Shown here: positions 1 through 56,966 of the stretch, one piece after another | Layout: each line of letters starts with the position of its first letter | How positions within the stretch are numbered: the first letter of the stretch is position 1 | NCBI GenBank assembly: GCA_905210995.1 | Contig: CAJLZE010000003.1 | Location: 1 to 56,966 of the forward strand | Reading direction: 5' to 3' | Source: an uncultured Anaerotruncus sp. | GTDB taxonomy: Bacteria > Bacillota > Clostridia > Oscillospirales > CAG-272 | DNA length: 56,966 nt | Notes under the pieces: generated by a model | What the model was told of the DNA's origin: nothing | What the model saw: only the letters and a program-made list of their open reading frames with translations | Database searches by the model: none | Program-made: the position numbers and the translations under genes

Positions 1-25
1 AGCCGGTATCCGTATTTGTTCCGCG

Positions 26-595
26 TCACTTTTCGGCGGTGTTTTTTTTGCGCAGGTCGAGCAATGTCATCACGCCCGGGCGGTACTCGCGGCGGATAAT
101 GTGTATGATAAGTTCCTCTGTGGATGCAAGGCAGCCGACGGTGCAGACCGCAAACGAATACACGGTGCCGATACCCGTCGAAATGAAATAAGGGAGCATG
201 AACACCCCGAGCCCCGTCAGTTTGTTGAGGTATGTATGCAGCGCCGCAAAACGGTGATATTTTACGGCAGCGGTCAGATAAGACGCCAGCCGCAACGCAA
301 GCACGAGCCCCACATACGCCCATATCAGGCGCGGCAGACGTTCCCACAGCACCGGGAACATACGTATCATCATCACCGAGTAAAAAAGAAGGTCGGCGGC
401 GCTGTCAAGCTTGGCACCGAGCTCGGTCGTGATATGCGCGGCACGCGCTATAACGCCGTCAAGCACATCGCTGATACCGCAAAGCGTGTATATGACAAAG
501 AATGCGGGCGTCAGCGGTGTTATGAACATAAGGCACGCCGCACCAGCTATACGCAGCGATGTCAGTATATTCGGCAGTGTCAGCAGCTTTTTCAT
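26..595 (-). CDS. CDP-alcohol phosphatidyltransferase family protein (PgsA-like)
   Basis: ORF 26..640. Start moved to the ATG at 595, preceded by GGAGGAAGG. Carries the motif DG-x2-AR-x8-G-x3-D-x3-D (DVLDGVIARAAHITTELGAKLDSAADLL) and several TM helices. Confidence 0.8.
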   Translation of the reverse strand: MKKLLTLPNILTSLRIAGAACLMFITPLTPAFFVIYTLCGISDVLDGVIARAAHITTELGAKLDSAADLLFYSVMMIRMFPVLWERLPRLIWAYVGLVLALRLASYLTAAVKYHRFAALHTYLNKLTGLGVFMLPYFISTGIGTVYSFAVCTVGCLASTEELIIHIIRREYRPGVMTLLDLRKKNTAEK

Positions 596-695
596 CCTTC
601 CTCCATGGGATCGTTGCGGCGGAACGGTCCGCGCAGGCACAGAATGCCGTGCCCGTACATTTTCGCAGTCCGTGACCGCCGATCTTCATTATTGC

Positions 696-731
696 GAAAT
701 AAAGATCCTGCCGCGCGCGACAGGATCCTTT
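696..731 (-). terminator. intrinsic terminator 3' of tRNA-Leu
   Basis: Minus-sense hairpin GGATCCTGTCGCGCGCGGCAGGATC followed by TTTATTT, immediately after the tRNA 3' end. Confidence 0.6.
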
Positions 732-732
732 G

Positions 733-819
733 TGGTGCCGGTGGCGGGGGTCGAACCCGCACGTCCGTGAAGACACGGGATTTTGAGTCCCGCGCGTCTG
801 CCAATTCCACCACACCGGC
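733..819 (-). tRNA. tRNA-Leu (anticodon CAA)
   Basis: 87-nt cloverleaf folded by eye. Acceptor GCCGGTG/CACCGGC, anticodon stem CGGGA/TCCCG with loop CTCAAAA, long variable arm, T-arm GCGGG-TTCGACC-CCCGC, encoded CCA. Confidence 0.9.
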
Positions 820-1059
820 ATATTGCTTTATCGCGGCAATTAAATCTCTCATGTATTATACCACACCAAGAGATGAAAATCAAGACATAATACCGATTTT
901 TCGACCTTCACTTTTCAGTATCGCGGATATTTTTGCCGCCGGAATGCTCGTAGCGATGTTCCCGCGTTGCGGAATGTAACTGTTTCTGCTCTGCGGCATA
1001 CCATGAAAGAGAGAATATTCATACCCGCCGCAGGACGGCGGGACACACGGAGGTTGTTC

Positions 1060-1593
1060 ATGAACGAAAGAACAAACGAACAAAGCAGAACGAACGGGAT
1101 AGACTCCGCAGAGGAACAGCACTCTCCGCAGCGGGAAGCTACAGCAGAGCAGAATACGCCACCGGCAGCTCCGCAGACCATATCGGACGATCTGAGCGGC
1201 GAAGGGCGTCTGCTCGTCCGCGTCACGACAGCGACGGGAGCCATCCCTCTCGAAAATGCCACGGTCGTGATACGCGACAGTCCCGAGGCAGGCGGAGGCA
1301 TCGTCGCATCACTTCGCACCGACCGCAGTGGACTTACACCGGTGATAACGCTTGCGGCGCCGCCAAAAGCCATCGCCCAGCAGCCGGGGACGGTCAGACC
1401 ATTTTCAACATACAGCATAGACGTCATCCTTCCCGGATATTTCACCCCCGTATATGAGGGCGTTCCCGTATTCGATGGCATCACATCGGTGCAGAGCGTG
1501 GGAATGATACCGCTTCCCGAAAACGGCTTCCCCGACTCGCGCCGTCCGGATGAAAAAATAATCTATCCGGAATCAAACAATCCCGAGCTGTGA
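1060..1593 (+). CDS. SleC N-terminal (pre-pro) region-like protein with a carboxypeptidase-regulatory-like beta-sandwich
   Basis: ORF 967..1593. ATG at 1060 follows GGAGG. The block LLVRVTTATGAIPLENATVVIRD...SIDVILPGY resembles the N-terminal region of clostridial SleC as I remember it. Confidence 0.55.
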   Translation: MNERTNEQSRTNGIDSAEEQHSPQREATAEQNTPPAAPQTISDDLSGEGRLLVRVTTATGAIPLENATVVIRDSPEAGGGIVASLRTDRSGLTPVITLAAPPKAIAQQPGTVRPFSTYSIDVILPGYFTPVYEGVPVFDGITSVQSVGMIPLPENGFPDSRRPDEKIIYPESNNPEL

Positions 1594-1606
1594 TAGGAGG
1601 AACGCA

Positions 1607-3004
1607 ATGCCTACAGTAACACCTGTCATTCCCGAGACAATAACCGTACATCTCGGCGCACCGGGAACTTCCGCCGCAAATGTAACGCTTCCCTTCTGGA
1701 ACTACATAGCAAACGTCGCATCAAGCGAAATATATCCGTCGTGGCCGGAAAACGCTCTGCGTGCGAATATATACGCGCAGATAAGCTTTGCGCTCAACCG
1801 CATATACACAGAATATTACCGCTCACGAGGGTATGATTTCGACATAACCAACTCTACCGCATATGACCAGTACTTCGTTGAAGGGCGCGACATTTTCAGC
1901 AATATAAACGAGATAGTCGGCGAGATTTTCAACAGTTATGTCGTTCGCCAAGGCAGCGTAGAACCGCTTTTTACCCAATACTGCAACGGCACCACAGTCA
2001 CCTGCCCGGGACTTTCGCAATGGGGAACCGTCGAGCTTGCAAACCGCGGACTGACGCCGTATGAGATACTTCAGTATTACTACGGCGACGATATCGACAT
2101 AGTAACGAACGTTCCGGTGGAAAACGTGAGAGCCTCGGCTCCCCTTGTGCCGTTGAGACCGGGAAGTGCGGGAAACGGTGTGCGGAACGTTCAGATACGC
2201 CTCAACCGCATATCTCAGAACTACCCTGCCATTCCCAAGATCGTTGTGACCGACGGTCTTTTCTCGACCGATACCGAGGAGGCGGTAAAGGAGTTTCAGC
2301 ACATCGCGGGACTCACGCCCGACGGTATAGTGGGAAACGCGACATGGTATGCGATACTGTTCTATTACAATGCCGTGAAACGGCTCAATGAGCTGAATTC
2401 CGAGGGGCTGTCACTCTCCGAGATATCGCAGGAATTTCCCTTTCTGCTTCAGGAGGGCATGACGGGTCAGGCAGTGAGAAATCTCCAGTATTACATCAGT
2501 TATCTTTCCCGCTATTATCAGACGATACCGTCTGTCGCCGTTGACGGTATATTCGGTCCGGCAACCAAAGCAGCCGTCATAGACGTACAGAACACCTTCG
2601 ACCTTACGCCGGACGGCATCGTGGGTCCGTACACATGGCAACGGATATACAACGCCTATCTCGGGATCGCACGCACCATACCGATAGAGTATGTCGCGGG
2701 CAGGGGCATCCCATATCAGGGAGTTCCGCTGCGGCTGGGGTCGGAGGGCGAGACCGTTCTGTTGCTCCAAAGATATCTAAACCGCATCGCGCAGTCGATA
2801 AACGAGCTGCCCGAGGTGACGCCGACCGGTTATTTCGGAAATATAACCGAGCAGGTCGTGCGGTCATTTCAGGACTTTTACGGGCTTCCGGTCACCGGTG
2901 TCGTGAATATCGAAACATGGGATGCAATAGAGAGCGTGTTCGACGATGTGAGCGCCGAGGACACTCTGCGCGATGGTCAATACCCCGGCTATCCGGTTTC
3001 ATGA
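1607..3004 (+). CDS. SleC-like spore cortex-lytic enzyme / peptidoglycan-binding protein
   Basis: AGGAGG lies 7 nt upstream. The N-terminal block NYIANVASSEIYPSWPENALRANIYAQISFALNRIYTEYYRSRGYDFDITNSTAYDQ...QYCNG matches the SleC core from memory. Three PG_binding_1-type repeats (LTPDGIVGxxTW). Confidence 0.7.
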   Translation: MPTVTPVIPETITVHLGAPGTSAANVTLPFWNYIANVASSEIYPSWPENALRANIYAQISFALNRIYTEYYRSRGYDFDITNSTAYDQYFVEGRDIFSNINEIVGEIFNSYVVRQGSVEPLFTQYCNGTTVTCPGLSQWGTVELANRGLTPYEILQYYYGDDIDIVTNVPVENVRASAPLVPLRPGSAGNGVRNVQIRLNRISQNYPAIPKIVVTDGLFSTDTEEAVKEFQHIAGLTPDGIVGNATWYAILFYYNAVKRLNELNSEGLSLSEISQEFPFLLQEGMTGQAVRNLQYYISYLSRYYQTIPSVAVDGIFGPATKAAVIDVQNTFDLTPDGIVGPYTWQRIYNAYLGIARTIPIEYVAGRGIPYQGVPLRLGSEGETVLLLQRYLNRIAQSINELPEVTPTGYFGNITEQVVRSFQDFYGLPVTGVVNIETWDAIESVFDDVSAEDTLRDGQYPGYPVS

Positions 3005-3020
3005 ATGGAGGACGCACGCA

Positions 3021-3551
3021 ATGGACAAAAGAACCACCGAGACAGAAGCGCGGCGCAACATACAGCGTTATCTGCGTCAGCTGTCATATTTTGAACCTAC
3101 GATATTGCCGCCGCCGATAAACGGCGTCGCCGGAGACGATACGACGCGCGCCCTGAAAGCTTTTCAGAAGCTTGATGGGCTCCCCGAGACCGGGATCGCG
3201 GACAGCATCACGTTTGACCGTCTGTTTGCCGCATATGTCGCTTCGCTTGAAGAACGCGCACAGCCTGCGGGCATATACCCGTTCCCGGACGCACCGGAAG
3301 GATATTCGCTTGAACCCGGCAACAGCACACCGATCGTGAGGCTCGTGCAGTTCATGCTTACGGAAATATCCGCGATATATGATATGTCTGCGAATGTAGC
3401 CGGAACGGGGATATACGATAAAGCGACCGAGGACGCAGTGCGCGATCTGCAATACCGCAATCTGCTGCCGGTCACCGGGATCACAGACAAAGCAACATGG
3501 GACGCGCTTGCGCGGGCCTACGGCTTTTATATTCTTTACCTCGAACCGTAA
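3021..3551 (+). CDS. peptidoglycan-binding (PG_binding_1) domain protein
   Basis: ORF 2973..3551. ATG at 3021 follows GGAGG. Two repeats of the type ALKAFQKLDGLPETGIADSITF / AVRDLQYRNLLPVTGITDKATW. Confidence 0.65.
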   Translation: MDKRTTETEARRNIQRYLRQLSYFEPTILPPPINGVAGDDTTRALKAFQKLDGLPETGIADSITFDRLFAAYVASLEERAQPAGIYPFPDAPEGYSLEPGNSTPIVRLVQFMLTEISAIYDMSANVAGTGIYDKATEDAVRDLQYRNLLPVTGITDKATWDALARAYGFYILYLEP

Positions 3552-3621
3552 AAAAGCATAAAGGCGGACGGCAAAGTCAAAAATAGTGTCATAACATTAT
3601 TTCTCAAGGAGCCCTACGCCA

Positions 3622-6063
3622 ATGAAAAGTAAATTCACGCAAAAAGCACGCAGCACGCTCGGCAGAGCGCTTGACTGCGCGCGCGAGCTCGGGCACACAT
3701 ATATCGGATCCGAGCACCTTCTGCTCGGTCTGCTCGGAGAAGACGATTCCGCAGCGAGCCGCCTGCTCTATGCGCGCGGTGCCGATTATGACCGCGTGTT
3801 CTCTGCGGTGGCGGAAACCTCCGGAGTCGGTGCACCGAGCACAGTGCTGCCCTCTGACATGACACCGCGCACGCGCAGGATAATCGAAGTCTCGGCACAG
3901 GCGGCAGCAAAATACATGCAGAGCTTTATCGGCACCGAGCACATTCTTCTTGCCCTGTGTGAGGAACGCGACTGCGCCGCGGTGAGACTGCTTGAAGATC
4001 TCGGGCTCTCCCCCTCCGAGATACGCTCGGACATAACCTCATACCTTGAAAGCATCGCGGGCAGGGCGGCACTGAGGCAGACGGGCGACCGCATTGGCAT
4101 ACGTGACACGGCACCGACTCTTTCAAAATACGGGCGCGACCTCACTGCGGCGGCAGCAGCGGGAAGGCTCGATCCGACCGTGGGCAGAGAAGCCGAGACC
4201 GCGCGTGTGATACAGATACTCTGCCGCAGGCAGAAAAATAATCCTTGCCTTATCGGTGAACCCGGAGTCGGAAAGACCGCCGTCGTCGAAGGTCTGGCAC
4301 GCCTTATCGCCAACGGCGATGTACCCGAGCAGCTTGCGGGGCGCACGCTCATAACTCTCGACCTGCCATCAATGATCGCCGGGGCAAAATACCGCGGCGA
4401 GTTTGAGGACAGAATGAAAAGCGTCATGGAGGAGGTCGCAAAGAACGATTCCATAATACTGTTCATTGACGAGATACACACCGTGATCGGTGCGGGAGCA
4501 GCCGAGGGTGCGGTCGATGCTGCAAATATACTGAAGCCGGCTCTGGCACGCGGAGAGCTTCAGGTCATCGGTGCAACCACGGTAAGCGAATACCGCATGC
4601 ACATCGAAAAAGATCCGGCACTCGAGCGCCGCTTTCAGCCGGTGAATATCGGAGAGCCGTCCGAAGAAGATGCCATAAGTATTCTCGGCGGTCTGCGCAG
4701 CGGTTATGAGGAGCACCATGGACTCAGGATCACCGACGAGGCAATAGAAGCGGCTGTAAGGCTTTCGGCACGCTATATAAACGGCAGATTTCTCCCCGAC
4801 AAAGCGATCGACCTTATCGATGAGGCGGCGGCAGGCAAGCGGATAGAACTTTCGAATCGCCCGGGCTCGCTCAGAAGCTACGAACGACAGCTTCGCGATG
4901 TGATGCGCGAAAAGGAGCAGGCGATCTGCAATCAGGACTTCGAAGGCGCCGCAGCTCTCAGAGACAAGGAGAACGGGCTGCGCCTCCTTTGTGAAAAGGC
5001 GCTTAGGGAAAGCACAGATAACGAAAACGATGCCGTAAGCGCCGAGGACATAGCCGATATCGTTACACGCTGGACGGGGATCCCCGTTACATCGGTCACT
5101 GAGGATGAATCGCGCCGACTCTCCGAGCTTGAGGAGCGTCTTGCCCGTCATGTTGTCGGTCAGAGCGAGGCAATAAAGGTCACGTCGGCAGCGATAAGGC
5201 GCGGCAGACTGGGAATATCCGACCCGCGCCGTCCGATAGGCTCGTTCATTTTTTCGGGACCGAGCGGCGTCGGCAAAACCGAGCTCTGCCGCGCACTTGC
5301 CGAGGAGCTGTTCGGTTCGCAGAGCTTTCTCCTGCGCTTTGATATGTCCGAATACATGGAAAAGCACAGCGTCTCACGGCTGATCGGCTCTCCGCCGGGT
5401 TATATCGGATATGACGACGGCGGGCAGCTCACCGAACGCGTGCGCCGCATGCCGTACTGTGTACTTCTCTTCGACGAGATTGAAAAAGCGCACGGGGACA
5501 TTTTCAATATACTTCTTCAGATCCTTGAGGACGGACGACTGACCGATTCGCAGGGCAGGACGGTCGATTTCCGCAATACGGTAGTGATAATGACATCGAA
5601 CATCGGCGCAAGATACCGTGACAAAAACAGCATAGGCTTTGATCCGCGCGGTACCTCCGCTTCCGGAAGCGACGAAAAACAGCGCGTGACGCGCGCACTC
5701 GAGGAAACGTTCAGACCCGAGCTGCTCAACAGAATAGACGAGATCGTTGTATTCAATCGCCTCAGCCCCGATGACGTACAAAAAATATGCCGCACCATGC
5801 TCGGTGAGCTATCGGCGCGCTGTGCCGCCGGCGAACGCGGATTTTCGCTTGTATTTGACGATAGCGCCACAGACTTTCTCTGCCGGCGCGGATACGATCC
5901 CGCACTCGGCGCACGCCCGCTGAGGCGCGTGATACAGCGCAAGGTCGAAGAGCCGCTCGCCGATGCCATGCTCTCCGGCGGCGTGAAAAAGATAGTCCGC
6001 GGCAGCAGAGTCACGGTCACCGCCTCTGGCGACGGAGAAGAACTGTCCATTGACATCAAATAA
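3622..6063 (+). CDS. clpC: ATP-dependent Clp protease ATP-binding subunit ClpC
   Basis: 813 aa with a double Clp_N repeat. Walker A motifs GEPGVGKT and GPSGVGKTE, UVR-like linker (DFEGAAALRDKE), and sensor/arginine-finger regions. Confidence 0.9.
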   Translation: MKSKFTQKARSTLGRALDCARELGHTYIGSEHLLLGLLGEDDSAASRLLYARGADYDRVFSAVAETSGVGAPSTVLPSDMTPRTRRIIEVSAQAAAKYMQSFIGTEHILLALCEERDCAAVRLLEDLGLSPSEIRSDITSYLESIAGRAALRQTGDRIGIRDTAPTLSKYGRDLTAAAAAGRLDPTVGREAETARVIQILCRRQKNNPCLIGEPGVGKTAVVEGLARLIANGDVPEQLAGRTLITLDLPSMIAGAKYRGEFEDRMKSVMEEVAKNDSIILFIDEIHTVIGAGAAEGAVDAANILKPALARGELQVIGATTVSEYRMHIEKDPALERRFQPVNIGEPSEEDAISILGGLRSGYEEHHGLRITDEAIEAAVRLSARYINGRFLPDKAIDLIDEAAAGKRIELSNRPGSLRSYERQLRDVMREKEQAICNQDFEGAAALRDKENGLRLLCEKALRESTDNENDAVSAEDIADIVTRWTGIPVTSVTEDESRRLSELEERLARHVVGQSEAIKVTSAAIRRGRLGISDPRRPIGSFIFSGPSGVGKTELCRALAEELFGSQSFLLRFDMSEYMEKHSVSRLIGSPPGYIGYDDGGQLTERVRRMPYCVLLFDEIEKAHGDIFNILLQILEDGRLTDSQGRTVDFRNTVVIMTSNIGARYRDKNSIGFDPRGTSASGSDEKQRVTRALEETFRPELLNRIDEIVVFNRLSPDDVQKICRTMLGELSARCAAGERGFSLVFDDSATDFLCRRGYDPALGARPLRRVIQRKVEEPLADAMLSGGVKKIVRGSRVTVTASGDGEELSIDIK

Positions 6064-6086
6064 GTCTTTAATTTTGCAATATTATC

Positions 6087-6115
6087 TTGACTGTTATTCT
6101 TTTTTGTGGTATAAT
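6087..6115 (+). promoter_or_regulatory. sigma-A type promoter upstream of gdhA
   Basis: TTGACT (6087-6092), 17-nt spacer, TGgTATAAT extended -10 (TATAAT at 6110-6115). The gdhA RBS AAAGGAG lies downstream. Confidence 0.65.
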
Positions 6116-6131
6116 ACCTCCCGTAAAGTGA

Positions 6132-7508
<1,377 letters not shown>

Positions 7509-7516
7509 CATCACGC

Positions 7517-7562
7517 AAAAAGACCTGCTGCCGCGCAAATGCGCGGCAGCAGGTCTTTTTGT
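7517..7562. terminator. bidirectional intrinsic terminator (gdhA / queA)
   Basis: AAAA-AGACCTGCTGCCGCGC-AAAT-GCGCGGCAGCAGGTCT-TTTTTG, a perfect 16-bp stem with an A-run and a T-run. Confidence 0.85.
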
Positions 7563-7581
7563 TTACATCGGCACCGTCAGC

Positions 7582-8733
7582 TTACTGAATGAACATGGCG
7601 TCACCGAAGCTGAAAAAGCGATATTTCTCCTTGACAGCCAGCCGATAAGCCTCAAGCATCTTATCACGGTCGTAGAACGCACTCACGAGCATGAGGAGCG
7701 TGCTCTCGGGCAGGTGGAAATTCGTTATCAGCGCATCGACCATTTTAAATCTGTATCCGGGATATATGAATATCCCCGTGTCGGCGCTCATAGCGTGCAG
7801 TATCCCCTGCTCATCCGACGCGCTCTCGAGCGTGCGGCAAGAGGTCGTTCCGACGGCGATTATGCGTCCTCCGGCAGCACGGCGCTCATTTATCGTTTTT
7901 GCGGCTTCCTCACTGACCGAAAAATATTCGGTATGCATAATGTGCTCCGATACCTTGTCGGCTTTGACGGGACGGAAGGTCCCGAGACCAACATGGAGCA
8001 TGACCGGCACGACAGCTACGCCCATCGCACGTATCCTGTCAAGCAGCTCTGTCGTAAAGTGCAGCCCGGCGGTCGGCGCGGCAGCCGAGCCCTCCTCGCG
8101 CGAATAGACTGTCTGATACCTTTCGGAGTCCTCAAGCCGCTCCTTTATGTATGGCGGCAGGGGCATAAGACCTATCTCGTGAAGCAGAACGTATGAATTC
8201 TGATATACCGAACGGTCATATTCGAAATGAACTATACGGTTGCCCTCTTCGACTATGTCGGTAACCTCGGCGGCAAGTCTGCCGCCGCCGAAGACGAGAC
8301 GCGCCCCAATCTTCGCCCGTTTACCGGGCTTAACGAGCGTCTCCCACTCGTCGGGACCGTGCTGACGAAGCAGCAGCAGCTCAATGGCTGCCTCCGGTCT
8401 GCCCTCGGCGTGACCGTAAAGACGTGCGGGAATAACACGCGAGTCGTTTATGACAAGAGTATCCGTCGGGCGCAGATAATCTGTTATATCGTGAAAATGC
8501 CTGTGCTCGATAGCTCCCGTCGCGCGGTCTATGACCATAAGCCGCGAGGCATCGCGCACCTCTGTGGGGTGCTGAGCTATCAGCTCCTCGGGAAGATCGT
8601 AATAAAAATCATGTGTGGACAGATCGGTGTCCGGTTTTTTGTTTATAATAACGTCGCTCAAACTGAATAAGCCGTGCCTTTCAAAAATATTCACGGGACG
8701 CCGCACCTTTGTCGCGCAGCGCACCATGCGCAT
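7582..8733 (-). CDS. queA: S-adenosylmethionine:tRNA ribosyltransferase-isomerase
   Basis: [15 protein letters not shown] near the N terminus and C-terminal [10 protein letters not shown]. The ORF-track start gives a ~24-aa extension. The in-frame TTG at 8661 is a plausible true start. Confidence 0.88.
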
Positions 8734-8800
8734 ATATTATATAACAAAAGGTGTTTTTTTGCAACCTTTTTAAGCAAGCAAGGAGTGATACGGCAGATAA

Positions 8801-9715
8801 ATGAGCAGATACACGGTATTTACCGGGGTCGGCACCGCGCTCGTGACCCCATTTGACGACTCCGGGCACGTTGATCTCGACGCGCTCGGCACGCTTATCG
8901 ACCGCCAGATCGACGGCGGAGCGGACGCGCTCGTGATGACGGGCACAACGGGCGAAGCGCCGGTGCTTTCGGCAGACGAAAAAAAGGAGATATGGCGCTT
9001 TACGCGCGCAAGGATCGACAGCGGCAAGCGAAAGGTCCCGCTCATCGCTGGCAGCGGCGGCAATAACACCGAAGCTGCTGCGGCGCTGGCGCACGATGCG
9101 GAGCTTGCGGGAGCCGACGCGCTGCTTGTCGTGACTCCATACTACAACAAAAGCTCGCAGGCGGGGCTTTGCGAGCATTACAGGCGCATTGCCGGCTCAA
9201 CATCACTGCCGGTGATCGCATATACCGTTCCGTCGCGCACCGGCGTCAATGTAGCGCCGGATACATGGCGCAAACTCGCATCCATCCCGAATATCGTCGG
9301 CGTCAAGGACGCGACCGGCGACCTCAGGCACACCTCGCGGCTCTCGGTCATGCTGGGCGACGAGTCACGCCCGGATTCGCTTGCCGTCTATTCGGGAGAC
9401 GATGAGCTTACGCTGCCGGTGCTTTCATACGGCGGCTGCGGAGTGATATCTGTCGTGTCAAATGTGATCCCGGGCGAGATGCACGAGCTTTGCCATCTGT
9501 TTTTCGGCGGTAAAAACGACGAGGCACTGCGTCTGTGGCGCAGGATAAGCGGCGTCACCGCAGCAATGTTCTGTGACGTGAACCCGATACCGGTAAAAGC
9601 GGCGCTGGCGGAAATGGGACTTTGCCGCCCGTATCTGCGGCTTCCGCTCATCCCGCTCTCGGCAGAGAAGAAAAATACCGTCCGAGCCGCACTGCGGGCA
9701 GCCGGAATGCTGTAA
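8801..9715 (+). CDS. dapA: 4-hydroxy-tetrahydrodipicolinate synthase
   Basis: GVGTALVTPF, GTTGE, YNK and VGVKDATG (Schiff-base Lys) motifs. 304 aa. Confidence 0.9.
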   Translation: MSRYTVFTGVGTALVTPFDDSGHVDLDALGTLIDRQIDGGADALVMTGTTGEAPVLSADEKKEIWRFTRARIDSGKRKVPLIAGSGGNNTEAAAALAHDAELAGADALLVVTPYYNKSSQAGLCEHYRRIAGSTSLPVIAYTVPSRTGVNVAPDTWRKLASIPNIVGVKDATGDLRHTSRLSVMLGDESRPDSLAVYSGDDELTLPVLSYGGCGVISVVSNVIPGEMHELCHLFFGGKNDEALRLWRRISGVTAAMFCDVNPIPVKAALAEMGLCRPYLRLPLIPLSAEKKNTVRAALRAAGML

Positions 9716-9732
9716 GGATATCAAAACAAAAT

Positions 9733-9775
9733 CGGAGGTGCCGAAAAACTCAGAATGAGTTTTTCGGCACCTCCG
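9733..9775. terminator. intrinsic terminator between dapA and the flotillin gene
   Basis: CGGAGGTGCCGAAAAACTC-loop-GAGTTTTTCGGCACCTCCG, a 19-bp stem with T-rich flanks on the minus-sense side. Confidence 0.75.
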
Positions 9776-9782
9776 TAAGGTT

Positions 9783-11219
9783 TTATTCGGCTTTTTCTGC
9801 GGGATGCTCGGATTTTTCCGCCTCCGCGGCAGGCTTTCCGAGGTATTCGGGCAGCTTCATGCCCGCCATGTCGAACAGATCGGTAAGCGGCGGGACCGAC
9901 TTATACAGCCCCGAGATGAACCCCGCGGTGCTGCTCTTTCCGTCGGCGCCGCTCTGTCCGTTGTCCCAGACTGTCACCTTGTCGATCTTGAGGTTCTTGA
10001 CGGCATCGACCTGAATGCGGGTCAGCTCCTCGAGCTTGTCGGTGACCATCAGTCTGATGGCGGCGTTTGCGTCTCCGCCCGCAGCGGCGACGACCTGCGC
10101 AAGACCCTCTGCCTGCTTTACGAGTATCTCTCTCGCACCGGCAGCCTCTGCCTGCATCTTCATGAGTATCGCGTCGGCTTCACCGCGCGCCTTGCGGCGC
10201 ATCTGCTCGGCTTCAGCCTCCGCCTTCAGCTCGGCTTCTCTCTTGGCGATCTCGGCTTTTACAAGAACGTCAGCCTCGAGCTTCGCTCTTTCAAGCTCGG
10301 CACGCGCACCTTCGGCGTCGCGCTGCGCGGCGTAGGATTCCTCCATCGCCTTTGCCGACTGAATGTTTTCGGCGGCAACGGCGCGCTTGTTCGCTTCCGC
10401 TTCTCTTTCGCGGCGTGTCGCGTCGGATTCGGCGATTTTCACCTTCGCCTCGTTCTCACCGGCTATAGCCTCGGAGTTGGCTCGGGAGACATTGATCCTC
10501 TGATCCTTTTCGGCGGCAGACGCACCGATGGCACCGTTTCTGTCAGCCTCGGCGACCGAGATCTTTGCGTCGTTTATCGCCTTTGCGGCAGCCTCTTTAC
10601 CGAGCGCGGCAATATACCCGCTCTCGTCGTCGATATCGGTCACGTTGACGTTTATCAGGCGCAGACCGATCTTTTTGAGCTCTGTCTCAACGTTGCCCGA
10701 AACCGCATCAAGGAACTTGTCGCGGTCGGTGTTGATCTCCTCGATGTCCATCGTGGCGATGACAAGACGAAGCTGACCGAAGATTATATCCTTGGCAAGC
10801 TCCTGTATCTCGGCAAGCTTGAGACCGAGAAGGCGCTCGGCTGCGTTCTGCATCACGCCGACCTCGGTAGAAATACCGACGGTGAAACGCGAGGGAACGT
10901 CAACACGGATGTTCTGGTGCGACAGCGCGTTCGTCAGATCAACCGGGATCGACAGCGGCGTCAGATCGAGATACTCATACGACTGCACGATCGGAACGAT
11001 GAACGCCGCACCGCCGTGAATGCACTTGGCAGAGCGCTGCGTGCCGTCGCGGTTGGTGCCGACCTTACCGTAAATGACCATGATCTTGTCGGAGGGGCAT
11101 TTTTTGTACCTCGACGCGAACACGACGATGAAGGCAAACAGCACGATCACGACCGCCAGAACTATCAGCGGGACCGCGGCGGAAAGTCCGCCCGCGAGCA
11201 TGGGAATGAAGTGTGTCAT
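9783..11219 (-). CDS. flotillin family (SPFH/Band-7) protein, FloT/YuaG-like
   Basis: N-terminal TM helix, SPFH core (IMVIYGK...VDVPSRFTVGI...), and a long Ala/Glu-rich coiled coil (EREAEANKRAVAAE...). GAGGAG RBS. Confidence 0.85.
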   Translation of the reverse strand: MTHFIPMLAGGLSAAVPLIVLAVVIVLFAFIVVFASRYKKCPSDKIMVIYGKVGTNRDGTQRSAKCIHGGAAFIVPIVQSYEYLDLTPLSIPVDLTNALSHQNIRVDVPSRFTVGISTEVGVMQNAAERLLGLKLAEIQELAKDIIFGQLRLVIATMDIEEINTDRDKFLDAVSGNVETELKKIGLRLINVNVTDIDDESGYIAALGKEAAAKAINDAKISVAEADRNGAIGASAAEKDQRINVSRANSEAIAGENEAKVKIAESDATRREREAEANKRAVAAENIQSAKAMEESYAAQRDAEGARAELERAKLEADVLVKAEIAKREAELKAEAEAEQMRRKARGEADAILMKMQAEAAGAREILVKQAEGLAQVVAAAGGDANAAIRLMVTDKLEELTRIQVDAVKNLKIDKVTVWDNGQSGADGKSSTAGFISGLYKSVPPLTDLFDMAGMKLPEYLGKPAAEAEKSEHPAEKAE

Positions 11220-11301
11220 TTTTTATTCTCCTCAAAAATAATTTGGATCGATGTAAATAAGCCGCGAAAGCTCCGTGGCCGCGCAGCACAATCCGTGCGC
11301 G

Positions 11302-11514
11302 TCAGTCGTCCCGCTCTTTGTCCTTGCGGCGCTTGCGCGTCAGAGTTAAGATCGCAGCGGGGACGGCGGCAGCAACGACCGCTCCTGCGGCAAACATCAC
11401 CGCACGCTCGCCCTTTTCGTCGCCCGTTTCGGGCGATGTGGCTGCGTAATTGCGGACATAGTCAAAAATATCTCCGCCGGATATGCGCCAACCGTCGTCG
11501 GTATATACGAGGTC
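11302..11514. repeat. sorting-signal module repeat, long copy (P1 3' end)
   Basis: Nearly identical over ~210 nt to 13125-13334, apart from one extra GTC codon and a few substitutions. Confidence 0.85.
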
Positions 11515-12111
11515 GGCAGTATATGTACCGTCAAAGTAGTCGGGAGGACCTTCGTATGGAGCAGACGCTTTTATTACTGCCACGGTACTTTTGAATTTCA
11601 CGCTCGCGGTTTTGCCATCAGATTTAATGTCAATGCTTTCGCCTCTCAATAATACATCAGGGCAAACGAGACGCAGCCTGTACCAATTTCCGTTCGCTCC
11701 GCGCCTTACGAGTTCAACGTCCGGTCCGCCCGGAACATGAATATCTTCCACCATACGTGCCGCAAGCTCAGGTGTCAGACATTTCTTATAATCCTCGAGT
11801 ACAAAATTACGGATATCCTCGCCGAAATACTTTTCATAGTGTTCGGTATTATTATATTCGAAATAATAGAACGTTTTCCCATTGGCATAAGGAACACCTT
11901 TTGAATCGCACTTGAATCCTACAATTCCGACTATGTTCTGACTTCCTGATACATCGTATAGAGGAACCGAAGCACGCCAAAATTGGTCATACAGATTCTT
12001 GAATGTCTTTCCGTCGAGAGGCTCGATGTCTGATTCCGCCACGGGCAGCAAAGCAAACAACATCGTCAGAATAACTATCAGTGACAATGTAAAAATGCTC
12101 TTTTTTCTCAT
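11302..12111 (-). CDS. secreted protein of unknown function with an SPETG cell-wall sorting signal (paralogue P1)
   Basis: Signal peptide MRKKSIFTLSLIVILTMLFALLPVAES. C-terminus SPETG (11422-11436) + hydrophobic AVMFAAGAVVAAAVPAAILTL + RKRRKDKERDD. Confidence 0.8.
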   Translation of the reverse strand: MRKKSIFTLSLIVILTMLFALLPVAESDIEPLDGKTFKNLYDQFWRASVPLYDVSGSQNIVGIVGFKCDSKGVPYANGKTFYYFEYNNTEHYEKYFGEDIRNFVLEDYKKCLTPELAARMVEDIHVPGGPDVELVRRGANGNWYRLRLVCPDVLLRGESIDIKSDGKTASVKFKSTVAVIKASAPYEGPPDYFDGTYTADLVYTDDGWRISGGDIFDYVRNYAATSPETGDEKGERAVMFAAGAVVAAAVPAAILTLTRKRRKDKERDD

Positions 12112-12145
12112 GGTGTTCTCTCCTTTTTGTTTGCTTTTATTTATT

Positions 12146-12265
12146 TCAGTCCTGCTCTCTGTCCTTGCGGCGCTTGCGCGCCAGTGTCACGATCGCAGCG
12201 GGAACAGCGGCGGCAACGACCGCTCCCGCGGCAAACATCACCGCACGCTCGCCCTTTTCGTCGCC
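12146..12265. repeat. sorting-signal module repeat, short copy (P2 3' end)
   Basis: About 120 nt closely similar to the 3' ends of P1/P3/P4 (TCAGTCC.GCTCT.TGTCCTTGCGGCGCTTGCGCG...CATCACCGCACGCTCGCCCTTTTCGTCGCC). Confidence 0.8.
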
Positions 12266-12985
12266 AGTCACCGGTGACGTTGCAGAATCGCCTAACGCCC
12301 ATGCAACAAAACTACACTCACCGATTTTCCATCCCGAATCAGTTTTTACAAACAAAACGCGGTAATCATTCGAAAGTTGTGTTACACCGCTCGTGCGTGT
12401 AAATATCAATGAAGCTTCCTCGCCGTTGCATCTAAAGTCACGAAAATCATGGTACGTCACAGGATTGAAACTGTCGTTCTGTGTCCCGTAGCCTTCGTAA
12501 TATTTCAGAAGTATTCCATCACTGTCATATCTGAATATCTCTATCGGTACAGCTCTTTTTTCGCGCGGGTGATGGAAGTTTGTCATTTCATCTGCAATAT
12601 TATCGACATAATATTGTTTTGCGTACTCTTTCCAAGCATCTACGGTTAAATACTTGCATTCAGGATCAAGGTCAAGATAATTATAGCTTTTTTTCCATTG
12701 ACCGTTCTTGCTATACGACTCCCCTGATGTTGAAGTACTGAAAGCACGCACATTATCTTCACGTATCGTATAACTCCCGTCCGCCCCCATATCCTTAACA
12801 ACATTATACATATGCTGAAATTCGTCAAACGGGTGTTGGATGTGCGACATACATTCACGCGCATTTTTGAATATATCCAACGCATCATCATATGTCAGTG
12901 CGACTGATTCGGCTTTTACACCAACACACACGCAAGTGAATAGAAGAACTATGCTCATTGCCGCTGCTATGATCATCTTTTTCAT
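12146..12985 (-). CDS. secreted protein of unknown function with an SPVTG cell-wall sorting signal (paralogue P2)
   Basis: ORF 12146..12991 (TTG). ATG at 12985 follows GAGG. Has a signal peptide. SPVTG at 12263-12277 + TM + RKRRKDREQD. The mature domain is AT-rich. Confidence 0.8.
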   Translation of the reverse strand: MKKMIIAAAMSIVLLFTCVCVGVKAESVALTYDDALDIFKNARECMSHIQHPFDEFQHMYNVVKDMGADGSYTIREDNVRAFSTSTSGESYSKNGQWKKSYNYLDLDPECKYLTVDAWKEYAKQYYVDNIADEMTNFHHPREKRAVPIEIFRYDSDGILLKYYEGYGTQNDSFNPVTYHDFRDFRCNGEEASLIFTRTSGVTQLSNDYRVLFVKTDSGWKIGECSFVAWALGDSATSPVTGDEKGERAVMFAAGAVVAAAVPAAIVTLARKRRKDREQD

Positions 12986-13124
12986 TTTCAAATTACCTCA
13001 CCACTACGATTCAAGATACCGAAATACTATCCAGTGACTAACTGAATCATATATTTCATTCTCTCCTTTTGTTTGTTTTTGTGTCTTATAATATTTTTGT
13101 GACTTATAATATTATATATTTAAT

Positions 13125-13334
13125 TCAGTCCCGCTCTTTGTCCTTGCGGCGCTTGCGCGTCAGAGTTAAGATCGCTGCGGGAACGACGGCGGCAACGACC
13201 GCTCCTGCGGCAAACATCACCGCACGCTCGCCCTTTTCGTCGCCCGTTTCGGGCGATGTGGCTGCGTAATTGCGGACATAGTCAAAAATATCTCCGCCGG
13301 ATATGCGCCAACCGTCGTCGGTATATACGAGGTC
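13125..13334. repeat. sorting-signal module repeat, long copy (P3 3' end)
   Basis: See 11302-11514. Confidence 0.85.
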
Positions 13335-13985
13335 AACGGTGCAATCCATTTTTATTTCTTTATCGTTTGGATACTTTATTATGATATCCGCCCTTCTCTC
13401 AAGATCAATAACCCCGACGTTTGCATTGCATTTGACCTCCGCATTTTTTCCGTCAACACGTATACTGTCCACCCTGCTCACAAATAGTATCGGCTGTATC
13501 AGGAACAGCTTATACCACTTTCCGTCGCTCTCCTGACGTGTGAGTTCGACATCCGGTCCGCCCTCAACGTGATAATCCTCGGTAAGCCGATCCGCCAATT
13601 CGGGAGTCAGACAGCTCCTCAGTTCCTCCGCAGCTTCGGCACGCACCTTACTAATATCTATAGTGCTGCTTCTGCTGTAATCGATATAGTAATAACTTTT
13701 ACCGTTTGCGTATGCAACACCATGTGAATCACATCTGAACAGCTTTACCGGATAGGGGACTTGCGATGTATTCAAATGAAACAAAGTAAAAGCACTGGGA
13801 GAATTGAAAACTTTAAGCATCAACTCTTTAAACACTGTTTCGGTCAGTTCATCAACCTTAGTTTCCGCATCAGCCGCTCCTACGGAAAGCACGGTACCGG
13901 CAGCAAGCAAGACAAAAACAAGCAAAATCGAAAGCAGTCTGAGTTTTACGGCGTGTAAACGTGTGAAAATGCGTTCTCTTTTCAT
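13125..13985 (-). CDS. secreted protein of unknown function with an SPETG cell-wall sorting signal (paralogue P3, homologous to P1)
   Basis: Signal peptide MKRERIFTRLHAVKLRLLSILLVFVLLAAGTVLSVGAADA. SPETG at 13242-13256 + TM + RKRRKDKERD. The mature part aligns with P1 (CLTPELA..., GGPDVEL, VYTDDGWRISGGDIFDYVRNY). Confidence 0.8.
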   Translation of the reverse strand: MKRERIFTRLHAVKLRLLSILLVFVLLAAGTVLSVGAADAETKVDELTETVFKELMLKVFNSPSAFTLFHLNTSQVPYPVKLFRCDSHGVAYANGKSYYYIDYSRSSTIDISKVRAEAAEELRSCLTPELADRLTEDYHVEGGPDVELTRQESDGKWYKLFLIQPILFVSRVDSIRVDGKNAEVKCNANVGVIDLERRADIIIKYPNDKEIKMDCTVDLVYTDDGWRISGGDIFDYVRNYAATSPETGDEKGERAVMFAAGAVVAAVVPAAILTLTRKRRKDKERD

Positions 13986-14005
13986 GGTGTTCTCTCCTTT
14001 TGTTT
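13930..14005. repeat. 5' module repeat (signal-peptide n-region + RBS), P3 copy
   Basis: GAAAGCAGTCTGAGTTTTACGG(C/T)GTGTAAACGTGTGAAAATGCGTTCTCTTTTCATGGTGTTCTCTCCTTTTGTTTG is shared with 15028-15104. Confidence 0.8.
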
Positions 14006-14018
14006 GCTTTTATTTATT

Positions 14019-14150
14019 TCAGTCCCGCTCTCTGTCCTTGCGGCGCTTGCGCGTCAGAGTTAAGATCGCAGCGGGGACGGCGGCAGCAACGACCGCTCCT
14101 GCGGCAAACATCACCGCACGCTCGCCCTTTTCGTCGCCCGTTTCGGGGCT
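14019..14150. repeat. sorting-signal module repeat, short copy (P4 3' end)
   Basis: About 130 nt near-identical to the P1/P3 3' ends. The upstream junction 13979-14025 also matches 12107-12150. Confidence 0.8.
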
Positions 14151-15083
14151 TTTGCCAAGGCGTTGTGCGTATATGGCAAGTCTGCGTGCAATCTCTGCCG
14201 AGTCCTCGTCACTTTCACTTATATAAGCATAATCATTTCCGTAGGAGGATTCGCCGTACTTCGCCGCAAAAGTGAGAAAGCTGTAGTAATCATACCAATA
14301 CTCGTCCGAATAGTTCCATGTTTCAAGGGTTTCGATAGAAGCATCCAGTACGTATCCGTACGAGACAAAGAGGTCCTTACGCATCATCCACATTTCCTCG
14401 TTGTCATGTTGGTATGAAATGAATTTTTCGGCTTTCGGGGTATCTGAGGCAAATGCTACCGGATTTATCACCAGTCCCGGCTCCAAAAACGTTTCCATGG
14501 CAACTCTGCCGTCATCGCTGTATATAGCATCGGCAAATATCTTCACAGCCTCATCGAGTGAAAAGCGCTTATCCCCTAAAGGACCTTCTTCCGTCCGTGA
14601 TATAATGTAGTCTCTGAATAGGCTTTCGAATTCGGCACGCGGTATGTCATATTATCTGACGTAATAATACACCAGCGGCATACCGGTCTTCAGAAATTCG
14701 GTGTAATAAAAATCAGATATTTCCTTTCCCTCGGCGGTCAGATACTCGTTTGCGTTTTTGTACTTATCGCGGGGATATAAATATTCGAGACAATAATAGT
14801 ATGCGCTGTGGCAATACACCGGAGCCCCTTTATACGACCATGTAAAGTAGCCGCCTTGCATATACGAAAGAAATTTATCCTTTCTTGAAACAAGACCCGC
14901 GTATTCAAGTTTGGCAGGGTCTCCGGTGCGTGAGGTCGCACTTCCGGTCACAGCAAATGCACTCAAAACAATGCTTACAGCAAGGATCATGAGTAAAACA
15001 GCTTCAGATATTTTCATCGCCTTATTTGAAAGCAGTCTGAGTTTTACGGTGTGTAAACGTGTGAAAATGCGTTCTCTTTTCAT
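14019..15083 (-). pseudogene. fourth SPETG-anchored paralogue (P4) interrupted by one in-frame TAA
   Basis: ORFs 14652..15128 (signal peptide, no anchor) and 14019..14546 (anchor, no signal peptide) are in the same frame (1110 nt = 370 codons). A single TAA at 14652-14654 separates them, and the sequence between them stays open. Confidence 0.75.
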
Positions 15084-15104
15084 GGTGTTCTCTCCTTTTG
15101 TTTG
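15028..15104. repeat. 5' module repeat (signal-peptide n-region + RBS), P4 copy
   Basis: See 13930-14005. Confidence 0.8.
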
Positions 15105-15202
15105 TTTTTTATCTTTACAGAACCGCATGCGGCTCTGCGAAGTGCTTACTGCTTCCGGTCGTTACGTTCCGGCGCGGGGCGTGCGCCGTGCGCTCACATT
15201 TT

Positions 15203-15946
15203 TTATTTTACGGCAGCGCGGGATATGCGCACGTTTATCTCATCGAGATATGAGTCGGCATCCGCGTCGGCGAGCACAGGCAGATCGGCCGCTGCGGTGC
15301 CGTCATGCGCCGTGAGCACTATATGACGATATTTTGTTCTGCCCTCGTACAGCGACGAACCGGCATCGGTGTCGGCGTATGCGGCGGATGCAAGGTCGGA
15401 ATAGGCGATCTCACGGAAGAGCTCATCGGCACGGTCCTCGGTGAGGCTCACGCGGCGCTCGCCTATACAGATCGCCCCAGGCTTCAGCATAAAGCCCGAA
15501 AGCGAATATACCGACGAACGTTCTCTGCCGTCGTTCCCCTTTTTGAAGAGCGCCGAGGGATCGTCGAAAAAGTATGTACCGAAAAACACGGGATCGGTGT
15601 GGTGGTCCTCGCTCGCACCGCCGTAGCGATGTTCGTTCCTATATTTTATAACGTCTGTATTAATAAATTTGTGACAAAAATCGACGCGAAACGGCTCCGA
15701 AAGTGCCTGAGCGCACTCGTCAAGCTCGGAATCCTTTATCCTCACTGCGGATATTGCGACCGCAAGCACAACGCCCGCCGCGAGTATCGGAAAACCGATG
15801 ATGCGCATAAGCCCGCGCGGCAGACCGCTCGTGCTTGCAAGGAATATGACCATGATAAAACCGACCGCAATGAGCGCCGCGGCAATGACTATCGGGTATG
15901 TTGTGTTTTTCTGTTCAAAATACTTCCGGGTGCGTTGATAATTCAT
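15203..15946 (-). CDS. membrane protein of unknown function (2 TM + cytoplasmic domain)
   Basis: 247 aa with two N-terminal hydrophobic helices (YPIVIAAALIAVGFIMVIFLA, IIGFPILAAGVVLAVAISAV). I recognise no motif. Confidence 0.6.
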   Translation of the reverse strand: MNYQRTRKYFEQKNTTYPIVIAAALIAVGFIMVIFLASTSGLPRGLMRIIGFPILAAGVVLAVAISAVRIKDSELDECAQALSEPFRVDFCHKFINTDVIKYRNEHRYGGASEDHHTDPVFFGTYFFDDPSALFKKGNDGRERSSVYSLSGFMLKPGAICIGERRVSLTEDRADELFREIAYSDLASAAYADTDAGSSLYEGRTKYRHIVLTAHDGTAAADLPVLADADADSYLDEINVRISRAAVK

Positions 15947-16036
15947 AAAATGTGCCTCGCTGCGCTGATTACCCGCTCTATTATATAATACGGATAATAT
16001 CGCTTTTTTTCTTCAACTTTTTTTATTTTTTTCGAT

Positions 16037-16639
16037 TTATTTTTTCAGAGGCTCGACAACGAGCACTCCGCCCTCGCTCACCGACACGACTCTGACATAA
16101 ACGCCTGTTCTGAGCGCGCTGTCTCCCGTCGTTATCGCGGGGAATTCGCAGAATTTCTCCTGAAGGGTGATCGTCACCTTGCCCGAGCCTTCTCCGTTAG
16201 CGGGCACCGGAATATATATCTGCGCCACCTTGCCGATGGCGTTGGATATGTCGATATTTCCCGACGACTGCAGCTTATACACGCCCCTCATGAGGAACGC
16301 GATACCGACAAGTGCCGCAACGCCCGCAGCCACGGCGATAAGGATTGCCAGCCAGTCGGGCATAGATGTCTCAAGAAGCGCGACTCCGAGCCAACCCGTT
16401 ATGCAGAGCATCGAGAGGATGCCGCGCATGGAAAACAGCGAAAGCCCGTCGTCAACGGCTGCCGCGGCGTCGATATCCGAATCGGGTATGCCGTCGCCGT
16501 CTATGTCCTCCGGCACGTCGTCTCCGCCTATGCCGATAAGCTGTATCACCGTCTGGATGATGAGCAGCGCGGTCGAGGGGATGGCAATTAGCGCAAATAT
16601 CTGCTGCGCGAGTTCAAGTCCGTTCCACCAGTTTATCAT
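16037..16639 (-). CDS. NfeD-like membrane protein (YuaF-type, C-terminal OB-fold)
   Basis: Three TM helices, an acidic loop (DDVPEDIDGDGIPDSDID), and a C-terminal GKVAQIYIPVPANGEGSGKVTITLQEKFCEFPAITT...VRVVSVSEGGVLVVEPL typical of the NfeD OB domain. Confidence 0.7.
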   Translation of the reverse strand: MINWWNGLELAQQIFALIAIPSTALLIIQTVIQLIGIGGDDVPEDIDGDGIPDSDIDAAAAVDDGLSLFSMRGILSMLCITGWLGVALLETSMPDWLAILIAVAAGVAALVGIAFLMRGVYKLQSSGNIDISNAIGKVAQIYIPVPANGEGSGKVTITLQEKFCEFPAITTGDSALRTGVYVRVVSVSEGGVLVVEPLKK

Positions 16640-16721
16640 AATGAAAATGCCTTGCCTTTCTCATCCGGCAGCGGCGCACAGCCCGCCGGACATAAAATTC
16701 GATGATCGTGCGGCTCTGCCT

Positions 16722-17306
16722 TCATGCCTGCATGAGGCGGTCCACCATTGCGTCGGAGCCGCTCTTGATGATCGACGCATAGTAGGCGATGACTATGATC
16801 TCAAGCGCAGTGTTGAGCCTTCTGCGCGCACCGCTTATCTTTTCTTCATAGTCGGAGGTCACGCGCTCTATGCACTCCTTCAGCGTTTGCTCGTCGGTCT
16901 CGCCGTCGGCGTTCATAAGCTCGTCGAGTATGCGGCAGATGTAGTCGTAAAGCAGCGAATCGCGGATGATATCGTCCGAACGGTCGTAAACGCGCCCGTT
17001 GATATATGAGATAAGAAAAGCGATCTTGTCGAGCTGCATGCACGACCGCAGCATATTGATAATAAGTATATGCGCCAGTTGATCTATATCGTACTTTTTC
17101 AGCTTTGCGTTCGCCACCCATCCGCGCTTTGTCCAGTTCTGAAGGGTCGAGCCGTCAATGCCCGATATCTCCCTGATCTGCGACAGCATTATGCCGTCCT
17201 GAATGTAGAATATTTTTTTGAGGAACTCCATTCCCGTGACGTTTCCCATGGTGTCCCGTCTCAGTACCGTGCCGGGAATATACACGTCGTTGATCTGAAG
17301 GTTCAT
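16722..17306 (-). CDS. DUF1836-like protein (putative HTH)
   Basis: 194 aa. The segment MLSQIREISGIDGSTLQNWTKRGWVANAKLKKYDIDQLAHILIINMLR matches my memory of the DUF1836 family signature. Confidence 0.5.
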   Translation of the reverse strand: MNLQINDVYIPGTVLRRDTMGNVTGMEFLKKIFYIQDGIMLSQIREISGIDGSTLQNWTKRGWVANAKLKKYDIDQLAHILIINMLRSCMQLDKIAFLISYINGRVYDRSDDIIRDSLLYDYICRILDELMNADGETDEQTLKECIERVTSDYEEKISGARRRLNTALEIIVIAYYASIIKSGSDAMVDRLMQA

Positions 17307-17340
17307 ATCTTTCTGCCTCCGTGAATATTGCAGTGATTTT

Positions 17341-17369
17341 ATTATATCATACAGTCACGCGATTGTCAA
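17341..17369 (-). promoter_or_regulatory. consensus sigma-A promoter for the DUF1836-NfeD-...-flotillin operon
   Basis: Minus-sense TTGACA (17364-17369), exact 17-nt spacer, TATAAT (17341-17346), about 35 nt upstream of the ATG at 17306. Confidence 0.7.
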
Positions 17370-17409
17370 CGGAAATTCGCTGATATCCGCATCATTTTTG
17401 AAATTTGGC

Positions 17410-17457
17410 AAAAATATCGAACCGGCTGCCGCACCAACGTGCACCAGCCGGTTCGAT
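17410..17457 (-). terminator. intrinsic terminator of the HAD hydrolase gene
   Basis: Minus-sense TCGAACCGGCTG-loop-CAGCCGGTTCGA followed by TATTTTTGCC. Confidence 0.75.
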
Positions 17458-17461
17458 CGTG

Positions 17462-18106
17462 TTATACACCGAAAAGCGGCGCAAGCTCCGAGAGCGTTCG
17501 CACCTCGGCATCCGGCTGCATATCCGCATCGACGGGCGAAAAAAGGCAGAACTGCCCCGTGCGCACTCTGACGGTCATCATGCCGAGCGCGCGCGCGGGC
17601 TTTATGTCGTTATCGGGACGGTCACCCACCATCACCGCGCGCTGCGGCTCGCAGCCCGCTTTTTCGAGCGCGAGCAGAAAAATTGCGGGATCCGGCTTTT
17701 CGATCCCCACATCGGCACTTGATATCACAAGAGATATATAAGAGTCGAGCCCGAAACGGTGAAGCCGCTCTGCGGCTCCCGGGAGCTGATTGGCTATCAC
17801 CCCGAGCCTGTATTTTGCCGAAAGTCTGTCAAGCGTCTCCGCTGCGTCGGGATACGGCTTTTCGCACTCTCCGGTATACGGTACATATTTTGCGCCTATC
17901 CTGCGGCAGGCGCGGGAAAACGGCGGTCTGCCCTCGGCACCGAGTCTGTATGTAAGCTCTTCGAACTCGTCAACGCCGATCTCCTTTCCGCCATGCTCAG
18001 CAGCCTCGGCTATTGCAACAGCTGCGCGGCGGCGGTGCTCGTCCGACTCATCCACAAGGGTAAACCCCATGTCAAAAAATATCCACTCCGCATTTCTGAG
18101 ATCCAT
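17462..18106 (-). CDS. HAD-superfamily hydrolase
   Basis: N-terminal FFDMGFTLV (motif I-like) and C-terminal MVGDRPDNDI (motif IV). 214 aa. Confidence 0.7.
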   Translation of the reverse strand: MDLRNAEWIFFDMGFTLVDESDEHRRRAAVAIAEAAEHGGKEIGVDEFEELTYRLGAEGRPPFSRACRRIGAKYVPYTGECEKPYPDAAETLDRLSAKYRLGVIANQLPGAAERLHRFGLDSYISLVISSADVGIEKPDPAIFLLALEKAGCEPQRAVMVGDRPDNDIKPARALGMMTVRVRTGQFCLFSPVDADMQPDAEVRTLSELAPLFGV

Positions 18107-18202
18107 CGGTACTGTAATACTCCTGTCGTTTTTTGATTATCATTATTGTAGCACAGACTGCTGCAAATTTCAACAGCGCGGCGCACCGCGCGGGAGGAAA
18201 AT

Positions 18203-18817
18203 ATGCGGGACGGATTTCTGAAGATCGGGCTTTTGCCGGCAATACTGATATTGATAATGATCGCATTCGAGCCTCCCGGAGTATCGCTGCCCTCCCTCAC
18301 CGCAGCGGTGATACACGAGTGCGGCCATCTGTTCGCGGCGCGGCTGCTGAAAATAGAGCTGCGTTCGCTTGACATCGGACCGCTCGGCGCGACCATAAGA
18401 ACGCGCGGCTCGCTGATATCATACGGATGTGAATGGCTGCTCTGCGCCGCGGGACCGGCAGCCAATCTCGCCTCCGGAGCCGCAGCATACATGATCTTTC
18501 ACGGGTCGGAAAGATTCACACCGGGCGGCACGGCGTTCGGCTTCTGCTCTGTTTCGCTCATGCTCGCGTTGCTGAACCTTCTGCCCGTCGAAGGTTTTGA
18601 CGGCGGAAGGATGCTTTACGCCGCTGTCGGGAGTCTTGCGGGACCGCGCGCCGCACGCGGTCTGCTCTCCTTCTGCTCGGTCATCTCACTTTGCGGACTG
18701 TGGATGCTCTCCGTCTATCTGCTGCTCAGATGGGGGGCGTCTTTGTCGCTTTTCATATTTTCGGCATCGGTGTTCTGCCGTATTTTCATTGAATCCGACG
18801 AACACGGCGGCATATAA
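18203..18817 (+). CDS. site-2 protease family (M50) metallopeptidase
   Basis: HECGH (HExxH) within a TM segment and LNLLPVEGFDGG (NxxPxxxxDG motif). Multi-TM, no CBS domain. Confidence 0.7.
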   Translation: MRDGFLKIGLLPAILILIMIAFEPPGVSLPSLTAAVIHECGHLFAARLLKIELRSLDIGPLGATIRTRGSLISYGCEWLLCAAGPAANLASGAAAYMIFHGSERFTPGGTAFGFCSVSLMLALLNLLPVEGFDGGRMLYAAVGSLAGPRAARGLLSFCSVISLCGLWMLSVYLLLRWGASLSLFIFSASVFCRIFIESDEHGGI

Positions 18818-18982
18818 GAGCACTAGGTAATATTTATCAGAGGAATTTTGAGAACCGCAGAGGATTTTTGAGTTTTTTTGAGATTTTGCGGGTCTCGTTC
18901 GGTTTTTTGCGGGTTTTCGCGGGAAGATTCGGGTATATTTCAGATTTTTTCGATTTTTTCTGCGTTTTTTTTGAAAATACTA

Positions 18983-19011
18983 TTGCATTTCGACTCATTA
19001 TCTGCTACAAT
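18983..19011 (+). promoter_or_regulatory. sigma-A promoter upstream of the potABCD leader
   Basis: TTGCAT (18983-18988), 17-nt spacer, TGcTACAAT extended -10 (TACAAT at 19006-19011). Confidence 0.6.
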
Positions 19012-19180
19012 ATGGGCGGAAAACGAGGTACGCAGGTACACACGGCTTTTTTACAAACCGCCAAGGCTCGGATAGCGTCCGCAACGGTCGCCCTCTCGGT
19101 GCCCTCGCGGTTTGTATTGCTTTTTTCCGTTGTGTGACATAGACCCGTTCCGAATTTTTTACACAAAGGAAAGTATCGGA
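19012..19180 (+). promoter_or_regulatory. structured ~160-nt 5' leader of potA with a terminator-like element
   Basis: CAAACCGC (19054-19061) pairs with GCGGTTTG (19107-19114), followed by TATTGCTTTTTT. GGCGG (19015-19019) can alternatively pair with CCGCC (19058-19062). Confidence 0.3.
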
Positions 19181-20305
19181 ATGAACAATGAAAAGCTTGT
19201 AGAGCTTCGCTCAGTCTCCAAGGAATTCGACGGCGAGCAGGTGCTCCGCTCCGTCAGCCTCGACGTTCACAACGAGGAATTCGTCACTCTGCTCGGCCCC
19301 TCCGGCTGCGGCAAAACCACCACCCTCCGCATAATAGGCGGATTTGTCACCCCAGACTCGGGTGACGTCATCTTTGAGGGCAAACGCATCAACGACCTAC
19401 CTCCGTACAAACGACAGGTCAATACCGTTTTCCAACGCTATGCGCTCTTCCCTCACCTCAACGTCTACGAAAATATCGCCTTCGGTCTGCGTCTTAAAAA
19501 AATGTCGGACGCCGACATACGCACAGAAGTAAAACGTATGCTGTCGCTCGTAAATCTCAAGGGCTTTGAGACACGCAAAGTGACCAATCTCTCGGGCGGT
19601 CAGCAGCAGCGCGTGGCAATAGCACGCGCACTCATAAACCGTCCGCGCCTGCTCCTTCTCGATGAGCCGCTCGGCGCTCTTGACCTCAAGCTGCGCAAGG
19701 ATATGCAGATAGAGCTGAAGCAGATGCAGCGCCAGACCGGCATAACATTCATTTATGTTACGCACGATCAGGAGGAAGCCCTCTCTATGTCCGACACCAT
19801 AGTTGTAATGGCAGACGGTAAGATACAGCAGATAGGCACTCCCGAAAAAATATACAACGAGCCCGAAAACGCCTTCGTTGCGGATTTCATCGGCGAGTCG
19901 AACATCGTATCCGGTGTTATGAACGAGGACTATCTCGTGTCCTTCGCAGGTCAGAAGTTCCGCTGCGAGGACCGCGGCTTTGCCAAGAATGAGCCCGTTG
20001 ATGTCGTTGTACGCCCCGAGGATATCGACATAGTTCCCGTCGGAGAGAGCATGCTGACCGGTGAGGTCACCGGCGTGACCTTCAAGGGCGACTATTATGA
20101 GGTCATAGCCGACATTGACAATTTCAAATGGATGATCGAAACGACCGACCGCTTTGCGCCGGGGCAGACCATAGGCATATCCATCGACCCCAATGAGATA
20201 CAGGTCATGAGAAAGTCGGAATACTCCGGCAAGTTCGGCGATTATTCCACCTTCAGCGACGAAATGGATCACCTTTCCGATATTCCGGAGGAGGAAGAAG
20301 AATGA
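19181..20305 (+). CDS. potA: spermidine/putrescine ABC transporter ATP-binding protein
   Basis: Walker [19 protein letters not shown], Walker B LLLLDEP, TOBE-like C-terminus. ATG at 19181 follows AAAGGA. The ORF-track start at 19112 is an upstream extension. Confidence 0.88.
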
Positions 20306-21135
20306 CCCGCAAAAAAGACTTCTTCCGTTCGGCTGCGGCTGCGCCGCACATCGTGTGGATGGTGCTTTTCATAGTCGCCCCGCTTCTGTTCGTTATCTAC
20401 TACGCATTCACCGACAGTGAGGGAAAGTTCACATTTGACAACATCACCTCGCTTGCCGATTATTCCGAGACGTTTCTGCTCTCGGTATGCTTTGCGATAA
20501 TCGCCACCGTCGTGTGCCTTCTTGTCGCATATCCGCTTGCATACGCAATCTCACGCACCGGCGCACGCACACAAAGGGCTCTTCTTATGCTTGCCATGCT
20601 GCCGATGTGGATGAACCTGCTCATACGCACATATTCCATGCTCGCCATCCTTGACGACGGCGGATTTGTAAACCGTCTCATAACCTCTCTCGGTCTGCCC
20701 GAGATACATTTCATAGGCACTCCCGGAGCGGTCATATTCGGAATGGTATACAACTTCTTCCCGTATATGCTGCTCCCCATCTACACCTCCATGTCAAAAA
20801 TGGATGTCCGCCTTATCGAAGCGGCGCAGGATCTCGGCTGCAACAGCCTCGGTGTGCTCCGCAACGTGATATTCCCTCTCTCCGCCTCCGGCGTTCTCTC
20901 CGGAGTCACGATGGTATTTGTTCCGTCGATCAGCACCTTCTACATCTCGCAAAAGCTCGGCGGCGGCACGTTCGACCTCATCGGTGATACGATAGAGCGC
21001 CAGTTCCAGCGCCCCGACACATATAATGTCGGAGCCGCGATATCTCTCGTAATGATGATCCTTATCCTCATCTCGATCGCGATAATGAATCACTTTGCGG
21101 GCGACAACAGCGCAGACGGAGGTGTAATGGTATGA
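20302..21135 (+). CDS. potB: spermidine/putrescine ABC transporter permease
   Basis: 6-TM permease with EAA loop ([21 protein letters not shown]). Its start overlaps the potA stop. Confidence 0.85.
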
Positions 21136-21962
21136 AACATCTCTCACGCGTGTTTATTGCGATCTGCTTTATCATCCTCTATGCCCCGATACTTGTGCTC
21201 ATGCTCTTCTCCTTCAACAGCACCGCAAGCACGGGAGTATTCTCCGGCTTTTCGCTCTACTGGTACGGTGAGCTGTTCAAAAGCGGAGACGTGTTCAATG
21301 CTTTAAGGAACACACTGATACTCGCCGTCACCTCGTCACTCACGGCGACCGTCATAGGCACCTGCGCCGCTGTGGGTCTTGACCGTATGCGCTCACGCCG
21401 TATGCGCGGCATAGTAAGCTCGGTCACGAACGTCCCGATGATGAACCCCGATATCGTAACCGGCGTTTCGATGATGCTTCTGTTCGTTTTCGTCGGTACC
21501 CTCATCGGCGCTACCGAGGACAAGCTCAACTTCTGGACTCTATTCATCGCGCACGTCACCTTCAACCTGCCCTATGTCATACTCAATGTTTCGCCCAAGC
21601 TCCGCCAGATGGACCGCAACCTGCCCGAAGCCGCACTTGACCTCGGCTGCACACCGCTCCAGTCATTTTTCAAGGTAGAGCTCCCCGCGATACTGCCCGG
21701 CGTTCTCAGCGGACTTATCATGGCGTTCACCCTGTCGCTCGACGACTTCGTGATAAGCTATTTCACCTCGGGCAGCGACTTCCAGACGCTCCCCATACTC
21801 ATCTATTCGATGACGAAAAAGGAAGTCAAGCCGGACATTTACGCGCTTTCTACCCTTATCATCATCACGATCCTTGTCCTTCTGCTACTCTCCAACTTCA
21901 TCGGCAGCCGTTCCGATGCGCACGGGAAAAGCAAAAAGGCAAAAAAGGAGGCGGGCAACTGA
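21132..21962 (+). CDS. potC: spermidine/putrescine ABC transporter permease
   Basis: 6-TM permease with EAA loop (PEAALDLGCTPLQSFFKVELP). ATGA overlap with potB. Confidence 0.85.
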   Translation: MKHLSRVFIAICFIILYAPILVLMLFSFNSTASTGVFSGFSLYWYGELFKSGDVFNALRNTLILAVTSSLTATVIGTCAAVGLDRMRSRRMRGIVSSVTNVPMMNPDIVTGVSMMLLFVFVGTLIGATEDKLNFWTLFIAHVTFNLPYVILNVSPKLRQMDRNLPEAALDLGCTPLQSFFKVELPAILPGVLSGLIMAFTLSLDDFVISYFTSGSDFQTLPILIYSMTKKEVKPDIYALSTLIIITILVLLLLSNFIGSRSDAHGKSKKAKKEAGN

Positions 21963-23188
21963 TGAAAAGCATCAAAAAAACTATTGCGGTGATCCTTGCC
22001 GCCGTCGTTCTCGCCGCGGTCTCGGCTCCGCTCCTCACATCCTGCGGGAGTGACGGCGCGGTAACGCTCAACGTCTATAACTGGGGCGAATATATTTCCG
22101 ACGGCTCGGAGGATTCGTTTGACACGAACGCCGAATTTGAAAAATGGTATTTTGAGAACTACGGCAAAAAGGTAAAGGTCAACTATACCACATATGCCTC
22201 AAACGAGGATATGTACGCCAAGCTCAAAAGCGGCGCGGTGAAATATGACATCATAGTACCCTCCGACTATATGATAGAGCTGATGATAGAGGAGGATATG
22301 CTCGAGGAGATCAACTTCGCAAACATTCCGAACTATCGGTATATCGCCGACGAATACCGCGGACTTTTCTATGACCCCGACGACAAATATTCGGTACCAT
22401 ACACCTACGGCATGGTAGGGATCATCTACAACACCTCTATGGTAGAGGGCACGCCCGAAAGCTGGAATCTTATGTGGGACGAAAACTACCGCGGAAAGAT
22501 ACTCAACTTCAACAACCCGCGCGACGCATTCGGAACAGCCATGTACCGGCTCGGCATCGACGTCAACACTACGTCGCACGCCGACTGGGATGCGGCATAC
22601 GAGGCGCTGAAAGAGCAGAAGCCGCTGGTGCAGAGCTATGTCATGGATGAGGTCTTCAACAAAATGAAGGGTGCCTCAGCCGCGATCGCGCCCTACTACG
22701 CGGGCGATTTTCTGACCATGTACGGAGACAATGAGGATCTTGCCTTCTATTATCCCAAGGAGGGTACAAACGTCTTTGTCGATGCCGTGTGCATCCCCAA
22801 GGGAACACAGCACAAAGACATCGCAGAGGCATATATAAACTTCCTGCTCTCCGAGGAACCGGCTGTCGCAAATGCCGAATACATCGGATACGCCTCGCCC
22901 AATACTCTCGTGCGCGAAAGTGAGGATTACGCCGAGGCAATGAATGAGATGCACCCCGACGCATACAACATCCTTTACCCCGACAACGTGGATTTTCTCG
23001 CCACTTACTATCAGAATCTTTCAAACGAAACGCGTGATTACATGAATTCGCGCTGGGAGGATCTGAAGATAGAAAGCTCTGTCGGCGGAGGCATCTATAT
23101 CACGAGCGCCGTGATACTTGTACTGCTTGCGATATGGGCGGGCGCCAATGCGATAAAGAAGAAATACCGCGCAAGATTCTACGAATAA
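21962..23188 (+). CDS. potD: spermidine/putrescine-binding lipoprotein with an extra C-terminal TM helix
   Basis: Lipobox LLTSC. PotD/PotF-type body (LNVYNWGEYI...). C-terminal GIYITSAVILVLLAIWAGANAI + KKKYRARFYE. Confidence 0.82.
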   Translation: MKSIKKTIAVILAAVVLAAVSAPLLTSCGSDGAVTLNVYNWGEYISDGSEDSFDTNAEFEKWYFENYGKKVKVNYTTYASNEDMYAKLKSGAVKYDIIVPSDYMIELMIEEDMLEEINFANIPNYRYIADEYRGLFYDPDDKYSVPYTYGMVGIIYNTSMVEGTPESWNLMWDENYRGKILNFNNPRDAFGTAMYRLGIDVNTTSHADWDAAYEALKEQKPLVQSYVMDEVFNKMKGASAAIAPYYAGDFLTMYGDNEDLAFYYPKEGTNVFVDAVCIPKGTQHKDIAEAYINFLLSEEPAVANAEYIGYASPNTLVRESEDYAEAMNEMHPDAYNILYPDNVDFLATYYQNLSNETRDYMNSRWEDLKIESSVGGGIYITSAVILVLLAIWAGANAIKKKYRARFYE

Positions 23189-23203
23189 AAAAGGAGACGG
23201 CAC

Positions 23204-23926
23204 ATGAACGCACGCAAAACACTTTCAAGAATACTCACCGGTCTCATATTCATTGTGATCGGCATCGGCTACGTTGGCAAATTTGCAGGCATATGGCCGG
23301 AATTCACTGTTTTCTTCCCCGGTTGGTGGACACTTTTCATCATCATCCCCATGCTCTTCTCGGTCGTGAACGACGGCCCTGGAGTGTTCAATGTGGCTGT
23401 TCTTCTGATCGGAGTAGCTCTGCTGCTTTCAAACGACGCATACGGGATCATAGAATTCAAGCAGTTCATCTGGATAGCGCTTGCAGCCCTTCTGATCCTT
23501 ATCGGGATACGCATCATCTTTGAGCCTTCGATACGCCGCGCAAAGTACAACCGCACTCTGCGGGCAACACAGCCGGAAGGCACATACTACGCCGACTCCG
23601 ACGGAAAAAAGAAGGTGAATATCAACTTTTCAAGCTCCACCGAAAATTTCGACGGTCAGGTCTTTGAAGGTGCCGATGCCTCGGTGTCCTTCGGCGAGAT
23701 CACCCTCGACCTGCGCGGAGCGACCTTCACGCACGACACCGCCATCAACGCAAATGCTTCGTTCGGAACAGTGAAGATACTTCTCCCCGCCAACATCAAT
23801 ATAAAGCTTGAAACATCATCACTGTTCGGCGCGGTCAACAACCGCCATATCAATCCCGCACAAAGCGGGCTGCCCACGGTCTTTATCAATGCCGGCGCAT
23901 CATTCGGTTCGGTAGATATAAGCTGA
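23204..23926 (+). CDS. LiaF-like (cell wall-active antibiotic response, DUF2154) membrane protein
   Basis: Four N-terminal TM helices. C-terminal repetitive beta-rich region (DASVSFGEITLDLRGATF...ASFGTVKILLPANINIKLETSSLFGAV). Confidence 0.6.
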   Translation: MNARKTLSRILTGLIFIVIGIGYVGKFAGIWPEFTVFFPGWWTLFIIIPMLFSVVNDGPGVFNVAVLLIGVALLLSNDAYGIIEFKQFIWIALAALLILIGIRIIFEPSIRRAKYNRTLRATQPEGTYYADSDGKKKVNINFSSSTENFDGQVFEGADASVSFGEITLDLRGATFTHDTAINANASFGTVKILLPANINIKLETSSLFGAVNNRHINPAQSGLPTVFINAGASFGSVDIS

Positions 23927-23975
23927 CCGCAAGGCAAACAAACGGCAGGCCCCGCAGGCAATGCCGTATGCGTAA

Positions 23976-24020
23976 AACAAGTGTGGACCGCGCTGTGGCG
24001 CGGTCCACACTTGTTTTTTT
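23976..24020 (+). terminator. intrinsic terminator after the LiaF-like gene
   Basis: AACAAGTGTGGACCGCGC-TGTG-GCGCGGTCCACACTTGTT followed by TTTTT. Confidence 0.85.
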
Positions 24021-24116
24021 GCTTCCGGTGTGATATAATTATGGCAAAAAGGATCGTCGGTCACGGCGTGAGAACAATGCGGCAGCAAAGGAAATGCCGA
24101 GTGCGGAGGTGCGTCA

Positions 24117-24788
24117 ATGTACAGACTTATGATAATCGAAGATGACGCCGGGATCGCCGGTGCCGTTGCCGGATATGCGGCGTCGTGGGACTTTGAAATC
24201 CGCTGCGCCGAAAACTTCCGTAACATCGTCGGCGAATTCGCCGAATTTCAGCCGCACATCGTGCTGTTGGATATTTCGCTTCCCTTCTTCAACGGATACC
24301 ACTGGTGCGGAGAGATACGCAAGGTGTCAAACGTGCCCATCATTTTCATCTCCTCGGCATCCGACAACATGAACATAGTAATGGCAATGACAATGGGCGG
24401 CGACGATTTCATAGCCAAGCCCTTCGACCTGTCGGTGCTTATGGCAAAGGTACAGGCGCTTTTGCGCCGTTCGTATGACTTTGCACCATCGGCTCCGGTG
24501 CTTGAATACCGCGGCGCCATACTCAGCACCGGCGACAACACGCTGACATACAAGGGAGACAAGATACCTCTCACAAAAAACGAATACCGCATTCTTCTCT
24601 GCCTCATGGAGTGCCGCGGCAAGGTCGTCAGCCGCGAAAAGCTGATGGAACGCCTGTGGGAGACGGATGCATTCGTGGATGAAAACACGCTGACGGTAAA
24701 TGTGAACCGCCTGCGCAGAAAGCTTGACGCAGCAGATCTCGGCGGTTTTATAACAACAAAATTCGGGGTGGGATATATCATTGAGTGA
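24117..24788 (+). CDS. OmpR-family response regulator (BceR-like)
   Basis: Receiver domain (MIIEDD..., IVLLDISLP) plus a winged-helix C-terminus (LTKNEYRILLCLME...TVNVNRLRRKL). Confidence 0.88.
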   Translation: MYRLMIIEDDAGIAGAVAGYAASWDFEIRCAENFRNIVGEFAEFQPHIVLLDISLPFFNGYHWCGEIRKVSNVPIIFISSASDNMNIVMAMTMGGDDFIAKPFDLSVLMAKVQALLRRSYDFAPSAPVLEYRGAILSTGDNTLTYKGDKIPLTKNEYRILLCLMECRGKVVSREKLMERLWETDAFVDENTLTVNVNRLRRKLDAADLGGFITTKFGVGYIIE

Positions 24789-25803
24789 ACCGAAAAAACA
24801 CGACGGACGTGACGTATACGAATTTTTTCTGAAATATCTCCGCGCGCGGCGCATTGGGATCATAGCATATGCCGTCTGCTGCGCGATATTCGCGTTGACA
24901 TTCGCGCTTTACCGCCTCCCCGTTATGGCAGTGCTCTACCCTCTGCTGCTTTCGGCGATAATCTCCGCGTGCGCCGTCGCTTGCAGCTTTTCGCGCGCTC
25001 TCGATCGTCACCGCAGGCTTTGTGAAATAAAAAAACTCACCGCCGCAACGCTGTCGGAGCTGCCCCCGCTTACGTACGACACCGACGAGGATTACGCGGA
25101 TATCATAGAAATGCTCCGCCGCGAGGCGATCGTGACGGGCGAACGGGCGCTCGGGCAGCACCGCGACACGGTGGATTATTACACGGTATGGGCACATCAG
25201 ATAAAAACTCCGATAGCCTCAATGCGGCTGACGCTCTCCGGCGAGGATTCGGACCTCTCTCGCCGGCTCTCGTCAGAGCTTTCACGCATTGAGCAATATG
25301 TGGAGATGGTGCTCGCATACCTGCGGCTCGACTCCGAGTCGGGCGATTATGTCTTTCGCGAATACGACCTTGATGCGATAGTGCGGCGTTCGGTGCGCCG
25401 CTTTTCGGGTGACTTCATTACGAAAAAACTGAGGCTCGAATATTCACCCATCTCAAAAAAGATCGTGACCGACGAAAAATGGCTGTCGTTCGTCATAGAG
25501 CAGGTGCTGTCAAACGCACTCAAATACACCCGCCGCGGAAGCGTGAGCATATACATGGACGGCGACCGCCTGATAATAAAGGATACGGGCATAGGGATAG
25601 CGCCGGAGGATCTGCCGCGCATATTCGAAAAGGGCTACACCGGCTGCAACGGACGCACGGATATGCGTGCCAGCGGCATAGGGCTTTACCTCTGCCGCCG
25701 CATATGCGAAAAGCTGTCCGTCGGCATCAGCGCCGAGTCGTTGCCCGGCGCCGGCACCTCGGTAATACTCGACGTGAGCCAGTATGAGCTGCGCGCGGAA
25801 TGA
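24781..25803 (+). CDS. intramembrane-sensing histidine kinase (BceS-like)
   Basis: TTG start overlapping the regulator stop. Two TM helices with almost no external loop. H-box WAHQIKTPIASM, N box LSNALKYT, G box DTGIGI. Confidence 0.85.
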   Translation: MSEPKKHDGRDVYEFFLKYLRARRIGIIAYAVCCAIFALTFALYRLPVMAVLYPLLLSAIISACAVACSFSRALDRHRRLCEIKKLTAATLSELPPLTYDTDEDYADIIEMLRREAIVTGERALGQHRDTVDYYTVWAHQIKTPIASMRLTLSGEDSDLSRRLSSELSRIEQYVEMVLAYLRLDSESGDYVFREYDLDAIVRRSVRRFSGDFITKKLRLEYSPISKKIVTDEKWLSFVIEQVLSNALKYTRRGSVSIYMDGDRLIIKDTGIGIAPEDLPRIFEKGYTGCNGRTDMRASGIGLYLCRRICEKLSVGISAESLPGAGTSVILDVSQYELRAE

Positions 25804-25811
25804 CATCTTAC

Positions 25812-25881
25812 GAAAATGTTAGATTTGCCCCGGGAAATGTAAGGCAATATCATTGCCCTGCATTTCCCTTTTCGGTATAAT
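25812..25881 (+). promoter_or_regulatory. candidate response-regulator-dependent promoter of the ABC transporter genes
   Basis: Direct repeats GAAAATGTTAG (25812-25822) and GGAAATGTAAG (25833-25843), 21 nt apart. Then a weak -35 TTGCCC (25853-25858), 17 nt, and TATAAT (25876-25881). Confidence 0.4.
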
Positions 25882-25960
25882 TAATGCGTAAGAAAAATTC
25901 GGTATTTACGCATCGCATTCCGCCGTGACAATGCGGAAAGCAAAAAGGAGAAAACAGTAA

Positions 25961-26728
25961 ATGAATAACATTCTTGATGTCAGGGGACTTAAAAAGGTCT
26001 ATGTCACCCGCCTCGGCGGCAATAAGGTCGAAGCGCTGAAAAACGTAAATTTCAGCGTTGCAGCCGGCGAATACGTCGCCGTAATGGGCGAATCCGGCTC
26101 GGGCAAAACAACGCTGCTGAATATTCTCGCCGCACTTGACAAGCCCACTGCGGGCAGCGTCGTGCTTGACGGAAAGGATCTTTCGACCGTAAAGGAATCC
26201 GATATCGCAGCCTTCCGCCGCGACAACCTCGGCTTCGTGTTTCAGGATTTCAACCTGCTCGACACCTTCACCGTTGAGGACAATATCTATCTTCCCCTCG
26301 TGCTCGCGGGCAAGCCATACCGAGAAATGAACGCCAAGATCGCGCCGATTGCCGAAAAGCTCGGCATCACCGATCTTCTCAAAAAATATCCGTATGAGAT
26401 ATCCGGCGGTCAGAAGCAACGTGCGGCTGTGGCGCGCGCTCTGATAACCTCGCCCAAGCTGATACTTGCCGACGAGCCTACCGGCGCCCTCGATTCAAAA
26501 GCCACCGACGAGCTTCTCGGGCTTTTCCGGGCGATAAACCGCACCGGGCAGACCATAATCATGGTCACGCATTCGGTCAAGGCGGCGAGCTCTGCGGGAC
26601 GCGTGCTCTTTATAAAAGACGGCGAGGTGTTTCATCAGCTCTATCGCGGCGACTCTTCGGACGAGCAGCTCTACAGCAAGATATCAGACACTCTCACTCT
26701 GCTTGCGACCGGCGGTGATGCAAGATGA
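25961..26728 (+). CDS. ABC transporter ATP-binding protein (BceA-like)
   Basis: Walker A GESGSGKTT, signature ISGGQKQRAAVARAL, Walker B LILADEPTGALD. Confidence 0.88.
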   Translation: MNNILDVRGLKKVYVTRLGGNKVEALKNVNFSVAAGEYVAVMGESGSGKTTLLNILAALDKPTAGSVVLDGKDLSTVKESDIAAFRRDNLGFVFQDFNLLDTFTVEDNIYLPLVLAGKPYREMNAKIAPIAEKLGITDLLKKYPYEISGGQKQRAAVARALITSPKLILADEPTGALDSKATDELLGLFRAINRTGQTIIMVTHSVKAASSAGRVLFIKDGEVFHQLYRGDSSDEQLYSKISDTLTLLATGGDAR

Positions 26729-28782
26729 AGATCGGTTTTTATCCTCGTCTTGCCGCAGACGGCATGCGAAAAAACAAGCGGCTGTACCTTCCCTACATCC
26801 TCACCTGCACGGGCATGGTGATGATGTATTATATCGTCACCTTTCTGCAATACTCGAACGCGGTTTCGGCGTTGCCGGGCGGCGCAACGATAACGGCGAT
26901 GATGGGACTCGGCAGCTGGATCATTGCCGCATTTGCGGTGCTGTTCCTGTTCTACACCAACTCATTTCTCATCAGGCGCCGAAAAAAGGAATTCGGACTT
27001 TACAATATCCTCGGCATGGGCAAGGCGAATATTGGGATCATCCTCTTCTTTGAGACGCTTATCATCGCCGTTATCTCCGTCCTCATCGGGCTTACCGCAG
27101 GCATCGTTCTTTCAAAGCTCGCCGAGCTGGGGCTCGTGAGCGTCATGAACGGAAACGTGACCTATGACCTTTCGGTGTCCCCCATCGGCATCATAATGTC
27201 GATAGGCATCTTCGGCGCGATATTCCTGCTCATATACCTCAATTCTCTCAGGCAGATCAGAAAAAACAGCGCCATATCGCTCATGAGAAGCGAAAACAAC
27301 GGCGAACGTCCGCCAAAGGGCAACTGGTTCATCGGCACGCTCGGCATAGTCGTGCTTGCGGTCGCCTACTATATCGCGGCAACGATAAAAAGCCCCGTTA
27401 CAGCACTTTTTCTCTTCTTTGTCGCCGTTATCATGGTCATTGCCGCAACATACATGATAATGATATCCGGCTCGGTGCTTCTCTGCCGCATACTCAAGAA
27501 GAACAAAAATTACTACTATAAGCCGAATCACTTTGTCTCGGTATCGTCGATGGCATACCGCATGAAGCGCAACGGCGCCGGGCTTGCCTCTATATGCATA
27601 CTCGCCACAATGGTGCTCGTCATGATATCCTCGACCTCATGCCTTCATTTCGGAGCCGAGGATGCACTGAATGTGCGCTTTCCGCGTGACCTCAATCTTT
27701 CATATCAGATGACCGATATAGAGGCGCTCAACGACCAAAATATCAGCGCATTCAGGAACGCCATACTCAAAGCTGCCGACGGCGCTCACAGCAAAGCGGA
27801 AAACGTGATCGACTGGCGCAGCGTTTCGGCTACCGGCTACCTTGACGGCAATGAGGTCGAAACCGACAGACAGAATTTTTCCGATTCCGAATTGCTCGGC
27901 GACATTGAAAATGTATTCAACTTTTATTTCATCCCGCTTGCCGATTACAACGCGATGACAGGCTCCGACGAAACGCTCGTGGACGGCGAGGCGATAATCG
28001 CCACATACCGCACATCATACACCGAGGATACCATTTCGTTCAGGCACGGCAGGAGCTTCAAGGTCAAAAAACAGGTGTCGCAGTTCGCGCGCAGTCAGGA
28101 AATAGTCACCGATATCGTAGGCACTGTCACCGTCATAGTCCCCGATATAGTTGAAGCAACAAAGGAGCTTGCCGAATACCGCAACGAGCACGCGGGAACG
28201 CTCCTGATACCACGCTGGCAGTATTCGTTTGACACGGGACTTGACGAGGACTCGCAGCGTGAGGTCTTTCTTGCCGTGCTCGACGGCAAAGACCTTCACG
28301 GCCCGGAATTTGAAAAGCAATACAGCGTACTGTCACGCTCCATCGAATGGCGCGTCGCCAACCGCGACGATTTTTACGCGACATACGGCGGCTTCTTCTA
28401 CCTCGGTATAATTCTCAGCATAGTATTCATATTTGCCGCAGTGCTGATGATATACTACAAACAGATATCCGAGGGCTATGAGGATCAGGCACGCTTCCGC
28501 ATAATGCAGAACGTCGGCATGACGAAAAAGGAGATCCGCAGGAGCATAAACTCTCAGCTCCTCACGGTCTTTTTCCTGCCGCTCGCGCTTGCCGGCTTGC
28601 ACCTTGCTTTTGCATTTCCCATTATAAACAAGCTGCTCTGGCTCTTCAACTTCAGCAATGTCCTGCTCTTCAGCCTAACGACGCTCATAACCTTTGCGGT
28701 ATTTGCGCTTTTCTACACTCTGATATACCGCATAACCTCAAACGCTTACTACAATATCGTAAGCGATGCAAAAGATGAATGA
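26725..28782 (+). CDS. FtsX-family ABC transporter permease (BceB-like)
   Basis: 685 aa, about 10 TM helices with a large soluble loop in the middle. ATGA overlap with the ATPase gene. Confidence 0.85.
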   Translation: MKIGFYPRLAADGMRKNKRLYLPYILTCTGMVMMYYIVTFLQYSNAVSALPGGATITAMMGLGSWIIAAFAVLFLFYTNSFLIRRRKKEFGLYNILGMGKANIGIILFFETLIIAVISVLIGLTAGIVLSKLAELGLVSVMNGNVTYDLSVSPIGIIMSIGIFGAIFLLIYLNSLRQIRKNSAISLMRSENNGERPPKGNWFIGTLGIVVLAVAYYIAATIKSPVTALFLFFVAVIMVIAATYMIMISGSVLLCRILKKNKNYYYKPNHFVSVSSMAYRMKRNGAGLASICILATMVLVMISSTSCLHFGAEDALNVRFPRDLNLSYQMTDIEALNDQNISAFRNAILKAADGAHSKAENVIDWRSVSATGYLDGNEVETDRQNFSDSELLGDIENVFNFYFIPLADYNAMTGSDETLVDGEAIIATYRTSYTEDTISFRHGRSFKVKKQVSQFARSQEIVTDIVGTVTVIVPDIVEATKELAEYRNEHAGTLLIPRWQYSFDTGLDEDSQREVFLAVLDGKDLHGPEFEKQYSVLSRSIEWRVANRDDFYATYGGFFYLGIILSIVFIFAAVLMIYYKQISEGYEDQARFRIMQNVGMTKKEIRRSINSQLLTVFFLPLALAGLHLAFAFPIINKLLWLFNFSNVLLFSLTTLITFAVFALFYTLIYRITSNAYYNIVSDAKDE

Positions 28783-28786
28783 GACC

Positions 28787-28945
28787 ATGGATGTTTCCAA
28801 AAAACTACGCCGGATAGCATCCGGCACACTGTTCGGGCTGGGGCTTGCCGTCATAGGCGTGCTTGCCATCCCCGCAGTGATCATAATAGGAGTGATCGTG
28901 ATGATCTGGAACGTGATCGACAAGATCATGAACGCGCTCGAATAA
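28787..28945 (+). CDS. 52-aa single-TM small protein (not in the ORF track)
   Basis: The ATG lies 5 nt after the bceB-like stop. Translation: MDVSKKLRRIASGTLFGLGLAVIGVLAIPAVIIIGVIVMIWNVIDKIMNALE. It ends just before the terminator at 28946-28987. Confidence 0.45.
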   Translation: MDVSKKLRRIASGTLFGLGLAVIGVLAIPAVIIIGVIVMIWNVIDKIMNALE

Positions 28946-28987
28946 CGAATAAACGGTGCCGCGCATTTGCGCAGCACCGTTTATTCG
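28946..28987. terminator. bidirectional terminator (Bce module / LacI gene)
   Basis: CGAATAAACGGTGCCGCGC-ATTT-GCGCAGCACCGTTTATTCG hairpin with one mismatch. Confidence 0.75.
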
Positions 28988-30049
28988 TTATTCGTCTTTT
29001 TCGTCTGCGGGCGCACCGCCGCGCGGCTCTGCCGTGCTTTCGTACACCTTCAGCGTCGGGCAAAGGCTCACGCTCTGATAAGCGACCGTATGCTCGCCCT
29101 CCATACGCTTGCGCAGCAGCACCGCCGCCAGTTCGCCTATGTCGTTTGTGGGGCTTACCACGCTCGTAAGCGACGGGAACATATACTTTGAAGTCGGGTT
29201 ATCGTCAATGCCTATTATCGATATGTCCTCCGGAATACGCAGTCCCGCCTCTCTGATCGCACGCATCGCGCCGTAGGCGATATTGTCATACGCGGCAAAG
29301 ACCGCCGTGGGCGCTTCAGGCTCTGCGAGCAGCCGCTTCATTCCGATATAGCCGCACTCCTCGAATCTCTCTTCAAGACAAACTACATACCGGTCCGGCA
29401 GCTCAAGCCCGTGCTCGCGCATGGTGGAAATAAAGCTGTTCATACGCAGCGCGGTATTCTGCTCGCCGATGAAGGCGATGCGTCTGTGCCCGAGCTCTAT
29501 CAGATGGTTGAGCGCAAGCACAGCCCCCATCGTATGGTTTATACCTATGCTGTCGCAAAAATCAATGTTGTTGCCGGCGCAAACGAGCATAAAGGGCGTT
29601 CTCACCTTGCCGACGATACGCCGTATGTCGTTGAGATGCGAACTGTTTTCGGTGAGAAGAAATATACCCGACACACCGTCGCGCAGAAAGGCGCGTATGG
29701 CGTTTATCTCGCGGCGACGGTCGAATTCGGTCAAAACGATAACGGGACGGTACCCCTCATTGCGAATTTTTTCGCAGAAAGCACGCTGAATATCGTTGTA
29801 ATACTGGCTGGCAAGCTCGGGAAAGATCAAACCGACCGATTTTTCGGGCGTTACCTCTTCCCCCTCGGCTCTTGCTGCCGATTTTGTATCAGCCGAACGC
29901 AGCGCCGGAAGCACATATCCGACCTTTTCGGCAAGCTCGCGTATATTTGCCGCAGTTTTTGCGTTTATGTCGTTGCTGCCGCGCAGCGCCTTTGAAACCG
30001 TTGAAACATTGACGCCCGCAAGCCCGGCTATGTCCTTTAATGTTGCCAT
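28988..30049 (-). CDS. LacI-family transcriptional regulator
   Basis: N-terminal HTH ATLKDIAGLAGVNVSTVSKALRG plus a periplasmic-binding-protein-like core. 353 aa. Confidence 0.88.
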   Translation of the reverse strand: MATLKDIAGLAGVNVSTVSKALRGSNDINAKTAANIRELAEKVGYVLPALRSADTKSAARAEGEEVTPEKSVGLIFPELASQYYNDIQRAFCEKIRNEGYRPVIVLTEFDRRREINAIRAFLRDGVSGIFLLTENSSHLNDIRRIVGKVRTPFMLVCAGNNIDFCDSIGINHTMGAVLALNHLIELGHRRIAFIGEQNTALRMNSFISTMREHGLELPDRYVVCLEERFEECGYIGMKRLLAEPEAPTAVFAAYDNIAYGAMRAIREAGLRIPEDISIIGIDDNPTSKYMFPSLTSVVSPTNDIGELAAVLLRKRMEGEHTVAYQSVSLCPTLKVYESTAEPRGGAPADEKDE

Positions 30050-30057
30050 GTCGTCCT

Positions 30058-30071
30058 CTTTTTCGAAACTT
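30058..30071. promoter_or_regulatory. LacI-type operator half-perfect site upstream of the LacI gene
   Basis: CTTTTTC|GAAACTT. The right half is identical to the perfect palindrome at 45686-45699, with a central CG. It sits between the -10 and the RBS of the LacI gene. Confidence 0.4.
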
Positions 30072-30078
30072 TTAGTAT

Positions 30079-30107
30079 ATTATATCACACGCGACGAAGC
30101 TTGTCAA
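30079..30107 (-). promoter_or_regulatory. consensus sigma-A promoter of the LacI-family gene
   Basis: Minus-sense TTGACA (30102-30107), 17-nt spacer, TGaTATAAT (TATAAT at 30079-30084). Confidence 0.65.
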
Positions 30108-30140
30108 AAGATTTTCGACAAAACAGGCGAGATCAGGTGA

Positions 30141-30827
30141 TTATTTGTTCTTGATAAGCTCAAGCAGCGTGTGATCGCCGAAGGCGTTCTTCCAGTCGTT
30201 TGCAAAGCCGACTATCGAGGTGTCGGTCGTGGTGTGCTGAACGAGCTTTTTCATTACGTCCGCGCTCACCGTTGCGGCTCCGGCGCCCCCCAGAGCACAC
30301 TCAAGCACCTCGCGTGCGGTCTTGAAGCTCGCGGCAAGTATTTCGGTATTGCTTCCGGAGGCGGCAAGCAGCTCGGCTATCTCCGAGACCGTTCCGATGC
30401 CGTCGGCGCCGATATTTTCGAGACGGCTGACATACGGCGCGATATACGCCGCTCCCGCCTCGGCTGCAAGCAGAGCCTGATTGGCGCTGAGCACGGCAGT
30501 CATCGTCACACCGACGCCCTCGCCGCTCAGCTCGCGCGCCGCGCGAAGTCCGTCGGGCGTCGCAGGGATCTTAACAAATGTATTTTCGCCGAGCAGCGCG
30601 ACTATCGCGTGCCCCTCCTCGATCATTTTGTTCCACTCGGTCTCGGTCCCCTGGACGTGCAGCTCCTTGTCGCCGCCGATGATCTCTCTGATCTTCACAA
30701 GATGCGCCACTATATCGCCGCCCTCACGCGAAAGTATCGTGGGGTTGGTGGTCACACCGCAAATGGGAAAATAATCGTTGAAATATTTTATGTCATCAAG
30801 GTTTGCTGTATCAAGAATGAGTCTCAT
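30141..30827 (-). CDS. transaldolase-family protein (fructose-6-phosphate aldolase / TalC type)
   Basis: MRLILDTANLDDIK...GVTTNPTIL and the Schiff-base Lys context FVKIPAT. 228 aa. Confidence 0.82.
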   Translation of the reverse strand: MRLILDTANLDDIKYFNDYFPICGVTTNPTILSREGGDIVAHLVKIREIIGGDKELHVQGTETEWNKMIEEGHAIVALLGENTFVKIPATPDGLRAARELSGEGVGVTMTAVLSANQALLAAEAGAAYIAPYVSRLENIGADGIGTVSEIAELLAASGSNTEILAASFKTAREVLECALGGAGAATVSADVMKKLVQHTTTDTSIVGFANDWKNAFGDHTLLELIKNK

Positions 30828-31456
30828 TTCGATTCCCTTCCTTTGAGCTGAAGGTCGTAGTGAATGTCGTAAGCCTTTTCCTCATCGGTGAACTTGTGCA
30901 GGGTATTTATTACCTCCCCGCCCTTCCACTTGCGGTCGCCTACATCCTCGGTCGTGCCCATTACCGTCACATTGAGCTGACGGCGGCGAGCGCGTACCTG
31001 ATCCCAGTCGATAAAATAAACGTGTGCGAATTCACCGCCGTCAAGAACGCCGTCCTTGATGGTCATGGTCTCGCTTCTGCCGAAGAATACCGAGCGGAGG
31101 TGCCCGTCGGTGTTCATGCTCGTAAAGTCGCCGGGCTCGTCAACGTATCTGCCGAACTGAGAATGGATCGGTCCGGGGTGACGGTACTGGTGCTCCTCGC
31201 GGAAATCGGGAACGAGCTTGCGCATGATGTCAAGCAGATCGTGCTGAAGGTATTCGAGGTCAAAGCTGTCGATGTCGTGAGAGCACTCCTGTACCATGAC
31301 CGAGCAGGTGGTGTGGTGAGAGGCGATGCATACGGTACCGTTCTTTACACCGGACTCCTCAACGATCTCGCGGATCTCCTTTGACACATCGTGAAAGGTG
31401 GGTATCCACCCGCGCGACTGAAGCTCAAGCTCCTTCTGATATACTTTGAATTCCAT
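30824..31456 (-). CDS. YjbQ/UPF0047-family protein (extended)
   Basis: DVSKEIREIVEESGVKNGTVCIASHHTTCSVMVQE resembles the YjbQ signature. 210 aa, longer than typical. ATGA overlap with the downstream gene. Confidence 0.55.
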   Translation of the reverse strand: MEFKVYQKELELQSRGWIPTFHDVSKEIREIVEESGVKNGTVCIASHHTTCSVMVQECSHDIDSFDLEYLQHDLLDIMRKLVPDFREEHQYRHPGPIHSQFGRYVDEPGDFTSMNTDGHLRSVFFGRSETMTIKDGVLDGGEFAHVYFIDWDQVRARRRQLNVTVMGTTEDVGDRKWKGGEVINTLHKFTDEEKAYDIHYDLQLKGRESK

Positions 31457-31490
31457 GATTTTTTTCCTTTCTTGTGCCGATACGGCGGTT

Positions 31491-32093
31491 TTATTTACTG
31501 TTCAGACGCTTTCCGACCGCACCGTTCGGGTGTATGACGGCAAATTCGCGGCTGCTGTAATCAAGCTTTTCAATCAGTGCCGTTCCGAGAGCATCAAAAA
31601 CGGCTGAGGTGACGGCAAAGCTCGTCGTCCCCTGACAGTTGTCGCGGTCGCACTCGCGCGTGACCGAAATACGGAGAATGATATCCGAAAGCCTACCGAG
31701 CGTCGATCCCGGCTTTTCGGTGACAAGAATGACCGTTGCCCCCTTTGCGCGACAGATCTTTGCTATCGGCACGAGCTCGTCGGTCTCGCCTCCGCGGGAT
31801 GCCAGCATCATCACATCGCCGCCGCAGATATACCCAAGCCCGCCGTGCACCGCCTCGGAGGGCGAGATAAAACGCGCGGGACGTTCTATACAGCAGCAGA
31901 GATGCGCAAAGTGGCGGCAGGCGATGCCGGAGTGACCGCAGCCGGATGCCGCAATGCGCTCAGCCGAGGCAAGCACCGAAACCGCCTTTTCGAATTCGGC
32001 GCGGTCAAGCACTCCGGCGGTCGCACGCAGCGACTCCGCCTCTGTCTCAAATGCGGCATATGCCGCGTCAAGTATTTTATCGGTCCCGCTCAT
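31491..32093 (-). CDS. SIS-domain sugar-phosphate isomerase (KpsF/GutQ-like SIS without CBS pair)
   Basis: GCGHSGIACRHFAHL...SPSEAVHGGLGYI...LASRGGETDEL. The start at 32093 forms an ATGA overlap with the upstream stop. Confidence 0.7.
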   Translation of the reverse strand: MSGTDKILDAAYAAFETEAESLRATAGVLDRAEFEKAVSVLASAERIAASGCGHSGIACRHFAHLCCCIERPARFISPSEAVHGGLGYICGGDVMMLASRGGETDELVPIAKICRAKGATVILVTEKPGSTLGRLSDIILRISVTRECDRDNCQGTTSFAVTSAVFDALGTALIEKLDYSSREFAVIHPNGAVGKRLNSK

Positions 32094-32794
32094 TCCGCGT
32101 GCACCTCGTCCCATACACGCCTGAGCGTTGAGAGCATTGCGCGTGCCGCTGCCTCGGGATCCTTCGCCTTCATAACTCCGCTCGTGCAGCCGGTCGCAAG
32201 AGCACCGGCGCGGATGACGTTCGCAACATCGTCGGGCGTGGATATCCCCGCTCCCTGAAGCACCATAATACCCGGGTCGATGCGTCGCACAGCTTCAATA
32301 GTATCCTTAACATAGCCCATATCGCTCGCAACACCGGTACCGATAAGCTCGGTCGGCTCGGCGACGATAAGATTTGGAGACAGCTTTGCCACCGCTTCGA
32401 TCTCGGCAACACTGTCAGCACAAACGATAGTGGCAAGCCCTACCTCATCGGCGCGCGCTATGGTCTTTTCTATCTCTTCAAGCGTCAGCTTTTTCTCGGC
32501 ATGGTTGAGCATAACTCCGACGGCTCCCGCCTCCTTCACGGCTTCGGGCAGGACCGAACCGAGCCCGCGCCCGGGCGCGAGGCTGTCCATATGCTGCGCA
32601 TATACGTGAATGTGTTTTGTGTTCTCCGCGATCATGCGTATATCGGTATACTGCAGAGTAACGATAACGTCAAGGTCGAATTCTTCCGCAATGCGGTCGA
32701 TCTCAAGCGCAAGACGGAGCATACGCTCGCCCCACATGAAGCATTTGGGACCTATCTCAAAAAACGGAGCGCGGATCTTATAGTTTTTGTACAT
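32090..32794 (-). CDS. triose-phosphate isomerase family protein (archaeal-type TIM paralogue)
   Basis: 234 aa with MLNHAEKK (NH[S/A]E catalytic His context) and VAEPTELIGTG (catalytic Glu context), as in archaeal short TIMs. Confidence 0.75.
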   Translation of the reverse strand: MYKNYKIRAPFFEIGPKCFMWGERMLRLALEIDRIAEEFDLDVIVTLQYTDIRMIAENTKHIHVYAQHMDSLAPGRGLGSVLPEAVKEAGAVGVMLNHAEKKLTLEEIEKTIARADEVGLATIVCADSVAEIEAVAKLSPNLIVAEPTELIGTGVASDMGYVKDTIEAVRRIDPGIMVLQGAGISTPDDVANVIRAGALATGCTSGVMKAKDPEAAARAMLSTLRRVWDEVHAE

Positions 32795-32806
32795 CTTCTC
32801 CGCTCC

Positions 32807-34165
32807 TTACATTTCGAGCACTTCAATGCCGAGTATGCGGCAAAGATCGCGTATTGCGGCGCGGTTGTCGCCGAAGGTTATGATATAATGCTGGCAGGCA
32901 ACATGATCGGCAAAGCGCGGAACGTCGCGCAGCTCTATCTCAAGCGCCGAAAGCTGCGGCGCGGGCTGCGCCCAGCCGCACTCCTCCCACACGGGCGGCT
33001 TTTTGCCCTCACCGGGCAGCACGTGCATAACATATCTGCCGCCGGTATAAACAAGGCGCGACATGGTGAGCGTTCCGGTCTTTACCGGAGAAACGTTGAG
33101 AATACCCTCGCTCAGCAGCCCGAATGCAGCGGGAAGAACAGTGTATGTATCCCCGTCTACCATATCCGCGGCAACAAAATCGGGAACGCCCGCAAGCACA
33201 CTGTGCTCAAAGAACTCGTAAAACTCAAGGTATCCGGCAAGCTGTCCCGTCAGCTTGTGCATCATGAGCTGAGTGACAGCCCCCAAAGAATCGTTTTCGG
33301 GTATCGTCGTATAACCGTCCTCGGAAAGCAGCATGAATATCGGAGCGGGCGGGAAGCCGCACAGCTTTTTCATTCCGTCAACATCCTTAAGGGATATCGC
33401 GTGATAGTTTCTTTCCTTGGCGATCGACGCAACGGCGAGATAATACCCTGCCGCTTTTTTCATCGTCTCGGGGTTGGCGGGCTTGAGGAAGTTCCACTTC
33501 TTTATGCGTTCCTCTACCACCTTGTCCACGTCTGCCGGGTCAAGCGCACGGTATCTCTGCTCGACCTCAAGAAGCTCAAACGTCTCGATCTCAACACCGG
33601 TCTGCTTTTTGAGCGAAAGGCCGTCGTAGAGCGTGCCGTAAAGGTTCATATCGCGGTAACCCGCCATGCCTATCTTTTCGGAAAGAAGCTCTCCGGCAGC
33701 GACAGCGGCGCTGCAGAAGGATGCGACCTCGGCGGAACGTGTTTTCATGCCTATTATGTCGTAAACGTATCTGAAGCGATAGCCGAGCCCTTCGAACGTC
33801 GCGCGAAGACCGGCTGTGCCCGCCTGATCTGCGGTAGTAACGAGCCTGCCATCCTCATACCAACCGCAAAGCCCCCAAAGCACCATCGGAAGCTCACGGT
33901 AATGCTCGGTGATCTTCACGACCGCATGGGTGGGTATCCACCCGGCAATGCAAAGCACAAGTGCGTCAAAGCGCTCCTTTCCGAGAGCCTCAAGCGCCTC
34001 TCCGATCTGCTTCTCCTCCGGGTCGTCGGCAACCGGATAGACCTTTACGAGCTCAATTCCCTCGCCCTCAAGCGCTGCCGCTGCCGCGGCGCACTTTCTT
34101 ATCACAACATCGACCGGAGTATTTATTTCTCCGAATCCCACAAATCCGATCCTGCTCATTTTCAT
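32807..34165 (-). CDS. L-fucose/L-arabinose isomerase-family protein
   Basis: 452 aa. The overall look (MSRIGFVGFGEINTP..., C-terminal ...HVACQHYIITFGD) matches my memory of this family. No catalytic motif was verified. Confidence 0.5.
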   Translation of the reverse strand: MKMSRIGFVGFGEINTPVDVVIRKCAAAAAALEGEGIELVKVYPVADDPEEKQIGEALEALGKERFDALVLCIAGWIPTHAVVKITEHYRELPMVLWGLCGWYEDGRLVTTADQAGTAGLRATFEGLGYRFRYVYDIIGMKTRSAEVASFCSAAVAAGELLSEKIGMAGYRDMNLYGTLYDGLSLKKQTGVEIETFELLEVEQRYRALDPADVDKVVEERIKKWNFLKPANPETMKKAAGYYLAVASIAKERNYHAISLKDVDGMKKLCGFPPAPIFMLLSEDGYTTIPENDSLGAVTQLMMHKLTGQLAGYLEFYEFFEHSVLAGVPDFVAADMVDGDTYTVLPAAFGLLSEGILNVSPVKTGTLTMSRLVYTGGRYVMHVLPGEGKKPPVWEECGWAQPAPQLSALEIELRDVPRFADHVACQHYIITFGDNRAAIRDLCRILGIEVLEM

Positions 34166-34177
34166 ACCTTTCCTTTA

Positions 34178-35602
34178 TTATTTGTTGATAACACCGTCAA
34201 GCTCGCAAAAACGGCGATAAGCTGCCGAATAATCGGCGCCCGACGGAGCGTATTTTCCTTTTATCTTAACTGCGGCGCGCGCAGCCTCCGCAGCGCTGCC
34301 GTAAAGCCCTATGCCGACCGCGGCAAGCAGTGCCGAGCCGAGGCACGCCGTCTCTGATTCCTCAAGCGTACAAAGCTCCTTGCCGGTCACGTCTGCCTTT
34401 ATCTGCGCCCACAGCGGGCTTGACGCACCGCCGCCGGTTATGCGGATACCGTCTGCATCTATATTCACATATTCAAGCTCCTCGCGCAGCGTGAAAGCGA
34501 CAGCCTCCATTATGGCGCGCGCAAAATGCGCTCTTGTGTGCGCAAGACGCACGCCAGAAAATTCGGCTCCCACCGAAGGATTGTATTTCGGCATAGACGA
34601 GCCGCAAAAATACGGCAGCACGGTAAGCCCGTCACACCCGGGTGCGACCTTTTCGGCTTCCGCGTCAAGCTCACGGAACGAAAGCTCACTTGCAAAGTTG
34701 TTGCGGAACCACTTGAGCGACATTCCCGCAGTCGCCGACCAGAGAAGCAGGCAGTACTTTCCGTCCGCGTGCAGGTGGCACGGAACTATGCTGTCCGCTC
34801 TGTACGGAGGGATGCTGTCCGTGACCGCGCACACGGCAAGCGCCGTACCGGTCATTTCACTCACTCCGCCGGTGTCGGTCACGCCGACGCCGACCGCGCC
34901 GGCGATCTGGTCGAGCGCACCGCACACAACGGATATACCGTCATACTCTCCTGCCTTCTCCGCAGTGCGCAGCACGCGCGGGAGCTTTTTTTCGTCGACG
35001 CCGATAAAGTCAAGCATTTCGCGCCAGAAGCGGCGCTCTCTTATATCAAAATAAACCGAGGACGACTGTATCGTCGGCTCGGTGACAAATTCACCGGTAA
35101 GCCTGAAGAGTATAAAATCTTCAAGAAGGAATATCTTTTCGGTTTTTGCCCACACATCGGGGCGGTTATGCCTGAACCATAAAAGCTTTGAAGCGGGCCA
35201 CGACGCCGTTATCTCGGGCTGTCCCGTGACCTCGTAGACCGTTTTTTTGCCGAAACGGGATTCTATCTGCGCCGCCCCGTCCGCAGCACGGTTGTCGAGC
35301 CATACAACGGCGGGATAAAGCGGTTTTCCCTCTTCGTCGGCAAGTATCAGGGTCTCACCCTGAGTATCCACCGCAAGCGCGTGCGGCTTGCCGCATTCAC
35401 GCGACAGCTTCGCTATCGCCTCGCGGCACATTTCAACGTATTTTTCGGGATCGAATTCGACATACCCCGTCGCCGGGTCGGTGTCGAGCACATAGTCCTT
35501 GGTCACAACGCCGAGGCGTTTTCCGCTGCCGTCAAACTCGGCAGCCTTGAGTGAGGTCGTACCTATGTCGATCCCCATTATCCTGTGATCCGATAATTTC
35601 AT
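34178..35602 (-). CDS. FGGY-family carbohydrate kinase (xylulokinase-like)
   Basis: ATG at 35602 (ORF track extends to 35761). GIDIGTTSLKA phosphate-1 motif, DTQGETL, and C-terminal ITGGGASSPLWAQIKADV. Confidence 0.85.
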   Translation of the reverse strand: MKLSDHRIMGIDIGTTSLKAAEFDGSGKRLGVVTKDYVLDTDPATGYVEFDPEKYVEMCREAIAKLSRECGKPHALAVDTQGETLILADEEGKPLYPAVVWLDNRAADGAAQIESRFGKKTVYEVTGQPEITASWPASKLLWFRHNRPDVWAKTEKIFLLEDFILFRLTGEFVTEPTIQSSSVYFDIRERRFWREMLDFIGVDEKKLPRVLRTAEKAGEYDGISVVCGALDQIAGAVGVGVTDTGGVSEMTGTALAVCAVTDSIPPYRADSIVPCHLHADGKYCLLLWSATAGMSLKWFRNNFASELSFRELDAEAEKVAPGCDGLTVLPYFCGSSMPKYNPSVGAEFSGVRLAHTRAHFARAIMEAVAFTLREELEYVNIDADGIRITGGGASSPLWAQIKADVTGKELCTLEESETACLGSALLAAVGIGLYGSAAEAARAAVKIKGKYAPSGADYSAAYRRFCELDGVINK

Positions 35603-35663
35603 TTTATTTTGTTTTTTATCAACGGCAGGGTTGCCGCGCCGTGGCGCGGCAACCCGCAAAAGA

Positions 35664-36632
35664 TCAGACAGTGGTCTTTCTTCTGATAACGACGACGGCG
35701 CAGGTAACGGATGCGAGTGCGACCGCCGCTGCAGCGACGATAACGGCTCTGCTGTTGTCACCGGTCCCGGGAGCGGGGGTGGGAGTGGGCTTGCCGGTGT
35801 CGGTGGGCCCCTCGGTAGTACCGGAAGGTCCCTCGGTGGTGCCGGGAGCTACCTCGGCATTCACGAAGAGGATAGTGCCCTTTTTGGAGTCGTCATGGTT
35901 CGATTTGACTGTAGAATCATTCCATGTAAGACCGTATACGCGGTTGCTCTTCTGAGCCTCGGTCTCCTTGCTGTTGTTGGCATCGTTGGTGTAGAGGTCG
36001 AATCCGACGCATGTGCCGGCTTCCATCTTTATGTCGGCATAAATGAGGCTGAGGTTGATACGGCACTCCATGACGTAGCCCGTAGCCTTGCCCTGTGCAT
36101 CGGTGAGGATCTTCACGGCGCGGCATTCGTCAACGTTCTGCTCATCGGCGGTCACCTGAGTGTGGAACGTGCCCATGGGCGCATTCTTGAAGTTCGCGCT
36201 CTGTCCGTACACGCCGAGGATATAATAGATGGCGGGAGCGGTGCAGGCAGTGGTGGCTGTTCTGTTATAGTTCGGAGAGATGGAGAACATGATGCTGTCG
36301 TCCTTCCAGAGGTTGCCGCTGGAGGGCCAGATGGCTTTTCCCGCGAGAGTGGTATCTGCCACTTCAACGAGAACGTAGAGATACTTATCATCCCACAAAG
36401 TGCGGAAGGATGCTGTGTGCGGCACGCTGCCTTCGACGTTTACGTAAACGTTTTCGAGCTTCTGCGATTCGGCGGAATTCCATACTTCGTCGATGGTACC
36501 GTCGATCACGGGTGTGCCTTTGGTCGCTTTGATGATCTTCTGCGTGCTGTCAGGCTCAACGGCTGAAACGCCGACGGCAAACGCAGCAACGAGGAGTGCG
36601 GCAAGGGTCAGAATTGCGATCGCTTTTTTCAT
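35664..36632 (-). CDS. CBM9-like (DOMON-like) carbohydrate-binding surface protein with a C-terminal APGTG + TM + RRK anchor
   Basis: Signal peptide ...AVGVSA. IDGTIDEVW...FRTLWDDKYLYVLVEV typical of CBM9-like domains. Thr/Pro/Gly linker. APGTG at 35760-35774 followed by a hydrophobic stretch and RRKTTV. Confidence 0.6.
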   Translation of the reverse strand: MKKAIAILTLAALLVAAFAVGVSAVEPDSTQKIIKATKGTPVIDGTIDEVWNSAESQKLENVYVNVEGSVPHTASFRTLWDDKYLYVLVEVADTTLAGKAIWPSSGNLWKDDSIMFSISPNYNRTATTACTAPAIYYILGVYGQSANFKNAPMGTFHTQVTADEQNVDECRAVKILTDAQGKATGYVMECRINLSLIYADIKMEAGTCVGFDLYTNDANNSKETEAQKSNRVYGLTWNDSTVKSNHDDSKKGTILFVNAEVAPGTTEGPSGTTEGPTDTGKPTPTPAPGTGDNSRAVIVAAAAVALASVTCAVVVIRRKTTV

Positions 36633-36691
36633 TGTACTGAGTTCCTTTCATTGTTGTATTTTTCAACCGGCTGGCGCCGGATGATATACCG

Positions 36692-37753
36692 TCAGTGCTT
36701 TCTGAGCACGAATGCCGAGCCGATCACCGCAATAACGGCGACAGCGCATACGGCAGACGAGCCGCAGCCGCCCTTCTTTTCGCCGGTCGCGGCGGTCGTT
36801 TCGGGGGCATTTGTTTCGGCAGTAGCCTTGGTTGTCTCGGGCACCTTGGTCGTTTCGGGAGCTTTTGATGTCTCGGGCGCCTTTGTCGTTACATCCTGCT
36901 TGGATGTTTCGGGCGCAGGTGTAGTTTCGGGAGCAGGTGTAGTCTCGGGAGCGGGCGTGGTCTCGGGTTCGGTATCGGTCGAGTTGTCAACGCTTACGAG
37001 CTGGATCGTACCCTTGAGGGCGTCGTTCTTATAGGACATGGTATCACACCAGCAAAGACCGACATCGCGCGTGTTGGAGATGCCCGCAATGTTGTCGTTG
37101 ATGTAGATATCAAAGCCGATGCAGGTGTCATAGGTCATCTTTATGTCGGCATATCTCTGCGAAAGATCGACGGCAGCCTCGATAAGATAACCGGTGTCGG
37201 TTATTTTGGTGCGGAAGTTCTTGAAGGTGTCGCGCGGTACCTGATTGAAGTTGGCGGTACCGTCGTTCTTTACGTATTCGCCGCCACCGATGGCACGGCA
37301 GCTAAGTATGTACCAGAAAGCGGGCTCCACCTGTGCACCGGTTTCGACGCGACTGTAGTTGGGCGAGAATGTAAAGCTGACGGAGTTGCGCATCCAGAGG
37401 TTGCCGGCACCGACTGTGGTGAGCTCCCATGTTTCGTCACCGATTGTGGAGTCGGTGACTTCAACGAGAAGATACAGATATTTTTCGTCCCAGAGAGCAC
37501 GGAAAACAGCTGATGTTCCGTTTGTGGGGTTATCGGGGTCGGGGCCGTTGGTGACGAATGTCTTTGAGATCCTGCGCGGCTTTGCATTGTCCCACACGGC
37601 GTCGATCTCACCGTCTATTTCCGGAGTGCCGTAAACGGCATAGGCGATGGGCTGCGATTTGTCGGGCTCGGCGGCAAACACCGGAGCGACCGCGGCAGCG
37701 CACATAACTGCGACGATGAGCGCAGCCAGCACGAAATTGAGCGTTCTTTTCAT
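36692..37753 (-). CDS. CBM9-like carbohydrate-binding surface protein with a PETT-repeat stalk and C-terminal TM anchor
   Basis: ATG at 37753 (ORF track extends to 37843). Signal peptide ...APVFAA. IDGEIDAVWDNA...FRALWDEKYLYLLVEV. (A/K)PETT repeats. C-terminal TAATGEKK + hydrophobic + LRKH. Confidence 0.6.
   Translation of the reverse strand: MKRTLNFVLAALIVAVMCAAAVAPVFAAEPDKSQPIAYAVYGTPEIDGEIDAVWDNAKPRRISKTFVTNGPDPDNPTNGTSAVFRALWDEKYLYLLVEVTDSTIGDETWELTTVGAGNLWMRNSVSFTFSPNYSRVETGAQVEPAFWYILSCRAIGGGEYVKNDGTANFNQVPRDTFKNFRTKITDTGYLIEAAVDLSQRYADIKMTYDTCIGFDIYINDNIAGISNTRDVGLCWCDTMSYKNDALKGTIQLVSVDNSTDTEPETTPAPETTPAPETTPAPETSKQDVTTKAPETSKAPETTKVPETTKATAETNAPETTAATGEKKGGCGSSAVCAVAVIAVIGSAFVLRKH
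36795..36975. repeat. imperfect 15/18-nt in-frame tandem repeats encoding the (A/K)PETT stalk
   Basis: Recurring GT(T/C)TCGGG(A/C)GC units, e.g. GGTGTAGTTTCGGGAGCAGGTGTAGTCTCGGGAGCGGGCGTGGTCTCGGG. Confidence 0.7.
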
Positions 37754-37778
37754 GATGGGTCTTCCCTTTCTGTTGTTT

Positions 37779-39416
37779 TTATTTATCTCCCGTCGGCGGA
37801 CAGACACAACGGAGAGTTTCGTTATTGGTGTGATAGATCGCACGCAGCTCGTTCATGGCTTCAATGCAGCGCGCCGAGGCGGTGGGCTTGAAGTCACAGC
37901 CGAGAAGCTCGTGATCTATGACCGCGCGGAGATACATCATCCTCCACCTTGCAGTTCTGCGTATGCTCTCGGGCAGCTTGCGATCGTAAGCCGAAAGAAT
38001 TTCGTAAACATATTCGACATCCGAGGTATCGGAGATCGGGAATCTGTATGCATTGTAATCCGTACCGCGCCACAGACCTGTCTCGCTGCGCTCAATGGCA
38101 TCGACAAGGTCGGTGTCGCCGCAGCAAAATTCAAATTTCGCATATCTGCGCACCGCGTCATGCGAAATAAGCGTCTCGCCGCTGTAATACGAGAGCATGA
38201 CGAACTTGTTGATATCCTCGAATATGCCCTCTGAGTAGGGGTAACCGCCGTGATAGAGGTGACCGCTGCCCATGTTAGTGCGGTCAAGGAAGCGGCAGAG
38301 CGGATTTGTGCCGAAGCCGCCCCACGGGCGGCACCCGTGCATGCTTATTTCGGGGAAATCGATAAACTTCACGCCCTTCGGCACACCGTCGCGCTTTATG
38401 CACTCGGGGAGCACGCCGCCGTGGAAGAAGGACATGATGTAATCAAAGCCGCTGACCTCGCCCGCGGTGAGCTTTTTCCAGAAAGCATCCCACTCGCCGG
38501 GGATAAAACGGTCGAAATACCACGTCGAAAGTATAATCTTCGTGCCGGGCAGCACCTCATTCGTAAGTTTTACGAATTCGGGAAGTATGCGGAGATATCC
38601 GTTCGAGCCCCACGGCGCACAGTCGGGGCAGGTGCAGCCGCCCTGATCGTAAGGCCAGTAGCATATATAGTCCGGCTGTACGTCTGCAAACGCCTCAAAT
38701 ACCTCGCGTCTTTCACGCAGTATCTCCTCCATGCCGCCGGGCTTTGAGGGGCATATCTCACGGTTGTATATGCCGTCCGGTTTTGTGTGATATCCGTTTT
38801 CGACAAGGAACGTCGCGCGCAGCTCAACGGGCGACGAATCAAAGCCCTCGTTCGAGAGCATGGTCATCGACGCCTTCATGCCGATCTGCTTTGCATATTT
38901 CATAAACGCCTTGAGACGGTTTATGAGCTCCACGGATTCGGGCTGGTCGACCGATCTGAAATGGTGCATATCGTACCAGACGAGCAGCGCATTGCAGCCG
39001 CGCAGTGCAAGGTCCTCAATGACCTCATAGACCTCCTCTACCGGCGCATTGTGATAAAAATTGTGGAAGTGCGTTGCAAAATACATACCGCGCAGGGGCT
39101 TTGCGGGAGTATGATCTACCTTTTTTGACGAAGGAACGAAACCGCCCTCACCGTCGAAGCGCGAATCGACCAGATAACGTCCGACAGCGGCATGGAGGGC
39201 GCAGTCGTTCGCTGCGGTAAAGGCAACGGTATTGCCGTCGGGAACGACAGTGTACCTGTCGTTTTCAAGTGCCGCATCCACCGCAAGAGTGAAGGTGTAA
39301 TCCGCATTGTCTCCGAGACGGCAGCAACGCTCCCCGAGACGGCGCTCGAGCGTGTGCGAAAGAACCGTGAAGCTCTCCGGTCCCATCGAGATATTTTCAA
39401 GTCTGAATGTTGTCAT
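37779..39416 (-). CDS. uncharacterised glycoside-hydrolase-like protein (N-terminal alpha/beta domain + TIM-barrel-like core + helical C-domain), paralogue A
   Basis: 545 aa with no signal peptide. Conserved with paralogue B: RGMYxAxHFxNFxHxAP, EICPxxPGGM, YDxGGCTCxxC (CTCPDC at 38619-38636), ILSTWxFDR, DFPEISM, GGxPYSEG. Confidence 0.45.
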   Translation of the reverse strand: MTTFRLENISMGPESFTVLSHTLERRLGERCCRLGDNADYTFTLAVDAALENDRYTVVPDGNTVAFTAANDCALHAAVGRYLVDSRFDGEGGFVPSSKKVDHTPAKPLRGMYFATHFHNFYHNAPVEEVYEVIEDLALRGCNALLVWYDMHHFRSVDQPESVELINRLKAFMKYAKQIGMKASMTMLSNEGFDSSPVELRATFLVENGYHTKPDGIYNREICPSKPGGMEEILRERREVFEAFADVQPDYICYWPYDQGGCTCPDCAPWGSNGYLRILPEFVKLTNEVLPGTKIILSTWYFDRFIPGEWDAFWKKLTAGEVSGFDYIMSFFHGGVLPECIKRDGVPKGVKFIDFPEISMHGCRPWGGFGTNPLCRFLDRTNMGSGHLYHGGYPYSEGIFEDINKFVMLSYYSGETLISHDAVRRYAKFEFCCGDTDLVDAIERSETGLWRGTDYNAYRFPISDTSDVEYVYEILSAYDRKLPESIRRTARWRMMYLRAVIDHELLGCDFKPTASARCIEAMNELRAIYHTNNETLRCVCPPTGDK

Positions 39417-39431
39417 GTTTTTCTCCTTGTA

Positions 39432-41108
39432 TCATCTTCCGAGCGGAGGGCAGACCGCCGGCTGGATCCTTGTATCATACGCGTGGTAGAGCGCCCAAAG
39501 CTCACGGAAACATTTTTGCGCCCTCGCGGAATTCATCGGAATGAAATCGTGAGTATAAAGCTCGTAGTCGATCACGGCACGCAGATATATTATCCTCCAA
39601 CGCGGGTCGCGCTTTGCCGTATCGTTCATTGCCGCATCGGCTTCGGTAACGAGCCTGTACGCCTCGCGTATCGCAGCCGGAAAATGCGGCGTTACCCGCA
39701 GCCTGCCGTCCGGCATGGTCTCGACCTTGCGCCAGAGAGTGATCTCAAGCAGCTCCACGGCGCGCAGAAGAGGCTCCGGATCGTTTATCCCGAAATAAAA
39801 GCGCACATAATCCCTTACCGCATCGGCGGTATCCGCATGAGCGCCGCTGTAATGCGACATGCAGCAGAATTCGTTTATGTTCTCCCAGAAGCCCTCCGAA
39901 TACGGGAAGCCCCCGTCAAGAACATCGCCGACCGACGAAAAGAAATTATCGAGCCTCATCGTAAGCGGGTTTGCGCCGTAGCCGCCCCACGGCTTGCCGC
40001 CCCACATACTGATCTCGGGGAAATCTATCACCGAGCGCCCGTCGGGAGCACCGTGCTCTGCCGTGAGCGGCATAAACTGACCGTCGCCGTACACCGCCAT
40101 GACGTATTCCGCCCACGGGTATTTACCAGCCGAAAGATTTTCGTAAAGACGCTTTCCTTCATCTCGCAGATGTCTGTCGAAATGCCATGTGGAAAGTATC
40201 AGCTTTGCATCGGGGAAATATTCGGAAAGCAAAGGCTTTACCGACTCCTCATATACCTTGATAAAGCCGTTTTCGCTCCATCGCGAGCAGGCGTCACAGG
40301 TGCAGCCGCCCTCGTCATACGCCCAGTAAGCAAAATACTTTACCGGCACATCCGAAAACAGCTCAAAGAACTCACGGTGACAGCGGCGTATCTCATCCAT
40401 GCCGCCGGGCAGATTGGGGCATATCTCCTTGTGAAGCTCGGCATAATTCGGGGTTATGTATTCGCCGCGCATATCCCACGGCGCCGCTATATCCTCGGAA
40501 CGGTCGAGAAAACCCGTGTTTGAGAAAAGTATCAGCGCGGGAGCTATACCAAGCTCGGCGGCGCAGGCGAATATCTTCTTGAGTCTATCTGCCGTTTCAA
40601 ACGCCTCGGGGGATGTGAAAGATCTGTAATGCTGAGGCGCAAGGCAGAGCATGAGGGTGTTGCATCCCCAAAGCGCCAGGTCCTCGATAAACGGCGTTAC
40701 CTCCTCCATCGGAGCGGCGTGCCAGAAGTTGTAGAAATGAGATGCAAGATACATACCGCGCACCGAGCTTTTCATCTCATGTTCTATCGGCAGCTCAGGC
40801 GGCACAAAGCCGCCGCCGAAATCAAAGCTGCCGCTCATGAAGAAACGCCCGAGCGCCGCATATACGGTGCAGAGATCACAGACGGTCACGAGAGCGCCGC
40901 CCTTTCCGTCGTCAATTATCGAGTAGCTATCCTTTCGGTTTTCCGTTTCGCCGTCCTCGTGCGGAACGATATCGAGCGTGACGGAATATCCGCCGTCGCC
41001 GAGAGCGCATCCGCGGTGCTCGAGGATTCGTACGACGGTCTTCTTTATACGCTCAAATTCCTTTTCCGGGATATCGGCGTTTTTCAAAGCAAGAACGAAC
41101 ATTTTCAC
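39432..41108 (-). CDS. uncharacterised glycoside-hydrolase-like protein, paralogue B
   Basis: 558 aa with no signal peptide. Same conserved blocks as paralogue A (CTCDAC at 40287-40304). Confidence 0.45.
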   Translation of the reverse strand: MKMFVLALKNADIPEKEFERIKKTVVRILEHRGCALGDGGYSVTLDIVPHEDGETENRKDSYSIIDDGKGGALVTVCDLCTVYAALGRFFMSGSFDFGGGFVPPELPIEHEMKSSVRGMYLASHFYNFWHAAPMEEVTPFIEDLALWGCNTLMLCLAPQHYRSFTSPEAFETADRLKKIFACAAELGIAPALILFSNTGFLDRSEDIAAPWDMRGEYITPNYAELHKEICPNLPGGMDEIRRCHREFFELFSDVPVKYFAYWAYDEGGCTCDACSRWSENGFIKVYEESVKPLLSEYFPDAKLILSTWHFDRHLRDEGKRLYENLSAGKYPWAEYVMAVYGDGQFMPLTAEHGAPDGRSVIDFPEISMWGGKPWGGYGANPLTMRLDNFFSSVGDVLDGGFPYSEGFWENINEFCCMSHYSGAHADTADAVRDYVRFYFGINDPEPLLRAVELLEITLWRKVETMPDGRLRVTPHFPAAIREAYRLVTEADAAMNDTAKRDPRWRIIYLRAVIDYELYTHDFIPMNSARAQKCFRELWALYHAYDTRIQPAVCPPLGR

Positions 41109-41109
41109 C

Positions 41110-42354
41110 TCACAGCTTTATATCCGCTTCGTCATCAAGTACGCGCGACGTGCCCGGAACATACGGGATATCGAGCTCGGTTATCCGGTTTGCAGCGTTG
41201 AGGATCTCCTTTACATGCAGCTCGTTTGTAAGATGCGCATTGGCTCTGTCGCCGAGGTAAACCGTAAGCGCCTCGTCCGAGGTCGTATATGTCGCCACCT
41301 CGGGATCGATCGCCGTGTAGACATCGACCGTTCCGCCCTTGCCGCCGTGATGAGCCGTCTGGCAGAAGTCCGATTTCAGGTACGAACCGTACATTGCGGT
41401 AAGGATGTCGTTTTCGATTATGCACGCATCGGCAAGGAACATCATACCGTACCCCGCCTCGCGCACACGGAAAACGACCGAGGTGTTGTTCCAGTCGCGC
41501 GTGTCTTTCCATGAGCGGAAGGACGTGCGAAAGTCCTCCTGCGTTGCAAGAAATTCTATCTCCGCGCCGCCTATTTGCCGCACCTCTCCCGTGTGTATTT
41601 TCGTGACCTTTCCCTCACGGTTGAATGCGCGAAAATTCGCTATCGAGCGCTGACGCAGAAAATATTCGTTCTTTTCGAACCAATCGATGCAGTCGCGCTC
41701 GCCGGGATAGTTGCATATCAGCTCGTCTATGCGCACCTCGGGGCAGTCGTAGTATTTTTCGGTGAATTTTATAAACCCGCCGGTGTGGTCGTTGTGCGTA
41801 TGCGTGATGATCCACGCCGCTACGACTATATTTTCGGGATCGGGAGCCTGTTTTTTAAGCACGTTCATTATGCCGTCGGCAAAGCCTTCGTTTGCCACGC
41901 CGCCGTCTATAACGATGAATCTGCCGTCCCCGAGCCGTAAAACATAGCACATAAGCCCGCAGTTGACCGGCACGCCGCGGAAATAATTATTCTGCATGAA
42001 CGTTCTGCCTATCTGAGTGAGCAGCGGCTTGCAGATCTTTTCACCGCAGCAGTCCGCAGCGTTGTCGCTCATGTTTTCGGACGGCTCGACGATAACTCTG
42101 AATGTCGAATCGAACGGCGTAAAATATGTCGTGACACCGCATGAGCCTTTGCGGTATGCGGCAAAAAGGTTGCCCGCAGCGGCGCGCTCCCAAAGGAGCG
42201 CAAAGCCCGCCTCGGTAAGTTTTCCGCAATATCCGCGCCATGCATCGGCAGATGAATGCTCAACTATTATCTGCCATGCGCCGTCGCCGTCGGCGACGAC
42301 CTCCGCCCCCTCGGGATAACCCGGTATGGCGGAAAGTATTTTGTTCTGTATCAT
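41110..42354 (-). CDS. MBL-fold metallo-hydrolase (ComEC-C-terminal-like), cytoplasmic paralogue
   Basis: 414 aa with no signal peptide. VIDGG...ITHTHNDHTGGF (HxHxDH) and ...CQTAHHGG. Confidence 0.7.
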   Translation of the reverse strand: MIQNKILSAIPGYPEGAEVVADGDGAWQIIVEHSSADAWRGYCGKLTEAGFALLWERAAAGNLFAAYRKGSCGVTTYFTPFDSTFRVIVEPSENMSDNAADCCGEKICKPLLTQIGRTFMQNNYFRGVPVNCGLMCYVLRLGDGRFIVIDGGVANEGFADGIMNVLKKQAPDPENIVVAAWIITHTHNDHTGGFIKFTEKYYDCPEVRIDELICNYPGERDCIDWFEKNEYFLRQRSIANFRAFNREGKVTKIHTGEVRQIGGAEIEFLATQEDFRTSFRSWKDTRDWNNTSVVFRVREAGYGMMFLADACIIENDILTAMYGSYLKSDFCQTAHHGGKGGTVDVYTAIDPEVATYTTSDEALTVYLGDRANAHLTNELHVKEILNAANRITELDIPYVPGTSRVLDDEADIKL

Positions 42355-42370
42355 TTGTTGCCTCGTTCGG

Positions 42371-44140
42371 TCAATATACGTTTCCCTTATCCGTGACCGC
42401 GGAATTTCCCGGTGTGTAAGGGAGCGGGAACTCGGTTATGCGGCAGGCGCAGTTGATGACTTCCTTTACATGGAGCTTTCTGAGCAGGTGAGCGTTGTGC
42501 GCATCTTTTTTGTAAAGCTCGAACGCCTCGTCGGATGTCGTGAACAGCGCCACTGTCGGATCTATCGCATTGTAGACTGCTGCCGTTCCGCCCTCGCCGC
42601 CGTGATGCGCGACCTGGCATATATCCGATTTCATATATCCGCCCCACATCTTGACCGCGATCCCGTTTGAATCCACCTGCGAGTCGCCGAGGAACATCAG
42701 CTTCTGCCCCGCGATCGTAACGCGGAAAATAAGCGAGGTGTTGTTCCAGAGCTTCGTATCGGCAAACGTGCGCTTCGAGGTGTAGTAATCCTCGGGCGTG
42801 TAGAGAAATTCGACCCCCGCACCGCCTATATTGCGTGTCTCGCCGGTGTGTATCTTTGTCAGCTTCGCCTTGGGGTAATAAACCTTGAAGTTGTTGAGCG
42901 TCTTTTTACGGTTGTTGAGCTCATGGTCGGGGCTGGCGTCGCAGGTATCCTCGCTCGGGAAATTGAGGATGAGCTCGTCAAGCGTCACCCGCCTGCCATA
43001 GGTCTCCGAAAACTTGTTGAAGCCGCCCGTGTGGTCGCTGTGCGTGTGTGTAATGATCCATGCCGCGATGTGTATATGGGAAGGATCGGGTGCCTGAGAC
43101 TTCATGGTATCCATAATGCCGGCAGCAAAGCCCTCTGTCGCAACTCCGCCGTCAATGACGATGAAACTGCCGTTCTCGAGCCGAAGCACAAAGCACATAA
43201 GTCCGCAATTGACGGGCACGCCGCGGTACGAGCCGGTCTTTGAGAAGGTCCTGCCTATCATCGTAAGGCGCGCATCGCATTTTTTCTCCACCGTCGCGGT
43301 ATCGGCACTGCGGTCGCTCATATTGGACGCAGGCTCGGATATTATACGGACGGTGTTGTTGAACGCCGTAAAGTAGACTGTGACTCCTACGTCACCCTTT
43401 TTGTACTGAGCAAAATTATTGGAGTTTTCGGTGCGGTCAAAGGTCATCTCAAAGCCCGCTTCCGCCAGTCTTGCGCAGTATGACGCAAACGCCTCGGCAG
43501 AGCTTTTTTCGATCACGTTCTCGTATGCCTTGTCGCCTACCGAATATATAATGACCTTATTTGCACCTTCGAAAGTGGGAATGGCATCAAGCGTTTCGCT
43601 GACGCTGCCCGTTATCGCTATCGGCTGCGCGAATTCGGCGCCGCCCTCAAGCAGATCCGTAAACCGGCGCACGGCGGTCGCGAGAGAGGTGTCGTTCCAG
43701 CCGAAAACAACGATCTTGTGACCGACGGTCCTCACGGCATACCCGCCGTAACCGGTCTCGGCTGCCACCTGCCGCGACTCGGGGTATGAGGTCTGCCCGA
43801 CGAGTATTTCAAAGCTCTCGGATGAATGTTCCTCGCCCGGCATGACGAAATCGGTGCCGATCTCGGGATTGCCGCCCGAATATTTTCTCAGCGCAGAGCT
43901 TATCTCCATCGCCGCTTCCTGCTCGGCGGCAGTGCCCTCGTCGGGTCTCACGGTGCGGTAGTTTACGGTGCTTCCCTCCCAAAGAGCGGGAAAGCTCACC
44001 GCTTCGGGCGCGGTCGTGACGGCATCCGATGTGCCGTCGCCCGTGCCGTCATTTTTGCATGCGGCAAAAAGCGGCAAAAGCATCAGCGCGCAAAGGCAGA
44101 CCGCAAGCGCGCGCAATACAAACGGTGCTGTTTTTTTCAT
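42371..44140 (-). CDS. MBL-fold metallo-hydrolase lipoprotein, extracellular paralogue with an extra N-terminal domain
   Basis: Lipobox LLPLFAAC. VIDGG...ITHTHSDHTGGF and ...CQVAHHGG. About 175 extra N-terminal residues relative to the cytoplasmic copy. Confidence 0.7.
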   Translation of the reverse strand: MKKTAPFVLRALAVCLCALMLLPLFAACKNDGTGDGTSDAVTTAPEAVSFPALWEGSTVNYRTVRPDEGTAAEQEAAMEISSALRKYSGGNPEIGTDFVMPGEEHSSESFEILVGQTSYPESRQVAAETGYGGYAVRTVGHKIVVFGWNDTSLATAVRRFTDLLEGGAEFAQPIAITGSVSETLDAIPTFEGANKVIIYSVGDKAYENVIEKSSAEAFASYCARLAEAGFEMTFDRTENSNNFAQYKKGDVGVTVYFTAFNNTVRIISEPASNMSDRSADTATVEKKCDARLTMIGRTFSKTGSYRGVPVNCGLMCFVLRLENGSFIVIDGGVATEGFAAGIMDTMKSQAPDPSHIHIAAWIITHTHSDHTGGFNKFSETYGRRVTLDELILNFPSEDTCDASPDHELNNRKKTLNNFKVYYPKAKLTKIHTGETRNIGGAGVEFLYTPEDYYTSKRTFADTKLWNNTSLIFRVTIAGQKLMFLGDSQVDSNGIAVKMWGGYMKSDICQVAHHGGEGGTAAVYNAIDPTVALFTTSDEAFELYKKDAHNAHLLRKLHVKEVINCACRITEFPLPYTPGNSAVTDKGNVY

Positions 44141-44146
44141 TTCGTT

Positions 44147-45628
44147 TTATTTCTTCATGCCGGAAATGGCTGCTTCGATATCCGACTGGAATTTCTTCTT
44201 ATACATATCGAAGGAGGATTTGATGTTGGGGTTTTGGTTCGCATGGAGCGTATTGAGCAGACCGACGCAGTTGCCGAAGTTGTTGGCAAGCGCAATGTCC
44301 ACCTGTCCCTTTTCAAACACCATATCTATCATCTTGATATCCGTCGGGTTGTTGGCGCACTTGTAATGAAGGATATTGCCGATAAGGGCATTAAGAAGCT
44401 TTTCGTGCGAAACGGCAAACATCGTTTCAAGCACAAGAGCGGTCCTCTCGAAATCGGAGGTCGTGGAGGGAATAACAAGCCCTTCGACATAGCTGTAGAC
44501 CGGAGCAACGTAATCCTGCTGATCTTCGCTGTACTTGGGAACTATAACAAGACCGTACTCAAAGTCAAGGTTGCGCACAGACTGCACCGAATATGTTGCG
44601 GTCGCCTGGAAAAGCGCACGCCCCTCGTTGAAAACAGCAGCATAGTTATCGGATGCGGCGCCCGAGGAGAAGCCCTCATATCTGTTGGGACGAACGCCCG
44701 CGATGGCTACGGTGGGATCGATGACGAATTTGTTGAGGAAGTCGGTATAAACGTTTATGTAGCGCTCGCTGAGCCCTTCATATACCGGATAACCGCTGTC
44801 GTCGTTGTGCGTAAGTGTTTCGCCCGAGCTTATCATAAGGTTGCGGAGGTGGTTCACGTGTCCGGTAAAGCCGAGCACATCGGTCGAAACATCATAAACA
44901 CCGTCGGCATTGTAATCCTTGGCGGCGATCTTCATCATCGAGTACATCTTCTCATAGGTCCATGTGCCCGCGGTCACGCAGTCATAGGGGCTTTCAAGAT
45001 TGTTTTCGCTGATAAGCTGCTTGTTGAACGCGTAAATATAAAAGCCGCTGTAATAGTTGAGGTGTCCGTCACCGAATATAACATAGCGCTTTGTGCCGAT
45101 GTTCACGGTGTCGTTAAAGTTTTTTGCCCACCACGGGTTTTCAAGATTGATCCCGTCGACCTCGTTTATATCAACGACCTCGCCTCTCAGAAAGGACTGG
45201 AGAGCGGTGCCCGTCGGGAGCTGGCAGACGTCGTAAAGGTGAGTCTGCGTGCTTACCGCAGTGGCAATATCTTTGGAAATATTCTGCGAGTTCACCTCGG
45301 AGAAGGTTATATTGAGTCGGTCCTGAACGATATTCTGACGGCTGTAAACAATGTCGTCGAGCACGTTCTTTCCCTGCTCCTCAACGGTCAGCGCATCATA
45401 CGACCATGTTGTGGGGCGGGTGAGTATCTTGAACTCATACTTGTCATAATTCATTACGGGCAGCGCCTCGTATGCCTCTGTGGTCTCTGCCACGGGAGCG
45501 GTCGTGCCGCCGGCTACGGATGTGCCGTCTCCGTTTCCGTCATTCTTGCTGCACGCCGCAAGCGACGCGAGACAAAGCACGGCAAGCGCAAGGCACAAAA
45601 GCCTTTTGAATGTTTTTGAGTTTTTCAT
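44147..45628 (-). CDS. extracellular solute-binding lipoprotein (large LplA-type ABC SBP)
   Basis: ATG at 45628 follows GGAGGATC. Lipobox LASLAAC. About 490 aa, overall SBP family-1-like. Confidence 0.65.
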   Translation of the reverse strand: MKNSKTFKRLLCLALAVLCLASLAACSKNDGNGDGTSVAGGTTAPVAETTEAYEALPVMNYDKYEFKILTRPTTWSYDALTVEEQGKNVLDDIVYSRQNIVQDRLNITFSEVNSQNISKDIATAVSTQTHLYDVCQLPTGTALQSFLRGEVVDINEVDGINLENPWWAKNFNDTVNIGTKRYVIFGDGHLNYYSGFYIYAFNKQLISENNLESPYDCVTAGTWTYEKMYSMMKIAAKDYNADGVYDVSTDVLGFTGHVNHLRNLMISSGETLTHNDDSGYPVYEGLSERYINVYTDFLNKFVIDPTVAIAGVRPNRYEGFSSGAASDNYAAVFNEGRALFQATATYSVQSVRNLDFEYGLVIVPKYSEDQQDYVAPVYSYVEGLVIPSTTSDFERTALVLETMFAVSHEKLLNALIGNILHYKCANNPTDIKMIDMVFEKGQVDIALANNFGNCVGLLNTLHANQNPNIKSSFDMYKKKFQSDIEAAISGMKK

Positions 45629-45685
45629 TTGATCCTCCAGACGATTATGTGAGATCATGCAGATGTGTCCTTTTTTGGATTGAAA

Positions 45686-45699
45686 AAGTTTCGAAACTT
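45686..45699. promoter_or_regulatory. perfect 14-bp palindrome, candidate LacI-family operator
   Basis: AAGTTTC|GAAACTT with central CG, 58 nt upstream of the SBP start codon and downstream of the candidate promoter at 45738-45766. Confidence 0.5.
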
Positions 45700-45737
45700 A
45701 TTGATGCCCGCTCGGCACTTTCTGCATTTCTGACATA

Positions 45738-45766
45738 ATGATATCACACGCCATCCCGTTTATCAA
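45738..45766 (-). promoter_or_regulatory. candidate promoter of the SBP-led operon
   Basis: Minus-sense TTGATA (45761-45766), 17 nt, TGaTATCAT (TATCAT at 45738-45743). Confidence 0.4.
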
Positions 45767-45820
45767 GCACATTCATCACATTTCAGCAGATTTTTTCTTG
45801 ATTTTTTCGCAACAAAATTT

Positions 45821-45834
45821 TTATTTCGAAATTT
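45821..45834. promoter_or_regulatory. second, weaker operator-like palindrome
   Basis: TTATTTC|GAAATTT shares the TTTCGAAA core and abuts the -35 of the plus-strand promoter. Confidence 0.3.
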
Positions 45835-45847
45835 TTCCTATTTTCTA

Positions 45848-45876
45848 TTGACAATTGCGCGACATTGCGCTAAAAT
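45848..45876 (+). promoter_or_regulatory. candidate promoter of the ceramidase-like gene
   Basis: TTGACA (45848-45853), 17-nt spacer containing a duplicated ATTGCGC, TAAAAT (45871-45876). Confidence 0.5.
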
Positions 45877-45940
45877 AAGGTCAAGCACAGTCTGCGGCAT
45901 CCTTTGCGCCGCGGCAATATACGAAAGGCACTGTCAAATA

Positions 45941-47356
45941 ATGAGATCTTCAAACACCGACCGGCTCCTTGCCGGTGCTGTCCGTGTGGACATAACGCCC
46001 CGCCTTCCCATAAGACTTGCGGGACAGTATTATCAGAGAGTAGCCGAAAAGATCGGCAGCCGTCTCACGGCAAACATTCTGGCTCTTGAGGGCAAATGCG
46101 GCGATGCAGCCGTTATGGTCTCCTGCGACCTGCTCGCCGTGAGCCGCGATTTTACGGCGCTCGTCCGCCGCAAGCTCGAAGCCGCTGAGGATGCGCCCGC
46201 ACCCGAGTGCGTGATGCTCTCCGCAATACATACGCACACCGCGCCGTACCTTTCCGACAGCGCGATGTCATATTTCTGGGGTCGGGATTTTGAGATATGC
46301 CCCGACCCCGCCAAAGAAACTCTTCCCGCCGATTACTCCGAGGCGATCTCCTCGGTCATCGCCGAGGGCATTGTCAAAGCATGGCGCGAGCGCCGTCCCG
46401 TGTCCGTTGCAACGGGCTTCGACCACATTTCGATAGCCTACAACCGCCGCACAAGATACGCCGACGGGCATACCGAAATGTACGGCTCGACCGCGCGCCC
46501 CGATTTTATGGAGATAGAAGGCACCGTGGACAACGGCATCCACTTCATTATTTTAAAAGACGACGAAGAAAAGACCGTCGCCGCAGTGATCGAAGCCGCC
46601 TGCCCCTCTCAGGTCATGGAGCACCACGATTTTATCTGTTCCGACTATTGGGACGTTGTAAGGCATAAGGTCGCAGACAAAATGGGCGAGTTCCCTCTCG
46701 TGTCGCTCTGCGGTGCAGCGGGTGACCTTTCGCCGCGCGACCTCGTGCGCACGGCAATGGACGAGCCCCTCATGCACTCCACCGAAATGTACAACGCGCC
46801 GGGGATGGAGCGTGTCGCGTCGCGCATATGCGAGACATTCTTCAGGTTTGCCGATTCCGCAGCCTTTGACGCCGACGCAGACCTGCGCCACGACGTGCAT
46901 TTCAGTCACCTCCCTCTCCGCCGTGTGACCGAAGAGGAAGCGCACCGCGCCTCGGAGGAATACGACGCTCTGCGCGCAAAGTACAAAACTATAGACGAAT
47001 TCACCGAGGGCGAATGCACCGAGCTTTCGCGCCTTGCGGCGACGCGCAACAGACTCGCATATCAGAACACGACCTTCACGCATCCCGTCGAAATACACGC
47101 GCTCAAGCTCGGCGGTACATCGATAGTGACCGATCCCTTTGAGCTTTTCGTCGCCTACGCCGACCGCATACGCGCAGGCAGCGGCAACCCCAACACGATG
47201 GTCGTGCAGCTCACTAACGGTTATGAAGGCTACCTCCCCACTGCCAAGGCTATCTCCTGCGGCGGTTACAGCGCAGGCGTGAACAACGGCTATCTCGGCG
47301 CCGAGGGCGGCGACGCGCTCGTCCGCGAATCCCTTGAAATGCTTAAGAACATATAA
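45941..47356 (+). CDS. neutral/alkaline ceramidase N-terminal-domain-like hydrolase
   Basis: ATG at 45941 (ORF track starts at 45848). AGAVRVDITP..., CDLLAVSRDF, SAIHTHTAPY resemble the ceramidase-like family signature. No signal peptide. Confidence 0.5.
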   Translation: MRSSNTDRLLAGAVRVDITPRLPIRLAGQYYQRVAEKIGSRLTANILALEGKCGDAAVMVSCDLLAVSRDFTALVRRKLEAAEDAPAPECVMLSAIHTHTAPYLSDSAMSYFWGRDFEICPDPAKETLPADYSEAISSVIAEGIVKAWRERRPVSVATGFDHISIAYNRRTRYADGHTEMYGSTARPDFMEIEGTVDNGIHFIILKDDEEKTVAAVIEAACPSQVMEHHDFICSDYWDVVRHKVADKMGEFPLVSLCGAAGDLSPRDLVRTAMDEPLMHSTEMYNAPGMERVASRICETFFRFADSAAFDADADLRHDVHFSHLPLRRVTEEEAHRASEEYDALRAKYKTIDEFTEGECTELSRLAATRNRLAYQNTTFTHPVEIHALKLGGTSIVTDPFELFVAYADRIRAGSGNPNTMVVQLTNGYEGYLPTAKAISCGGYSAGVNNGYLGAEGGDALVRESLEMLKNI

Positions 47357-47401
47357 AAACCGCGGCGTCTGAGTCTTTTGACTCAGACGCCGCGGTTTTT
47401 T
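47355..47401. terminator. bidirectional intrinsic terminator
   Basis: AAAAACCGCGGCGTCTGAGT-CTTTTG-ACTCAGACGCCGCGGTTTTTT. Confidence 0.85.
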
Positions 47402-47405
47402 GATC

Positions 47406-49616
47406 TTATTTCCGTTCCGCGGTGAAATGCCATACGCGGCTCTCGCCGTCGCGCCAGAAGCCGGTGAGATTCAGCCCCGCATTCATAAGAAGCGCGCCCG
47501 AATAGCTCCTTCCGCTTTCGGTGTCGGTATATGTGAGCGCGGGATCGAGCCCGCGAAGGCGTATATACCGCGACATAGACGGCTGCGTGCGTATAACGAC
47601 ATAGGTGAGCAGCACTTCCCTTTTGTCCGACGATACCGATTCCCACGCCGCAGCCGAGGTCATATCTCCCTTCGACTCGGTGGGATTGATAAGGCGGTAA
47701 TAATCGCCGTTCTGTATCACGTCGTAGTATCTGTGATAATCGGCGACCTGACGGCGCACGAGCCCGCGCTCCTCGTCATTCAGCTTTGTAAGGTCGAGCT
47801 CATAGCCGAAAGCGACCGCCATTGCCACAGCTCCGCGCGTTTTGAACGGAGACGTGCGCTTTGTCTGGTGATTCGGGCAAGCCGAAACGTGCGCGCTCAT
47901 CGCAGACGGCGGATAAACTATCGACGTACCGTACTGTATCTCAAGCCTTTCTATGGCATCGGTATCGTCGCTCGTCCATATCTGCGGGCTGTAGTAAAGC
48001 ATTCCGGCGTCAAATCGTCCGCCGCCGCCCGAGCAGCCCTCGAGCAGCAGATGCGGAAAAGCGGCGAGCAGCCGCTCGAGCAGCTCGTAAACACCGAGCA
48101 TATATCTGTGCGCGACCTCGCTCTGGCGGTCGGGCGGCAAAAGCTCGCTGCCGACCTCTGTCAGATTGCGGTTGAAATCCCATTTGACATATTCGATATT
48201 CGCCGACGAAAGTATCTTATACATCTGATCGAATATGTTGTCTCTCACGTCCTTGCGCGACATATCGAGAACATACTGGTTCCGCCCTATCGAACGCTCG
48301 CGCCCCTCGGTGTGCAGGCACCAGTCGGGATGCGCGCGGTAAAGATCGCTGTCCGGTGAGATCATCTCCGGCTCGAACCATATGCCGAATTTCACTCCCA
48401 GTGCGTTCACACGGCGCACGAGCTCGGCAAGACCGCCCTTGAGCTTATCCTCATTGACATACCAGTCGCCGAGCGAGGACTTGTCATTGTTGCGTTTGCC
48501 GAACCAGCCGTCATCCATGACCAGCATTTCTATTCCGAGGTCGGCTGCGTCCTTTGCGATGGCAACGAGCTTTTCGGAATCGAAATTGAAATACGTCGCC
48601 TCCCAGTTGTTTACGATGATGGGGCGTTTTTTCGTTTTCCATTCGCCGCGGCAGAGGTTGAAGCGGTAGAGCTTATGGTAAGTGCGGCTCATTCCGCCGA
48701 CACCGTGATCCGAATACACCATAACGACCTCGGGCGCCTGAAAGCTCTCGCCCGGTTCGAGCTTCCACGCAAAATCAACGGGATCGATACCCATGAGCAC
48801 GCGCGTCGAACGCATACAATCGACCTCGACCTCAGCCGCAAAGTTGCCGGAATACACAAACGAGAACCCGAAGACCTCGCCGCTCTCCTCCGTATAGCCG
48901 TCCCGCGCCAGAGCGATAAAGGGATTGTTGTTGTGGCTCGACGAGCCGCGGCGGGAATGTATCCCCTGAAGCCCGAATTCAAGGTGACGGGTAACGAGCG
49001 TGCGCTCCTTTGCCCATCTGCCCTGGAGATGGAGCATATCAAAATCCATTTCGGTAAAATCGACCGCTGCCGAATGCACGCGCTCGATGCTGAAGGGCTT
49101 GTCGGAGGTGTTTGCGATCCTCACGCTGCGCGTTATCACGTCAAGCTTTGAAAACGCCGCGTAGATAAGCGTGATCTCGGCGCCCGTGAGCTCATCGACG
49201 CACACTATCTCAAGCGTTTCCGCCTCGCTGTCGTCATTCGTATATGTGGCGGGCAGACCTTCAAGCTTCGGCTTGCCCGGGTAGATCCTGTGCGACCGGT
49301 AACGGATGTCGGTAACGCTCGAACCGTTCGCGCCGCGCACCGAAAGCGCGACCGAGCGGAAGTCGCCCGAGCCGTTTACGGGATATTCGAGCTGTGCGGT
49401 ATCAAGAGACAGCCCGCCCTCCTCCGCCGATGCGACGCAGGCGCTGAAGGCGGCGTTGCGCTGCCTCATGCGCAGATAGTCAAGGTCTGTGTCCGGCACA
49501 TATGCACCGTAGTAAAGATGAAGCAGATACCCGGTGGGGCTTATCTTCATCGCATAGCTTGACGATGGGGTGTCAAGCTTAAAAACTCTTTTTTCACTGT
49601 CAAAGACAACAGGCAT
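47406..49616 (-). CDS. alpha-galactosidase, glycoside hydrolase family 36
   Basis: 736 aa with KWDFNR, LLEGCSGGGGRFD and the N-terminal FKLDTPSSSYAM... typical of AgaA/Mel36-type enzymes. Confidence 0.88.
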   Translation of the reverse strand: MPVVFDSEKRVFKLDTPSSSYAMKISPTGYLLHLYYGAYVPDTDLDYLRMRQRNAAFSACVASAEEGGLSLDTAQLEYPVNGSGDFRSVALSVRGANGSSVTDIRYRSHRIYPGKPKLEGLPATYTNDDSEAETLEIVCVDELTGAEITLIYAAFSKLDVITRSVRIANTSDKPFSIERVHSAAVDFTEMDFDMLHLQGRWAKERTLVTRHLEFGLQGIHSRRGSSSHNNNPFIALARDGYTEESGEVFGFSFVYSGNFAAEVEVDCMRSTRVLMGIDPVDFAWKLEPGESFQAPEVVMVYSDHGVGGMSRTYHKLYRFNLCRGEWKTKKRPIIVNNWEATYFNFDSEKLVAIAKDAADLGIEMLVMDDGWFGKRNNDKSSLGDWYVNEDKLKGGLAELVRRVNALGVKFGIWFEPEMISPDSDLYRAHPDWCLHTEGRERSIGRNQYVLDMSRKDVRDNIFDQMYKILSSANIEYVKWDFNRNLTEVGSELLPPDRQSEVAHRYMLGVYELLERLLAAFPHLLLEGCSGGGGRFDAGMLYYSPQIWTSDDTDAIERLEIQYGTSIVYPPSAMSAHVSACPNHQTKRTSPFKTRGAVAMAVAFGYELDLTKLNDEERGLVRRQVADYHRYYDVIQNGDYYRLINPTESKGDMTSAAAWESVSSDKREVLLTYVVIRTQPSMSRYIRLRGLDPALTYTDTESGRSYSGALLMNAGLNLTGFWRDGESRVWHFTAERK

Positions 49617-49628
49617 TCTTTTATCCTC

Positions 49629-50996
49629 CTAAGATAGTTCCTTGTATGTTCTGATGTTTTTGCGGTAAAAGGCTACGAGAAATGGCACCGATATCAGAAA
49701 TGTGGCGAAGTCGGCTGCGGGCTGGCTCATCTCGACTCCCGCACATTTGAAAAACAACGGAAGTATGAAGACTGCCGGAACGAAAAACACGCCCTGACGG
49801 CAGCTTGCGAGAAACGTTGCGGGAAGTTTGAAGCCGAGACATTGATAAAGCTGATTCACATACGTTGACACCGCCATAAACGGCATAACGGCGCACGCGA
49901 ACAAAAGAGTCTCGGTGCCGATGCGCGCGACCTCGGCATCGTCGCAGAACCAACGCATTATCGGCGTTGAAAATGCGGCGATCACAGCGGCGGATGCAAT
50001 GCACACGGCACTGCCGAGGACCGACGCAAACACGAACGCCCGCCATGCGCGGCGTCGCTTTCCCGCACTGTAATTGTAGCCCGCGACGGGCTGAAAGCCC
50101 TGCCCTATACCGAGTATGATATTTCTGACGAGCACATATATCTTGTTTGCAATGGTGACGGCGGACACCGCCGCATCCCCGTACACGACCGCCTGCGCAT
50201 TAAGCAGCGCCGAGGCAAGACTGCCGAGCCCCTGGCGGCAGACGGTCGGCAGCCCGGTCGTGACTATCATAACGTAATCTTTTGCACGTCGGCTCACACT
50301 GCGCAGCCTTATGCGAACTATCGACTTGCCCGCAAGAAAGACCGCAAGCAGAACCGCAAAGCTGACCGCCTGGCTTATCGCCGTGGCAAGAGCCGCACCG
50401 GCAGTGCCCATATCAAATGTAAATATGAAAAGCGGATCGAGAAAAACGTTCAGGACACCGCCGATACCGAGCCCCCACATTGCAATGCGCGATTCGCCCT
50501 CGGCACGCAGCGTGTTATTGAGCACGAACGAAGCGCAGCTTAGCGGCGCGGCGGCAAGAATATATTTTGCGTACCCGACGGCATACGGCAGCATCGTGTC
50601 GGTGCATCTGAGCAGACGGAGTATCGGGCCGAGCGCCGCAAGGCAGCCCCAGCCTACGGCAGCGCCCGTCACAACGGCGGCAAAGAAGGCGCTTGAGGCG
50701 TACATATCCGCCGCGCTGTCGTTTTTTTCGCCGAGCTTGCGGCTGATAAGGCTCCCGGCGCCCATTCCGAGCCCATAGCCCACCGCCTGTATTATCGCCA
50801 TGAGCGTATATACCATGCCGACCGCAGCCGATGCGGATTTGTTTATCTGCGAAACAAAATATGTATCCGCGGTATTGTAAATGACCGTAACGAGCATGCT
50901 CACGGTCGTAGGTATTGCCAGCGATGTGACAAGGCGCGGGATCGGAGTTTCCATCATGTGCCTGTACTGCTCTTCACTGTTGAGAATGCGCGGCAT
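49629..50996 (-). CDS. MATE-family efflux transporter
   Basis: 455 aa, about 12 TM. N-terminal PIPRLVTSLAIPTTVSMLVTVIYNTADTYFVSQ pattern. Confidence 0.82.
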   Translation of the reverse strand: MPRILNSEEQYRHMMETPIPRLVTSLAIPTTVSMLVTVIYNTADTYFVSQINKSASAAVGMVYTLMAIIQAVGYGLGMGAGSLISRKLGEKNDSAADMYASSAFFAAVVTGAAVGWGCLAALGPILRLLRCTDTMLPYAVGYAKYILAAAPLSCASFVLNNTLRAEGESRIAMWGLGIGGVLNVFLDPLFIFTFDMGTAGAALATAISQAVSFAVLLAVFLAGKSIVRIRLRSVSRRAKDYVMIVTTGLPTVCRQGLGSLASALLNAQAVVYGDAAVSAVTIANKIYVLVRNIILGIGQGFQPVAGYNYSAGKRRRAWRAFVFASVLGSAVCIASAAVIAAFSTPIMRWFCDDAEVARIGTETLLFACAVMPFMAVSTYVNQLYQCLGFKLPATFLASCRQGVFFVPAVFILPLFFKCAGVEMSQPAADFATFLISVPFLVAFYRKNIRTYKELS

Positions 50997-51047
50997 ATTA
51001 TTTTCCTTTCAGTTTGTCAGGATTGTAAACCATAGACGCTGCCGCCC

Positions 51048-51545
51048 TCACAGCAGCTTTTCGTACATATAAAAATCGATATCATACATCCGGCATTCGC
51101 CGCAAAGCTCAAATCCAAGCTTTTCATAGGTCCTGACCGCCGCGCGGTTACTGCGAGCGGCAAGCAGATGCACGGCGGGGCAGCCATCGTTTTTCAGGCT
51201 CCGCGTTACAGCCGAAATAATATCCGCAGCGTATCCGTGCCCTCGGCGGTCCGGGCGGACCGCAAGACGCGACAATTCAAGAACACCGTCCCCGCGCATC
51301 CGCCAGCCGGCGAGCGCTTCAAGCTCGCTCCTTATGACAGATACACAGCCGACGGTCGTTCCGCCGACTTCCGCAACATACAGTCCGTTTACCGCCAGGT
51401 CGCGTTCGGCATCCCGCCGGAGAGGGTAATATTCGTTCCATGTCGTACCCGCTATGCCGATGCACGAACGGTAAATCGCCGCGATATCGTCTATATCACT
51501 TGCCTTGGCACGGCGCAGTACGATCGCTTCGGCTTCATCCGTCAT
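51048..51545 (-). CDS. GNAT-family N-acetyltransferase
   Basis: RRGHGYA (R/Q-x-x-G-x-G/A acetyl-CoA loop). The ATG at 51545 overlaps the upstream stop by 11 nt. The ORF-track start at 51620 is less likely. Confidence 0.75.
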   Translation of the reverse strand: MTDEAEAIVLRRAKASDIDDIAAIYRSCIGIAGTTWNEYYPLRRDAERDLAVNGLYVAEVGGTTVGCVSVIRSELEALAGWRMRGDGVLELSRLAVRPDRRGHGYAADIISAVTRSLKNDGCPAVHLLAARSNRAAVRTYEKLGFELCGECRMYDIDFYMYEKLL

Positions 51546-52128
51546 AGCGTGCCATGTATTCTGCGATATCCACCTCGCAGGAGCGCATGGCAAGTATCGT
51601 ATCACCGAAAAGCCTGTCAAGCTCCCATCCGAGACGCTCCGCGCCCGTCCGTATCACATCGCGCGAGCATCCGGCGGCAAATTTTTTGTCTTTGAATTTC
51701 TTTTTTAGACTCGACACTTCCATATCCGTTACGCTTTTTGACGGGCGCATGAGCGCTGCCGACCAGATAAGCCCCGTAAGCTCGTCCGCGGCAAAAAGGA
51801 CCTTCTCCATCTCGTGCTCCGGTTCAACGTCGCAGCATATGCCGTAGCCGTGCGAGCAAACAGCGTGTATCATGTCCTCGCCGACACCGCCCGCCGCGAG
51901 CAGCTCGGGTGCCTTTTTGCAATGCTCGTCGGGGTAAAGCTCGAAATCTATGTCGTGCAAAAGCCCCACGATGCCCCAATAATCAGCCTCGTCGCCGTAA
52001 CCGAGCTTTTCGGCATACCAACGCATAACGCCCTCGACCGTCAGCGCATGCTGAATATGAAACAGCTCTTTGTTGTATTTGCGGAGAAGCGCAAACGCCT
52101 CGTCACGGGTTATATTGCTTTTTCTCAT
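51535..52128 (-). CDS. HD-domain phosphohydrolase
   Basis: H...HD motif (IQHALTVEG..., GLLHDIDF). 197 aa. Confidence 0.75.
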   Translation of the reverse strand: MRKSNITRDEAFALLRKYNKELFHIQHALTVEGVMRWYAEKLGYGDEADYWGIVGLLHDIDFELYPDEHCKKAPELLAAGGVGEDMIHAVCSHGYGICCDVEPEHEMEKVLFAADELTGLIWSAALMRPSKSVTDMEVSSLKKKFKDKKFAAGCSRDVIRTGAERLGWELDRLFGDTILAMRSCEVDIAEYMARYDG

Positions 52129-52181
52129 TTTTGAAACCTCGCAATAAAAATATTACCCTAAAATTATAGCACAAGGCAAAG

Positions 52182-52234
52182 CAAAAAACAAGAAAAATAT
52201 CTTGGCGCCGCACAAGCGATCAAGCCGAGGCGGA
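52182..52234. repeat. ~53-bp direct repeat, copy 1
   Basis: CAAAAAACAAGAAAAATATCTTGGCGCCGCACAAGCGATCAAGCCGAGGCGGA. The first 22 nt are identical to copy 2, and the rest is roughly 70 percent identical by eye. Confidence 0.6.
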
Positions 52235-52372
52235 AGAACGTCCGTCGGAGCCGTAATTTACACAGAGCGTGCGGATGCGCCGCACAAAAAAACGCCGGAA
52301 GGTCTTTTACGGCATTCTGCGGCGGGATTTATAATATAAACCAACGGTTTACCCGAACTTTCCTACGTCCGG

Positions 52373-52401
52373 TTGACAAACGGCGTAAAAGATGCTATAC
52401 T
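52373..52401 (+). promoter_or_regulatory. consensus-like sigma-A promoter far upstream of the ABC-ATPase gene
   Basis: TTGACA (52373-52378), 17-nt spacer, TATACT (52396-52401). Confidence 0.6.
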
Positions 52402-52435
52402 GTTACCGTAATAAAAAGTTCAGCCGAAGGAGGCG

Positions 52436-52501
52436 ATGATCGAGATGAAAACTTATATTTATCGGATGTCGCCCGTATCGCTTTCGGTATGCCGAACGTG
52501 A
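52436..52501 (+). CDS. candidate 21-codon leader ORF
   Basis: GAAGGAGG lies 5 nt upstream of the ATG. Translation: MIEMKTYIYRMSPVSLSVCRT. Located between the promoter and the terminator-like hairpin. Confidence 0.25.
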   Translation: MIEMKTYIYRMSPVSLSVCRT

Positions 52502-52590
52502 TCTTTATACTGCCTTTTTTGCACATCCGATCTAGGGTGTGTTTTTTGTTTGCAACAAAATATTTTGCCACGGCAAACATATTCTCTTAT

Positions 52591-52616
52591 GCACCCTTTG
52601 GGTGCTTTTTGTTTTT
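52591..52616 (+). terminator. short intrinsic terminator-like hairpin inside the leader
   Basis: GCACCC-TTT-GGGTGC followed by TTTTTGTTTTT. Confidence 0.5.
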
Positions 52617-52745
52617 CACGAAAAGCCCTCGATATATATCCGGGGTCATGCCCGAAATGCCGAAAGGAGAATTTTAAATTTTAATTTTTATGATGAACAC
52701 GAACGCGCTCACAACACTTTCAAAAAAACGAAAAAGGAGAGACTG

Positions 52746-54548
52746 ATGAAGAGATTAAAAAACAAAATATTATCTATGGAGCCGGACACCGCATCATACA
52801 GTGCCATGTATGAGGGGAGTATGTACGTTGAGGATCCGTCGCACCCGACGATAGATCCTTATGTCGATCACTGTCCGATATATTATAATGAAAACGTCGG
52901 ATTCGAAATAACCGTAACACACAAGCTGGCTCAGGATAAGCCGACGGTGGTGATCGGCATTCCCTGCACAGCACTCGGGATCGCCATTCCCGACAGTTCG
53001 ACCGAGTGCGCCGAGGCGGACTTTTGCCTCCGCGCCTTCAAAAAATATATCGATGAGCTGAACGACGAGCTGTATAACAGAAGCCGTCCCGATGTTGAAA
53101 ACGGCAAGTATTATATCTGCACACCGGGCGGAGAGGTGATACGCCGGAATTCGGCATACTTTGCGATGCGACCGCAAAAGGATTACACTTACGGTCCGGG
53201 TTCAACGGTTTATCTTTTGGCCGACGGTGTCGCCCGTCCGCCCGTTATGTGCCTTTGCATCCGCATTCAGGTCCAACTGCCGAAAAAGAAGCTGCGCCGG
53301 GCATCACGAATGCTGTACAAAGATCTGCCGGATGCGGTCGACCGATTCATTTCGGAGTTCGGCGGCACGGAAACGGCTGCCGCGCTCGCAAAAAAACAAG
53401 CGGCGATTCGTGCATGGCTTAAAAACAGCGACTATTGTGCTTTTGTGGCAAACGGCAGCATCCTCCCGCGCGCCAAAGGGACCGATCTGCCGATGCCGGA
53501 TGCCGTTCCGTTCAGATCCGCGCCCGATGATGAGATCGAGATATTCGGCGTGAAAGGCATGGGCATCAAAAAGGGTGTTACCGTCATCACGGGCGGCGGA
53601 TATTCGGGAAAATCGACCTTGCTCGATGCGATATCCGCAGGCATTTACGACCATGTGACCGGCGACGGCCGCGAGCTTTGCATTACGGACGACAGCGCAG
53701 TTACCATATCCGCCGAAGACGGACGAAGCGTAAAGCACGTCAATATTTCGCCCTTTATCAAGTGGCTGCCCGGCGGTGATACCCGTGATTTCTCTTCCGA
53801 CCATGCCTCCGGCTCGACATCGCAGGCGGCGAACATAATGGAGGCGGTCGAATGCAATGCCAAGCTGTTGCTTATCGATGAGGATAGAAGCGCAACAAAC
53901 TTTATGATACGCGACCGCATGATGAAGGCGCTGATCGAAAAAGAACCGATAACGCCCTTCACAGACCGGGTGAACGAGCTTTATAAGGCACACGGCGTAT
54001 CCACGATACTTGTTATCGGAGGGAGCGGAGAGTATCTTTCCGTCGCCGATAAGGTATACATGATGGAGGACTATCTGATCCGCGATGTTACCGAAAAAGC
54101 AAAAAACATTTGCTGCCCCTATAATACGAATAACGTATTACCCCATCCTGCGGATTGGAAGCAATGCAGAGCTCTTTATTCCGACCGTTTTTCCTCTTAT
54201 CCCGAGGGCAGCGGAACGGAAAGGCTTGAGGTCTCGGAGATGGGATCTATAATCATCGGCGACGAGAATACAGACGTTCGCGGGCTTCACGATATCGTTT
54301 CCCCGCGTCAGCTTGATACGCTCGGATTTATGCTGAGGTATCTGGAGGTGACCAATGCCGACAGAAGGATCGACCTCGATAAAAAAATAAACGAGATGTA
54401 TGAGCGCATCGACGATGAAGGCATCGACTTTCTCTATTCACCCTTCTTTACGACCTGCGAAAGATTCCTCGACCTGCCGCGCAAGCAGGAATTGACGGCG
54501 CTCATAAACCGTATGCGAAAGATCAATATGGTAAAAAGCACACCGTAG
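52746..54548 (+). CDS. ABC-ATPase domain protein (PF09818-like predicted ATPase of the ABC class)
   Basis: ATG at 52746 follows AAAAGGAGAG. ITGGGYSGKSTLLDAISAGIYDHVTGDGRE (Walker A context), LLLIDEDRSATNFM (Walker B). Confidence 0.7.
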   Translation: MKRLKNKILSMEPDTASYSAMYEGSMYVEDPSHPTIDPYVDHCPIYYNENVGFEITVTHKLAQDKPTVVIGIPCTALGIAIPDSSTECAEADFCLRAFKKYIDELNDELYNRSRPDVENGKYYICTPGGEVIRRNSAYFAMRPQKDYTYGPGSTVYLLADGVARPPVMCLCIRIQVQLPKKKLRRASRMLYKDLPDAVDRFISEFGGTETAAALAKKQAAIRAWLKNSDYCAFVANGSILPRAKGTDLPMPDAVPFRSAPDDEIEIFGVKGMGIKKGVTVITGGGYSGKSTLLDAISAGIYDHVTGDGRELCITDDSAVTISAEDGRSVKHVNISPFIKWLPGGDTRDFSSDHASGSTSQAANIMEAVECNAKLLLIDEDRSATNFMIRDRMMKALIEKEPITPFTDRVNELYKAHGVSTILVIGGSGEYLSVADKVYMMEDYLIRDVTEKAKNICCPYNTNNVLPHPADWKQCRALYSDRFSSYPEGSGTERLEVSEMGSIIIGDENTDVRGLHDIVSPRQLDTLGFMLRYLEVTNADRRIDLDKKINEMYERIDDEGIDFLYSPFFTTCERFLDLPRKQELTALINRMRKINMVKSTP

Positions 54549-54623
54549 ATATGAGCGCGTCGCCGCGACTGTCGGTATAAAATAACAGGAAAGCTCGAAT
54601 CGGATACGATCAGAGATACGGGA

Positions 54624-54676
54624 CAAAAAACAAGAAAAATATCTTAGTACCGCGCGACCAATTAAGCCGATGCGGA
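54624..54676. repeat. ~53-bp direct repeat, copy 2
   Basis: CAAAAAACAAGAAAAATATCTTAGTACCGCGCGACCAATTAAGCCGATGCGGA. Confidence 0.6.
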
Positions 54677-54763
54677 CGGTTATACTGTCCAACACTGCCC
54701 TTGCCGATCCTTTAAGATTGTGATATAATATAATCAAATCATATGAACGCATGGAGGTGTGGC

Positions 54764-55315
54764 ATGAAAAGAAGCTGCATGAGGACCTTTCTTGACATTT
54801 TGTCGGCATCGCTGATAACAATTATCTTGTATATCGGTCTTTACTTCATTTGGGGCACGATTGCCCGGGAATCGCAGAACGAAAAATTGTTTCTTATATT
54901 GCTTTCAGCAATGACAAGCATCGTTTACGCCGTAATTTTGTTCTGCATAACAAAGGTGAGAAAAAGCCGGGGCGAGAAAGAGATGCTTGAAGATTACGGT
55001 GAAGCCGGTGTATATTCGCTGCGCGACGATATACTTATGATGCTGCGGCATGAGCGTATGTGTCTGATCCTGCTTGCCGTAGTGACCTTCGCCTGTCTTG
55101 CGATGAACAAGCTCGATGTTCTCATATTTCACAAAAAAACCTTTTCTGCCGTTACATTTATATTTTTTCCTCTGTGCCTTTTCAGCACCTGTTTCAATGC
55201 CGAAATTATAGGATACATCATCGGCGCAATATTGATAGAGGCAGCATACATCGTCCTTGTTCTCACATACAGAAGAAAAAAATACATTCACTGGAAGCAT
55301 CCGTCGGAGAAATAA
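54764..55315 (+). CDS. multi-TM membrane protein of unknown function
   Basis: ATG at 54764 follows GGAGG (ORF track starts at 54743). About 5 hydrophobic helices. AT-rich codon usage unlike the rest of the window. Confidence 0.6.
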   Translation: MKRSCMRTFLDILSASLITIILYIGLYFIWGTIARESQNEKLFLILLSAMTSIVYAVILFCITKVRKSRGEKEMLEDYGEAGVYSLRDDILMMLRHERMCLILLAVVTFACLAMNKLDVLIFHKKTFSAVTFIFFPLCLFSTCFNAEIIGYIIGAILIEAAYIVLVLTYRRKKYIHWKHPSEK

Positions 55316-55316
55316 A

Positions 55317-56360
55317 ATGCAGTTTAGCAGCAAATTGAAAGAGTTAAGAGCCAACGCCGGGCTAACGCAGGAAGAGGTCGCCAAACGCCTGTACGTATCC
55401 TCGCAGACCGTTTCAAAATGGGAACGCGGGCTTCTCACGCCGGACATCAAGCTTCTACCGCGCATAGCAGTGCTTTATCACACATCCATCGACTCGATAT
55501 TCAGCATGGAATCGGTGTGGGACGAGGAACACGAAAAAAAGCTGCGTGAGAAAATAAACCTATTCCACGCAACGGGTAAATATGAGCTTGCCTACGATAC
55601 CATGCTTGACGAAATAGAGCTTCGTCCCGACAAATTCCAGGATTACTGTAACATTATGCTTTATGTTTTGCAGCGAAAAATGTTTGACGAAACACATATC
55701 CGTCGTATGCTACAGCTTGCCGAATACGCAAATGAATACTGCAAATGCGATGATATACGCAATGAGATATGCAGGCTGATGCTTCAGATATGCAGTTTTT
55801 CGGGCAGTGCCGAAATAAGAAAAAAAGCCGTTGGATATTACAAGAAATTACCGCAGCTCAAGCACAGCCGCGAGGTGTATGCCAGGTTTGTAATGGAACC
55901 CGCCGAATATTCCGCTCAGCTCAGGAAAAACATAACATACACGGTCGATCTTGCCGAGTGTGCCATACGCGGACTGATCACCGGAGATATGACTGACGAA
56001 GAAAAACTGTTTTATTTTAAAAAAGCCGCCGCACTGTTTGAAACAATAAACGATGACAGGTATGCAGGCTTTTACGACCTTCCGCTCCTTTGCGACTACT
56101 GCGAAATAGCCCGGTTGCTTTTATCGCTCGGAGATCATGATGAAGCAGATAAATATGTTAAAAAAATTATTTTCATAATACAACGGCAGATTGACCCCGA
56201 AGAAACAGTTTCGCCGCTCATCGGCAATCCAATTCCGGAAGGATACACGCACCCGCTCACAAAATGCAAAATGCTTTTGAAAAACATGCTCTCATCACCG
56301 GCGTTCGCCGAATATCGGGAAAAACTGCAGCACATTGCAGCCGAGATAGACTCGAAGTGA
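55317..56360 (+). CDS. XRE-family HTH transcriptional regulator with a long helical (TPR-like) C-terminal domain
   Basis: ATG at 55317, 1 nt after the upstream stop. LKELRANAGLTQEEVAKRLYVSSQTVSKWERG HTH_3 motif. About 280-aa alpha-helical tail. Confidence 0.8.
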   Translation: MQFSSKLKELRANAGLTQEEVAKRLYVSSQTVSKWERGLLTPDIKLLPRIAVLYHTSIDSIFSMESVWDEEHEKKLREKINLFHATGKYELAYDTMLDEIELRPDKFQDYCNIMLYVLQRKMFDETHIRRMLQLAEYANEYCKCDDIRNEICRLMLQICSFSGSAEIRKKAVGYYKKLPQLKHSREVYARFVMEPAEYSAQLRKNITYTVDLAECAIRGLITGDMTDEEKLFYFKKAAALFETINDDRYAGFYDLPLLCDYCEIARLLLSLGDHDEADKYVKKIIFIIQRQIDPEETVSPLIGNPIPEGYTHPLTKCKMLLKNMLSSPAFAEYREKLQHIAAEIDSK

Positions 56361-56450
56361 TCTGTCGGCAATGATTTTTTGATGTCGTGGAAACTGAAAA
56401 AAATATAAAGGCACGGGCAAAAAACTACCAAATATAATATCAATAAAAGC

Positions 56451-56481
56451 AAAAATGCCGGGATTTCGACCGGCATTTTTT
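56451..56481. terminator. bidirectional intrinsic terminator
   Basis: AAAAATGCCGG-GATTTCGA-CCGGCATTTTTT. Confidence 0.7.
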
Positions 56482-56516
56482 CAGCACTCGGGACTATCCT
56501 AAGCTTTGTCTGTTCG

Positions 56517-56840
56517 TCAGTATGAGACCACGAGCTGCATTTTGAACTTTTCCTCACCGTAAACCGCGTGAGGGATATCCTTGGGCATGATGAGCGTTTC
56601 GCCCGCATTCAGAATGAACACCTCGCCGCCGACGGTGAAGCGCCCGGTGCCGTCAAGCACCGTGACCATCGCGTCGCCCGCCGCAGCGTGCGTCGAGATC
56701 TCCTCGCCCTTGTCGAACGAAAAGAGCGTCATGCTCACCTTGTCGTTCTGAACGAGGGTTTTGCTCACGACCTGTCCCGCCTGATATTCGATCTGATCCG
56801 CCAGAGTGATCTTTTCTTTTTTTGCGATATTCTTGTACAT
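56517..56840 (-). CDS. cupin-domain protein
   Basis: 107 aa with GEEISTHAAAGD and MPKDIPHAV cupin motif-like segments. Confidence 0.7.
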   Translation of the reverse strand: MYKNIAKKEKITLADQIEYQAGQVVSKTLVQNDKVSMTLFSFDKGEEISTHAAAGDAMVTVLDGTGRFTVGGEVFILNAGETLIMPKDIPHAVYGEEKFKMQLVVSY

Positions 56841-56863
56841 TTTTCTTTCTCCCTTATGTATGA

Positions 56864-56966
56864 TTATCCCAGGAACAGGAAGTAACCCAGGACAAGAATA
56901 CCGAGTACAATACGGTAGTATCCAAACGGTTTGAAATCATTTTTCTTGATGTAGTTCATCAGGAAT
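56864..56966 (-). CDS. uppP: undecaprenyl-diphosphate phosphatase, C-terminal fragment (gene runs off the window)
   Basis: Minus-sense translation ...[31 protein letters not shown] resembles the UppP/BacA C-terminus. Confidence 0.55.

Follow-up and report, generated by a model that had tools for sequence, protein, structure and literature searches.

In Bacillus subtilis, yuaF-floT(yuaG)-yuaI represents the NfeD2-SPFH2 type of operon (Hinderhofer et al. 2009, PMC2636767), and extra genes can lie inside operons of this type (Figure 7 legend, PMC2636767). Flotillin has been reported to aid the assembly of secretion machinery (PMC5718613), and flotillin-associated rhodopsin clusters occur in SAR11, HIMB59 and Pseudothioglobus, where 93% of the FArhodopsins are collocated with flotillin (PMC10308929). 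Among cell-wall sorting systems, C. difficile SrtB cuts SPKTG between T and G (PMC4371152). The locus analyzed here, part of a window of 56,966 nucleotides (the whole stretch of DNA that was analyzed), is probably best described as a conserved four-gene operon into which a lineage-specific, recombining array of surface-protein cassettes has been inserted in one species of gut Clostridia. The operon itself comprises the following features:

17341-17369, minus strand: operon promoter TTGACAATCGCGTGACTGTATGATATAAT (-35 element, 17-nt spacer with extended TG, -10 element; 12/12)
16722-17306, minus strand: DUF1836 gene, 194 aa (Pfam PF08876, E 1.1e-10), the first gene of the operon
16037-16639, minus strand: NfeD-like (YuaF-type) membrane protein gene, 200 aa (family-level evidence)
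15203-15946, minus strand: 2-TM gene, 247 aa, the conserved third operon gene in the genus
9783-11219, minus strand: flotillin (SPFH2-type) gene, 478 aa (Band_7, E 3.6e-25), the last gene of the run
9733-9775, no strand assigned: hairpin with a perfect 20-bp stem, where the flotillin and dapA genes converge (terminator scan; inverted repeat I2)

An earlier note on this DNA had described a run of minus-strand genes headed by a consensus promoter, with a DUF1836-like gene, a flotillin gene at its end, about 4.8 kb between the NfeD-like and flotillin genes, and no canonical terminator before 9733-9775; all of these points were borne out. The promoter (17369-17341, TTGACA-17-TATAAT) matches the sigma-70 consensus at 12 of 12 positions, with an upstream TG, and is the only perfect match within the 10 kb scanned. 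It is kept upstream of the DUF1836 gene in relatives, with 33 of 55 distinct upstream sequences scoring 12/12 and 16 scoring 11/12, and the spacer is 17 nt long in all 49 of these. Seven same-strand genes follow with short gaps. The terminator scan revealed a single strong minus-strand candidate in the run, the 20-bp stem at 9775-9733, which is the predicted intrinsic terminator; two further minus-strand matches inside the run are both weak, and the total of 11 matches shows no excess over the 10.6 expected from shuffles. No stable hairpin with a U-tract was found at the junctions within the run.

The promoter also contains a conserved palindromic candidate operator, the half-sites of which covary:

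17351-17366, minus strand: imperfect dyad, ACAATCGC and GTGACTGT, overlapping the -35 element and spacer

Its centre was located by a scan of 53 distinct promoters; the core T8 C9 ... G14 A15 varies little or not at all among them, and positions 6/17 and 7/16 show covariation between the half-sites. DUF1836 is assigned to the Pfam HTH clan (PMC3146951), and the product of the first gene is a predicted HTH regulator, possibly the ligand of this candidate operator.

The trio of DUF1836, NfeD-like and flotillin genes is kept together in about 75 loci from Oscillospirales and other Clostridia; in most of them, the NfeD-like gene directly follows the DUF1836 gene and is itself directly followed by flotillin. 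The NfeD assignment stands for the family, in which 10 of 20 members match Pfam NfeD (PF01957; best E 4.4e-5), whereas the 200-aa protein of the window itself has no Pfam NfeD match. TM helices occupy the N-terminal part and are followed by an acidic loop and, at the C-terminus, a beta domain; homologues carry the JGI name 'membrane protein implicated in regulation of membrane protease activity', and a profile of the family has weak matches in B. subtilis YuaF (2k14, E 0.047) and in 3wwv (E 0.66). The third gene, for which only 17 homologue clusters were found, encodes a protein with two TM helices, a helical linker and a beta-sandwich domain predicted to be cytoplasmic. Its AF2 model (pLDDT 79.9, pTM 0.70) has PH domains as top Foldseek matches (Vps36, 2cay; bacterial PH domain 3hsa), and these weak scores suggest a PH-like domain. 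The flotillin is most similar among PDB entries to human flotillin-1 and -2 over nearly its full length (E 4e-24), and scores 171 bits against the NCBIfam FloT equivalog model, below the 700-bit cut-off.

Three sister lineages (L009-L014, L015-L018 and L019), the flotillins of which are 83-93% identical to that of the window, possess DUF1836, NfeD, the 2-TM gene (present in loci L009-L020) and flotillin, and lack SPxTG genes; the stop of the 2-TM gene is separated from the flotillin start by 16-53 nt. The ancestral unit in the genus is a set of four genes (DUF1836, NfeD-like, 2-TM PH-like and flotillin), rather than the adjacent NfeD-flotillin pair from which the earlier note had argued. The strong promoter, with its palindromic candidate operator, would drive these four genes, and the array sits between the 2-TM gene and flotillin. 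It comprises:

14019-15083, minus strand: cassette 4, allele for a 354-aa secreted SPETG-tailed protein, with an in-frame TAA at 14654-14652 (K144*)
13125-13985, minus strand: cassette 3, 286-aa secreted NTF2-like protein with a predicted SPETG sorting tail, 50% identical to cassette 1
13059-13087, minus strand: decayed copy of a cassette leader/RBS, located in the 139 nt that separate cassettes 3 and 2 (direct-repeat family D4)
12146-12985, minus strand: cassette 2, 279-aa secreted protein with an SPVTG tail (ATG at 12985, start as called in L001)
11302-12111, minus strand: cassette 1, 269-aa secreted NTF2-like protein with an SPETG tail (SnoaL_4, E 7e-5)
11305-11514, also 12149-12355, 13128-13334 and 14022-14228, minus strand: conserved 3' end of all four cassettes

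Every cassette is provided with a Shine-Dalgarno sequence and a Sec signal peptide of its own. The earlier description of four secreted paralogues holds for the four SPxTG tails, but the first gene is broken and only three are paralogous in their mature domains. Thus, ORFs 14652-15128 and 14019-14546 are parts of one 354-aa gene, with its true start at ATG 15083, which is inactivated by the in-frame TAA; the lesion is a single A>T change (AAA>TAA) relative to the intact alleles in L003 and L001. Exactly this truncated product of 143 aa is recorded in 3 contigs, and there are further truncated alleles. The mature domain of cassette 4 yielded no family match and is unrelated to those of the other three cassettes, with which it shares only leader and tail. 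Cassettes 1 (SP1) and 3 (SP3) are 50% identical, and cassette 2 (SP2) is a divergent member of their domain family, approximately 37% identical to both (for cassette 3, over 224 aa, E 1e-15). Cassette 3 is 58% identical to L006_262 from another species. The SnoaL_4 match of cassette 1 is just under the cut-off, 13 of the 25 members of its family match SnoaL_4, and its low-confidence AF2 model (pLDDT 63) has exclusively NTF2-like top Foldseek matches. The mature domains are variable, lower in GC, and NTF2-like in three of the four cassettes of the window; overall, the GC content is 0.46 in the array and 0.557 in the rest of the operon, about 10 points lower. The decayed leader copy (AAACAAAAGGAGAGAA, followed by a 7-codon ORF) is likely a recombination scar.

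The four C-terminal tails consist of SP[EV]TG-DEKGERAVM, about 19 hydrophobic residues and RKRRKD, the conserved 3' end encoding ...SPxTGDEKGERAVMFAAGAVVAAAVPAAILTLTRKRRKD. At the DNA level, these ends make up repeat family D1, 71-98% identical across 207 nt, the cassettes being 85-100% identical in their last 120-200 nt versus about 30-50% in the gene interiors; the window has exactly 4 copies of the 23-mer GGCGACGAAAAGGGCGAGCGTGC, where none is expected. We predict, by analogy, a cell-wall sorting signal of the (S/P)PxTG type, like the C. difficile SrtB substrate motif, and the tail suggests sortase anchoring of the cassette proteins. Alternatively, the tails might not be sortase signals, and the products would be type-I membrane proteins that stay in place through their C-terminal helix and may be membrane clients of flotillin. 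Consistent with this, a TLxTC motif search of the 57-kb window revealed no sortase gene, the NCBIfam LPXTG and SrtB sorting-signal models do not match the tails, some family members have TS, TA or TSD instead of TG, and the inserts of other lineages encode plain multi-TM proteins. We nevertheless consider this explanation highly improbable, given the canonical tripartite tail, its agreement with the validated C. difficile motif (PMC4371152), and the conservation of SPxTGD across the family: P, T and D are invariant, G nearly so, and the spacing is fixed, even in members just 34-50% identical to the window protein. Tails of remote relatives read [SNAI]PxT[GSA]D.

Homologous SPxTG arrays occur in two other species at unrelated loci, together with a C39-like (C39_2) peptidase gene; one lies between rpsT and an aminotransferase gene and the other adjoins a LytR_cpsA_psr gene, and no NfeD or flotillin gene was found within the fetched 6-10 kb on each side. 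The array might be viewed as a self-contained module of a secreted C39-like cysteine peptidase and wall-anchored NTF2/IseA-like binding or inhibitor proteins, with its own regulation and promoter(s), embedded in the operon by chance; in that case, a promoter within the array or following it would serve flotillin. In three separate lineages (L001/L106, L006/L007 and L008), NTF2-like SPxTG genes are indeed found with a C39_2-type gene, remote relatives show sub-threshold matches to the IseA DL-endopeptidase inhibitor family (PF16800; 1.4e-6 and 9.6e-5), and the AT-rich stretch of 139 nt that precedes cassette 2 can be read to include a TATAAT hexamer. However, the peptidase gene is absent from the window and from the commonest strain configuration, and no promoter-like site scoring 9/12 or better was found at the array and flotillin junctions. 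The IseA link is also weak, with a match in one of 25 close family members (E 0.13) and no PDB sequence match found, and the cassette model is of low confidence. We therefore regard such a module as unlikely.

Within the species of the window, the slot is never empty and holds one to five cassettes, in at least 7 configurations among more than 45 contigs (product lengths in aa: 286-279-269; 354-286-279-269; 354-277|546-268; 354-835-279-286-269; 287; 354-287; 354 alone). Strains with flotillins that are 99-100% identical differ in what the slot holds. Within any one genome the tails are homogenised, while mature domains have closer relatives in other genomes. Among the pseudogenised cassettes are the K144* allele, other truncated alleles and, in L106, a C39_2 gene that is split. 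Neither hallmarks of mobile elements nor target-site duplications were found at the array junctions. The conserved 5' and 3' ends of the cassettes would serve as substrates for homologous recombination, leading to duplications, deletions, swaps and pseudogenes; we infer that this is why strains carry one to five cassettes.

The earlier note had offered two readings: insertion into a conserved gene pair, or coupling of a flotillin microdomain to anchoring of surface proteins. In the latter, a flotillin/NfeD microdomain would scaffold secretion or sortase anchoring of cis-encoded proteins, the array being placed for co-expression. The same strand, short gaps and lack of terminators fit this proposal, as do the always filled slot, the reported role of flotillin in assembling secretion machinery (PMC5718613) and, as a published parallel, the cargo-like FArhodopsin gene that shares a transcript with flotillin (PMC10308929). 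Other lineages, too, place genes between NfeD and flotillin: inserts of 0.6-6.7 kb were found in about 11 of 80 relatives' loci and in L020, so that extra genes in this slot are not unique to the window. Their genes, from about a dozen lineages, encode mostly small membrane proteins, sometimes as tandem paralogues, and are compatible with a functional tie to flotillin. Against coupling, the cassette family resides at unrelated loci in two other species, the sister lineages have near-identical operons without the array, cassette number and identity vary freely, pseudogenes included, and the low GC suggests foreign origin. A dedicated functional link between flotillin and the cassettes is thus not supported, and we consider it decidedly unlikely.

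Insertion fares better: it is favoured by the array-free sister operons, the lower GC and the strain-variable slot, and we read the array as lineage-specific. Because flotillin in the sister species has no room for a promoter of its own, and is under strong purifying selection in the species of the window, read-through from the operon promoter most likely accounts for transcription of the array, which would not be polar on flotillin; co-transcription of the array with the operon would follow. The position of the array most likely reflects history: it would occupy an intergenic site that is permissive and well expressed, and not belong to a dedicated flotillin-sortase system, although the never-empty slot could reflect selection for position rather than history.

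Like yuaF-floT, the operon carries a short NfeD-like membrane protein gene upstream of an SPFH2 flotillin on one strand, with a weak profile match to YuaF and a flotillin that best matches flotillin-1/-2 structures. It differs in being headed by a DUF1836 HTH gene and a conserved candidate-operator promoter, in its PH-like 2-TM gene, in the one to five secreted SPxTG cassettes before flotillin (in this species only), in lacking a yuaI-like acetyltransferase, and in a flotillin far below the NCBIfam FloT equivalog cut-off. With the C. difficile SrtB substrates (PMC4371152), the cassettes share SPxTG, a hydrophobic stretch and a basic tail on secreted proteins of Clostridia. Their motif, known here from the tails, is longer, namely SPxTGD with an acidic/basic spacer of 9 residues; neither the NTF2-like mature domains nor that of the 354-aa type is related to the adhesins of C. 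difficile, and the genes form an array of recombining cassettes. The FArhodopsins (PMC10308929) offer a parallel in a membrane protein gene beside flotillin, there co-transcribed with it and a possible client. That association is kept across distant taxa, whereas the present one is limited to a single species, with members of the cassette family lying apart from flotillin elsewhere. In the mga regulon of S. pyogenes, one to three tandem emm and emm-like genes encode LPXTG surface proteins whose signal-peptide and wall-anchor ends are conserved and whose middles vary, and their copy number and content vary between strains at a fixed chromosomal slot that is not known to lie in a housekeeping operon. 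The cassettes resemble the emm genes in tandem arrangement, conserved ends, variable middles and strain-variable fixed slot; they differ in fold, organism and sorting motif, and in lying inside a housekeeping operon.

The genes under study form a run on the minus strand that opens with a promoter and closes with a hairpin terminator. Its components are, in the direction of transcription:

17369-17341, minus strand: perfect sigma-70 promoter (TTGACA, 17-nt spacer with extended TG, TATAAT)
17351-17366, minus strand: candidate operator dyad, a palindrome overlapping the -35 element and the spacer
16722-17306, minus strand: DUF1836 gene (PF08876, 1e-10)
16037-16639, minus strand: gene for a 200-aa membrane protein (NfeD-like)
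15203-15946, minus strand: gene for a 247-aa 2-TM protein
between 15128 and 11302, minus strand: four ORF groups with SP[EV]TG tails (the array of cassettes)
9783-11219, minus strand: flotillin gene (Band_7, PF01145, 3.6e-25)
9775-9733, minus strand: terminator with a 20-bp hairpin, the sole strong one on this strand

Gaps between the same-strand genes measure 33-139 nt, and the run contains a single consensus promoter. The earlier note had described such a promoter at the head of the run and no canonical terminator before 9733-9775, and both points hold: terminator-like matches occur overall as often as expected from shuffles, with no internal excess in the operon. Likewise, seven intergenic regions folded for terminators or attenuators were no more stable than shuffles and showed no U-tract hairpins, and no RNA element in 9500-17600 matched Rfam at E<=1. 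The description of the locus as a whole is largely confirmed, with corrections.

In addition to its Band_7 match, the product of the flotillin gene combines the SPFH/Band_7 domain with the long EA-rich coiled-coil flotillin domain that defines flotillins (SPFH2), and its best solved structures are human flotillin-1 and -2, aligned over nearly the full length (E 4e-24; for flotillin-1, 9l3g, residues 66-458, E 3.7e-24). It belongs to the same family as B. subtilis FloT and is not its equivalog (NCBIfam NF058507, 171 bits versus a cut-off of 700). The NfeD-like label is supported at the level of the family and of operon partnership; the window protein alone has no NfeD match in Pfam or NCBIfam at E<=0.1. 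Ten of 20 aligned relatives match PF01957 (best E 4.4e-5), the family profile weakly matches YuaF (2k14, E 0.047, across the C-terminal domain) and the stomatin operon partner protein 3wwv, and homologues carry a COG1585-type name in the JGI annotation. At 200 aa, the protein is within the NfeD2 range (~140-200 aa); translation and alignment reveal hydrophobic segments at about residues 13-35, 70-90 and 95-125, and the N-terminal hydrophobic helices are followed by a beta-rich C-terminal part (GKV..YIPVP..GKVTITLQE..VRVVSV..LVVEP). In most of the ~75 loci listed, the homologue lies on the same strand as flotillin and less than 200 nt upstream of it. The family of the 247-aa protein is very narrow (17 clusters, limited to the genus-level group of the window). 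In its model (pLDDT 80), two TM helices and a helical linker are followed by a PH-like sandwich that carries a C-terminal helix; PH domains are the best fold matches, with weak scores. From the positive-inside rule we infer that the PH-like domain is cytoplasmic, which puts it together with the SPFH domain of flotillin on one side of the membrane; the cassette proteins, by contrast, would be extracytoplasmic.

Public assemblies with an NfeD-like homologue served for the synteny comparison. All three sister lineages examined (NfeD identity to the window 86%, 78% and 62%) share the neighbourhood of M50 peptidase, HAD hydrolase, DUF1836, NfeD-like, ~250-aa 2-TM and flotillin genes, with the flotillin start 16-53 nt past the 2-TM gene and without SPxTG genes. 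When the junctions are aligned with the sister species, the insertion point falls between the stop codon of the 2-TM gene and the RBS of flotillin, which is preserved, and no target-site duplication or inverted repeats were seen there. Within the window's species, more than 45 contigs carry a flotillin 99-100% identical to that of the window, with at least one cassette in every one. At least seven configurations of the NfeD-flotillin slot occur in this species, given here as product lengths in aa:

286-279-269, the commonest
354-286-279-269, the window's type
354-277/546-268
354-835-279-286-269
287 alone
354-287
354 alone

The array-free sister lineages with the same neighbourhood, together with the variable array in the window's species, support one of the two readings offered in the earlier note, insertion into a conserved gene pair. 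In the other reading, flotillin is functionally coupled to the anchoring of surface proteins. A homologous module is found at unrelated loci in two other species. In one of them (fetched loci L006 and L007), the interval from rpsT to an aminotransferase gene contains an 825-aa C39_2 gene and, after it, genes for proteins of 262 and 264 aa; in the other (L008), the genes beside a LytR_cpsA_psr gene encode an LRR protein, a 305-aa homologue of the C39_2 proteins and products of 255 and 275 aa. No NfeD or flotillin gene was found near these modules in the fetched loci (6-10 kb on each side), an outcome named beforehand as counting against coupling. Functional coupling of the cassettes to flotillin is thus quite unlikely, and the flotillin-coupled sortase-substrate reading is not supported. 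The likely interpretation is that a sortase-substrate cassette locus of hypervariable content sits inside a flotillin operon, explained by insertion, read-through and recombination. The simplest account of the apparent flotillin-sortase system is then that a hypervariable surface-protein locus came to lie in a housekeeping operon, a caution against over-reading synteny.

Cassettes 1 to 3 occupy 11302-12111, 12146-12985 and 13125-13985, and the 354-aa cassette 14019-15083. ORFs 14652-15128 and 14019-14546 lie in one frame with a single TAA between them. Relative to the intact allele of another strain (L003), the sole difference is an A>T change that converts AAA to TAA at 14654-14652 (Lys144 to stop), and alignment to intact alleles of other strains places the true start at the ATG at 15083. 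The window therefore holds three intact cassettes and one nonsense allele. The earlier count of four SPxTG-tailed paralogues is correct as to the tails, but the first array gene is one broken 354-aa gene, and its mature domain is unrelated to the other three. Exactly this truncated product is recorded for 3 contigs. Further truncated alleles (159, 221 and 267 aa) were observed within the same 90% cluster, so the 354-aa cassette is recurrently inactivated.

The mature domains of cassettes 1 and 3 share 50% identity, that of cassette 2 is related but more divergent (~37%), and the 354-aa protein has the leader and tail in common with the other cassettes and nothing else. At the DNA level, the last 120-200 nt of the window cassettes are 85-100% identical, versus just ~30-50% for the interiors; the leader and RBS reach 65-95% where the leader is common, cassette 2 having a different one. 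The tail 23-mer is present in exactly four copies in the window, against none expected by chance, and the GC content of the array is 0.46 versus 0.557 in the remaining operon. A decayed copy of the cassette leader and RBS was observed at 13059-13087, followed by a 7-codon ORF, in the 139-nt gap (12986-13124) upstream of cassette 2; it is probably what remains of a past recombination event or of a cassette since lost. Sorting tails are near-identical among paralogues of one genome and different between genomes (window 11302-15083 versus the L006 and L008 arrays), whereas mature domains are closer across genomes. For example, the 287-aa cassette of L002 is 58% identical to the 262-aa protein of L006 and just 50% to cassette 1; the same cassette is 99.7% identical to window cassette 3. 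At the sequence level, this indicates concerted evolution of the tail (putative gene conversion), which possibly tracks the host's sortase. Taken together, the conserved ends, low-identity interiors, homogenised tails, decayed leader and pseudogenised alleles bear the hallmarks of a cassette locus that recombines and evolves in concert. It offers a clear case in which the signal-peptide and sorting-signal ends evolve in concert around swappable mature domains.

The NTF2-like cassette family is rare: a word-indexed search revealed 28 clusters among 5.8 billion proteins, and of the 1.84 billion representatives covered by a full HMM search, 99 reached E<=1e-3 and just 9 reached E<=1e-30. Remote relatives retain the DGWR[IV]SGG strand and [SNAI]PxT[GSA]D tails, some of them with 2-3 domain repeats. 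SnoaL_4 is just under threshold in the window protein (23.2 bits versus 24) and likewise in 13 of 25 members; the weak AF2 model of cassette 1 (pLDDT 63) gives top Foldseek matches that are all NTF2-like (TM 0.2-0.5). The mature domain is, tentatively, probably NTF2-like. A distant relationship to an inhibitor of cell-wall hydrolases is also possible: PF16800 (the DL-endopeptidase inhibitor IseA) is sub-threshold in two of seven remote relatives (P0176 and P0183, 28.8 and 22.8 bits versus a cut-off of 29.9). The close members give no support, with a sub-threshold Pfam match in one of 25, and the profile had no match against the PDB. An anti-phage defence role was considered for the operon and array proteins and rejected, since a PADLOC scan of all of them gave just two marginal matches (E about 2-3e-3). 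The NTF2-like cassettes represent a small uncharacterised family of predicted wall-anchored proteins, strain-variable in a prevalent human-gut Clostridia species; this variation makes them candidates for strain-specific surface antigens or interaction factors.

The 835-aa and 546-aa products contain a Peptidase_C39_2 domain and the cassette leader and lack the sorting tail; the combination of a C39_2 protein with NTF2-like SPxTG genes suggests a peptidase-plus-binder module. A large secreted C39_2 protein was observed beside NTF2-like SPxTG genes in three lineages (L001, 5705-8212; L106, 5601-8091; L006, 6662-9139; L008, 8206-9123). The L106 gene is split into two ORFs of 277 and 546 aa, and the companion protein, which has the leader of the cassettes and no sorting tail, contains a sub-threshold ricin-type lectin region.

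The use of the slot in other Clostridia was assessed by a flotillin-alignment scan with one genome per species, which produced 80 loci among the matches listed, mostly from Oscillospirales and other Clostridia (a few records are labelled Bacilli or Acholeplasmataceae). DUF1836, NfeD-like and flotillin genes occur together in most of these, usually with less than 200 nt between the latter two. A slot of 0.6-6.7 kb is present in ~11 of the 80 listed, and in L020, so that extra genes inside the operon are recurrent. The fillers are mostly genes for small multi-TM proteins, from one to about ten, whose families vary by clade:

L022, slot 2296-9001: about ten genes, tandem paralogues
L024, slot 6042-9001: two ~400-aa genes, tandem paralogues
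L039, slot 4514-6413: three ~190-aa genes, tandem paralogues
L021, L025, L026, L032, L096, L064, L071 and L086: further loci with a filled slot

In L020, a 172-aa protein without signal peptide or Pfam match is encoded at 10393-10911, between the 2-TM gene and flotillin, i.e., at the position of the window's array. Additional genes within such operons have been mentioned by Hinderhofer et al. (PMC2636767, Figure 7 legend). It is conceivable, if rather improbable, that the slot in Oscillospirales and related Clostridia is a recurrent docking site for membrane-anchored or secreted clients, which would be expressed together with the flotillin/NfeD scaffold and arranged by it. Its clients so far may include small multi-TM proteins (sometimes in tandem arrays), the PH-like 2-TM protein of the genus and the window's sortase-substrate cassettes. 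On that view, the cargo of bacterial flotillins could be read off the genome as the genes lying inside the operon, and the slot genes would have a common switch in the DUF1836 operator. Since the slot recurrently holds other, mostly membrane-protein, genes, it could be mined for flotillin clients.

Conservation of the promoter reaches far past the hexamers. A dyad, AC-NN-TCA-NN-TGA-NN-GT, covers the -35 element and spacer in ~53 distinct promoters upstream of DUF1836 genes (L009-L100, among the matches listed). Its T-C...G-A core is invariant or nearly so, and the NN positions covary such that the half-sites stay symmetrical (ACAATCAC/GTGATTGT, ACAGTCAC/GTGACTGT, ACGGTCAC/GTGACCGT, AAGTTCAC/GTGAACTT and ACATTCA-N3-TGAATGT). 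Given its position upstream of the -10 element, the dyad is a candidate protein-binding site rather than an RNA hairpin, and its sequence resembles an operator bound by a dimeric regulator. DUF1836, a member of the HTH clan (PMC3146951), is invariably encoded by the leading gene; its product is the obvious candidate autoregulator and probably the protein that acts at the dyad. We found no literature on a DUF1836 operator or autoregulation. The widely conserved DUF1836-NfeD-flotillin operon, with a covarying palindrome in its consensus promoter, offers a testable regulator-operator pair for bacterial flotillin expression.

Under the preferred interpretation of insertion, read-through and recombination, the operon promoter would drive a long transcript. 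With just 16-53 nt upstream of it in the sister species, flotillin should depend on upstream transcription; as it is strongly conserved in the array-bearing species, the array is either transcriptionally permissive or supplies a promoter of its own. The latter would apply to an autonomous peptidase/binder module with its own promoters, a reading compatible with the others, which we consider unlikely. In the read-through scheme, each cassette would be translated independently via its own RBS (AAAGGAGAGAACACCATG) and its product exported by Sec. A putative SrtB-like sortase would then cleave between T and G and link the protein to peptidoglycan, and homologous recombination between the conserved ends would alter cassette number and order among strains. 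Such strain-to-strain change is consistent with diversifying pressure on surface-exposed proteins.

By eye, every cassette starts with an N-terminal Sec signal peptide: its n-region is basic, its core is hydrophobic, and an A-x-A-like site follows (for instance LLPVAES, GVKAES, SVGAAD and SAFAVT). The C-terminal tails are composed of SP[EV]TG, DEKGERAVM, FAAGAVVAAAVPAAILTLT (~19 hydrophobic residues) and RKRRKDKERD(D), and in a 25-sequence family alignment the P, T and D of SPxTGD are invariant and the G nearly so. Curated sorting-signal models (NCBIfam, including TIGR01167 LPXTG and SrtB signals) matched no cassette at E<=0.1, a miss that the non-LPXTG motif makes expected and that is weak evidence. 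A six-frame search of the 57-kb window for the TLxTC motif revealed no sortase, and the exact tail 23-mer had three matches in JGI metagenomes, all at the same locus, with no sign of further substrates or a nearby sortase. Plain membrane anchoring of the cassette proteins, without a sortase, is very unlikely. The locus is of value chiefly for three things: a surface family that is rare and varies between strains, an NfeD-flotillin slot that is used recurrently, and the conserved DUF1836 operator. As judged from their residues, the cassette tails are predicted canonical tripartite sorting signals of the (S/P)PxTG class; they fit the same class as the substrates cleaved by SrtB of C. difficile (PMC4371152).

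Follow-up and report, generated by a model that had tools for sequence, protein, structure and literature searches.

How can four neighbouring genes be near-identical as DNA at their ends and so divergent in their middles? We examined this question in a window of 56,966 nucleotides, the whole stretch of DNA analysed here, from an uncultured human-gut Clostridia bacterium; among its named relatives that carry the gene family, the nearest are MAGs of uncultured Anaerotruncus and Ruminococcus. The four genes, P1-P4, are co-oriented on the minus strand at 11302-15083 (Table 1). Their products are Sec-exported proteins, and every copy possesses its own RBS and start codon, the most likely start of P2 being the ATG at 12985. 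P4 is a pseudogene in the window because its reading frame is broken by an in-frame TAA (14652-14654) at a codon that is AAA (Lys) in other strains; intact 354-aa versions are present in L002 and L022. This stop codon, the remote homology of P2 and a peptidase-gene relic upstream of P2 were absent from an earlier, sequence-only reading of the locus.

We propose that the four genes lie in a strain-variable island, bordered by the 247-aa membrane-protein gene and the flotillin gene, and that they are assembled from interchangeable parts. The 5' module supplies an RBS and the signal peptide's basic n-region, the body is AT-rich and divergent, and the GC-rich 3' module contributes the sorting signal along with the spacer and RBS of the next gene. 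Neighbouring genes undergo gene conversion and recombine through their homologous ends, which keeps the modules near-identical, and the same modules provide the breakpoints of deletions, replacements and re-orderings. Because these ends recombine, strains differ in gene number and order.

Table 1. Coordinates of the array genes, their shared modules and the borders of the slot within the window.
Feature	Position	Strand	Description	Basis
Conserved 247-aa membrane-protein gene	15203..15946	-	Upstream border of the variable slot	
5' module of P4	15028..15109	-	In-frame fusion ahead of P4's own start (MKISEAV..)	
P4	14019..15083	-	354-codon gene of the unrelated helical family A2, SPETG tail; pseudogene in the window	Translation
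3' module of P4	14019..14147	-	99% identical to the 3' module of P1	
Spacer-A/RBS junction, P4 tail to P3 start	13986..14018	-	96-100% identical to 12112-12145	
5' module of P3	13930..14011	-	RBS and MKRERIFTRLHAVKLRLLS; 97.6% identical to 15028-15109	
P3	13125..13985	-	286-aa secreted protein with NTF2-like body and SPETG tail; bears the 5' module	AF2 model and Foldseek
3' module of P3	13125..13253	-	Longer version to 13334 common with P1	
Peptidase_C39_2 (type 1) gene relic	13004..13087	-	Upstream of P2; repeat D4	
P2	12146..12985	-	279-aa secreted protein with SPVTG tail; remote homologue of P1/P3	hhalign against A1
3' module of P2	12146..12268	-	Least conserved of the window's copies (91%); P4/P3 type in L001 through conversion	
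Spacer-A/RBS junction, P2 tail to P1 start	12112..12145	-	96-100% identical to 13986-14018	
P1	11302..12111	-	269-aa secreted protein with NTF2-like body and SPETG sorting-signal tail; last array gene	ORF, family alignment A1
3' module of P1	11302..11433	-	ATSPETGDEKGERAVMF..RKRRKD: motif, hydrophobic span and basic tail; longer version to 11514 common with P3	
Band_7/flotillin-like gene	9783..11219	-	Downstream border of the variable slot	Pfam PF01145, E 3.6e-25

Near-identical ends and divergent bodies

The 3' module spans about 126 nt, and all six gene pairs are 91-99% identical over 120-137 nt in pairwise BLASTN of the gene ends. A 26-nt core of the module occurs four times in the window, compared with zero occurrences expected from shuffles. 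For P1 and P3, the extended module covers 207 nt at 98% identity (11308-11514 and 13128-13334). Over about 76 nt, the two junctions that lead from a tail to the next start (P2 to P1 and P4 to P3) match each other at 96-100% identity, and the 5' ends of P3 and P4 are 97.6% identical over 82 nt. The sequence-only reading had already recognised near-identity in all of these, at coordinates that we confirm, placing it in the last 120-130 nt of the four genes, extended to about 210 nt in P1 and P3, in the RBS/intergenic junctions and in the 5' ends of P3 and P4. It had also correctly given the stop-to-stop offsets of 1823 nt (P1 to P3) and 1873 nt (P2 to P4), but the duplication of a two-gene unit suggested there is, in our judgement, not supported.

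The gene bodies share 15-60% amino-acid identity. In codon-aware alignments, about 45% of their conserved residues use the same codon, versus 60 of the 63 same-residue codons within the last 65 aligned codons of P1 and P3; the discontinuity between module and body is thus sharp, reaching synonymous sites, and the ends are more identical than the middle also after proper alignment. As had been noticed by eye, the middles are AT-richer: the bodies have GC of 0.41-0.45 and GC3 of 0.40-0.47 versus 0.65-0.67 and 0.72-0.73 in the tails, which resemble host genes (GC3 0.62-0.73). In L017, a 1-nt difference turns the P4 5' module into an upstream ORF of 22 codons, the stop of which overlaps the ATG of P4.

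The termini might be identical through purifying selection alone, or through a recent duplication of whole genes whose middles then diverged fast, both accounts dispensing with gene conversion. Function does constrain sorting signals, and both families (A1 and A2) have an invariant T-G-D. We find this explanation extremely improbable and already contradicted, as the synonymous sites identical in the modules are near-random in the bodies, the non-coding spacers are likewise 96-100% identical, P4 bears both modules despite its unrelated body, and the tail positions at which strains differ are clustered and take the states of other paralogues.

Conversion of the tails

Such conversion tracts emerged from the comparison with L001, which has 11 differences (10 substitutions and one indel) in the 127-nt P2 tail and three within 31 nt of the P1 tail, but only about 18 further events in the remaining 8.4 kb or so (a 16-nt indel counted once), with 99.9% identical flanks. 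Nearly all tail changes in L001 are to a state found in another paralogue. Tails are 88-98% identical among paralogues within one taxon versus 50-62% between taxa, and they cluster by taxon, the bodies by paralogue instead. The body of P3 matches the sister-taxon protein P0008 at 63% identity and P1 at 46%, while its tail matches that of P1 at 95% and that of P0008 at 62%. Homogenised tails were also found in other species (100% identity over 97 nt in L009 and 86% over 232 nt in L007), and in L008 they are 83% identical over 107 nt between unrelated bodies; one sister-taxon gene pair (L015), in which homogenisation is absent, is a counter-example. The synonymous-site identity, the strain-polymorphic conversion tracts and the taxon-grouped tails show that recombination and conversion keep the modules near-identical, in agreement with the concerted evolution of the termini suggested earlier.

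Strain variation at the slot

Among near-identical strains, all compared through short-read metagenome assemblies in which repeats of 82-207 nt can give mis-joins, the slot has at least 11 architectures, two of them single contigs only. These are P4-P3-P2-P1; P3-P2-P1 (14 contigs, with a 1098-nt deletion ending within the 82-nt 5' repeat); P3-P4; M23-P4-C39-P2-P3; P4-C39-P2-P3; P4-C39-P2-P3-P1; P4-C39t2-P1; C39-P2-P3-P1; C39'-P1'-P4' (a partial contig); and P4 only and P3 only (one contig each, L010 and L019, in which assembly collapse is possible). The breakpoints between them fall inside the shared modules. Recombinant arrangements exist among assemblies of this one species, and the comparison bears out the earlier idea that the termini serve as homology arms for swapping bodies, as it does their conversion.

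Could these architectures be artefacts of metagenome assembly across the repeated modules? The repeats exceed many assembly k-mers, the sister-taxon contigs L005 and L006 break at array genes, and L010 and L019 are singletons. However, the main architectures recur across independent samples and assemblers, the first two being seen in 14 and 9 contigs; P3-P4 was recovered by both SPAdes and MEGAHIT, whose final k of 141 is longer than the 82-nt repeat; and unique sequence such as the M23/C39 genes, the relic and the conversion tracts cannot come from mis-joins. An artefact is therefore very improbable.

The many architectures among strains with nearly identical flanks, and breakpoints always within shared modules, are also what programmed, high-frequency antigenic or phase variation would produce, with cassettes exchanged inside clonal populations in the manner of pilE/pilS, vlsE or shufflons. 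We regard this as very improbable: each copy has a complete ORF with its own translation signals, the arrangement appears fixed within each assembly, silent or promoterless cassettes are absent from the window, and database searches, one of them exhaustive, found neither extra copies nor silent cassettes, nor the tail outside the P1-P4 families. Neither flanking inverted repeats nor, among the called genes and Pfam hits of the neighbourhood, a recombinase was found. The comparison supports evolutionary recombination between strains over programmed switching.

Sorting signals and folds

SPETG or SPVTG lies about 43 residues before the C-terminal end and is followed by a hydrophobic span and an RKRRK tail; a signal peptide is present at the N-terminus. 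Since more distant members carry NAETG or AVCTG, the conserved core is x-x-x-T-G-D. The motif of Clostridioides difficile SrtB is (S/P)PxTG, and its substrates have the same succession of signal peptide, motif, hydrophobic span and basic tail (PMC4155245), but they belong to a different organism and differ from the array's distant relatives in their motif. Because each array protein ends in an (S/P)PxTG-type sorting signal, the proteins are probably anchored to the wall by a sortase, an assignment from motif architecture only. The window has no sortase gene, and curated sorting-signal HMMs did not match the array proteins.

The bodies of P1, P2 and P3 are NTF2-like. The AF2 model of P3 (pLDDT 76.5) has exclusively NTF2/SnoaL-like top Foldseek matches in the PDB, P1 has a sub-threshold SnoaL_4 match, and P2 is a remote homologue of both (hhalign against A1: probability 90%, E 2e-6). 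P4 belongs to an unrelated helical family with no fold match in the PDB. The earlier impression that the bodies of P2 and P4 are unrelated to the others therefore holds for P4, the sole such body, but not for P2.

Lectin-peptidase genes paired with the array

The locus of other strains additionally contains genes for secreted lectin-peptidase proteins with Peptidase_M23 or Peptidase_C39_2 domains, which serve as catalytic domains in Gram-positive phage lysins (PMC8223927). These enzyme genes have the same 5' end as the P3 5' module. Each type has its own array gene directly behind it: M23, whose stop codon overlaps the P4 start, has P4; C39 type 1 always has P2 (18 nt apart in six contigs); and C39 type 2 always has P1. 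The two C39 types are 99-100% identical from residue 1 to about 670 and 33-40% thereafter. The M23-P4 pairing recurs in a different species with a different genomic setting, where a RicinB+M23 gene runs into the start of a P4 homologue (41% identity); L030 has an M23 gene placed two genes upstream of a further P4 homologue. Four lineages have a C39_2 gene with an NTF2-like gene 14-21 nt downstream. Counting against the proposed reading, the C39-like protein of L009 is devoid of the region around the catalytic Cys. In the window, the relic upstream of P2 joins an RBS-module remnant (13059-13087) to the last 17 codons and stop of the type 1 gene (EIYDSVSHWIVFRYLES*, 13004-13057).

Alternatively, diversifying selection could act on array proteins that are ordinary adhesins of the cell surface or bind host molecules or glycans, the adjacent peptidases being incidental or co-functioning autolysins. 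Adhesins are common among sortase substrates, the ligands of NTF2-like folds are diverse, the bodies diverge and are rich in AT, and P3 has no enzyme partner among the compared strains. We consider this possible but unlikely, given the strict co-variation of the enzyme C-terminal variants with the downstream gene, the overlapping or tightly spaced starts, the M23-P4 pair kept in a second species and genomic setting, and the partner retained in the window after loss of the enzyme gene. The array of the window is probably an orphan set of genes for cognate partners of wall-lytic enzymes, most likely with a self-protection (immunity or inhibitor) role, for which the case is circumstantial.

Relation to known systems

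The bab/sab (Hop) outer-membrane adhesin paralogues of Helicobacter pylori likewise combine divergent middles with 5' and 3' ends that are near-identical, with inter-locus conversion and recombination reassigning bodies. Those are Gram-negative beta-barrels at dispersed loci, whereas the array consists of tandem Gram-positive sorting-signal proteins linked to secreted peptidase genes. Streptococcal emm/mrp/enn, GBS Alp, Listeria inlGHE/inlC2DE and tandem lpl of Staphylococcus aureus are, like the array, tandem paralogues with common export and anchoring ends, and form recombination mosaics with copy-number variation; unlike them, the array has bodies from two unrelated, uncharacterised families, SPxTG instead of LPxTG, and pairing with enzyme genes. 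Class III bacteriocins or bacteriolysins (lysostaphin, zoocin A, enterolysin A) are secreted, combine Peptidase_M23 with a targeting domain and have an adjoining self-protection gene, which resembles the secreted M23 enzyme of the locus and its neighbouring candidate. Their known immunity genes, lif and zif, encode FemABX-like cell-wall-modifying enzymes, and to our knowledge immunity to M23 bacteriolysins operates through such modification, not through protein inhibitors, a point against an immunity role of the array; the neighbour of M23 in the array is a helical, putatively wall-anchored protein.

With polymorphic toxin and effector-immunity loci (CDI, Rhs, LXG/T7SS such as TelC-TipC, T6SS Tae-Tai), the array shares a hypervariable locus, orphan partner genes, enzymes with a conserved N-terminal region and a sharply bounded, variable C-terminal enzymatic domain, and a small, putatively cognate gene directly downstream that co-varies with this domain. 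The candidate immunity proteins would differ in being covalently wall-anchored, for which we know of no described system. The enzymes have Sec signal peptides of the ordinary kind together with lectin-like repeats in place of a dedicated secretion-system domain, which counts against an immunity role. NTF2-like domains, as in P1, P2 and P3, serve as immunity proteins in polymorphic toxin systems (PMC3924330).

Taken as a whole, we assign a probability of roughly 0.72 to a module-recombining island of wall-anchored proteins that would be the cognate self-protection partners of the secreted lectin-peptidase wall-lytic enzymes housed at the locus in other strains. The window strain would have lost the enzyme genes, one persisting as the 17-codon relic, and this loss would have left the array orphaned, with P4 decayed already.

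Shared Gene Ends and Divergent Bodies

The array comprises four minus-strand genes, P1 to P4, encoding proteins with predicted sorting signals. All four share a 3' module of about 126 nt covering the sorting signal (the tail), and P3 and P4 also share a 5' module of 82 nt with the ribosome-binding site (RBS) and the n-region of the signal peptide. The repeated gene ends noticed in the sequence-only reading are real, as all six pairs of 3' ends are 91–99% identical over 120–137 nt. The common 3' stretch of P1 and P3 reaches 207 nt at 98% identity, the junctions from a tail to the next gene are 96–100% identical over about 76 nt, and the 5' ends of P3 and P4 are 97.6% identical over their 82 nt. 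The 3' module has a 26-nt core that is present in four copies, against none expected. The divergent mature parts, or bodies, share 15–60% amino acid identity. In a codon-aware alignment, only about 45% of the conserved residues in the bodies use the same codon, whereas 60 of the 63 same-residue codons among the last 65 aligned codons of P1 and P3 are identical. The step change in identity between module and body thus includes synonymous and non-coding sites.

The contrast between AT-richer middles and GC-rich ends, which had been seen by eye, likewise reaches synonymous sites: the tails have a GC3 of 0.72–0.73, similar to host genes (0.62–0.73), and the bodies one of 0.40–0.47. The same split between tail and body was found in relatives from four other taxa. 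We rejected the suggested duplication of a two-gene unit because P2 is unrelated to P4 and similarity is seen only in the modules and in the homology between P1 and P3.

Coordinates of the array genes, their borders and associated features in the window
Feature	Position	Strand	Remarks
Band_7/flotillin gene	9783–11219		borders the array, downstream side
P1	11302–12111	-	269 aa
P2	12146–12985	-	279 aa; likely start is the ATG after GGTGAGG; 279 aa also called in other assemblies
Scar of the deleted 835-aa Peptidase_C39_2 gene (variant 1)	13004–13087		directly upstream of its partner P2
Scar, last 17 codons and stop	13004–13057		EIYDSVSHWIVFRYLES, then stop
Scar, RBS-module remnant	13059–13087		fused to the 17 codons
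P3	13125–13985	-	286 aa
P4	14019–15083	-	354 codons, interrupted
In-frame TAA of P4	14652–14654	-	codon 144
247-aa membrane-protein gene, conserved	15203–15946		borders the array, upstream side

P4 is a pseudogene in the window strain, since it carries an in-frame TAA where other strains (contigs L002, L013 and L022) have AAA, encoding lysine, and an intact protein of 354 aa. The promoter and terminator scans of the array region were uninformative; no terminator was predicted within the array or between its spacers. The variable island formed by the array lies within an apparent flotillin operon, with the Band_7 gene downstream and no predicted terminator in between. The genes upstream of the island (15203–17306) encode a DUF1836 protein, a 200-aa membrane protein and the 247-aa membrane protein; the 200-aa protein has an NfeD-like C-terminal end by eye and no Pfam match. 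No Rfam element was found near the array, including the c-di-GMP riboswitches that precede sortase substrates in C. difficile.

Several small differences between strains were observed around the array. The 5' module before P4 differs by 1 nt between contig L017 (3480–3548) and the window (15017–15083). In L017 it forms a separate upstream ORF of 22 codons, the TGA of which overlaps the ATG of P4 (ATGA), whereas in the window it is joined in frame to P4 as an N-terminal extension. A 16-nt stretch between the stop codon of P1 and the start of the flotillin gene (11260–11275) is missing in contig L001. A perfect 20-bp hairpin (9733–9775), terminator-like on the minus strand, separates the flotillin gene from the convergent dapA-like gene; in L001 and L002, its 3-nt loop (9753–9755) reads as the reverse complement, a flip polymorphism of the hairpin loop.

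Gene Conversion of the Tails

The proposal of gene conversion, or concerted evolution, of the termini is borne out by the step in identity, by tails that group by taxon and by polymorphic tracts. The bodies group by paralogue across taxa: in the body, P3 shares 63% identity with P0008, a protein from a sister taxon, and 46% with P1. In the tail, by contrast, P3 shares 95% identity with P1 and 62% with P0008. Between L001 and the window, 11 positions differ in the 127-nt tail of P2 (12128–12254), with flanks 99.9% identical, and a 31-nt stretch of the P1 tail holds three more differences. Almost all of these tail changes match what another paralogue has at that position; few differences occur elsewhere.

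Tails are also shared between paralogues in other contigs (97 nt at 100% in L009; 232 nt at 86% in L007). In L008, from a distant uncultured Ruminococcus MAG, adjoining P3-like and P4-like genes with unrelated bodies carry one species-specific tail, 83% identical over 107 nt. Contig L015 (8001–8783), from a sister Anaerotruncus MAG lineage, contains the one pair of paralogues without homogenized tails, one of which has a GC3 of 0.43 compared with 0.60–0.76 elsewhere. This pair hints that the high GC3 of the tails may be a product of GC-biased conversion. Mosaicism extends into the bodies, as the related protein P0017 is identical to P0025 at residues 1–120 and 97–100% identical to P0008 at residues 121–240.

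Recombinant Architectures of the Slot

Many assemblies yielded the slot, i.e., the variable interval between the membrane-protein and flotillin genes, and its flanks there are 97–99.97% identical to the window. A fixed arrangement in all relatives would have spoken against the swapping of bodies; instead, recombinant arrangements exist among the strains.

Gene orders in the slot (M23, Peptidase_M23 enzyme; C39 and C39t2, Peptidase_C39_2 enzymes, the latter of type 2)
Architecture	Contigs
P4–P3–P2–P1	window; L002 and seven similar contigs, P4 intact; L003, P4 stop codon as in the window
P3–P2–P1	14 contigs, among them L001 and L004
P3–P4	L013, L014, each from a different assembler; 'IVTLARKRRKDREQD'-type tail on both genes
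M23–P4–C39–P2–P3	L016, L018
P4–C39–P2–P3	L017
P4–C39–P2–P3–P1	L022
P4–C39t2–P1	L023
C39–P2–P3–P1	L024
C39'–P1'–P4'	L021, partial contig
P4 only	L010, singleton
P3 only	L019, singleton

The P3–P2–P1 order reflects a 1098-nt deletion with an end point within the 82-nt 5' repeat. The two single-gene architectures may be artefacts of repeat collapse. Tail variants change bodies; in L013, for instance, the bodies of P3 and P4 both carry a P2-type tail. Depending on the strain, P1, P3 or P4 takes the position adjoining the flotillin gene, which is marked by a tail ending in '..DD'.

We found no silent cassettes sharing the modules, which the sequence-only reading had envisaged: the copies in the window are the four complete genes, and the database searches returned no others. 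The tail was found on no other proteins among 5.8 × 10^9 or 1.84 × 10^9 sequences. Used alone as a query, the 46-aa tail was uninformative, giving only three fragments from the protein database (the word index gave four candidates), and the 26-nt core matched only three metagenome contigs. There are no inverted repeats flanking the array, and the called genes and Pfam matches of the neighbourhood included no recombinase. We therefore read the variation as evolutionary homologous recombination and not as a programmed switch, unlike pilE/pilS, vls or the shufflon, which use silent donors or invertible segments together with a dedicated recombinase, neither of which was found for the array. The recombination behaviour of the array matches instead that of known families with conserved ends, such as H. 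pylori bab/sab, the streptococcal emm-like and Alp genes, the Listeria inl clusters and S. aureus lpl.

Two contigs from uncultured Anaerotruncus MAGs (L005 and L006) end at or beside genes of the family, and the window's own species was not among the matches of the genome-contig scan. The repeated modules probably break short-read assemblies, and such arrays are therefore likely under-represented in MAGs.

Predicted Anchoring and Folds of the Array Proteins

The C-termini of all four proteins follow the pattern ATSP[E/V]TGDEKGERAVMF-AAGAVVAAAVPAAI[L/V]TL[T/A]-RKRRKD. The motif SPETG (P1, P3 and P4) or SPVTG (P2) lies 43–44 residues from the C-terminus, within the 17–45 residues used for the (S/P)PxTG motif (PMC4155245), and is followed by the hydrophobic span FAAGAVVAAAVPAAILTLT and RKRRKD. 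(S/P)PxTG was experimentally shown to be the motif of C. difficile SrtB (PMC4155245). The residues T-G-D are invariant in both the P1/P3 and the P4 families. By inspection, the N-termini of all four are basic and then hydrophobic, resembling signal peptides. Judged from their primary structures, the C-termini have the architecture of cell-wall sorting signals, and we infer that P1 to P4 would be anchored to the wall. None of the array proteins matched an anchor model of NCBIfam or Pfam at E ≤ 1; short models are often dropped by the filters of HMMER. The 57-kb window contains no ORF with the sortase motif TLxTC.

None of the four proteins reached the threshold of a curated family in Pfam or NCBIfam. 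A match of P2 to IseA was discarded, as it is weak and covers the signal peptide only. The P1/P3 family is very small, with 24 clusters among 5.8 billion sequences, and the P4 family equally so, with 21 matches among 1.84 billion representatives. The bodies of P2 and P4 had both been taken as unrelated by eye; this holds for P4, but P2 turned out to be a remote member of the P1/P3 family (hhalign probability 90%, E = 2e-6). P1 matched SnoaL_4 near but below the threshold (23.2 bits; cutoff 24). In agreement with this match, the top Foldseek PDB hits of the AF2 model of P3 (pLDDT 76.5) were all NTF2/SnoaL/VirB8-like, albeit weak (E about 3e-3, low TM-scores). The model of P4 is helical and found no PDB match in the fold search.

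The sister-taxon protein P0007 (466 aa; also L006 482–1891) joins two family members in a two-domain fusion, in which the sorting signal of the first copy has shrunk to 'SPGTGETGE' and runs directly into the second body. It probably arose by a deletion between one tail and the 5' end of the next gene.

Lytic-Type Enzymes and Their Candidate Partner Genes

In other strains, the same slot also encodes large, predicted-secreted proteins that share the 5' module with P3 and P4 and have no sorting tail. They contain sub-threshold ricin-type lectin (RicinB) repeats and, at the C-terminus, a Peptidase_M23 domain (protein of 966 aa) or a Peptidase_C39_2 domain (proteins of 830–835 aa), both known as catalytic domains of lysins from Gram-positive phages (PMC8223927). 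Pfam showed a signal-peptide-like N-terminus, lectin repeats and the peptidase only, with no dedicated delivery domain (T5/T6/T7SS, LXG, Rhs, etc.).

Among the related strains, the two types of C39 enzyme are 99–100% identical up to about residue 670 and then only 33–40%. The downstream gene varies with them: variant 1 is followed by P2 after 18 nt in six contigs, and variant 2 by a P1-type gene after 21 nt in two loci. The stop codon of the M23 gene overlaps the start of P4. In a different species and genomic context (L026–L029), a 946-aa RicinB and M23 gene likewise overlaps the start of a P4 homologue with 41% identity, and L030 has an M23 gene two genes upstream of a further P4 homologue. 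NTF2-like family genes also follow a C39_2-like gene in L015 and in L009, the latter from an uncultured Ruminococcus MAG; across species, the genes downstream of C39 share 37–42% identity, too low to decide orthology. The C39-like protein of L009 (5948–6952, 334 aa), encoded upstream of two family genes, aligns in the C-terminal His region and not in the catalytic-Cys segment; it may be a truncated or inactive enzyme.

Discussion

The conserved N-terminal region of the enzymes, their swapped C-terminal domain, the co-varying downstream gene and the orphan partners led us to propose that P1 to P4 are wall-anchored self-protection partners of secreted bacteriolysins, the window strain holding an orphan array in partial decay. 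We give this proposal, which is circumstantial, a probability of roughly 35–45%. NTF2-like domains are known among immunity proteins (PMC3924330), and the bounded variable C-terminal enzyme domain with a co-varying downstream gene, seen here in the related strains, is a feature of polymorphic effector-immunity loci. The four proteins could instead serve as adhesins or in another role at the surface. For self-protection, a more specific and slightly more doubtful version is that a sortase attaches the array proteins to the wall, where they might shield the producer's peptidoglycan from Sec-secreted, lectin-targeted M23 and C39_2 bacteriolysins encoded at the same locus.

Under this version, the locus would represent a Gram-positive counterpart of polymorphic toxin-immunity islands that is independent of specialized secretion systems. 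It differs from those islands in using Sec export with no dedicated secretion domain, in the predicted sortase-type anchoring of the candidate immunity proteins and in its two uncharacterized body families. The shared export and anchor modules could serve as the substrate for recombination, by which strains would gain, lose and accumulate orphan immunity genes, and the window strain might be a "cheater" keeping the immunity only.

Families of surface proteins are already known to undergo concerted evolution at their export and anchor ends; here, the process becomes visible in an abundant uncultured lineage of gut commensals, whose strains show at least 11 architectures while otherwise differing by less than 0.1–3%. 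If the partner or immunity reading is true, two new families, one NTF2-like and one helical, would be wall-anchored inhibitors of lysin-type peptidases, and gut Firmicutes would have a Sec- and sortase-based path to interbacterial antagonism and immunity. It would also account for a class of islands that vary among strains and disrupt metagenome assemblies, and the enzyme-partner pairs with their natural specificity variants would offer a tractable test system.

Follow-up and report, generated by a model that had tools for sequence, protein, structure and literature searches.

A putative repressor-controlled, 15-gene sugar-harvesting system in an uncultured human-gut Clostridia bacterium

Known relatives and composition of the locus

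Polysaccharide utilisation loci of Gram-positive bacteria, as described for colonic Firmicutes, combine a regulator, an SBP/ABC transporter and CAZymes (PMC5320581). The locus described here, found in a 57-kb window (the whole stretch of DNA analysed, 56,966 nucleotides) from an uncultured human-gut Clostridia bacterium, is similar in that one co-regulated cluster brings together a regulator of the LacI type, a lipoprotein binder at the surface, enzymes with a glycosidase fold and downstream sugar catabolism. Unlike those loci, it encodes neither a permease nor an ATPase, and Pfam’s sequence-defined CAZy GH models match none of its proteins; it also adds phosphodiesterase-like and amidase-like enzymes, and its catabolic genes are uncharacterised. 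Both absences, of an ABC permease or ATPase and of any recognisable classical CAZyme between the binding proteins and the catabolic genes, had been proposed in the initial annotation, and were confirmed by a Pfam search of the locus proteins. The missing permease is a local feature, as the homologous loci L047, L058 and L073 each have two permeases and an SBP_bac_1 protein.

Two described pathways resemble the catabolic part. Both in vitro and in vivo, KdsD plus FsaA turn ribulose-5-P into glycolaldehyde and glyceraldehyde-3-P (GAP; PMC6900487), and the synthetic routes built on this reversible conversion (“glycoptimus”, PMC6900487; SAGA, PMC9947464 and PMC13550131) likewise combine an FSA-type aldolase with a SIS protein of the arabinose-5-P isomerase type. 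Those routes were engineered from E. coli enzymes, whereas here the pairing would occur naturally, in an operon that also encodes an isomerase, a kinase, a TIM paralogue and YjbQ. The sulfo-TAL/SFT sulfoquinovose pathway (BmSF-TAL, 8bc3) also combines a FucI-like isomerase of ~450 aa with a small Tal/FSA-family enzyme; the SftI model aligned end to end with the isomerase of this locus (E 1e-9; 37 bits, where the cut-off is 700), and the aldolase matched 8bc3 at 107 bits. However, this locus has an FSA-type aldolase and a kinase, and lacks a sulfolactaldehyde dehydrogenase or reductase and a sulfoquinovosidase.

The 14 genes at 28988-45628 are tightly packed on the minus strand, with every ORF present and in the order first proposed (Table 1). 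The predicted families also held, with LacI, TAL_FSA, UPF0047/YjbQ, SIS, TIM, FGGY_N and FGGY_C, and CBM9_1 (twice) exceeding Pfam cut-offs; both MBL proteins passed that of Lactamase_B, and the MBL lipoprotein that of Lactamase_B_2 too. Once three ORF starts were trimmed, to 45628 for the SBP (RBS GGAGGA), 37753 for CBM9b and 35602 for FGGY, gaps were 1-61 nt with two ATGA overlaps (TIM/SIS and YjbQ/Fsa), and 91 nt precede LacI. The three suggested paralogous pairs are real, with identities of 39% (UnkA/UnkB), 55% (MBL pair) and 38% (CBM9a/b). Searches of the literature brought up no locus of this composition, and the proteins first called unknown matched nothing in Pfam, NCBIfam or the PDB by sequence. 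The system appears to be built almost entirely from uncharacterised protein families; it would include a family of glycosidases that is probably new, and a route of sugar breakdown not yet described.

Table 1. Positions of genes and control elements in the window
Feature	Coordinates	Strand	Remarks
Terminator-like hairpin after lacI	28806..28828	-	10-bp stem then T-run
LacI-family repressor	28988..30049	-	LacI HTH + Peripla_BP_3 + Peripla_BP_1
lacI promoter and operator-like site	30058..30107	-	Perfect TTGACA-17-TATAAT with TG at 30107-30079
FSA-type class I aldolase	30141..30827	-	TAL_FSA 164 bits
YjbQ/UPF0047 protein, 210 aa	30824..31456	-	PF01894 88.8 bits
Single-SIS sugar-phosphate isomerase	31491..32114 (likely start 32093)	-	SIS 65 bits; kpsF 3e-30
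Archaeal-type TIM paralogue	32090..32794	-	NCBIfam PRK04302 204.7 bits, above cut-off 132
FucI/AraA/SftI-like aldose-ketose isomerase	32807..34165	-	Weak matches only
FGGY sugar kinase, unassigned subfamily	34178..35602	-	FGGY_N + FGGY_C
CBM9-like surface protein a	35664..36632	-	CBM9_1 76.5 bits; signal peptide, Pro/Thr linker, C-terminal membrane anchor
CBM9-like surface protein b	36692..37753	-	CBM9_1 66.7 bits
UnkA, cytoplasmic putative exo-glycosidase	37779..39416	-	Unannotated family; fold by model
UnkB, UnkA paralogue	39432..41108	-	Identity over full length
Cytoplasmic MBL-fold hydrolase, short form	41110..42354	-	Lactamase_B 33 bits; THTHNDH motif
MBL surface lipoprotein	42371..44140	-	GH20b-like N-domain + small alpha/beta domain + MBL domain; lipobox FAAC
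SBP-like lipoprotein (orphan)	44147..45628	-	Lipobox LAAC
Divergent control region	45629..45940	.	Minus-strand promoter 45766-45738; plus-strand promoter 45848-45876
CerL, cytoplasmic neutral-ceramidase-like Zn hydrolase, putative deacylase	45941..47356	+	Profile match
Bidirectional terminator closing the system	47355..47400	.	20-bp stem, 12 GC pairs, T-runs on both strands
GH36 gene	47406..49616	-	Flank

Regulation and extent of the system

The nearest NCBIfam models to the LacI protein are RbsR/PurR-like, all scoring below their cut-offs. The operator core TTTCGAAA occurs three times in the window, and only in the system’s three promoter regions; as these together span ~400 nt, our own arithmetic puts the chance placement of all three cores at ~1e-6. 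The operator-like site of lacI, AAGTTTCGAAAAAG, follows the -10 hexamer and precedes the RBS. In the divergent control region, AAGTTTCGAAACTT at 45686-45699 forms a perfect palindrome, and TTTCGAAA occurs again at 45824-45831. Operator-like sites were found at equivalent intergenic positions in loci L001, L007, L009, L013, L016, L018, L020, L035, L047 and L058. The placement of the cores speaks for one regulon. The best reading of the whole, with a probability of about 0.6, is that LacI represses 15 genes, grouped into three transcription units (SBP-to-Fsa, lacI and the divergent cerL), which together harvest a decorated glycan or glycoconjugate. An inducer, presumably a pathway intermediate, would free LacI from AGTTTCGAAACT-type operators.

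The fifteenth gene, cerL, had originally been treated, together with GH36, as a flank. GH36 is kept only in close relatives and is set apart by the strong bidirectional terminator. CerL, on genomic evidence, is instead part of the system and of its catabolic module, since it shares the operator motif and the divergent promoter region with the SBP operon, and keeps the company of catabolic genes in other Clostridia. The set CerL-Iso-FGGY-TIM-SIS-YjbQ-Fsa stands alone in L084 and L089; L085 has the same genes alone in another order, with an M20 peptidase after CerL; and in L088 a CerL homologue lies ~4.6 kb upstream of the isomerase. CerL itself scores below the Pfam threshold, and its family profile matched the neutral ceramidases of P. 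aeruginosa (2zws, 1.4e-11) and human (4wgk, 1.7e-10), aligning the HTH(T/S) and G(D/N)xSP motifs of a homologous catalytic domain. Unlike those enzymes, it is cytoplasmic, ~470 aa long, without the C-terminal domain, and set in a context of soluble sugar catabolism rather than lipid metabolism.

It is very improbable that the system breaks down a glycolipid of the glycosphingolipid or inositol-phosphoceramide kind (GIPC of plants or fungi, or Bacteroides sphingolipids). In such a scheme a phosphodiesterase would cut the head group, the sugars would be taken off by GH89/GH115-like enzymes, and ceramide would be cleaved by the ceramidase homologue. Such a substrate would account for a ceramidase homologue occurring with an MBL or EEP phosphodiesterase, EEP including sphingomyelinases, and for an UnkA fold related to alpha-GlcNAc-ases and alpha-glucuronidases. 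However, no signal peptide was found in CerL or any of 11 homologues, CerL heads an operon of soluble sugar-catabolic enzymes, inositol and uronate catabolic genes are absent, and literature searches returned no such locus.

Conservation of the gene neighbourhood, suggested at the outset as a check, was found in part. Among 79 GTDB loci with an UnkA relative, counted without five near-identical loci, recurring partners were an MBL/EEP lipoprotein (19 loci), an SBP-like protein (13), CerL and LacI (12 each), and the isomerase and FGGY kinase (11 each), but most of these loci have none of them. As the catabolic block also occurs without UnkA in other Clostridia, the modules are separable. That each block occurs alone elsewhere, and that the interval separating CBM9a from the kinase gene contains a GC-rich hairpin with no U-tract, would suit a co-oriented juxtaposition of unrelated surface/hydrolase and sugar-catabolic units. 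This is improbable, as the blocks co-occur in Bacillota loci otherwise lacking synteny (L012, L046, L047, L058 and L073), the genes are closely spaced with no terminator-plus-promoter pair between the blocks, and the operator is common to cerL, a catabolic-block gene elsewhere. The original interpretation as a glycan or glycoconjugate utilisation system was broadly right in recognising a coherent system of uncharacterised families, and incomplete as regards CerL, the aldolase type, the permeases and GH36.

Surface proteins and putative glycan-cleaving enzymes

A decorated glycan or glycoconjugate would be held at the surface by the SBP-like lipoprotein and the two anchored CBM9-like proteins, the second of which, read from its translation, also has a signal peptide and C-terminal membrane anchor. 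The SBP is the weakest family call in the locus: it has no Pfam match, and its family profile weakly matches maltodextrin and arabino-oligosaccharide binding proteins (E 0.002-0.03). The MBL lipoprotein would then strip a phosphodiester-linked, or ester-linked, decoration. In its predicted structure (AF2, pLDDT 91.4), the MBL domain has as nearest neighbours Pce/CbpE of Streptococcus pneumoniae (2bib/1wra) and ComEC (9ic4), with E 3e-13 to 3e-11 and TM 0.63-0.74 on the target, and shares their HxHxDH motif, which is invariant in the family. It differs from them in its 13-17% identity, its lack of choline-binding repeats, and its own lipobox, small alpha/beta domain and GH20b-like N-domain, which in structure searches matches the N-domains of GH20, GH84 and GH138. 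In relatives L021-L053 the same N-terminal scaffold carries an EEP phosphoesterase domain in place of MBL. This replacement and the nearness to Pce and ComEC together point to a phosphodiesterase, and the earlier proposal of a de-esterifying role agrees with the resemblance of the MBL proteins to ester or phosphodiester hydrolases.

Oligosaccharides would be imported by a transporter encoded outside the locus, and dismantled by UnkA/UnkB, CerL and the cytoplasmic MBL protein, whose identity to the lipoprotein extends over 408 aa. CerL would take an acyl group off the released sugar or a small sugar conjugate. UnkA belongs with UnkB to a large family that has no Pfam, NCBIfam or PDB sequence match. 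The AF2 model of UnkA (pLDDT 94.9) consists of an N-terminal alpha/beta domain, a (beta/alpha)8 barrel and a C-terminal helical bundle, a three-domain glycosidase fold that Foldseek matched to GH20, GH89, GH84, GH115 and GH138 at E~1e-14. The same three domains are present in GH20, GH84, GH89 and GH115 enzymes (GcnA 2epl, NAGLU 4xwh, CpGH84A 6pv4, GH115 4zmh; TMq 0.5-0.64), although identity is only ~10-14% and no sequence model matches. The modelled fold agrees with the earlier suggestion that these TIM-barrel-like proteins are depolymerising enzymes, and UnkA and UnkB are putative exo-glycosidases of an unannotated GH20/GH89-like family, a few members of which have faint Glyco_hydro_20b and NAGLU_N matches. 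Four Cys residues (C222, C261, C263 and C266) are invariant in the family, which suggests a possible metal site; no such site is known in GH20, GH84, GH89 or GH115. Members are fused to GH3, GH43, lectin domains or an acetyl-xylan-esterase-like alpha/beta-hydrolase region, and have GH39-like, GH5-like, GH127, GH78 and GH31 neighbours. A phosphodiesterase does not fit this plant arabinan/xylan flavour.

The pneumococcal enzyme closest to the MBL domain is a teichoic-acid phosphorylcholine esterase, raising the alternative that the system recycles its own or a neighbour’s wall glycopolymer (teichoic-acid-like or a secondary cell-wall polymer), rather than foraging, with the surface esterase trimming phosphodiester decorations and cytoplasmic enzymes salvaging the fragments. 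The EEP replacement would agree with this, as would amidase, GDSL esterase, CE4 and M20 neighbours typical of envelope turnover, and the faster divergence of surface proteins (62-70% identity to L001, against 85-99% for cytoplasmic ones). Such recycling is nevertheless unlikely, given the patchy distribution, an UnkA copy number of 1-3 per locus, UnkA fusions to or proximity with plant-type GHs (GH43, GH127, GH39, GH78), and a substrate-inducible LacI and SBP design typical of nutrient uptake.

Catabolic enzymes and candidate routes

In the foraging system, the isomerase would turn a free aldose into a ketose, which the FGGY kinase would phosphorylate; the SIS isomerase and YjbQ would rearrange the sugar phosphate; the aldolase would yield GAP and a small unphosphorylated carbonyl compound; and the TIM paralogue would equilibrate triose phosphates. 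The isomerase (3869 homologues) has no PDB sequence match, and its similarity to AraA_central (4e-4) and Fucose_iso_C (3e-3) is below Pfam cut-offs, the SftI alignment being the one covering its full length. The kinase is equidistant from GlpK, GntK and XylB structures, and scores best against the XylB model (296 bits, under the cut-off of 380). The previous “Fsa/Tal” label was correct for the family and can be narrowed: PDB alignments place Gln/Tyr, as in FSA, where transaldolase 1vpx has Glu/Phe, and by these residues the enzyme is FSA-type rather than transaldolase-type. The TIM paralogue retains NHAEK and AEPTELIGTG, and FFEIGPK is kept in eight orthologues.

The substrate tentatively preferred is a pentose, passing through pentulose, pentulose-5-P, ribulose-5-P and arabinose-5-P to glycolaldehyde and GAP. 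Support comes from the KdsD-FsaA conversion of ribulose-5-P described above, from the best kinase score being against XylB, and from matches of the SIS protein to the kpsF model and API-type structures (5uqi, 3etn and 2xhz, after its best match, the uncharacterised SIS protein 3fxa, at 1e-40). The arabinose-5-P step is unproven, because that closest structure is uncharacterised and the GxGKSG-motif Lys of API-type structures is replaced, by His here and Thr in 3fxa.

More doubtful is that the same system releases a hexose or N-acyl-hexosamine, with CerL deacylating the amino sugar, the isomerase making a ketohexose (ammonia being lost from an amino sugar), the kinase adding a 6-phosphate, SIS/YjbQ leading to fructose-6-P stereochemistry, and FSA cleavage giving dihydroxyacetone and GAP. 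N-acetylhexosaminides are the substrates of GH20, GH84 and GH89, to which UnkA is related in fold, but the Asp-Glu pair context of GH20 is missing from UnkA, and no GH20, GH84 or GH89 sequence model matches it. CerL is an amidase homologue and M20 amidohydrolases recur beside the module, yet a deaminase-type two-SIS protein is absent; one UnkA-family member has a GNAT domain, but this single protein could be a gene-calling merge. Fructose-6-P is the canonical FSA substrate, although it would need no private aldolase and TIM, and the kinase most resembles those acting on pentuloses and glycerol. Locus L088 lacks Fsa and has, just downstream, a PfkB kinase and DUF89 together with a class II FBP/tagatose-bisphosphate-type aldolase. 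Such a kinase and aldolase are the standard means of splitting a ketohexose-6-P, and an intermediate of this kind would suit the arrangement no less than a pentose. Across loci, the most conserved gene of the block is yjbQ, at 82-99% identity.

Gene array and candidate LacI operator

Translation recovers 14 minus-strand ORFs in the order given by the initial annotation, from the gene for the SBP-like lipoprotein to lacI, with Pfam or NCBIfam support for LacI, TAL_FSA, UPF0047/YjbQ, SIS, TIM, FGGY, both CBM9_1 proteins and both MBL proteins, and with lipoboxes, signal peptides and C-terminal anchors visible in the translations. After trimming of three ORF starts (SBP to 45628, CBM9b to 37753 and kinase to 35602), the gaps between genes span 1-61 nt, and ATGA overlaps occur twice. 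The three paralogous pairs were also recovered, at identities of 39% for UnkA and UnkB (the unannotated barrel proteins), 55% over 408 aa for the MBL proteins, and 38% for the CBM9 proteins. The GC content of the locus (0.53-0.57) is in line with that of its surroundings and so gives no indication that the DNA is a foreign island.

Consensus scans place three promoters in the system (see table), and a terminator-like hairpin lies 3' of lacI. Between the -10 hexamer of the SBP gene and its start codon lies a 14-bp perfect palindrome, AAGTTTCGAAACTT, the core of which, TTTCGAAA, has only three copies in 57 kb, all within the system's three promoter regions (together ~400 nt). Operator-like motifs, scored at two or fewer mismatches to AGTTTCGAAACT, occupy equivalent intergenic sites in ten related loci, including L047, a locus in another genome with a UnkA only 45% identical. 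As the motif is common to the three promoter regions and kept in ten loci, the genes are treated as one putative LacI regulon of 15 genes, comprising those from SBP to Fsa, an autoregulated lacI, and cerL. The ceramidase-like gene cerL was originally regarded as a flank; its position was correct, but its flank status falls, since it has the candidate operator in common with the array and travels with the catabolic genes elsewhere. The convergent GH36 gene was rejected as a core component, being kept in close relatives only and lying behind a strong terminator. The CBM9a stop and the kinase start are separated by a GC-rich hairpin (TTGCCGCGCC-ACG-GCGCGGCAA) that has no U-tract. It might serve for processing or as a partial terminator, so that surface and hydrolase genes would be expressed at other levels than the catabolic genes.

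Coordinates of features in the window and in compared loci (handles beginning with L denote loci in other genomes)
Feature	Sequence	Position	Strand	Remark
lacI promoter	window	30107-30079	-	perfect, extended -10 (consensus scan)
SBP gene promoter	window	45766-45738	-	10/12 consensus match
Ceramidase-like gene promoter	window	45848-45876	+	11/12 consensus match
Bidirectional terminator	window	47355-47400	both	20-bp stem; between ceramidase-like gene and convergent GH36
Candidate operator sites	window	45686-45699; 45824-45831; 30058-30071		
GC-rich hairpin	window	35630-35651		
YjbQ gene	window	30824-31456		
PotABCD-like transporter	window	19112-23188		
LiaF-to-FtsX gene group	window	23204-28782		
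tRNA-Arg(tcg) call	window	49298-49376		
Lower-GC segments	window	12001-14000; 54001-56000		
Unk655 gene	L073	2270-4249		adjoining Iso and/or CerL
Unk655 gene	L086	7097-9061		adjoining Iso and/or CerL
Unk655 gene	L087	6097-8061		adjoining Iso and/or CerL
Unk655 gene	L088	4399-6375		adjoining Iso and/or CerL
Module variant	L088	2862-19350		
EamA-family transporter	L084	15517-16392		directly 3' of Fsa
EamA-family transporter	L089	14478-15395		directly 3' of Fsa

Candidate hydrolases and surface proteins

Neither UnkA nor UnkB has a usable sequence match in Pfam, NCBIfam or the PDB, even as a 30-sequence profile. A word-indexed search found at least 1179 homologues, every one unnamed or 'hypothetical'; the UnkA family forms 997 clusters at 50% identity. 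GTDB species representatives hold 433 loci of it, and the 80 best of these come from Clostridia, Chloroflexota, Planctomycetota, Verrucomicrobiota, Lentisphaerota, Armatimonadota and Gemmatimonadaceae. In the AlphaFold model of UnkA (pLDDT 94.9, pTM 0.95), an alpha/beta domain at the N-terminus precedes a (beta/alpha)8 barrel, and helices form a bundle at the C-terminus; Foldseek matches the model to GH20 (GcnA, GH20C), GH89, GH84, GH115 and GH138 enzymes at E~1e-14 and 9-14% identity, with NAGLU 4xwh (GH89) the best fold match by TMq (0.64). The family's invariant residues include R109, H116, N142, H152, N189, E220, D257, E356, E396 and E400, as well as four cysteines (C222, C261, C263 and C266), which together may form a structural metal site.

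UnkA was compared with established families. Firstly, it was rejected as a GH20 enzyme, as it lacks a match to the catalytic domain (no Pfam match at E<=0.1) and the Asp-Glu pair behind strand 4 (250-254), where W254, Y256 and D257 are instead invariant and Q258 nearly so; the GH20 N-domain, Glyco_hydro_20b, is faint in three of 30 family members. Secondly, with regard to GH89, which is defined by matches to the NAGLU models and two catalytic Glu, NAGLU_N is faint in two of the 30, and the family has four invariant Glu (E220, E356, E396 and E400). Thirdly, a DUF4091/GH123-type beta-GalNAc-ase was rejected because these enzymes combine an N-terminal beta-sandwich with a DE motif (PMC11087588), an architecture that differs from UnkA. 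A literature search on new GH20/GH89-like families found no characterised UnkA counterpart. Family members occur as fusions with GH3, GH43, an acetyl-xylan-esterase-like alpha/beta-hydrolase region, a ConA-like lectin and GNAT, and both UnkA and UnkB lack a signal peptide. We conclude that UnkA and UnkB belong to an unclassified family and are putative exo-glycosidases of the cytoplasm. The suggestion that the barrel proteins act as depolymerising enzymes is thereby borne out as regards the fold, with the activity itself a prediction. A second unannotated cytoplasmic family of ~655 aa, Unk655, carries a faint GH5/Cellulase signal and is 48-53% identical between loci, save for the near-identical L086/L087 pair; it may be an alternative glycosidase releasing the same sugar.

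Both MBL proteins exceed the Pfam Lactamase_B cut-off, and their HxHxDH motif varies little or not at all at H365, H367, D369 and H370, hence by motif and fold they belong to the metallo-beta-lactamase superfamily. The MBL lipoprotein, modelled with database homologues (pLDDT 91.4), combines a GH20b-like N-domain, matching the N-domains of GH20, GH84 and GH138 enzymes, with a small alpha/beta domain and the MBL domain. In structure, the latter comes closest to Pce, the phosphorylcholine esterase of teichoic acid (2bib, 1wra), and to the nuclease domain of ComEC (9ic4), with an arylsulfatase next. The protein was rejected as Pce/CbpE proper, as this best neighbour is only 14-17% identical and its choline-binding repeats are absent from the lipoprotein by Pfam. 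A related group of loci, L021-L053, encodes a lipoprotein that falls into one cluster with the MBL lipoprotein family and bears Exo_endo_phos without HxHxDH, and in L026, L029, L032 and L053 it lies directly 5' of the UnkA homologue. Since two unrelated phosphoesterase folds thus occupy seemingly one scaffold, which is our main argument, the activity common to these lipoproteins would be phosphodiester hydrolysis. No single substrate yet accounts for this phosphodiesterase reading as well as for the glycosidase partners, with their plant-glycan flavour.

The SBP-like lipoprotein has no Pfam match, including to SBP_bac_1 or SBP_bac_8, and matches weakly to TIGR03850 (E 0.0047) and, as a profile, to 2xd2 and 6rjy (0.002-0.006); no permease genes adjoin its gene. 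Relative to locus L001, the surface proteins (encoded at 42371-45628 and 35664-37753) diverge much faster than the cytoplasmic ones (SBP 70%, MBL lipoprotein 68% and CBM9 62% identity, with all others at 85-99%), and close relatives have one CBM9 gene where the window has two.

CerL has no match to the Pfam neutral ceramidase family (PF04734) at 1e-3, being 'faint' or 'weak' in precomputed tables, and an 11-homologue profile aligns it with the Pseudomonas aeruginosa (2zws, 1.4e-11) and human (1.7e-10) enzymes, including at HTH(T/S) and G(D/N)xSP. Unlike the neutral ceramidases, which are secreted or membrane-bound, CerL lacks their C-terminal domain, and all 11 homologues are without a signal peptide. 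In L084 (31% identity, ~97% coverage) and L089 a CerL homologue lies directly 5' of Iso-FGGY-TIM-SIS-YjbQ-Fsa; in L085 (33% identity) it is followed by an M20 peptidase and Iso-TIM-SIS-YjbQ-FGGY-Fsa; and in L088 it shares a gene string with Iso, ~4.6 kb 5' of it. The first three of these loci contain no UnkA, MBL or SBP genes. CerL's place with the catabolic genes in all four argues that it belongs to the catabolic module, most plausibly as a deacylase of a small soluble sugar conjugate.

Conserved catabolic module and proposed pathway

The aldolase has the ..HVQ.. and ..APYV.. motifs of the FSA entries 9lkp and 9v4b, whereas transaldolase 1vpx has ..AEV.. and ..SPFV.., with Glu in place of the Gln at the catalytic acid position and Phe in place of the Tyr near the Schiff-base Lys; the aldolase scores 209.7 against the NCBIfam fsa_talC_mipB cut-off of 246. 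Its Gln and Tyr mark it as FSA-type, and a transaldolase, hence a sulfo-TAL-like pathway, was rejected on these residues together with an isomerase SftI score far under the cut-off. That isomerase is under every named cut-off (AraA_central 21 bits against 24, Fucose_iso_C 17.6 against 29.3, SftI 37.5 against 700), with no PDB match by sequence, although some orthologues exceed the Fucose_iso_C cut-off in precomputed tables; it is placed, at sequence level, in the FucI/AraA/SftI superfamily outside its named families. Its family has more than 3800 homologues, chiefly from gut and rumen Clostridia MAGs. The kinase is far above the Pfam cut-offs for FGGY_N and FGGY_C, has XylB as best equivalog (296.6 against a cut-off of 380), and is equidistant from GlpK, GntK and XylB structures. 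The single-domain SIS protein is a relative of arabinose-5-P isomerases (API; KdsD/KpsF/GutQ), which have two CBS domains or, as in 5uqi and 3etn, a SIS domain alone. It has no CBS domains, scores 105.7 bits (3e-30) against the kpsF cut-off of 203.7, and matches the uncharacterised 3fxa first in the PDB (1e-40), then 5uqi, 3etn and 2xhz; API-type structures have GVGKSG or GMGKAG where it has GCGHSG, a Lys-to-His change. The TIM paralogue exceeds the archaeal-TIM cut-off (PRK04302, 204.7 bits against 132), and its FFEIGPK, NHAEK and AEPTELIGTG motifs are kept in all eight orthologues compared. We take the catalytic Lys, the His and the Glu to lie in these motifs, and a Gly to stand in for the usual substrate-binding Asn, which in TIM lies two residues before the catalytic Lys. 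YjbQ, for which the YjbQ/UPF0047 literature searched yielded no function, is far better conserved than anything else in the block, at 99, 95, 82 and 85% identity in L001, L006, L046 and L047, where the isomerase has 90, 83, 62 and 46%; it has a ~45-aa C-terminal extension past the Pfam domain.

The same locus and flanks occur in close relatives recovered from human gut metagenomes, Hadza samples among them. Genes of the set also recur in more distant Bacillota alongside UnkA homologues of 43-59% identity: LacI, the SBP-like lipoprotein, MBL lipoproteins, CerL, CBM9 and parts of the catabolic block are the recurring partners (for example in L009, L011-L013, L016, L018, L020, L035, L046, L047, L058 and L073). 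L047, L058 and L073 further encode an SBP_bac_1 protein and a pair of ABC permeases. Homologous loci further contain CAZyme-type neighbours (GH39-like, GH5-like, GH127, GH78, GH31 and CE4), BD-FAE and GDSL esterases, M20 amidohydrolases, a Y_phosphatase3 protein and sulfatases. The CerL-Iso-FGGY-TIM-SIS-YjbQ-Fsa module itself recurs as a unit. The Chloroflexota loci L055 and L076 encode, no more than ~8 kb from UnkA, a Fucose_iso_C protein and an FGGY homologue (32% identical in L055), and in Phycisphaerae (L054) a Fucose_iso_C protein adjoins UnkA; these links are weaker because the isomerases are only remotely like the window's enzyme. The L088 variant runs from GH78, CE4, a BD-FAE esterase, CerL, Unk655 and GH31, through Iso-FGGY-TIM-YjbQ-SIS-CBM9, to a GlcD-like FAD oxidase with an Fe-S protein, class II aldolase, DUF89 and PfkB, with no Fsa gene. 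The EamA transporter found in stand-alone modules may export a by-product.

Gene content and order, folds, and the conservation of motifs and neighbourhoods form the demonstrated part of the mechanism. The substrate would be captured and trimmed at the surface, imported by an unlinked transporter, and deglycosylated and deacylated in the cytoplasm; isomerase, kinase and SIS/YjbQ would then lead to FSA cleavage, yielding GAP and a small carbonyl compound, with the TIM paralogue balancing trioses. The preferred route would convert a pentose via Ru5P and A5P to glycolaldehyde and GAP, to which we assign a probability of roughly 0.3. Every enzyme family but YjbQ thereby receives a reaction of a kind known for it, and the route agrees with the pentose leaning of the kinase and with UnkA's partners of arabinan/xylan type. 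An engineered parallel is the KdsD-FsaA pathway, which operates in vitro and on xylose rescues a transketolase-less Escherichia coli (PMC6900487). That the released sugar is instead a hexose or hexosamine is unlikely, the HexNAc-ase relatives of the UnkA fold, the amidase in the system, and the Fsa-less L088, with PfkB and class II aldolase just 3', being the evidence in its favour.

A PotABCD-like ABC transporter (TOBE_2 ATPase, two permeases and SBP_bac_6/8) lies 6 kb from the system, and is 54-74% identical to a transporter 5 kb from the Iso/Unk655 pair in L086. It may represent synteny, as suggested by SBP_bac_6 being its best SBP model, or the missing importer.

Relation to described systems and remainder of the window

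Gram-positive PULs are here defined as a co-localised regulator, transporter and at least one CAZyme. This system has the regulator together with an SBP-like protein, but the strict definition fails on the absence of a membrane transporter and a sequence-defined GH, the CBM9 proteins being its sole sequence-defined CAZy modules by Pfam; the initial annotation was correct on both absences. Functionally, the system would nevertheless act like a Gram-positive PUL. Database searches placed none of the unknowns in a characterised family, and no locus of this composition appeared in the literature searched: queries for a ceramidase with an isomerase and kinase, for FSA+FGGY+FucI+SIS+TIM, and for inositol-phosphoceramide degradation by gut bacteria found no characterised counterpart. 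A Listeria locus-tag search returned nothing.

The kind of system is familiar, a repressor-controlled glycan cluster of a gut Firmicute, while nearly all parts are from uncharacterised families and the set is conserved. There is a low but realistic chance that two proposals hold together: that the GH20/GH89-like fold with its invariant four-Cys cluster founds a new GH family, and that the deacylase, isomerase, kinase, SIS, YjbQ and FSA form a natural FSA-dependent pathway, widespread in gut Clostridia, converting an aldose, probably a pentose via A5P, to GAP and glycolaldehyde. If true, these would be the first physiological roles for FSA, YjbQ/UPF0047 and bacterial cytoplasmic 'ceramidases', and a natural counterpart of pathways so far only synthetic designs. 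Resolving the system could define a new GH family and give physiological functions to all three of these long-standing orphans. It could also show which dietary, host or microbial glycan feeds a little-known, uncultured branch of the microbiota in human (Hadza included) and ruminant guts.

Elsewhere in the window, genes for a LiaF-like protein, an OmpR-type response regulator, a histidine kinase, an ABC ATPase and a 685-aa FtsX permease look like a peptide-antibiotic sensing and detoxification module, separate from the glycan system. An ARAGORN tRNA-Arg(tcg) call within the GH36 coding region is probably a false positive, as it is absent from the Rfam calls. Two segments have a clearly lower GC content, of 0.45-0.46 relative to ~0.55.

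What the first reader, a model, noticed from the sequence alone, without database searches (positions are those of the whole stretch)
37779..41108. Tandem paralogues of an unrecognised hydrolase-like family with a conserved C...CxCxxC cysteine cluster
Seen: the two adjacent cytoplasmic proteins (545 and 558 aa) share several blocks. (1) An N-terminal alpha/beta-like domain. (2) A core with RGMY.A.HF.NF.H.AP, LA..GCN.L. (3) EICP..PGGM.EI, then about 30 residues, then YD(Q/E)GGCTC..C (38619-38636 and 40287-40304). (4) ILSTW.FDR, DFPEISM, PWGG.G.NPL, GG.PYSEG. (5) A helical C-terminal domain ending C.PP.G. Established: the three-part layout (small alpha/beta domain, (beta/alpha)8 barrel, helical bundle) is that of the GH20/GH67/GH89-type hydrolases. 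I cannot place these sequences in any family from memory. Inference: a new or poorly described glycosidase-like family with a structural or catalytic metal (4-Cys) site, with candidate acid residues in YD(Q/E)GG, FPEIS and PYSEG.
Basis: partly seen in the sequence, partly recalled or inferred. Interest (0 to 1): 0.62.

Follow-up and report, generated by a model that had tools for sequence, protein, structure and literature searches.

The report
Unannotated GH20-like glycosidase family, Cys4 site
Two neighbouring genes of a probably common gut Clostridia bacterium encode members of a large, so far unnamed enzyme family that is a distant cousin of the GH20 sugar-cleaving enzymes, carries a conserved four-cysteine (probably zinc) site next to its predicted active site, and sits in an operon for an unidentified sugar-degradation pathway.

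Summary
Genes A (37779-39416, minus strand, 545 aa) and B (39432-41108, minus strand; most likely start 41102, 556 aa) are paralogues (39% identity, E 7e-137). All motifs sit at the stated coordinates.

Neither protein matches Pfam, NCBIfam or any PDB sequence. They belong to a big family: more than 1,000 clusters at 50% identity, in many phyla, named only 'hypothetical protein'.

AlphaFold models are confident (pLDDT 94.5 and 92.3). They show an N-terminal alpha/beta domain, a (beta/alpha)8 barrel and a helical bundle. The nearest folds are GH20 (GcnA type), GH89, GH84, GH115 and GH138, at TM about 0.5-0.63 and 9-15% identity. Profile comparison proves distant homology to GH20 (96.9%, E 1.4e-10), but only for the N-domain and barrel strands 1-3.

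Across 97 divergent members C222, C261 and C266 are invariant and C263 is in 95/97. D257, E396 and W299 are invariant, and position 356 is Glu (93) or Asp (4). The GH20 Asp-Glu pair is not conserved.

My best reading is a new glycoside-hydrolase family of the GH20 superfamily with a structural Zn(Cys)4 site like that of GH42. The substrate is unknown. Conserved neighbours are an AraA/FucI-like isomerase, an FGGY kinase, a ceramidase-like amidase, and phosphodiesterase- or sulfatase-type enzymes.

The parts
37779..39416 (-). Gene A, 545 aa. It is the A-type paralogue (YDQGGCTC), cytoplasmic, preceded by an AAGGAG ribosome-binding site.
39432..41108 (-). Gene B. It is the B-type paralogue (YDEGGCTC). 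The ORF is 558 aa from the GTG at 41108. The likely true start is the ATG at 41102 (556 aa) behind a GAGGTG Shine-Dalgarno sequence. There are 15 nt between the B stop and the A start.
39117..39416 (-). A, residues 1 to about 100: N-terminal alpha/beta domain, homologous to the GH20 'domain 2' (GH20b), GH67N and NAGLU_N type.
38226..39104 (-). A, residues about 105-397: (beta/alpha)8 barrel. Strands are at 108-113, 143-147, 181-187, 250-254, 293-297, 326-329, 351-353 and 388-391.
   Evidence: DSSP on the model
37782..38225 (-). A, residues 398-545: C-terminal helical bundle.
38751..38753 (-). A Cys222 (EICP), the first ligand of the predicted Zn(Cys)4 site, in the loop after strand 3. It is present in 97/97 members. 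In the confident part of the GH20 profile alignment it pairs with a Cys of Bacteroidota GH20s.
38619..38636 (-). A Cys261-x-Cys263-x-x-Cys266, immediately after strand 4 and D257. Conservation is 97/97, 95/97 and 97/97.
38646..38648 (-). A Asp257 (YD), at the C-terminal end of strand 4, invariant in 97/97. It is the predicted general acid/base.
   Evidence: the role is inferred
38349..38351 (-). A Glu356 (FPEIS), just after strand 7. The position is Glu in 93 and Asp in 4 of 97 members. It is the predicted nucleophile or general base.
   Evidence: the role is inferred
38229..38231 (-). A Glu396 (PYSEG), just after strand 8, invariant in 97/97. It is predicted to bind the sugar, by motif parallel with the GH20 'W-T-E' after strand 8.
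   Evidence: the role is inferred
40419..40421 (-). B Cys228 (numbering from the ATG at 41102), equivalent to A Cys222.
40287..40304 (-). B Cys267-x-Cys269-x-x-Cys272.
40314..40316 (-). B Asp263, equivalent to A D257. It is followed by Glu264, where A has Gln258.
40014..40016 (-). B Glu363, equivalent to A E356.
39894..39896 (-). B Glu403, equivalent to A E396.
41110..42354 (-). Cytoplasmic MBL-fold metallo-hydrolase (HxHxDH motif), 414 aa, abutting gene B. The family profile is nearest to the ComEC nuclease domain and to the Pce/CbpE teichoic-acid phosphorylcholine esterase.
42371..44140 (-). Lipoprotein paralogue of the MBL-fold hydrolase, 589 aa, extracellular.
44147..45658 (-). Lipoprotein, probably a sugar ABC substrate-binding protein (only a weak match), and the first gene of the operon. 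A promoter-like site lies at 45766-45738 on the minus strand.
45848..47356 (+). Divergently transcribed amidohydrolase resembling the neutral ceramidase catalytic domain (ATHTH motif), with no signal peptide. It co-occurs with the family in 12 of 80 loci.
35664..37843 (-). Two CBM9-like surface proteins with Pro/Thr-rich linkers and a C-terminal membrane anchor. Gene callers give 353 and 322 aa.
30141..35761 (-). Downstream catabolic genes: an FGGY (XylB-like) kinase, an AraA/FucI-superfamily isomerase, an archaeal-type TIM, a KpsF-like SIS sugar-phosphate isomerase, YjbQ, and an FSA/TalC-type aldolase. There is no strong minus-strand terminator between 45658 and 30141.
28988..30049 (-). LacI-family regulator with its own perfect consensus promoter (30107-30079). 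A LacI gene co-occurs with the family in 12-13 of 80 loci.

Best explanation
A and B are two old tandem paralogues of a large family that has no name yet. The family is a very distant branch of the GH20 glycoside-hydrolase superfamily. Each protein is a cytoplasmic three-domain enzyme: a GH20b-type N-terminal domain, a (beta/alpha)8 catalytic barrel and a helical bundle.

I propose that they are glycosidases that trim an oligosaccharide imported by the operon's ABC system.

Inferred mechanism: the invariant Asp257 at the end of strand 4 is the general acid/base. Glu356 after strand 7 is the nucleophile (retaining) or the base (inverting). Glu396 after strand 8, together with R109, H116, N189, Y256, W299 and Y394, holds the sugar. 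This is the classical two-carboxylate arrangement on strands 4 and 7, as in GH89 and clan GH-A. It is not the substrate-assisted Asp-Glu mechanism of GH20.

Cys222 (loop after strand 3) and Cys261/263/266 (directly after Asp257) bind a structural Zn2+ that braces the loop carrying the catalytic acid. The topologically identical C-x40-[acid]-CxCxxC site of GH42 beta-galactosidases does the same.

The monosaccharide released is then probably isomerised by the AraA/FucI-like isomerase, phosphorylated by the FGGY kinase, and fed into central metabolism through the SIS isomerase, FSA aldolase and TIM. The MBL-fold enzymes here, and the EEP, sulfatase or metallophosphoesterase enzymes in other lineages, probably remove a phosphate or sulfate ester decoration from the substrate.

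Shown: the fold, the remote GH20 homology, the conservation pattern and the gene neighbourhoods. Inferred: hydrolase activity, residue roles, zinc binding and the pathway.
For: Fold. AF2 gives pLDDT 94.5 / pTM 0.95 for A and 92.3 / 0.93 for B. The top Foldseek hits are all glycoside hydrolases with the same three-domain layout: GH20 GcnA/GH20C, GH89, GH84, GH115 and GH138, at E about 1e-14 and TM 0.5-0.63.

Homology. hhalign of the family against GH20 gives probability 96.9%, E 1.4e-10, over 220 columns covering the N-domain plus strands 1-3. The family profile hits GH20 structures in the PDB at E 1.6e-5. Weak Pfam hits to GH20b (36/87), GH67N (20/87) and NAGLU_N (18/87) recur across members.

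Conservation over 97 members down to 27% identity: D257 97/97, E396 97/97, position 356 Glu 93 + Asp 4, C222, C261 and C266 97/97, C263 95/97, N189 96/97, W299 97/97. All of these lie at the C-terminal ends of barrel strands in the model.

Fusions of family members to GH3, GH43, an esterase-like alpha/beta-hydrolase, LamG and CBM-like modules.

Zn precedent. GH42 has the acid/base Glu148, then C153-x-C155-x-x-C158, plus C113, binding a structural Zn (PMC8573354). Here the pattern is D257, then C261-x-C263-x-x-C266, plus C222. Bacteroidota GH20s carry Cys at the matching positions ('ICAG', 'GGDEC', 'CPxC'). About 18/97 members have Sec signal peptides and none has a twin-arginine motif, which is hard to reconcile with an Fe-S cluster.

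Context. The genes sit in a tight 13-gene operon. Across 80 loci from several phyla the recurrent neighbours are FGGY 13, isomerase 12, ceramidase-like 12, LacI 12, MBL 14, S1 sulfatase 12, GDSL esterase 9 and EEP lipoprotein 8.
Against: No activity, metal content or substrate is known for any member. The GH20 homology stops before strand 4, so the equivalence of D257 to a known catalytic residue rests on strand position only. The extended hhalign register and an ungapped register disagree by 2-3 residues. I had no access to model coordinates, so neither the D257-E356 distance nor the clustering of the four Cys in space was measured. Many of the 80 loci are short contigs and many come from related genomes, so the neighbour counts are neither complete nor independent. 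The window's operon has an SBP but no cognate permease genes next to it. CAZy/dbCAN could not be queried, so a recently created CAZy family that lacks a Pfam or NCBIfam model cannot be excluded.
Confidence: 0.6

Rival explanations
1. They are simply very divergent GH20 beta-N-acetylhexosaminidases using the GH20 substrate-assisted mechanism. The Asp-Glu pair after strand 4 would polarise the substrate's 2-acetamido group and protonate the leaving group.
For: There is real homology to GH20 in the N-domain and strands 1-3, including the substrate-binding Arg of the RG.. motif. GH20 structures are the top Foldseek hits. Paralogue B has Asp-Glu (YDEGG). The ceramidase-like amidase in the locus could deacylate an N-acyl amino sugar.
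Against: The GH20 catalytic-domain model PF00728 matches 0 of 87 members even at E<=1. The residue after the invariant Asp is Gln in 47, Glu in 27 and something else in 23 of 97 members, and Gln in 75 of 88 locus copies, so the acid/base Glu of GH20 is not a family feature. Where GH20 has the acetamido-binding Tyr after strand 7, this family has a conserved Glu/Asp. The downstream pathway (aldose isomerase plus FGGY kinase) is not an amino-sugar pathway.
Confidence: 0.1
2. The barrel is not a glycoside hydrolase. Instead it is a glycoside phosphorylase or transglycosylase, a sugar-phosphodiester 'uncovering' enzyme, or some other esterase or lyase acting on a decorated sugar.
For: No activity is known. 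Neighbours are rich in phosphodiesterase-type enzymes: Pce/ComEC-like MBL, EEP, metallophosphoesterase and NAGPA 'phosphodiester glycosidase'. The catalytic half of the barrel has no detectable sequence similarity to any GH family.
Against: All confident structural neighbours are glycoside hydrolases. Fusion partners are GH3, GH43 and CBM-like modules. The invariant carboxylates on strands 4, 7 and 8 are the classic GH barrel signature.
Confidence: 0.15
3. The Cys cluster is catalytic or redox-active rather than structural. It could be an Fe-S cluster, or a Zn-activated cysteine nucleophile as in GH127 beta-L-arabinofuranosidase (recalled from memory).
For: The cluster starts only four residues after the invariant D257 and is as conserved as the putative catalytic residues. 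Many hosts are strict anaerobes.
Against: The same C-x(about 40)-[acid]-CxCxxC topology in GH42 binds a purely structural Zn (PMC8573354). About 18/97 members are Sec-exported and none has a Tat motif, which argues against Fe-S. All four Cys would be needed as metal ligands, leaving none free as a nucleophile, and three conserved carboxylates are already available.
Confidence: 0.08

Closest known systems
GH20 beta-N-acetylhexosaminidases, especially the GcnA (S. gordonii, 2epo) and GH20C (S. pneumoniae, 5a6b) type, which have a C-terminal helical domain
   Same: The three-domain order is the same. The N-domain and barrel strands 1-3 are demonstrably homologous, at hhalign 96.9% and E 1.4e-10, including the Arg of the 'RG..' strand-1 motif. 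There is an acidic residue at the end of strand 4 and an aromatic-Ser/Thr-Glu motif after strand 8. Bacteroidota GH20s have Cys at positions matching the Cys4 cluster.
   Different: Identity is 9-14% and TM only 0.5-0.6. No member matches the GH20 catalytic-domain model. The Asp-Glu pair is not conserved, being Tyr-Asp-(Gln/Glu/other) instead. A conserved Glu/Asp replaces the strand-7 Tyr. The Cys4 site is universal here but only sporadic in GH20.
GH89 alpha-N-acetylglucosaminidases (human NAGLU 4xwh; C. perfringens CpGH89 4a4a/2vcb)
   Same: These give the best TM-scores normalised to the query, 0.59-0.63, with the same N-domain / barrel / helical-bundle order. There are weak NAGLU_N hits in 18/87 members. 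GH89 uses two carboxylates: the title of entry 4a4a names E483 and E601. I recall these lying on strands 4 and 7, which is the arrangement proposed here for D257 and E356.
   Different: There is no sequence match to the NAGLU barrel or C-terminal models. The acid is Asp rather than Glu. GH89 has no Cys4 site that I know of. No residue-level structural alignment could be obtained.
GH42 beta-galactosidases (the Zn-Cys cluster)
   Same: The metal-site topology is the same. One Cys lies about 40 residues upstream (C113 there, C222 here). The strand-4 catalytic acid comes next (Glu148 there, Asp257 here). CxCxxC follows within 4-5 residues. In GH42 the Zn is structural (PMC8573354).
   Different: The domain architecture differs and there is no sequence similarity (0/87 Pfam hits to GH42). 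GH42 has Asn-Glu at strand 4. The Cys cluster is not conserved across GH42 (PMC8573354), whereas here it is essentially invariant.
GH84, GH67/GH115 and GH138 hydrolases
   Same: They share the N-terminal alpha/beta domain plus barrel architecture and appear among the Foldseek hits at E 1e-12 to 1e-13. GH67N gives weak hits in 20/87 members.
   Different: There are no catalytic-domain sequence matches. The GH84 Asp-Asp pair is absent. TM is about 0.5.

Membership tests
GH20 | Match to the GH20 catalytic-domain model (Pfam PF00728) | tested here: not met
   A and B give 0 Pfam families at E<=1. PF00728 is not among the families hit by any of 87 divergent members at E<=1. hhalign homology ends before strand 4.
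GH20 | N-terminal GH20 'domain 2' (PF02838, GH20b) | tested here: met
   There are weak but recurrent hits in 36/87 members, best E 1e-8. The profile against the PDB gives E 1.6e-5. hhalign gives 96.9%. A and B on their own are below detection.
GH20 | Adjacent Asp-Glu catalytic pair (H-x-G-G-D-E) at the end of strand 4 | tested here: not met
   Asp257 is invariant, but the next residue is Gln 47 / Glu 27 / other 23 of 97. A has Asp-Gln and B has Asp-Glu. The preceding residue is Tyr in 92/97.
GH20 | beta-N-acetylhexosaminidase activity by substrate-assisted catalysis | not testable with these tools
   This needs an enzyme assay.
GH89 | Match to the NAGLU barrel and C-terminal models, and two catalytic Glu (E483/E601 in CpGH89) | tested here: inconclusive
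   There is no NAGLU barrel hit, and NAGLU_N is weak in 18/87. The fold match is the best by TMq, at 0.59-0.63. D257 and E356 are topologically plausible equivalents, but no residue-level alignment was available.
GH84 | Match to the GH84 catalytic model, and an Asp-Asp pair after strand 4 | tested here: not met
   There is no Pfam hit. The sequence after strand 4 is Tyr-Asp-Gln/Glu.
GH67 / GH115 | Match to the GH67 middle (barrel) domain model or to the GH115 model | tested here: not met
   Only GH67N (the N-domain) gives weak hits, in 20/87 members, and there is no barrel hit. GH115 is only a fold-level match at TM about 0.57.
GH42 | GH42 catalytic-domain model, Asn-Glu acid/base, trimerisation domain | tested here: not met
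   There is no Pfam hit. Strand 4 ends in Tyr-Asp. The architecture is different. Only the Cys4 site topology is shared.
Zn(Cys)4 structural site (GH42 type) | Four conserved Cys in the pattern C-x(about 40)-CxCxxC flanking the strand-4 loop | tested here: met
   C222, C261 and C266 are in 97/97 members and C263 in 95/97. The spacing is 39, against 40 in GH42.
Zn(Cys)4 structural site (GH42 type) | Bound zinc, with the four thiolates within coordination distance | not testable with these tools

The most novel reading that the evidence does not exclude
The family founds a new glycoside-hydrolase family in which the GH20 scaffold has switched from substrate-assisted catalysis to a two-carboxylate mechanism on strands 4 and 7, and has fixed a Zn(Cys)4 brace. 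Together with the co-travelling AraA/FucI-like isomerase, FGGY kinase, ceramidase-like amidase and phosphodiesterase- or sulfatase-type partners, it defines a previously undescribed catabolic pathway. The substrate would be an ester-decorated glycan or glycoconjugate. The pathway would operate in what are probably widespread gut Clostridia and in environmental Chloroflexota, Planctomycetota and Verrucomicrobiota.
Probability: 0.4. Interest if true: 0.75.

Novelty: new variant of a known kind. Interest (0 to 1): 0.6.

Why it matters
More than a thousand sequence clusters (at 50% identity) in many phyla carry no annotation at all. They include a protein whose exact sequence is on record in 581 blocks of the public assembly collection; the contigs I read came from metagenome assemblies, one labelled human gut. 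Assigning these proteins a fold, a probable active site and a metal site turns a 'hypothetical protein' into a testable enzyme.

If the activity is found, it would add a CAZy family and show how the GH20 scaffold can change mechanism. It would also give a handle on an unknown sugar pathway (a new isomerase, kinase and amidase) that gut and rumen Clostridia, and soil and aquatic bacteria, use to feed on a glycan nobody has yet identified.

Tried and rejected
(1) Direct family assignment failed. Pfam, NCBIfam and PDB phmmer on A and B gave nothing, and a profile of close homologues against the PDB also gave nothing.

(2) E190 of an apparent 'NE' motif, a clan GH-A-like acid/base, was rejected. 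It is only 61/97 conserved and is Thr in paralogue B.

(3) I tried to get full-length GH20 sequences from the big protein search using a 118-aa fragment. It returned only fragments, so that search was wasted. I solved the problem through annotated plasmid records instead.

(4) The idea that the N-terminal region of the MBL and EEP lipoproteins is the same GH20b-like domain was rejected (hhalign probability 1.2%).

(5) Literature searches for a characterised member, for a Zn site in GH20 or BT0459, and for the GH89 catalytic strands found nothing usable. Only the GH42 Zn precedent was confirmed.

(7) Single-sequence PDB searches for the isomerase and orf502 were empty. Profiles were needed.

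(8) An Fe-S cluster was considered and judged unlikely because of Sec-exported members.

(9) Substrate guesses (sulfoquinovose, D-arabinose, tetroses, teichoic acids, GIPC-type sphingolipids) were considered. None is supported well enough to state.

Full report
OBSERVATION. Gene callers on identical public contigs start B two codons later, giving 556 aa. That ATG at 41102 is preceded by GAGGTG, and A is preceded by AAGGAG. A and B align over their full length at 39% identity, E 7e-137, so they are true paralogues. All the quoted motif blocks are present in both. 38619-38651 encodes YDQGGCTCPDC and 40287-40319 encodes YDEGGCTCDAC. Neither has a signal peptide.

NO KNOWN FAMILY BY SEQUENCE. Pfam-A (E<=1), NCBIfam (E<=1) and PDB sequences give nothing for either protein. 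A profile of 52 close homologues also finds nothing in the PDB. Yet the family is large. There are 1,179 hits among the scored candidates in the 90%-clustered collection. An exhaustive HMM search of 1.84 billion representatives finds 1,016 clusters at 50% identity, 340 of them below 1e-30. Among the sources that give any name, it is 'hypothetical protein'. The one exception is a fusion protein named after its GH43 half. In species-representative genomes 290 loci encode a relative. They come from Clostridia/Oscillospiraceae MAGs of human, ruminant, horse and bird guts, and also from Planctomycetota, Chloroflexota, Verrucomicrobiota, Lentisphaerota, Armatimonadota, Gemmatimonadota and Acidobacteriota. 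The exact sequence of A is on record in 581 blocks of the assembly collection. The four contigs shown (up to 0.5 Mb) are ENA metagenome assemblies, one of them labelled human gut, and all have the same gene order.

FOLD. AlphaFold2 models built on the family alignment are very confident: A at pLDDT 94.5 and pTM 0.95, B at 92.3 and 0.93. DSSP on the model of A shows three parts. The first is an N-terminal alpha/beta domain (about residues 1-100). The second is an eight-stranded barrel, with strands at 108-113, 143-147, 181-187, 250-254, 293-297, 326-329, 351-353 and 388-391, each followed by a helix. The third is a helical bundle (398-545). Foldseek against the PDB returns, for both paralogues, only glycoside hydrolases of this three-domain type at the top. 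These are GH20 GcnA and GH20C, GH84, GH89 (NAGLU, CpGH89; the best TM normalised to the query, 0.59-0.63), GH115 and GH138. All are at E about 1e-14 to 1e-12 but only TM 0.5-0.63 and 9-15% identity.

REMOTE HOMOLOGY. A profile of 87 divergent members reaches GH20 structures at E 1.6e-5 over the N-domain and the first barrel strand. Scanned one by one, 36/87 members give weak hits to GH20b, 20/87 to GH67N, 18/87 to NAGLU_N and 4/87 to DUF4838. No catalytic-domain model of any GH family recurs. I built a small GH20 alignment from six annotated plasmid genes of Actinomycetota, Bacteroidota and Halobacteria. hhalign of the family against it gives probability 96.9%, E 1.4e-10, over 220 columns. The aligned region is the N-domain plus strands 1-3 up to the helix before strand 4. 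The family's 'vRGiYfAtHF' pairs with GH20's 'RGxMLDvsRHF'. Detectable similarity ends before the catalytic strand 4. The family is thus a distant branch of the GH20 superfamily, not a member of GH20.

CONSERVATION. Counts below are in 97 representatives down to 27% identity to A.
- Cysteines: C222 97, C261 97, C263 95, C266 97.
- Carboxylates: D257 97; E396 97; position 356 Glu 93 + Asp 4.
- Others: W299 97, N189 96, Y394 96, N119 95, Y256 92, H116 91, R109 89.
- The residue after D257 is Gln 47 / Glu 27 / other 23, and in 88 gene copies from the fetched loci it is Gln 75 / Glu 8.
- E190 is 61/97 and is Thr in B. E220 is 62/97. Neither is a family-wide catalytic residue.
All the invariant polar residues lie at or just after the C-terminal ends of barrel strands, where TIM-barrel hydrolases have their active sites.

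THE CYS4 SITE. One Cys lies in the loop after strand 3. The other three, as CxCxxC, start four residues after the invariant strand-4 Asp. GH42 beta-galactosidases have the same topology: acid/base Glu148 on strand 4, then C153-x-C155-x-x-C158, plus C113 forty residues upstream. There the cluster binds a Zn2+ that stabilises the catalytic domain without taking part in catalysis (PMC8573354 and the work it cites). Here the upstream spacing is 39.

Two Bacteroidota GH20s in my alignment carry 'DVICAG ... YIHVGGDEC PKVRWEK C PK C'. The Cys of 'ICAG' pairs with C222 inside the confident hhalign segment. In the extended, low-confidence alignment the 'DEC' and 'CPxC' cysteines pair with C261, C263 and C266. 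So the site may be an old feature shared with a GH20 subgroup. I found no paper describing a metal there.

About 18 of 97 members have Sec-type signal peptides and none has a twin-arginine motif (heuristic). This speaks against an Fe-S cluster and for Zn. In the exported forms disulfides are also possible.

MECHANISM (inferred). Counting without gaps from the start of strand 4, GH20 'YIHIGGDE' lies over 'Y250-ICYWPY-D257'. This puts D257 on the GH20 acid/base Glu and Y256 on the GH20 Asp that orients the acetamido group. The Cys-anchored hhalign register differs by 2-3 residues, so this equivalence is not settled. Where GH20 has the acetamido-binding Tyr after strand 7 ('YLD'), the family has 'FPE356IS'. 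After strand 8, GH20 'LWTE' parallels 'PY394-S-E396'.

The most economical reading is that D257 (strand 4) is the general acid/base, E356 (strand 7) is the nucleophile or base, and E396 is a sugar-hydroxyl ligand. That is the 4/7 two-carboxylate arrangement of GH89 (catalytic E483 and E601 per the title of entry 4a4a; strand positions from memory) and of clan GH-A. It is not GH20's substrate-assisted chemistry. I could not measure distances because model coordinates are not exposed.

CONTEXT. On the minus strand the gene order is as follows.
- SBP-like lipoprotein (44147-45658)
- MBL-fold lipoprotein (42371-44140)
- cytoplasmic MBL-fold paralogue (41110-42354)
- B, then A
- two CBM9-like anchored surface proteins (35664-37843)
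- FGGY kinase
- AraA/FucI-like isomerase
- archaeal-type TIM
- KpsF-like SIS isomerase
- YjbQ
- FSA-type aldolase
- LacI
 The gaps are very short. There is a promoter-like site upstream of the SBP gene and no strong terminator on that strand until after LacI.

Fusion partners of family members elsewhere are GH3, GH43, an S9/AXE-like esterase, LamG and HpiC1/CBM-like plus Big_5 modules.

I clustered all ORFs of 80 fetched loci. Tandem family copies are common, up to three in a row. The B-type then A-type pair is conserved in several Clostridia even where each copy is only about 44-57% identical to its window counterpart, so the duplication is old. Recurrent neighbours:
- MBL hydrolase: 14 loci
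- FGGY kinase: 13
- the isomerase: 12, including Chloroflexota, Phycisphaerae and distant Bacillota
- orf502: 12
- LacI: 12
- a signal-peptide-less S1 sulfatase with an SGSH_C domain: 12, in several phyla
- SBP: 11
- a GDSL esterase: 9
- an EEP-domain lipoprotein: 8
- in two loci, a metallophosphoesterase, a NAGPA 'phosphodiester glycosidase', an HD protein and a GH29 fucosidase.

A profile of orf502 matches the catalytic domain of neutral ceramidase (2zws, E 1.1e-11), including the ATHTH motif. The isomerase profile matches L- and D-arabinose isomerases only at about 1e-4, and its best NCBIfam hit is the sulfoquinovose isomerase SftI at 1e-9, far below that model's cutoff. The MBL profile is nearest to ComEC's nuclease domain and to the pneumococcal teichoic-acid phosphorylcholine esterase Pce/CbpE, which places it in the phosphodiesterase branch.

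The picture is a cytoplasmic glycosidase step linked to a novel isomerase-kinase route and to enzymes that remove phosphate or sulfate esters or N-acyl groups. The substrate cannot be named from these data. Caveats: many loci are short, and several come from related genomes, so the counts are neither complete nor independent.

COMPARISON AND NOVELTY. The family works like, and descends from the same stock as, the GH20/GH84/GH89 group. It fails the defining tests of each: catalytic-domain models, the Asp-Glu or Asp-Asp pair. Its metal site works like that of GH42 without any sequence relationship. I found no characterised member, but I could not query CAZy/dbCAN. I rate it a new variant of a known kind: a probable new GH family with altered catalytic machinery and a fixed Zn(Cys)4 brace.

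VERDICT. Confidence that these are glycoside hydrolases of a new GH20-superfamily family with a structural Zn site is about 0.6. Individual residue roles and the pathway are inferences. Interest is 0.6. New GH families are found regularly, so a specialist would be interested rather than astonished. What raises the value is the size and complete anonymity of the family, its probable abundance in the gut, and the unknown pathway attached to it.

Noticed in passing
window 45848-47356 (+): A 502-aa ORF with no Pfam, NCBIfam or single-sequence PDB hit turns out, at profile level, to be a homologue of the neutral ceramidase catalytic domain (2zws E 1.1e-11; ATHTH motif). It is cytoplasmic and lacks the ceramidase C-terminal domain. 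In distant Bacillota it lies inside the core operon, for example L053: LacI-FGGY-orf502-isomerase-FAM-FAM. The annotated TTG start overlaps a consensus promoter, so the true start is probably further downstream.
   Followed up: partly
window 30141-35761 (-): This is an unusual sugar-catabolic gene set: a XylB-like FGGY kinase, a very divergent AraA/FucI-superfamily isomerase (best NCBIfam hit is the sulfoquinovose isomerase SftI, at only 37 bits), an archaeal-type TIM, a single-SIS KpsF-like isomerase, YjbQ and an FSA-type aldolase. It does not correspond to any pathway I can name. The isomerase-kinase pair travels with the family across phyla.
   Followed up: partly
window 41110-44140 (-): Two paralogous MBL-fold hydrolases, one a lipoprotein and one cytoplasmic, each with an N-terminal region of 130 to 300 residues that matches nothing known. 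The MBL domain is nearest to ComEC and to the Pce/CbpE teichoic-acid phosphorylcholine esterase. In a related clade an EEP-domain lipoprotein with a similar-looking N-terminal region takes its place (L048:8222-9940).
   Followed up: partly
L017, L019, L024-L027, L048, L056, L057, L060, L071, L077 (e.g. L019:13821-15260): S1 formylglycine-type sulfatases (CxPxR motif, PF00884 plus SGSH_C) without signal peptides lie next to family members in several phyla. In Chloroflexota they come with a sulfotransferase-like gene, a GFO oxidoreductase and Amidohydro_2 genes. Cytoplasmic sulfatases are unusual.
   Followed up: partly
L086:2255-4573 and L088:2246-4567 (Bacteroidota GH20 genes): These GH20s carry a Cys set ('ELGC', 'ICAG', 'GGDEC', 'CPKC') flanking the catalytic Asp-Glu. 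It lines up with the family's Cys4 cluster. Streptomyces and haloarchaeal GH20s lack it. A close homologue has a solved structure (BT0459, 6q63) in which a metal could be looked for.
   Followed up: partly
window 35664-37843 (-): Two tandem CBM9-like proteins with a signal peptide, Pro/Thr/Glu-rich repeats (PETT/APETT) and a C-terminal hydrophobic anchor. They are probably surface glycan-binding proteins of the same operon. Homologues are present in 8-9 of the 80 loci.
   Followed up: no
window 47355-47400: A perfect 20-bp-stem inverted repeat flanked by A and T runs. It acts as a bidirectional terminator between orf502 (+) and the GH36 alpha-galactosidase gene (-).
   Followed up: no
window 12146-16639: A lower-GC stretch (0.45-0.50) holds several 200-290-aa minus-strand ORFs with no Pfam match. 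It is possibly foreign DNA.
   Followed up: no
window 44147-45658 (-): The operon's SBP-like lipoprotein has no ABC permease genes beside it in this window. In other lineages (L053, L068) two permease genes and an SBP gene lie right next to the family genes.
   Followed up: no
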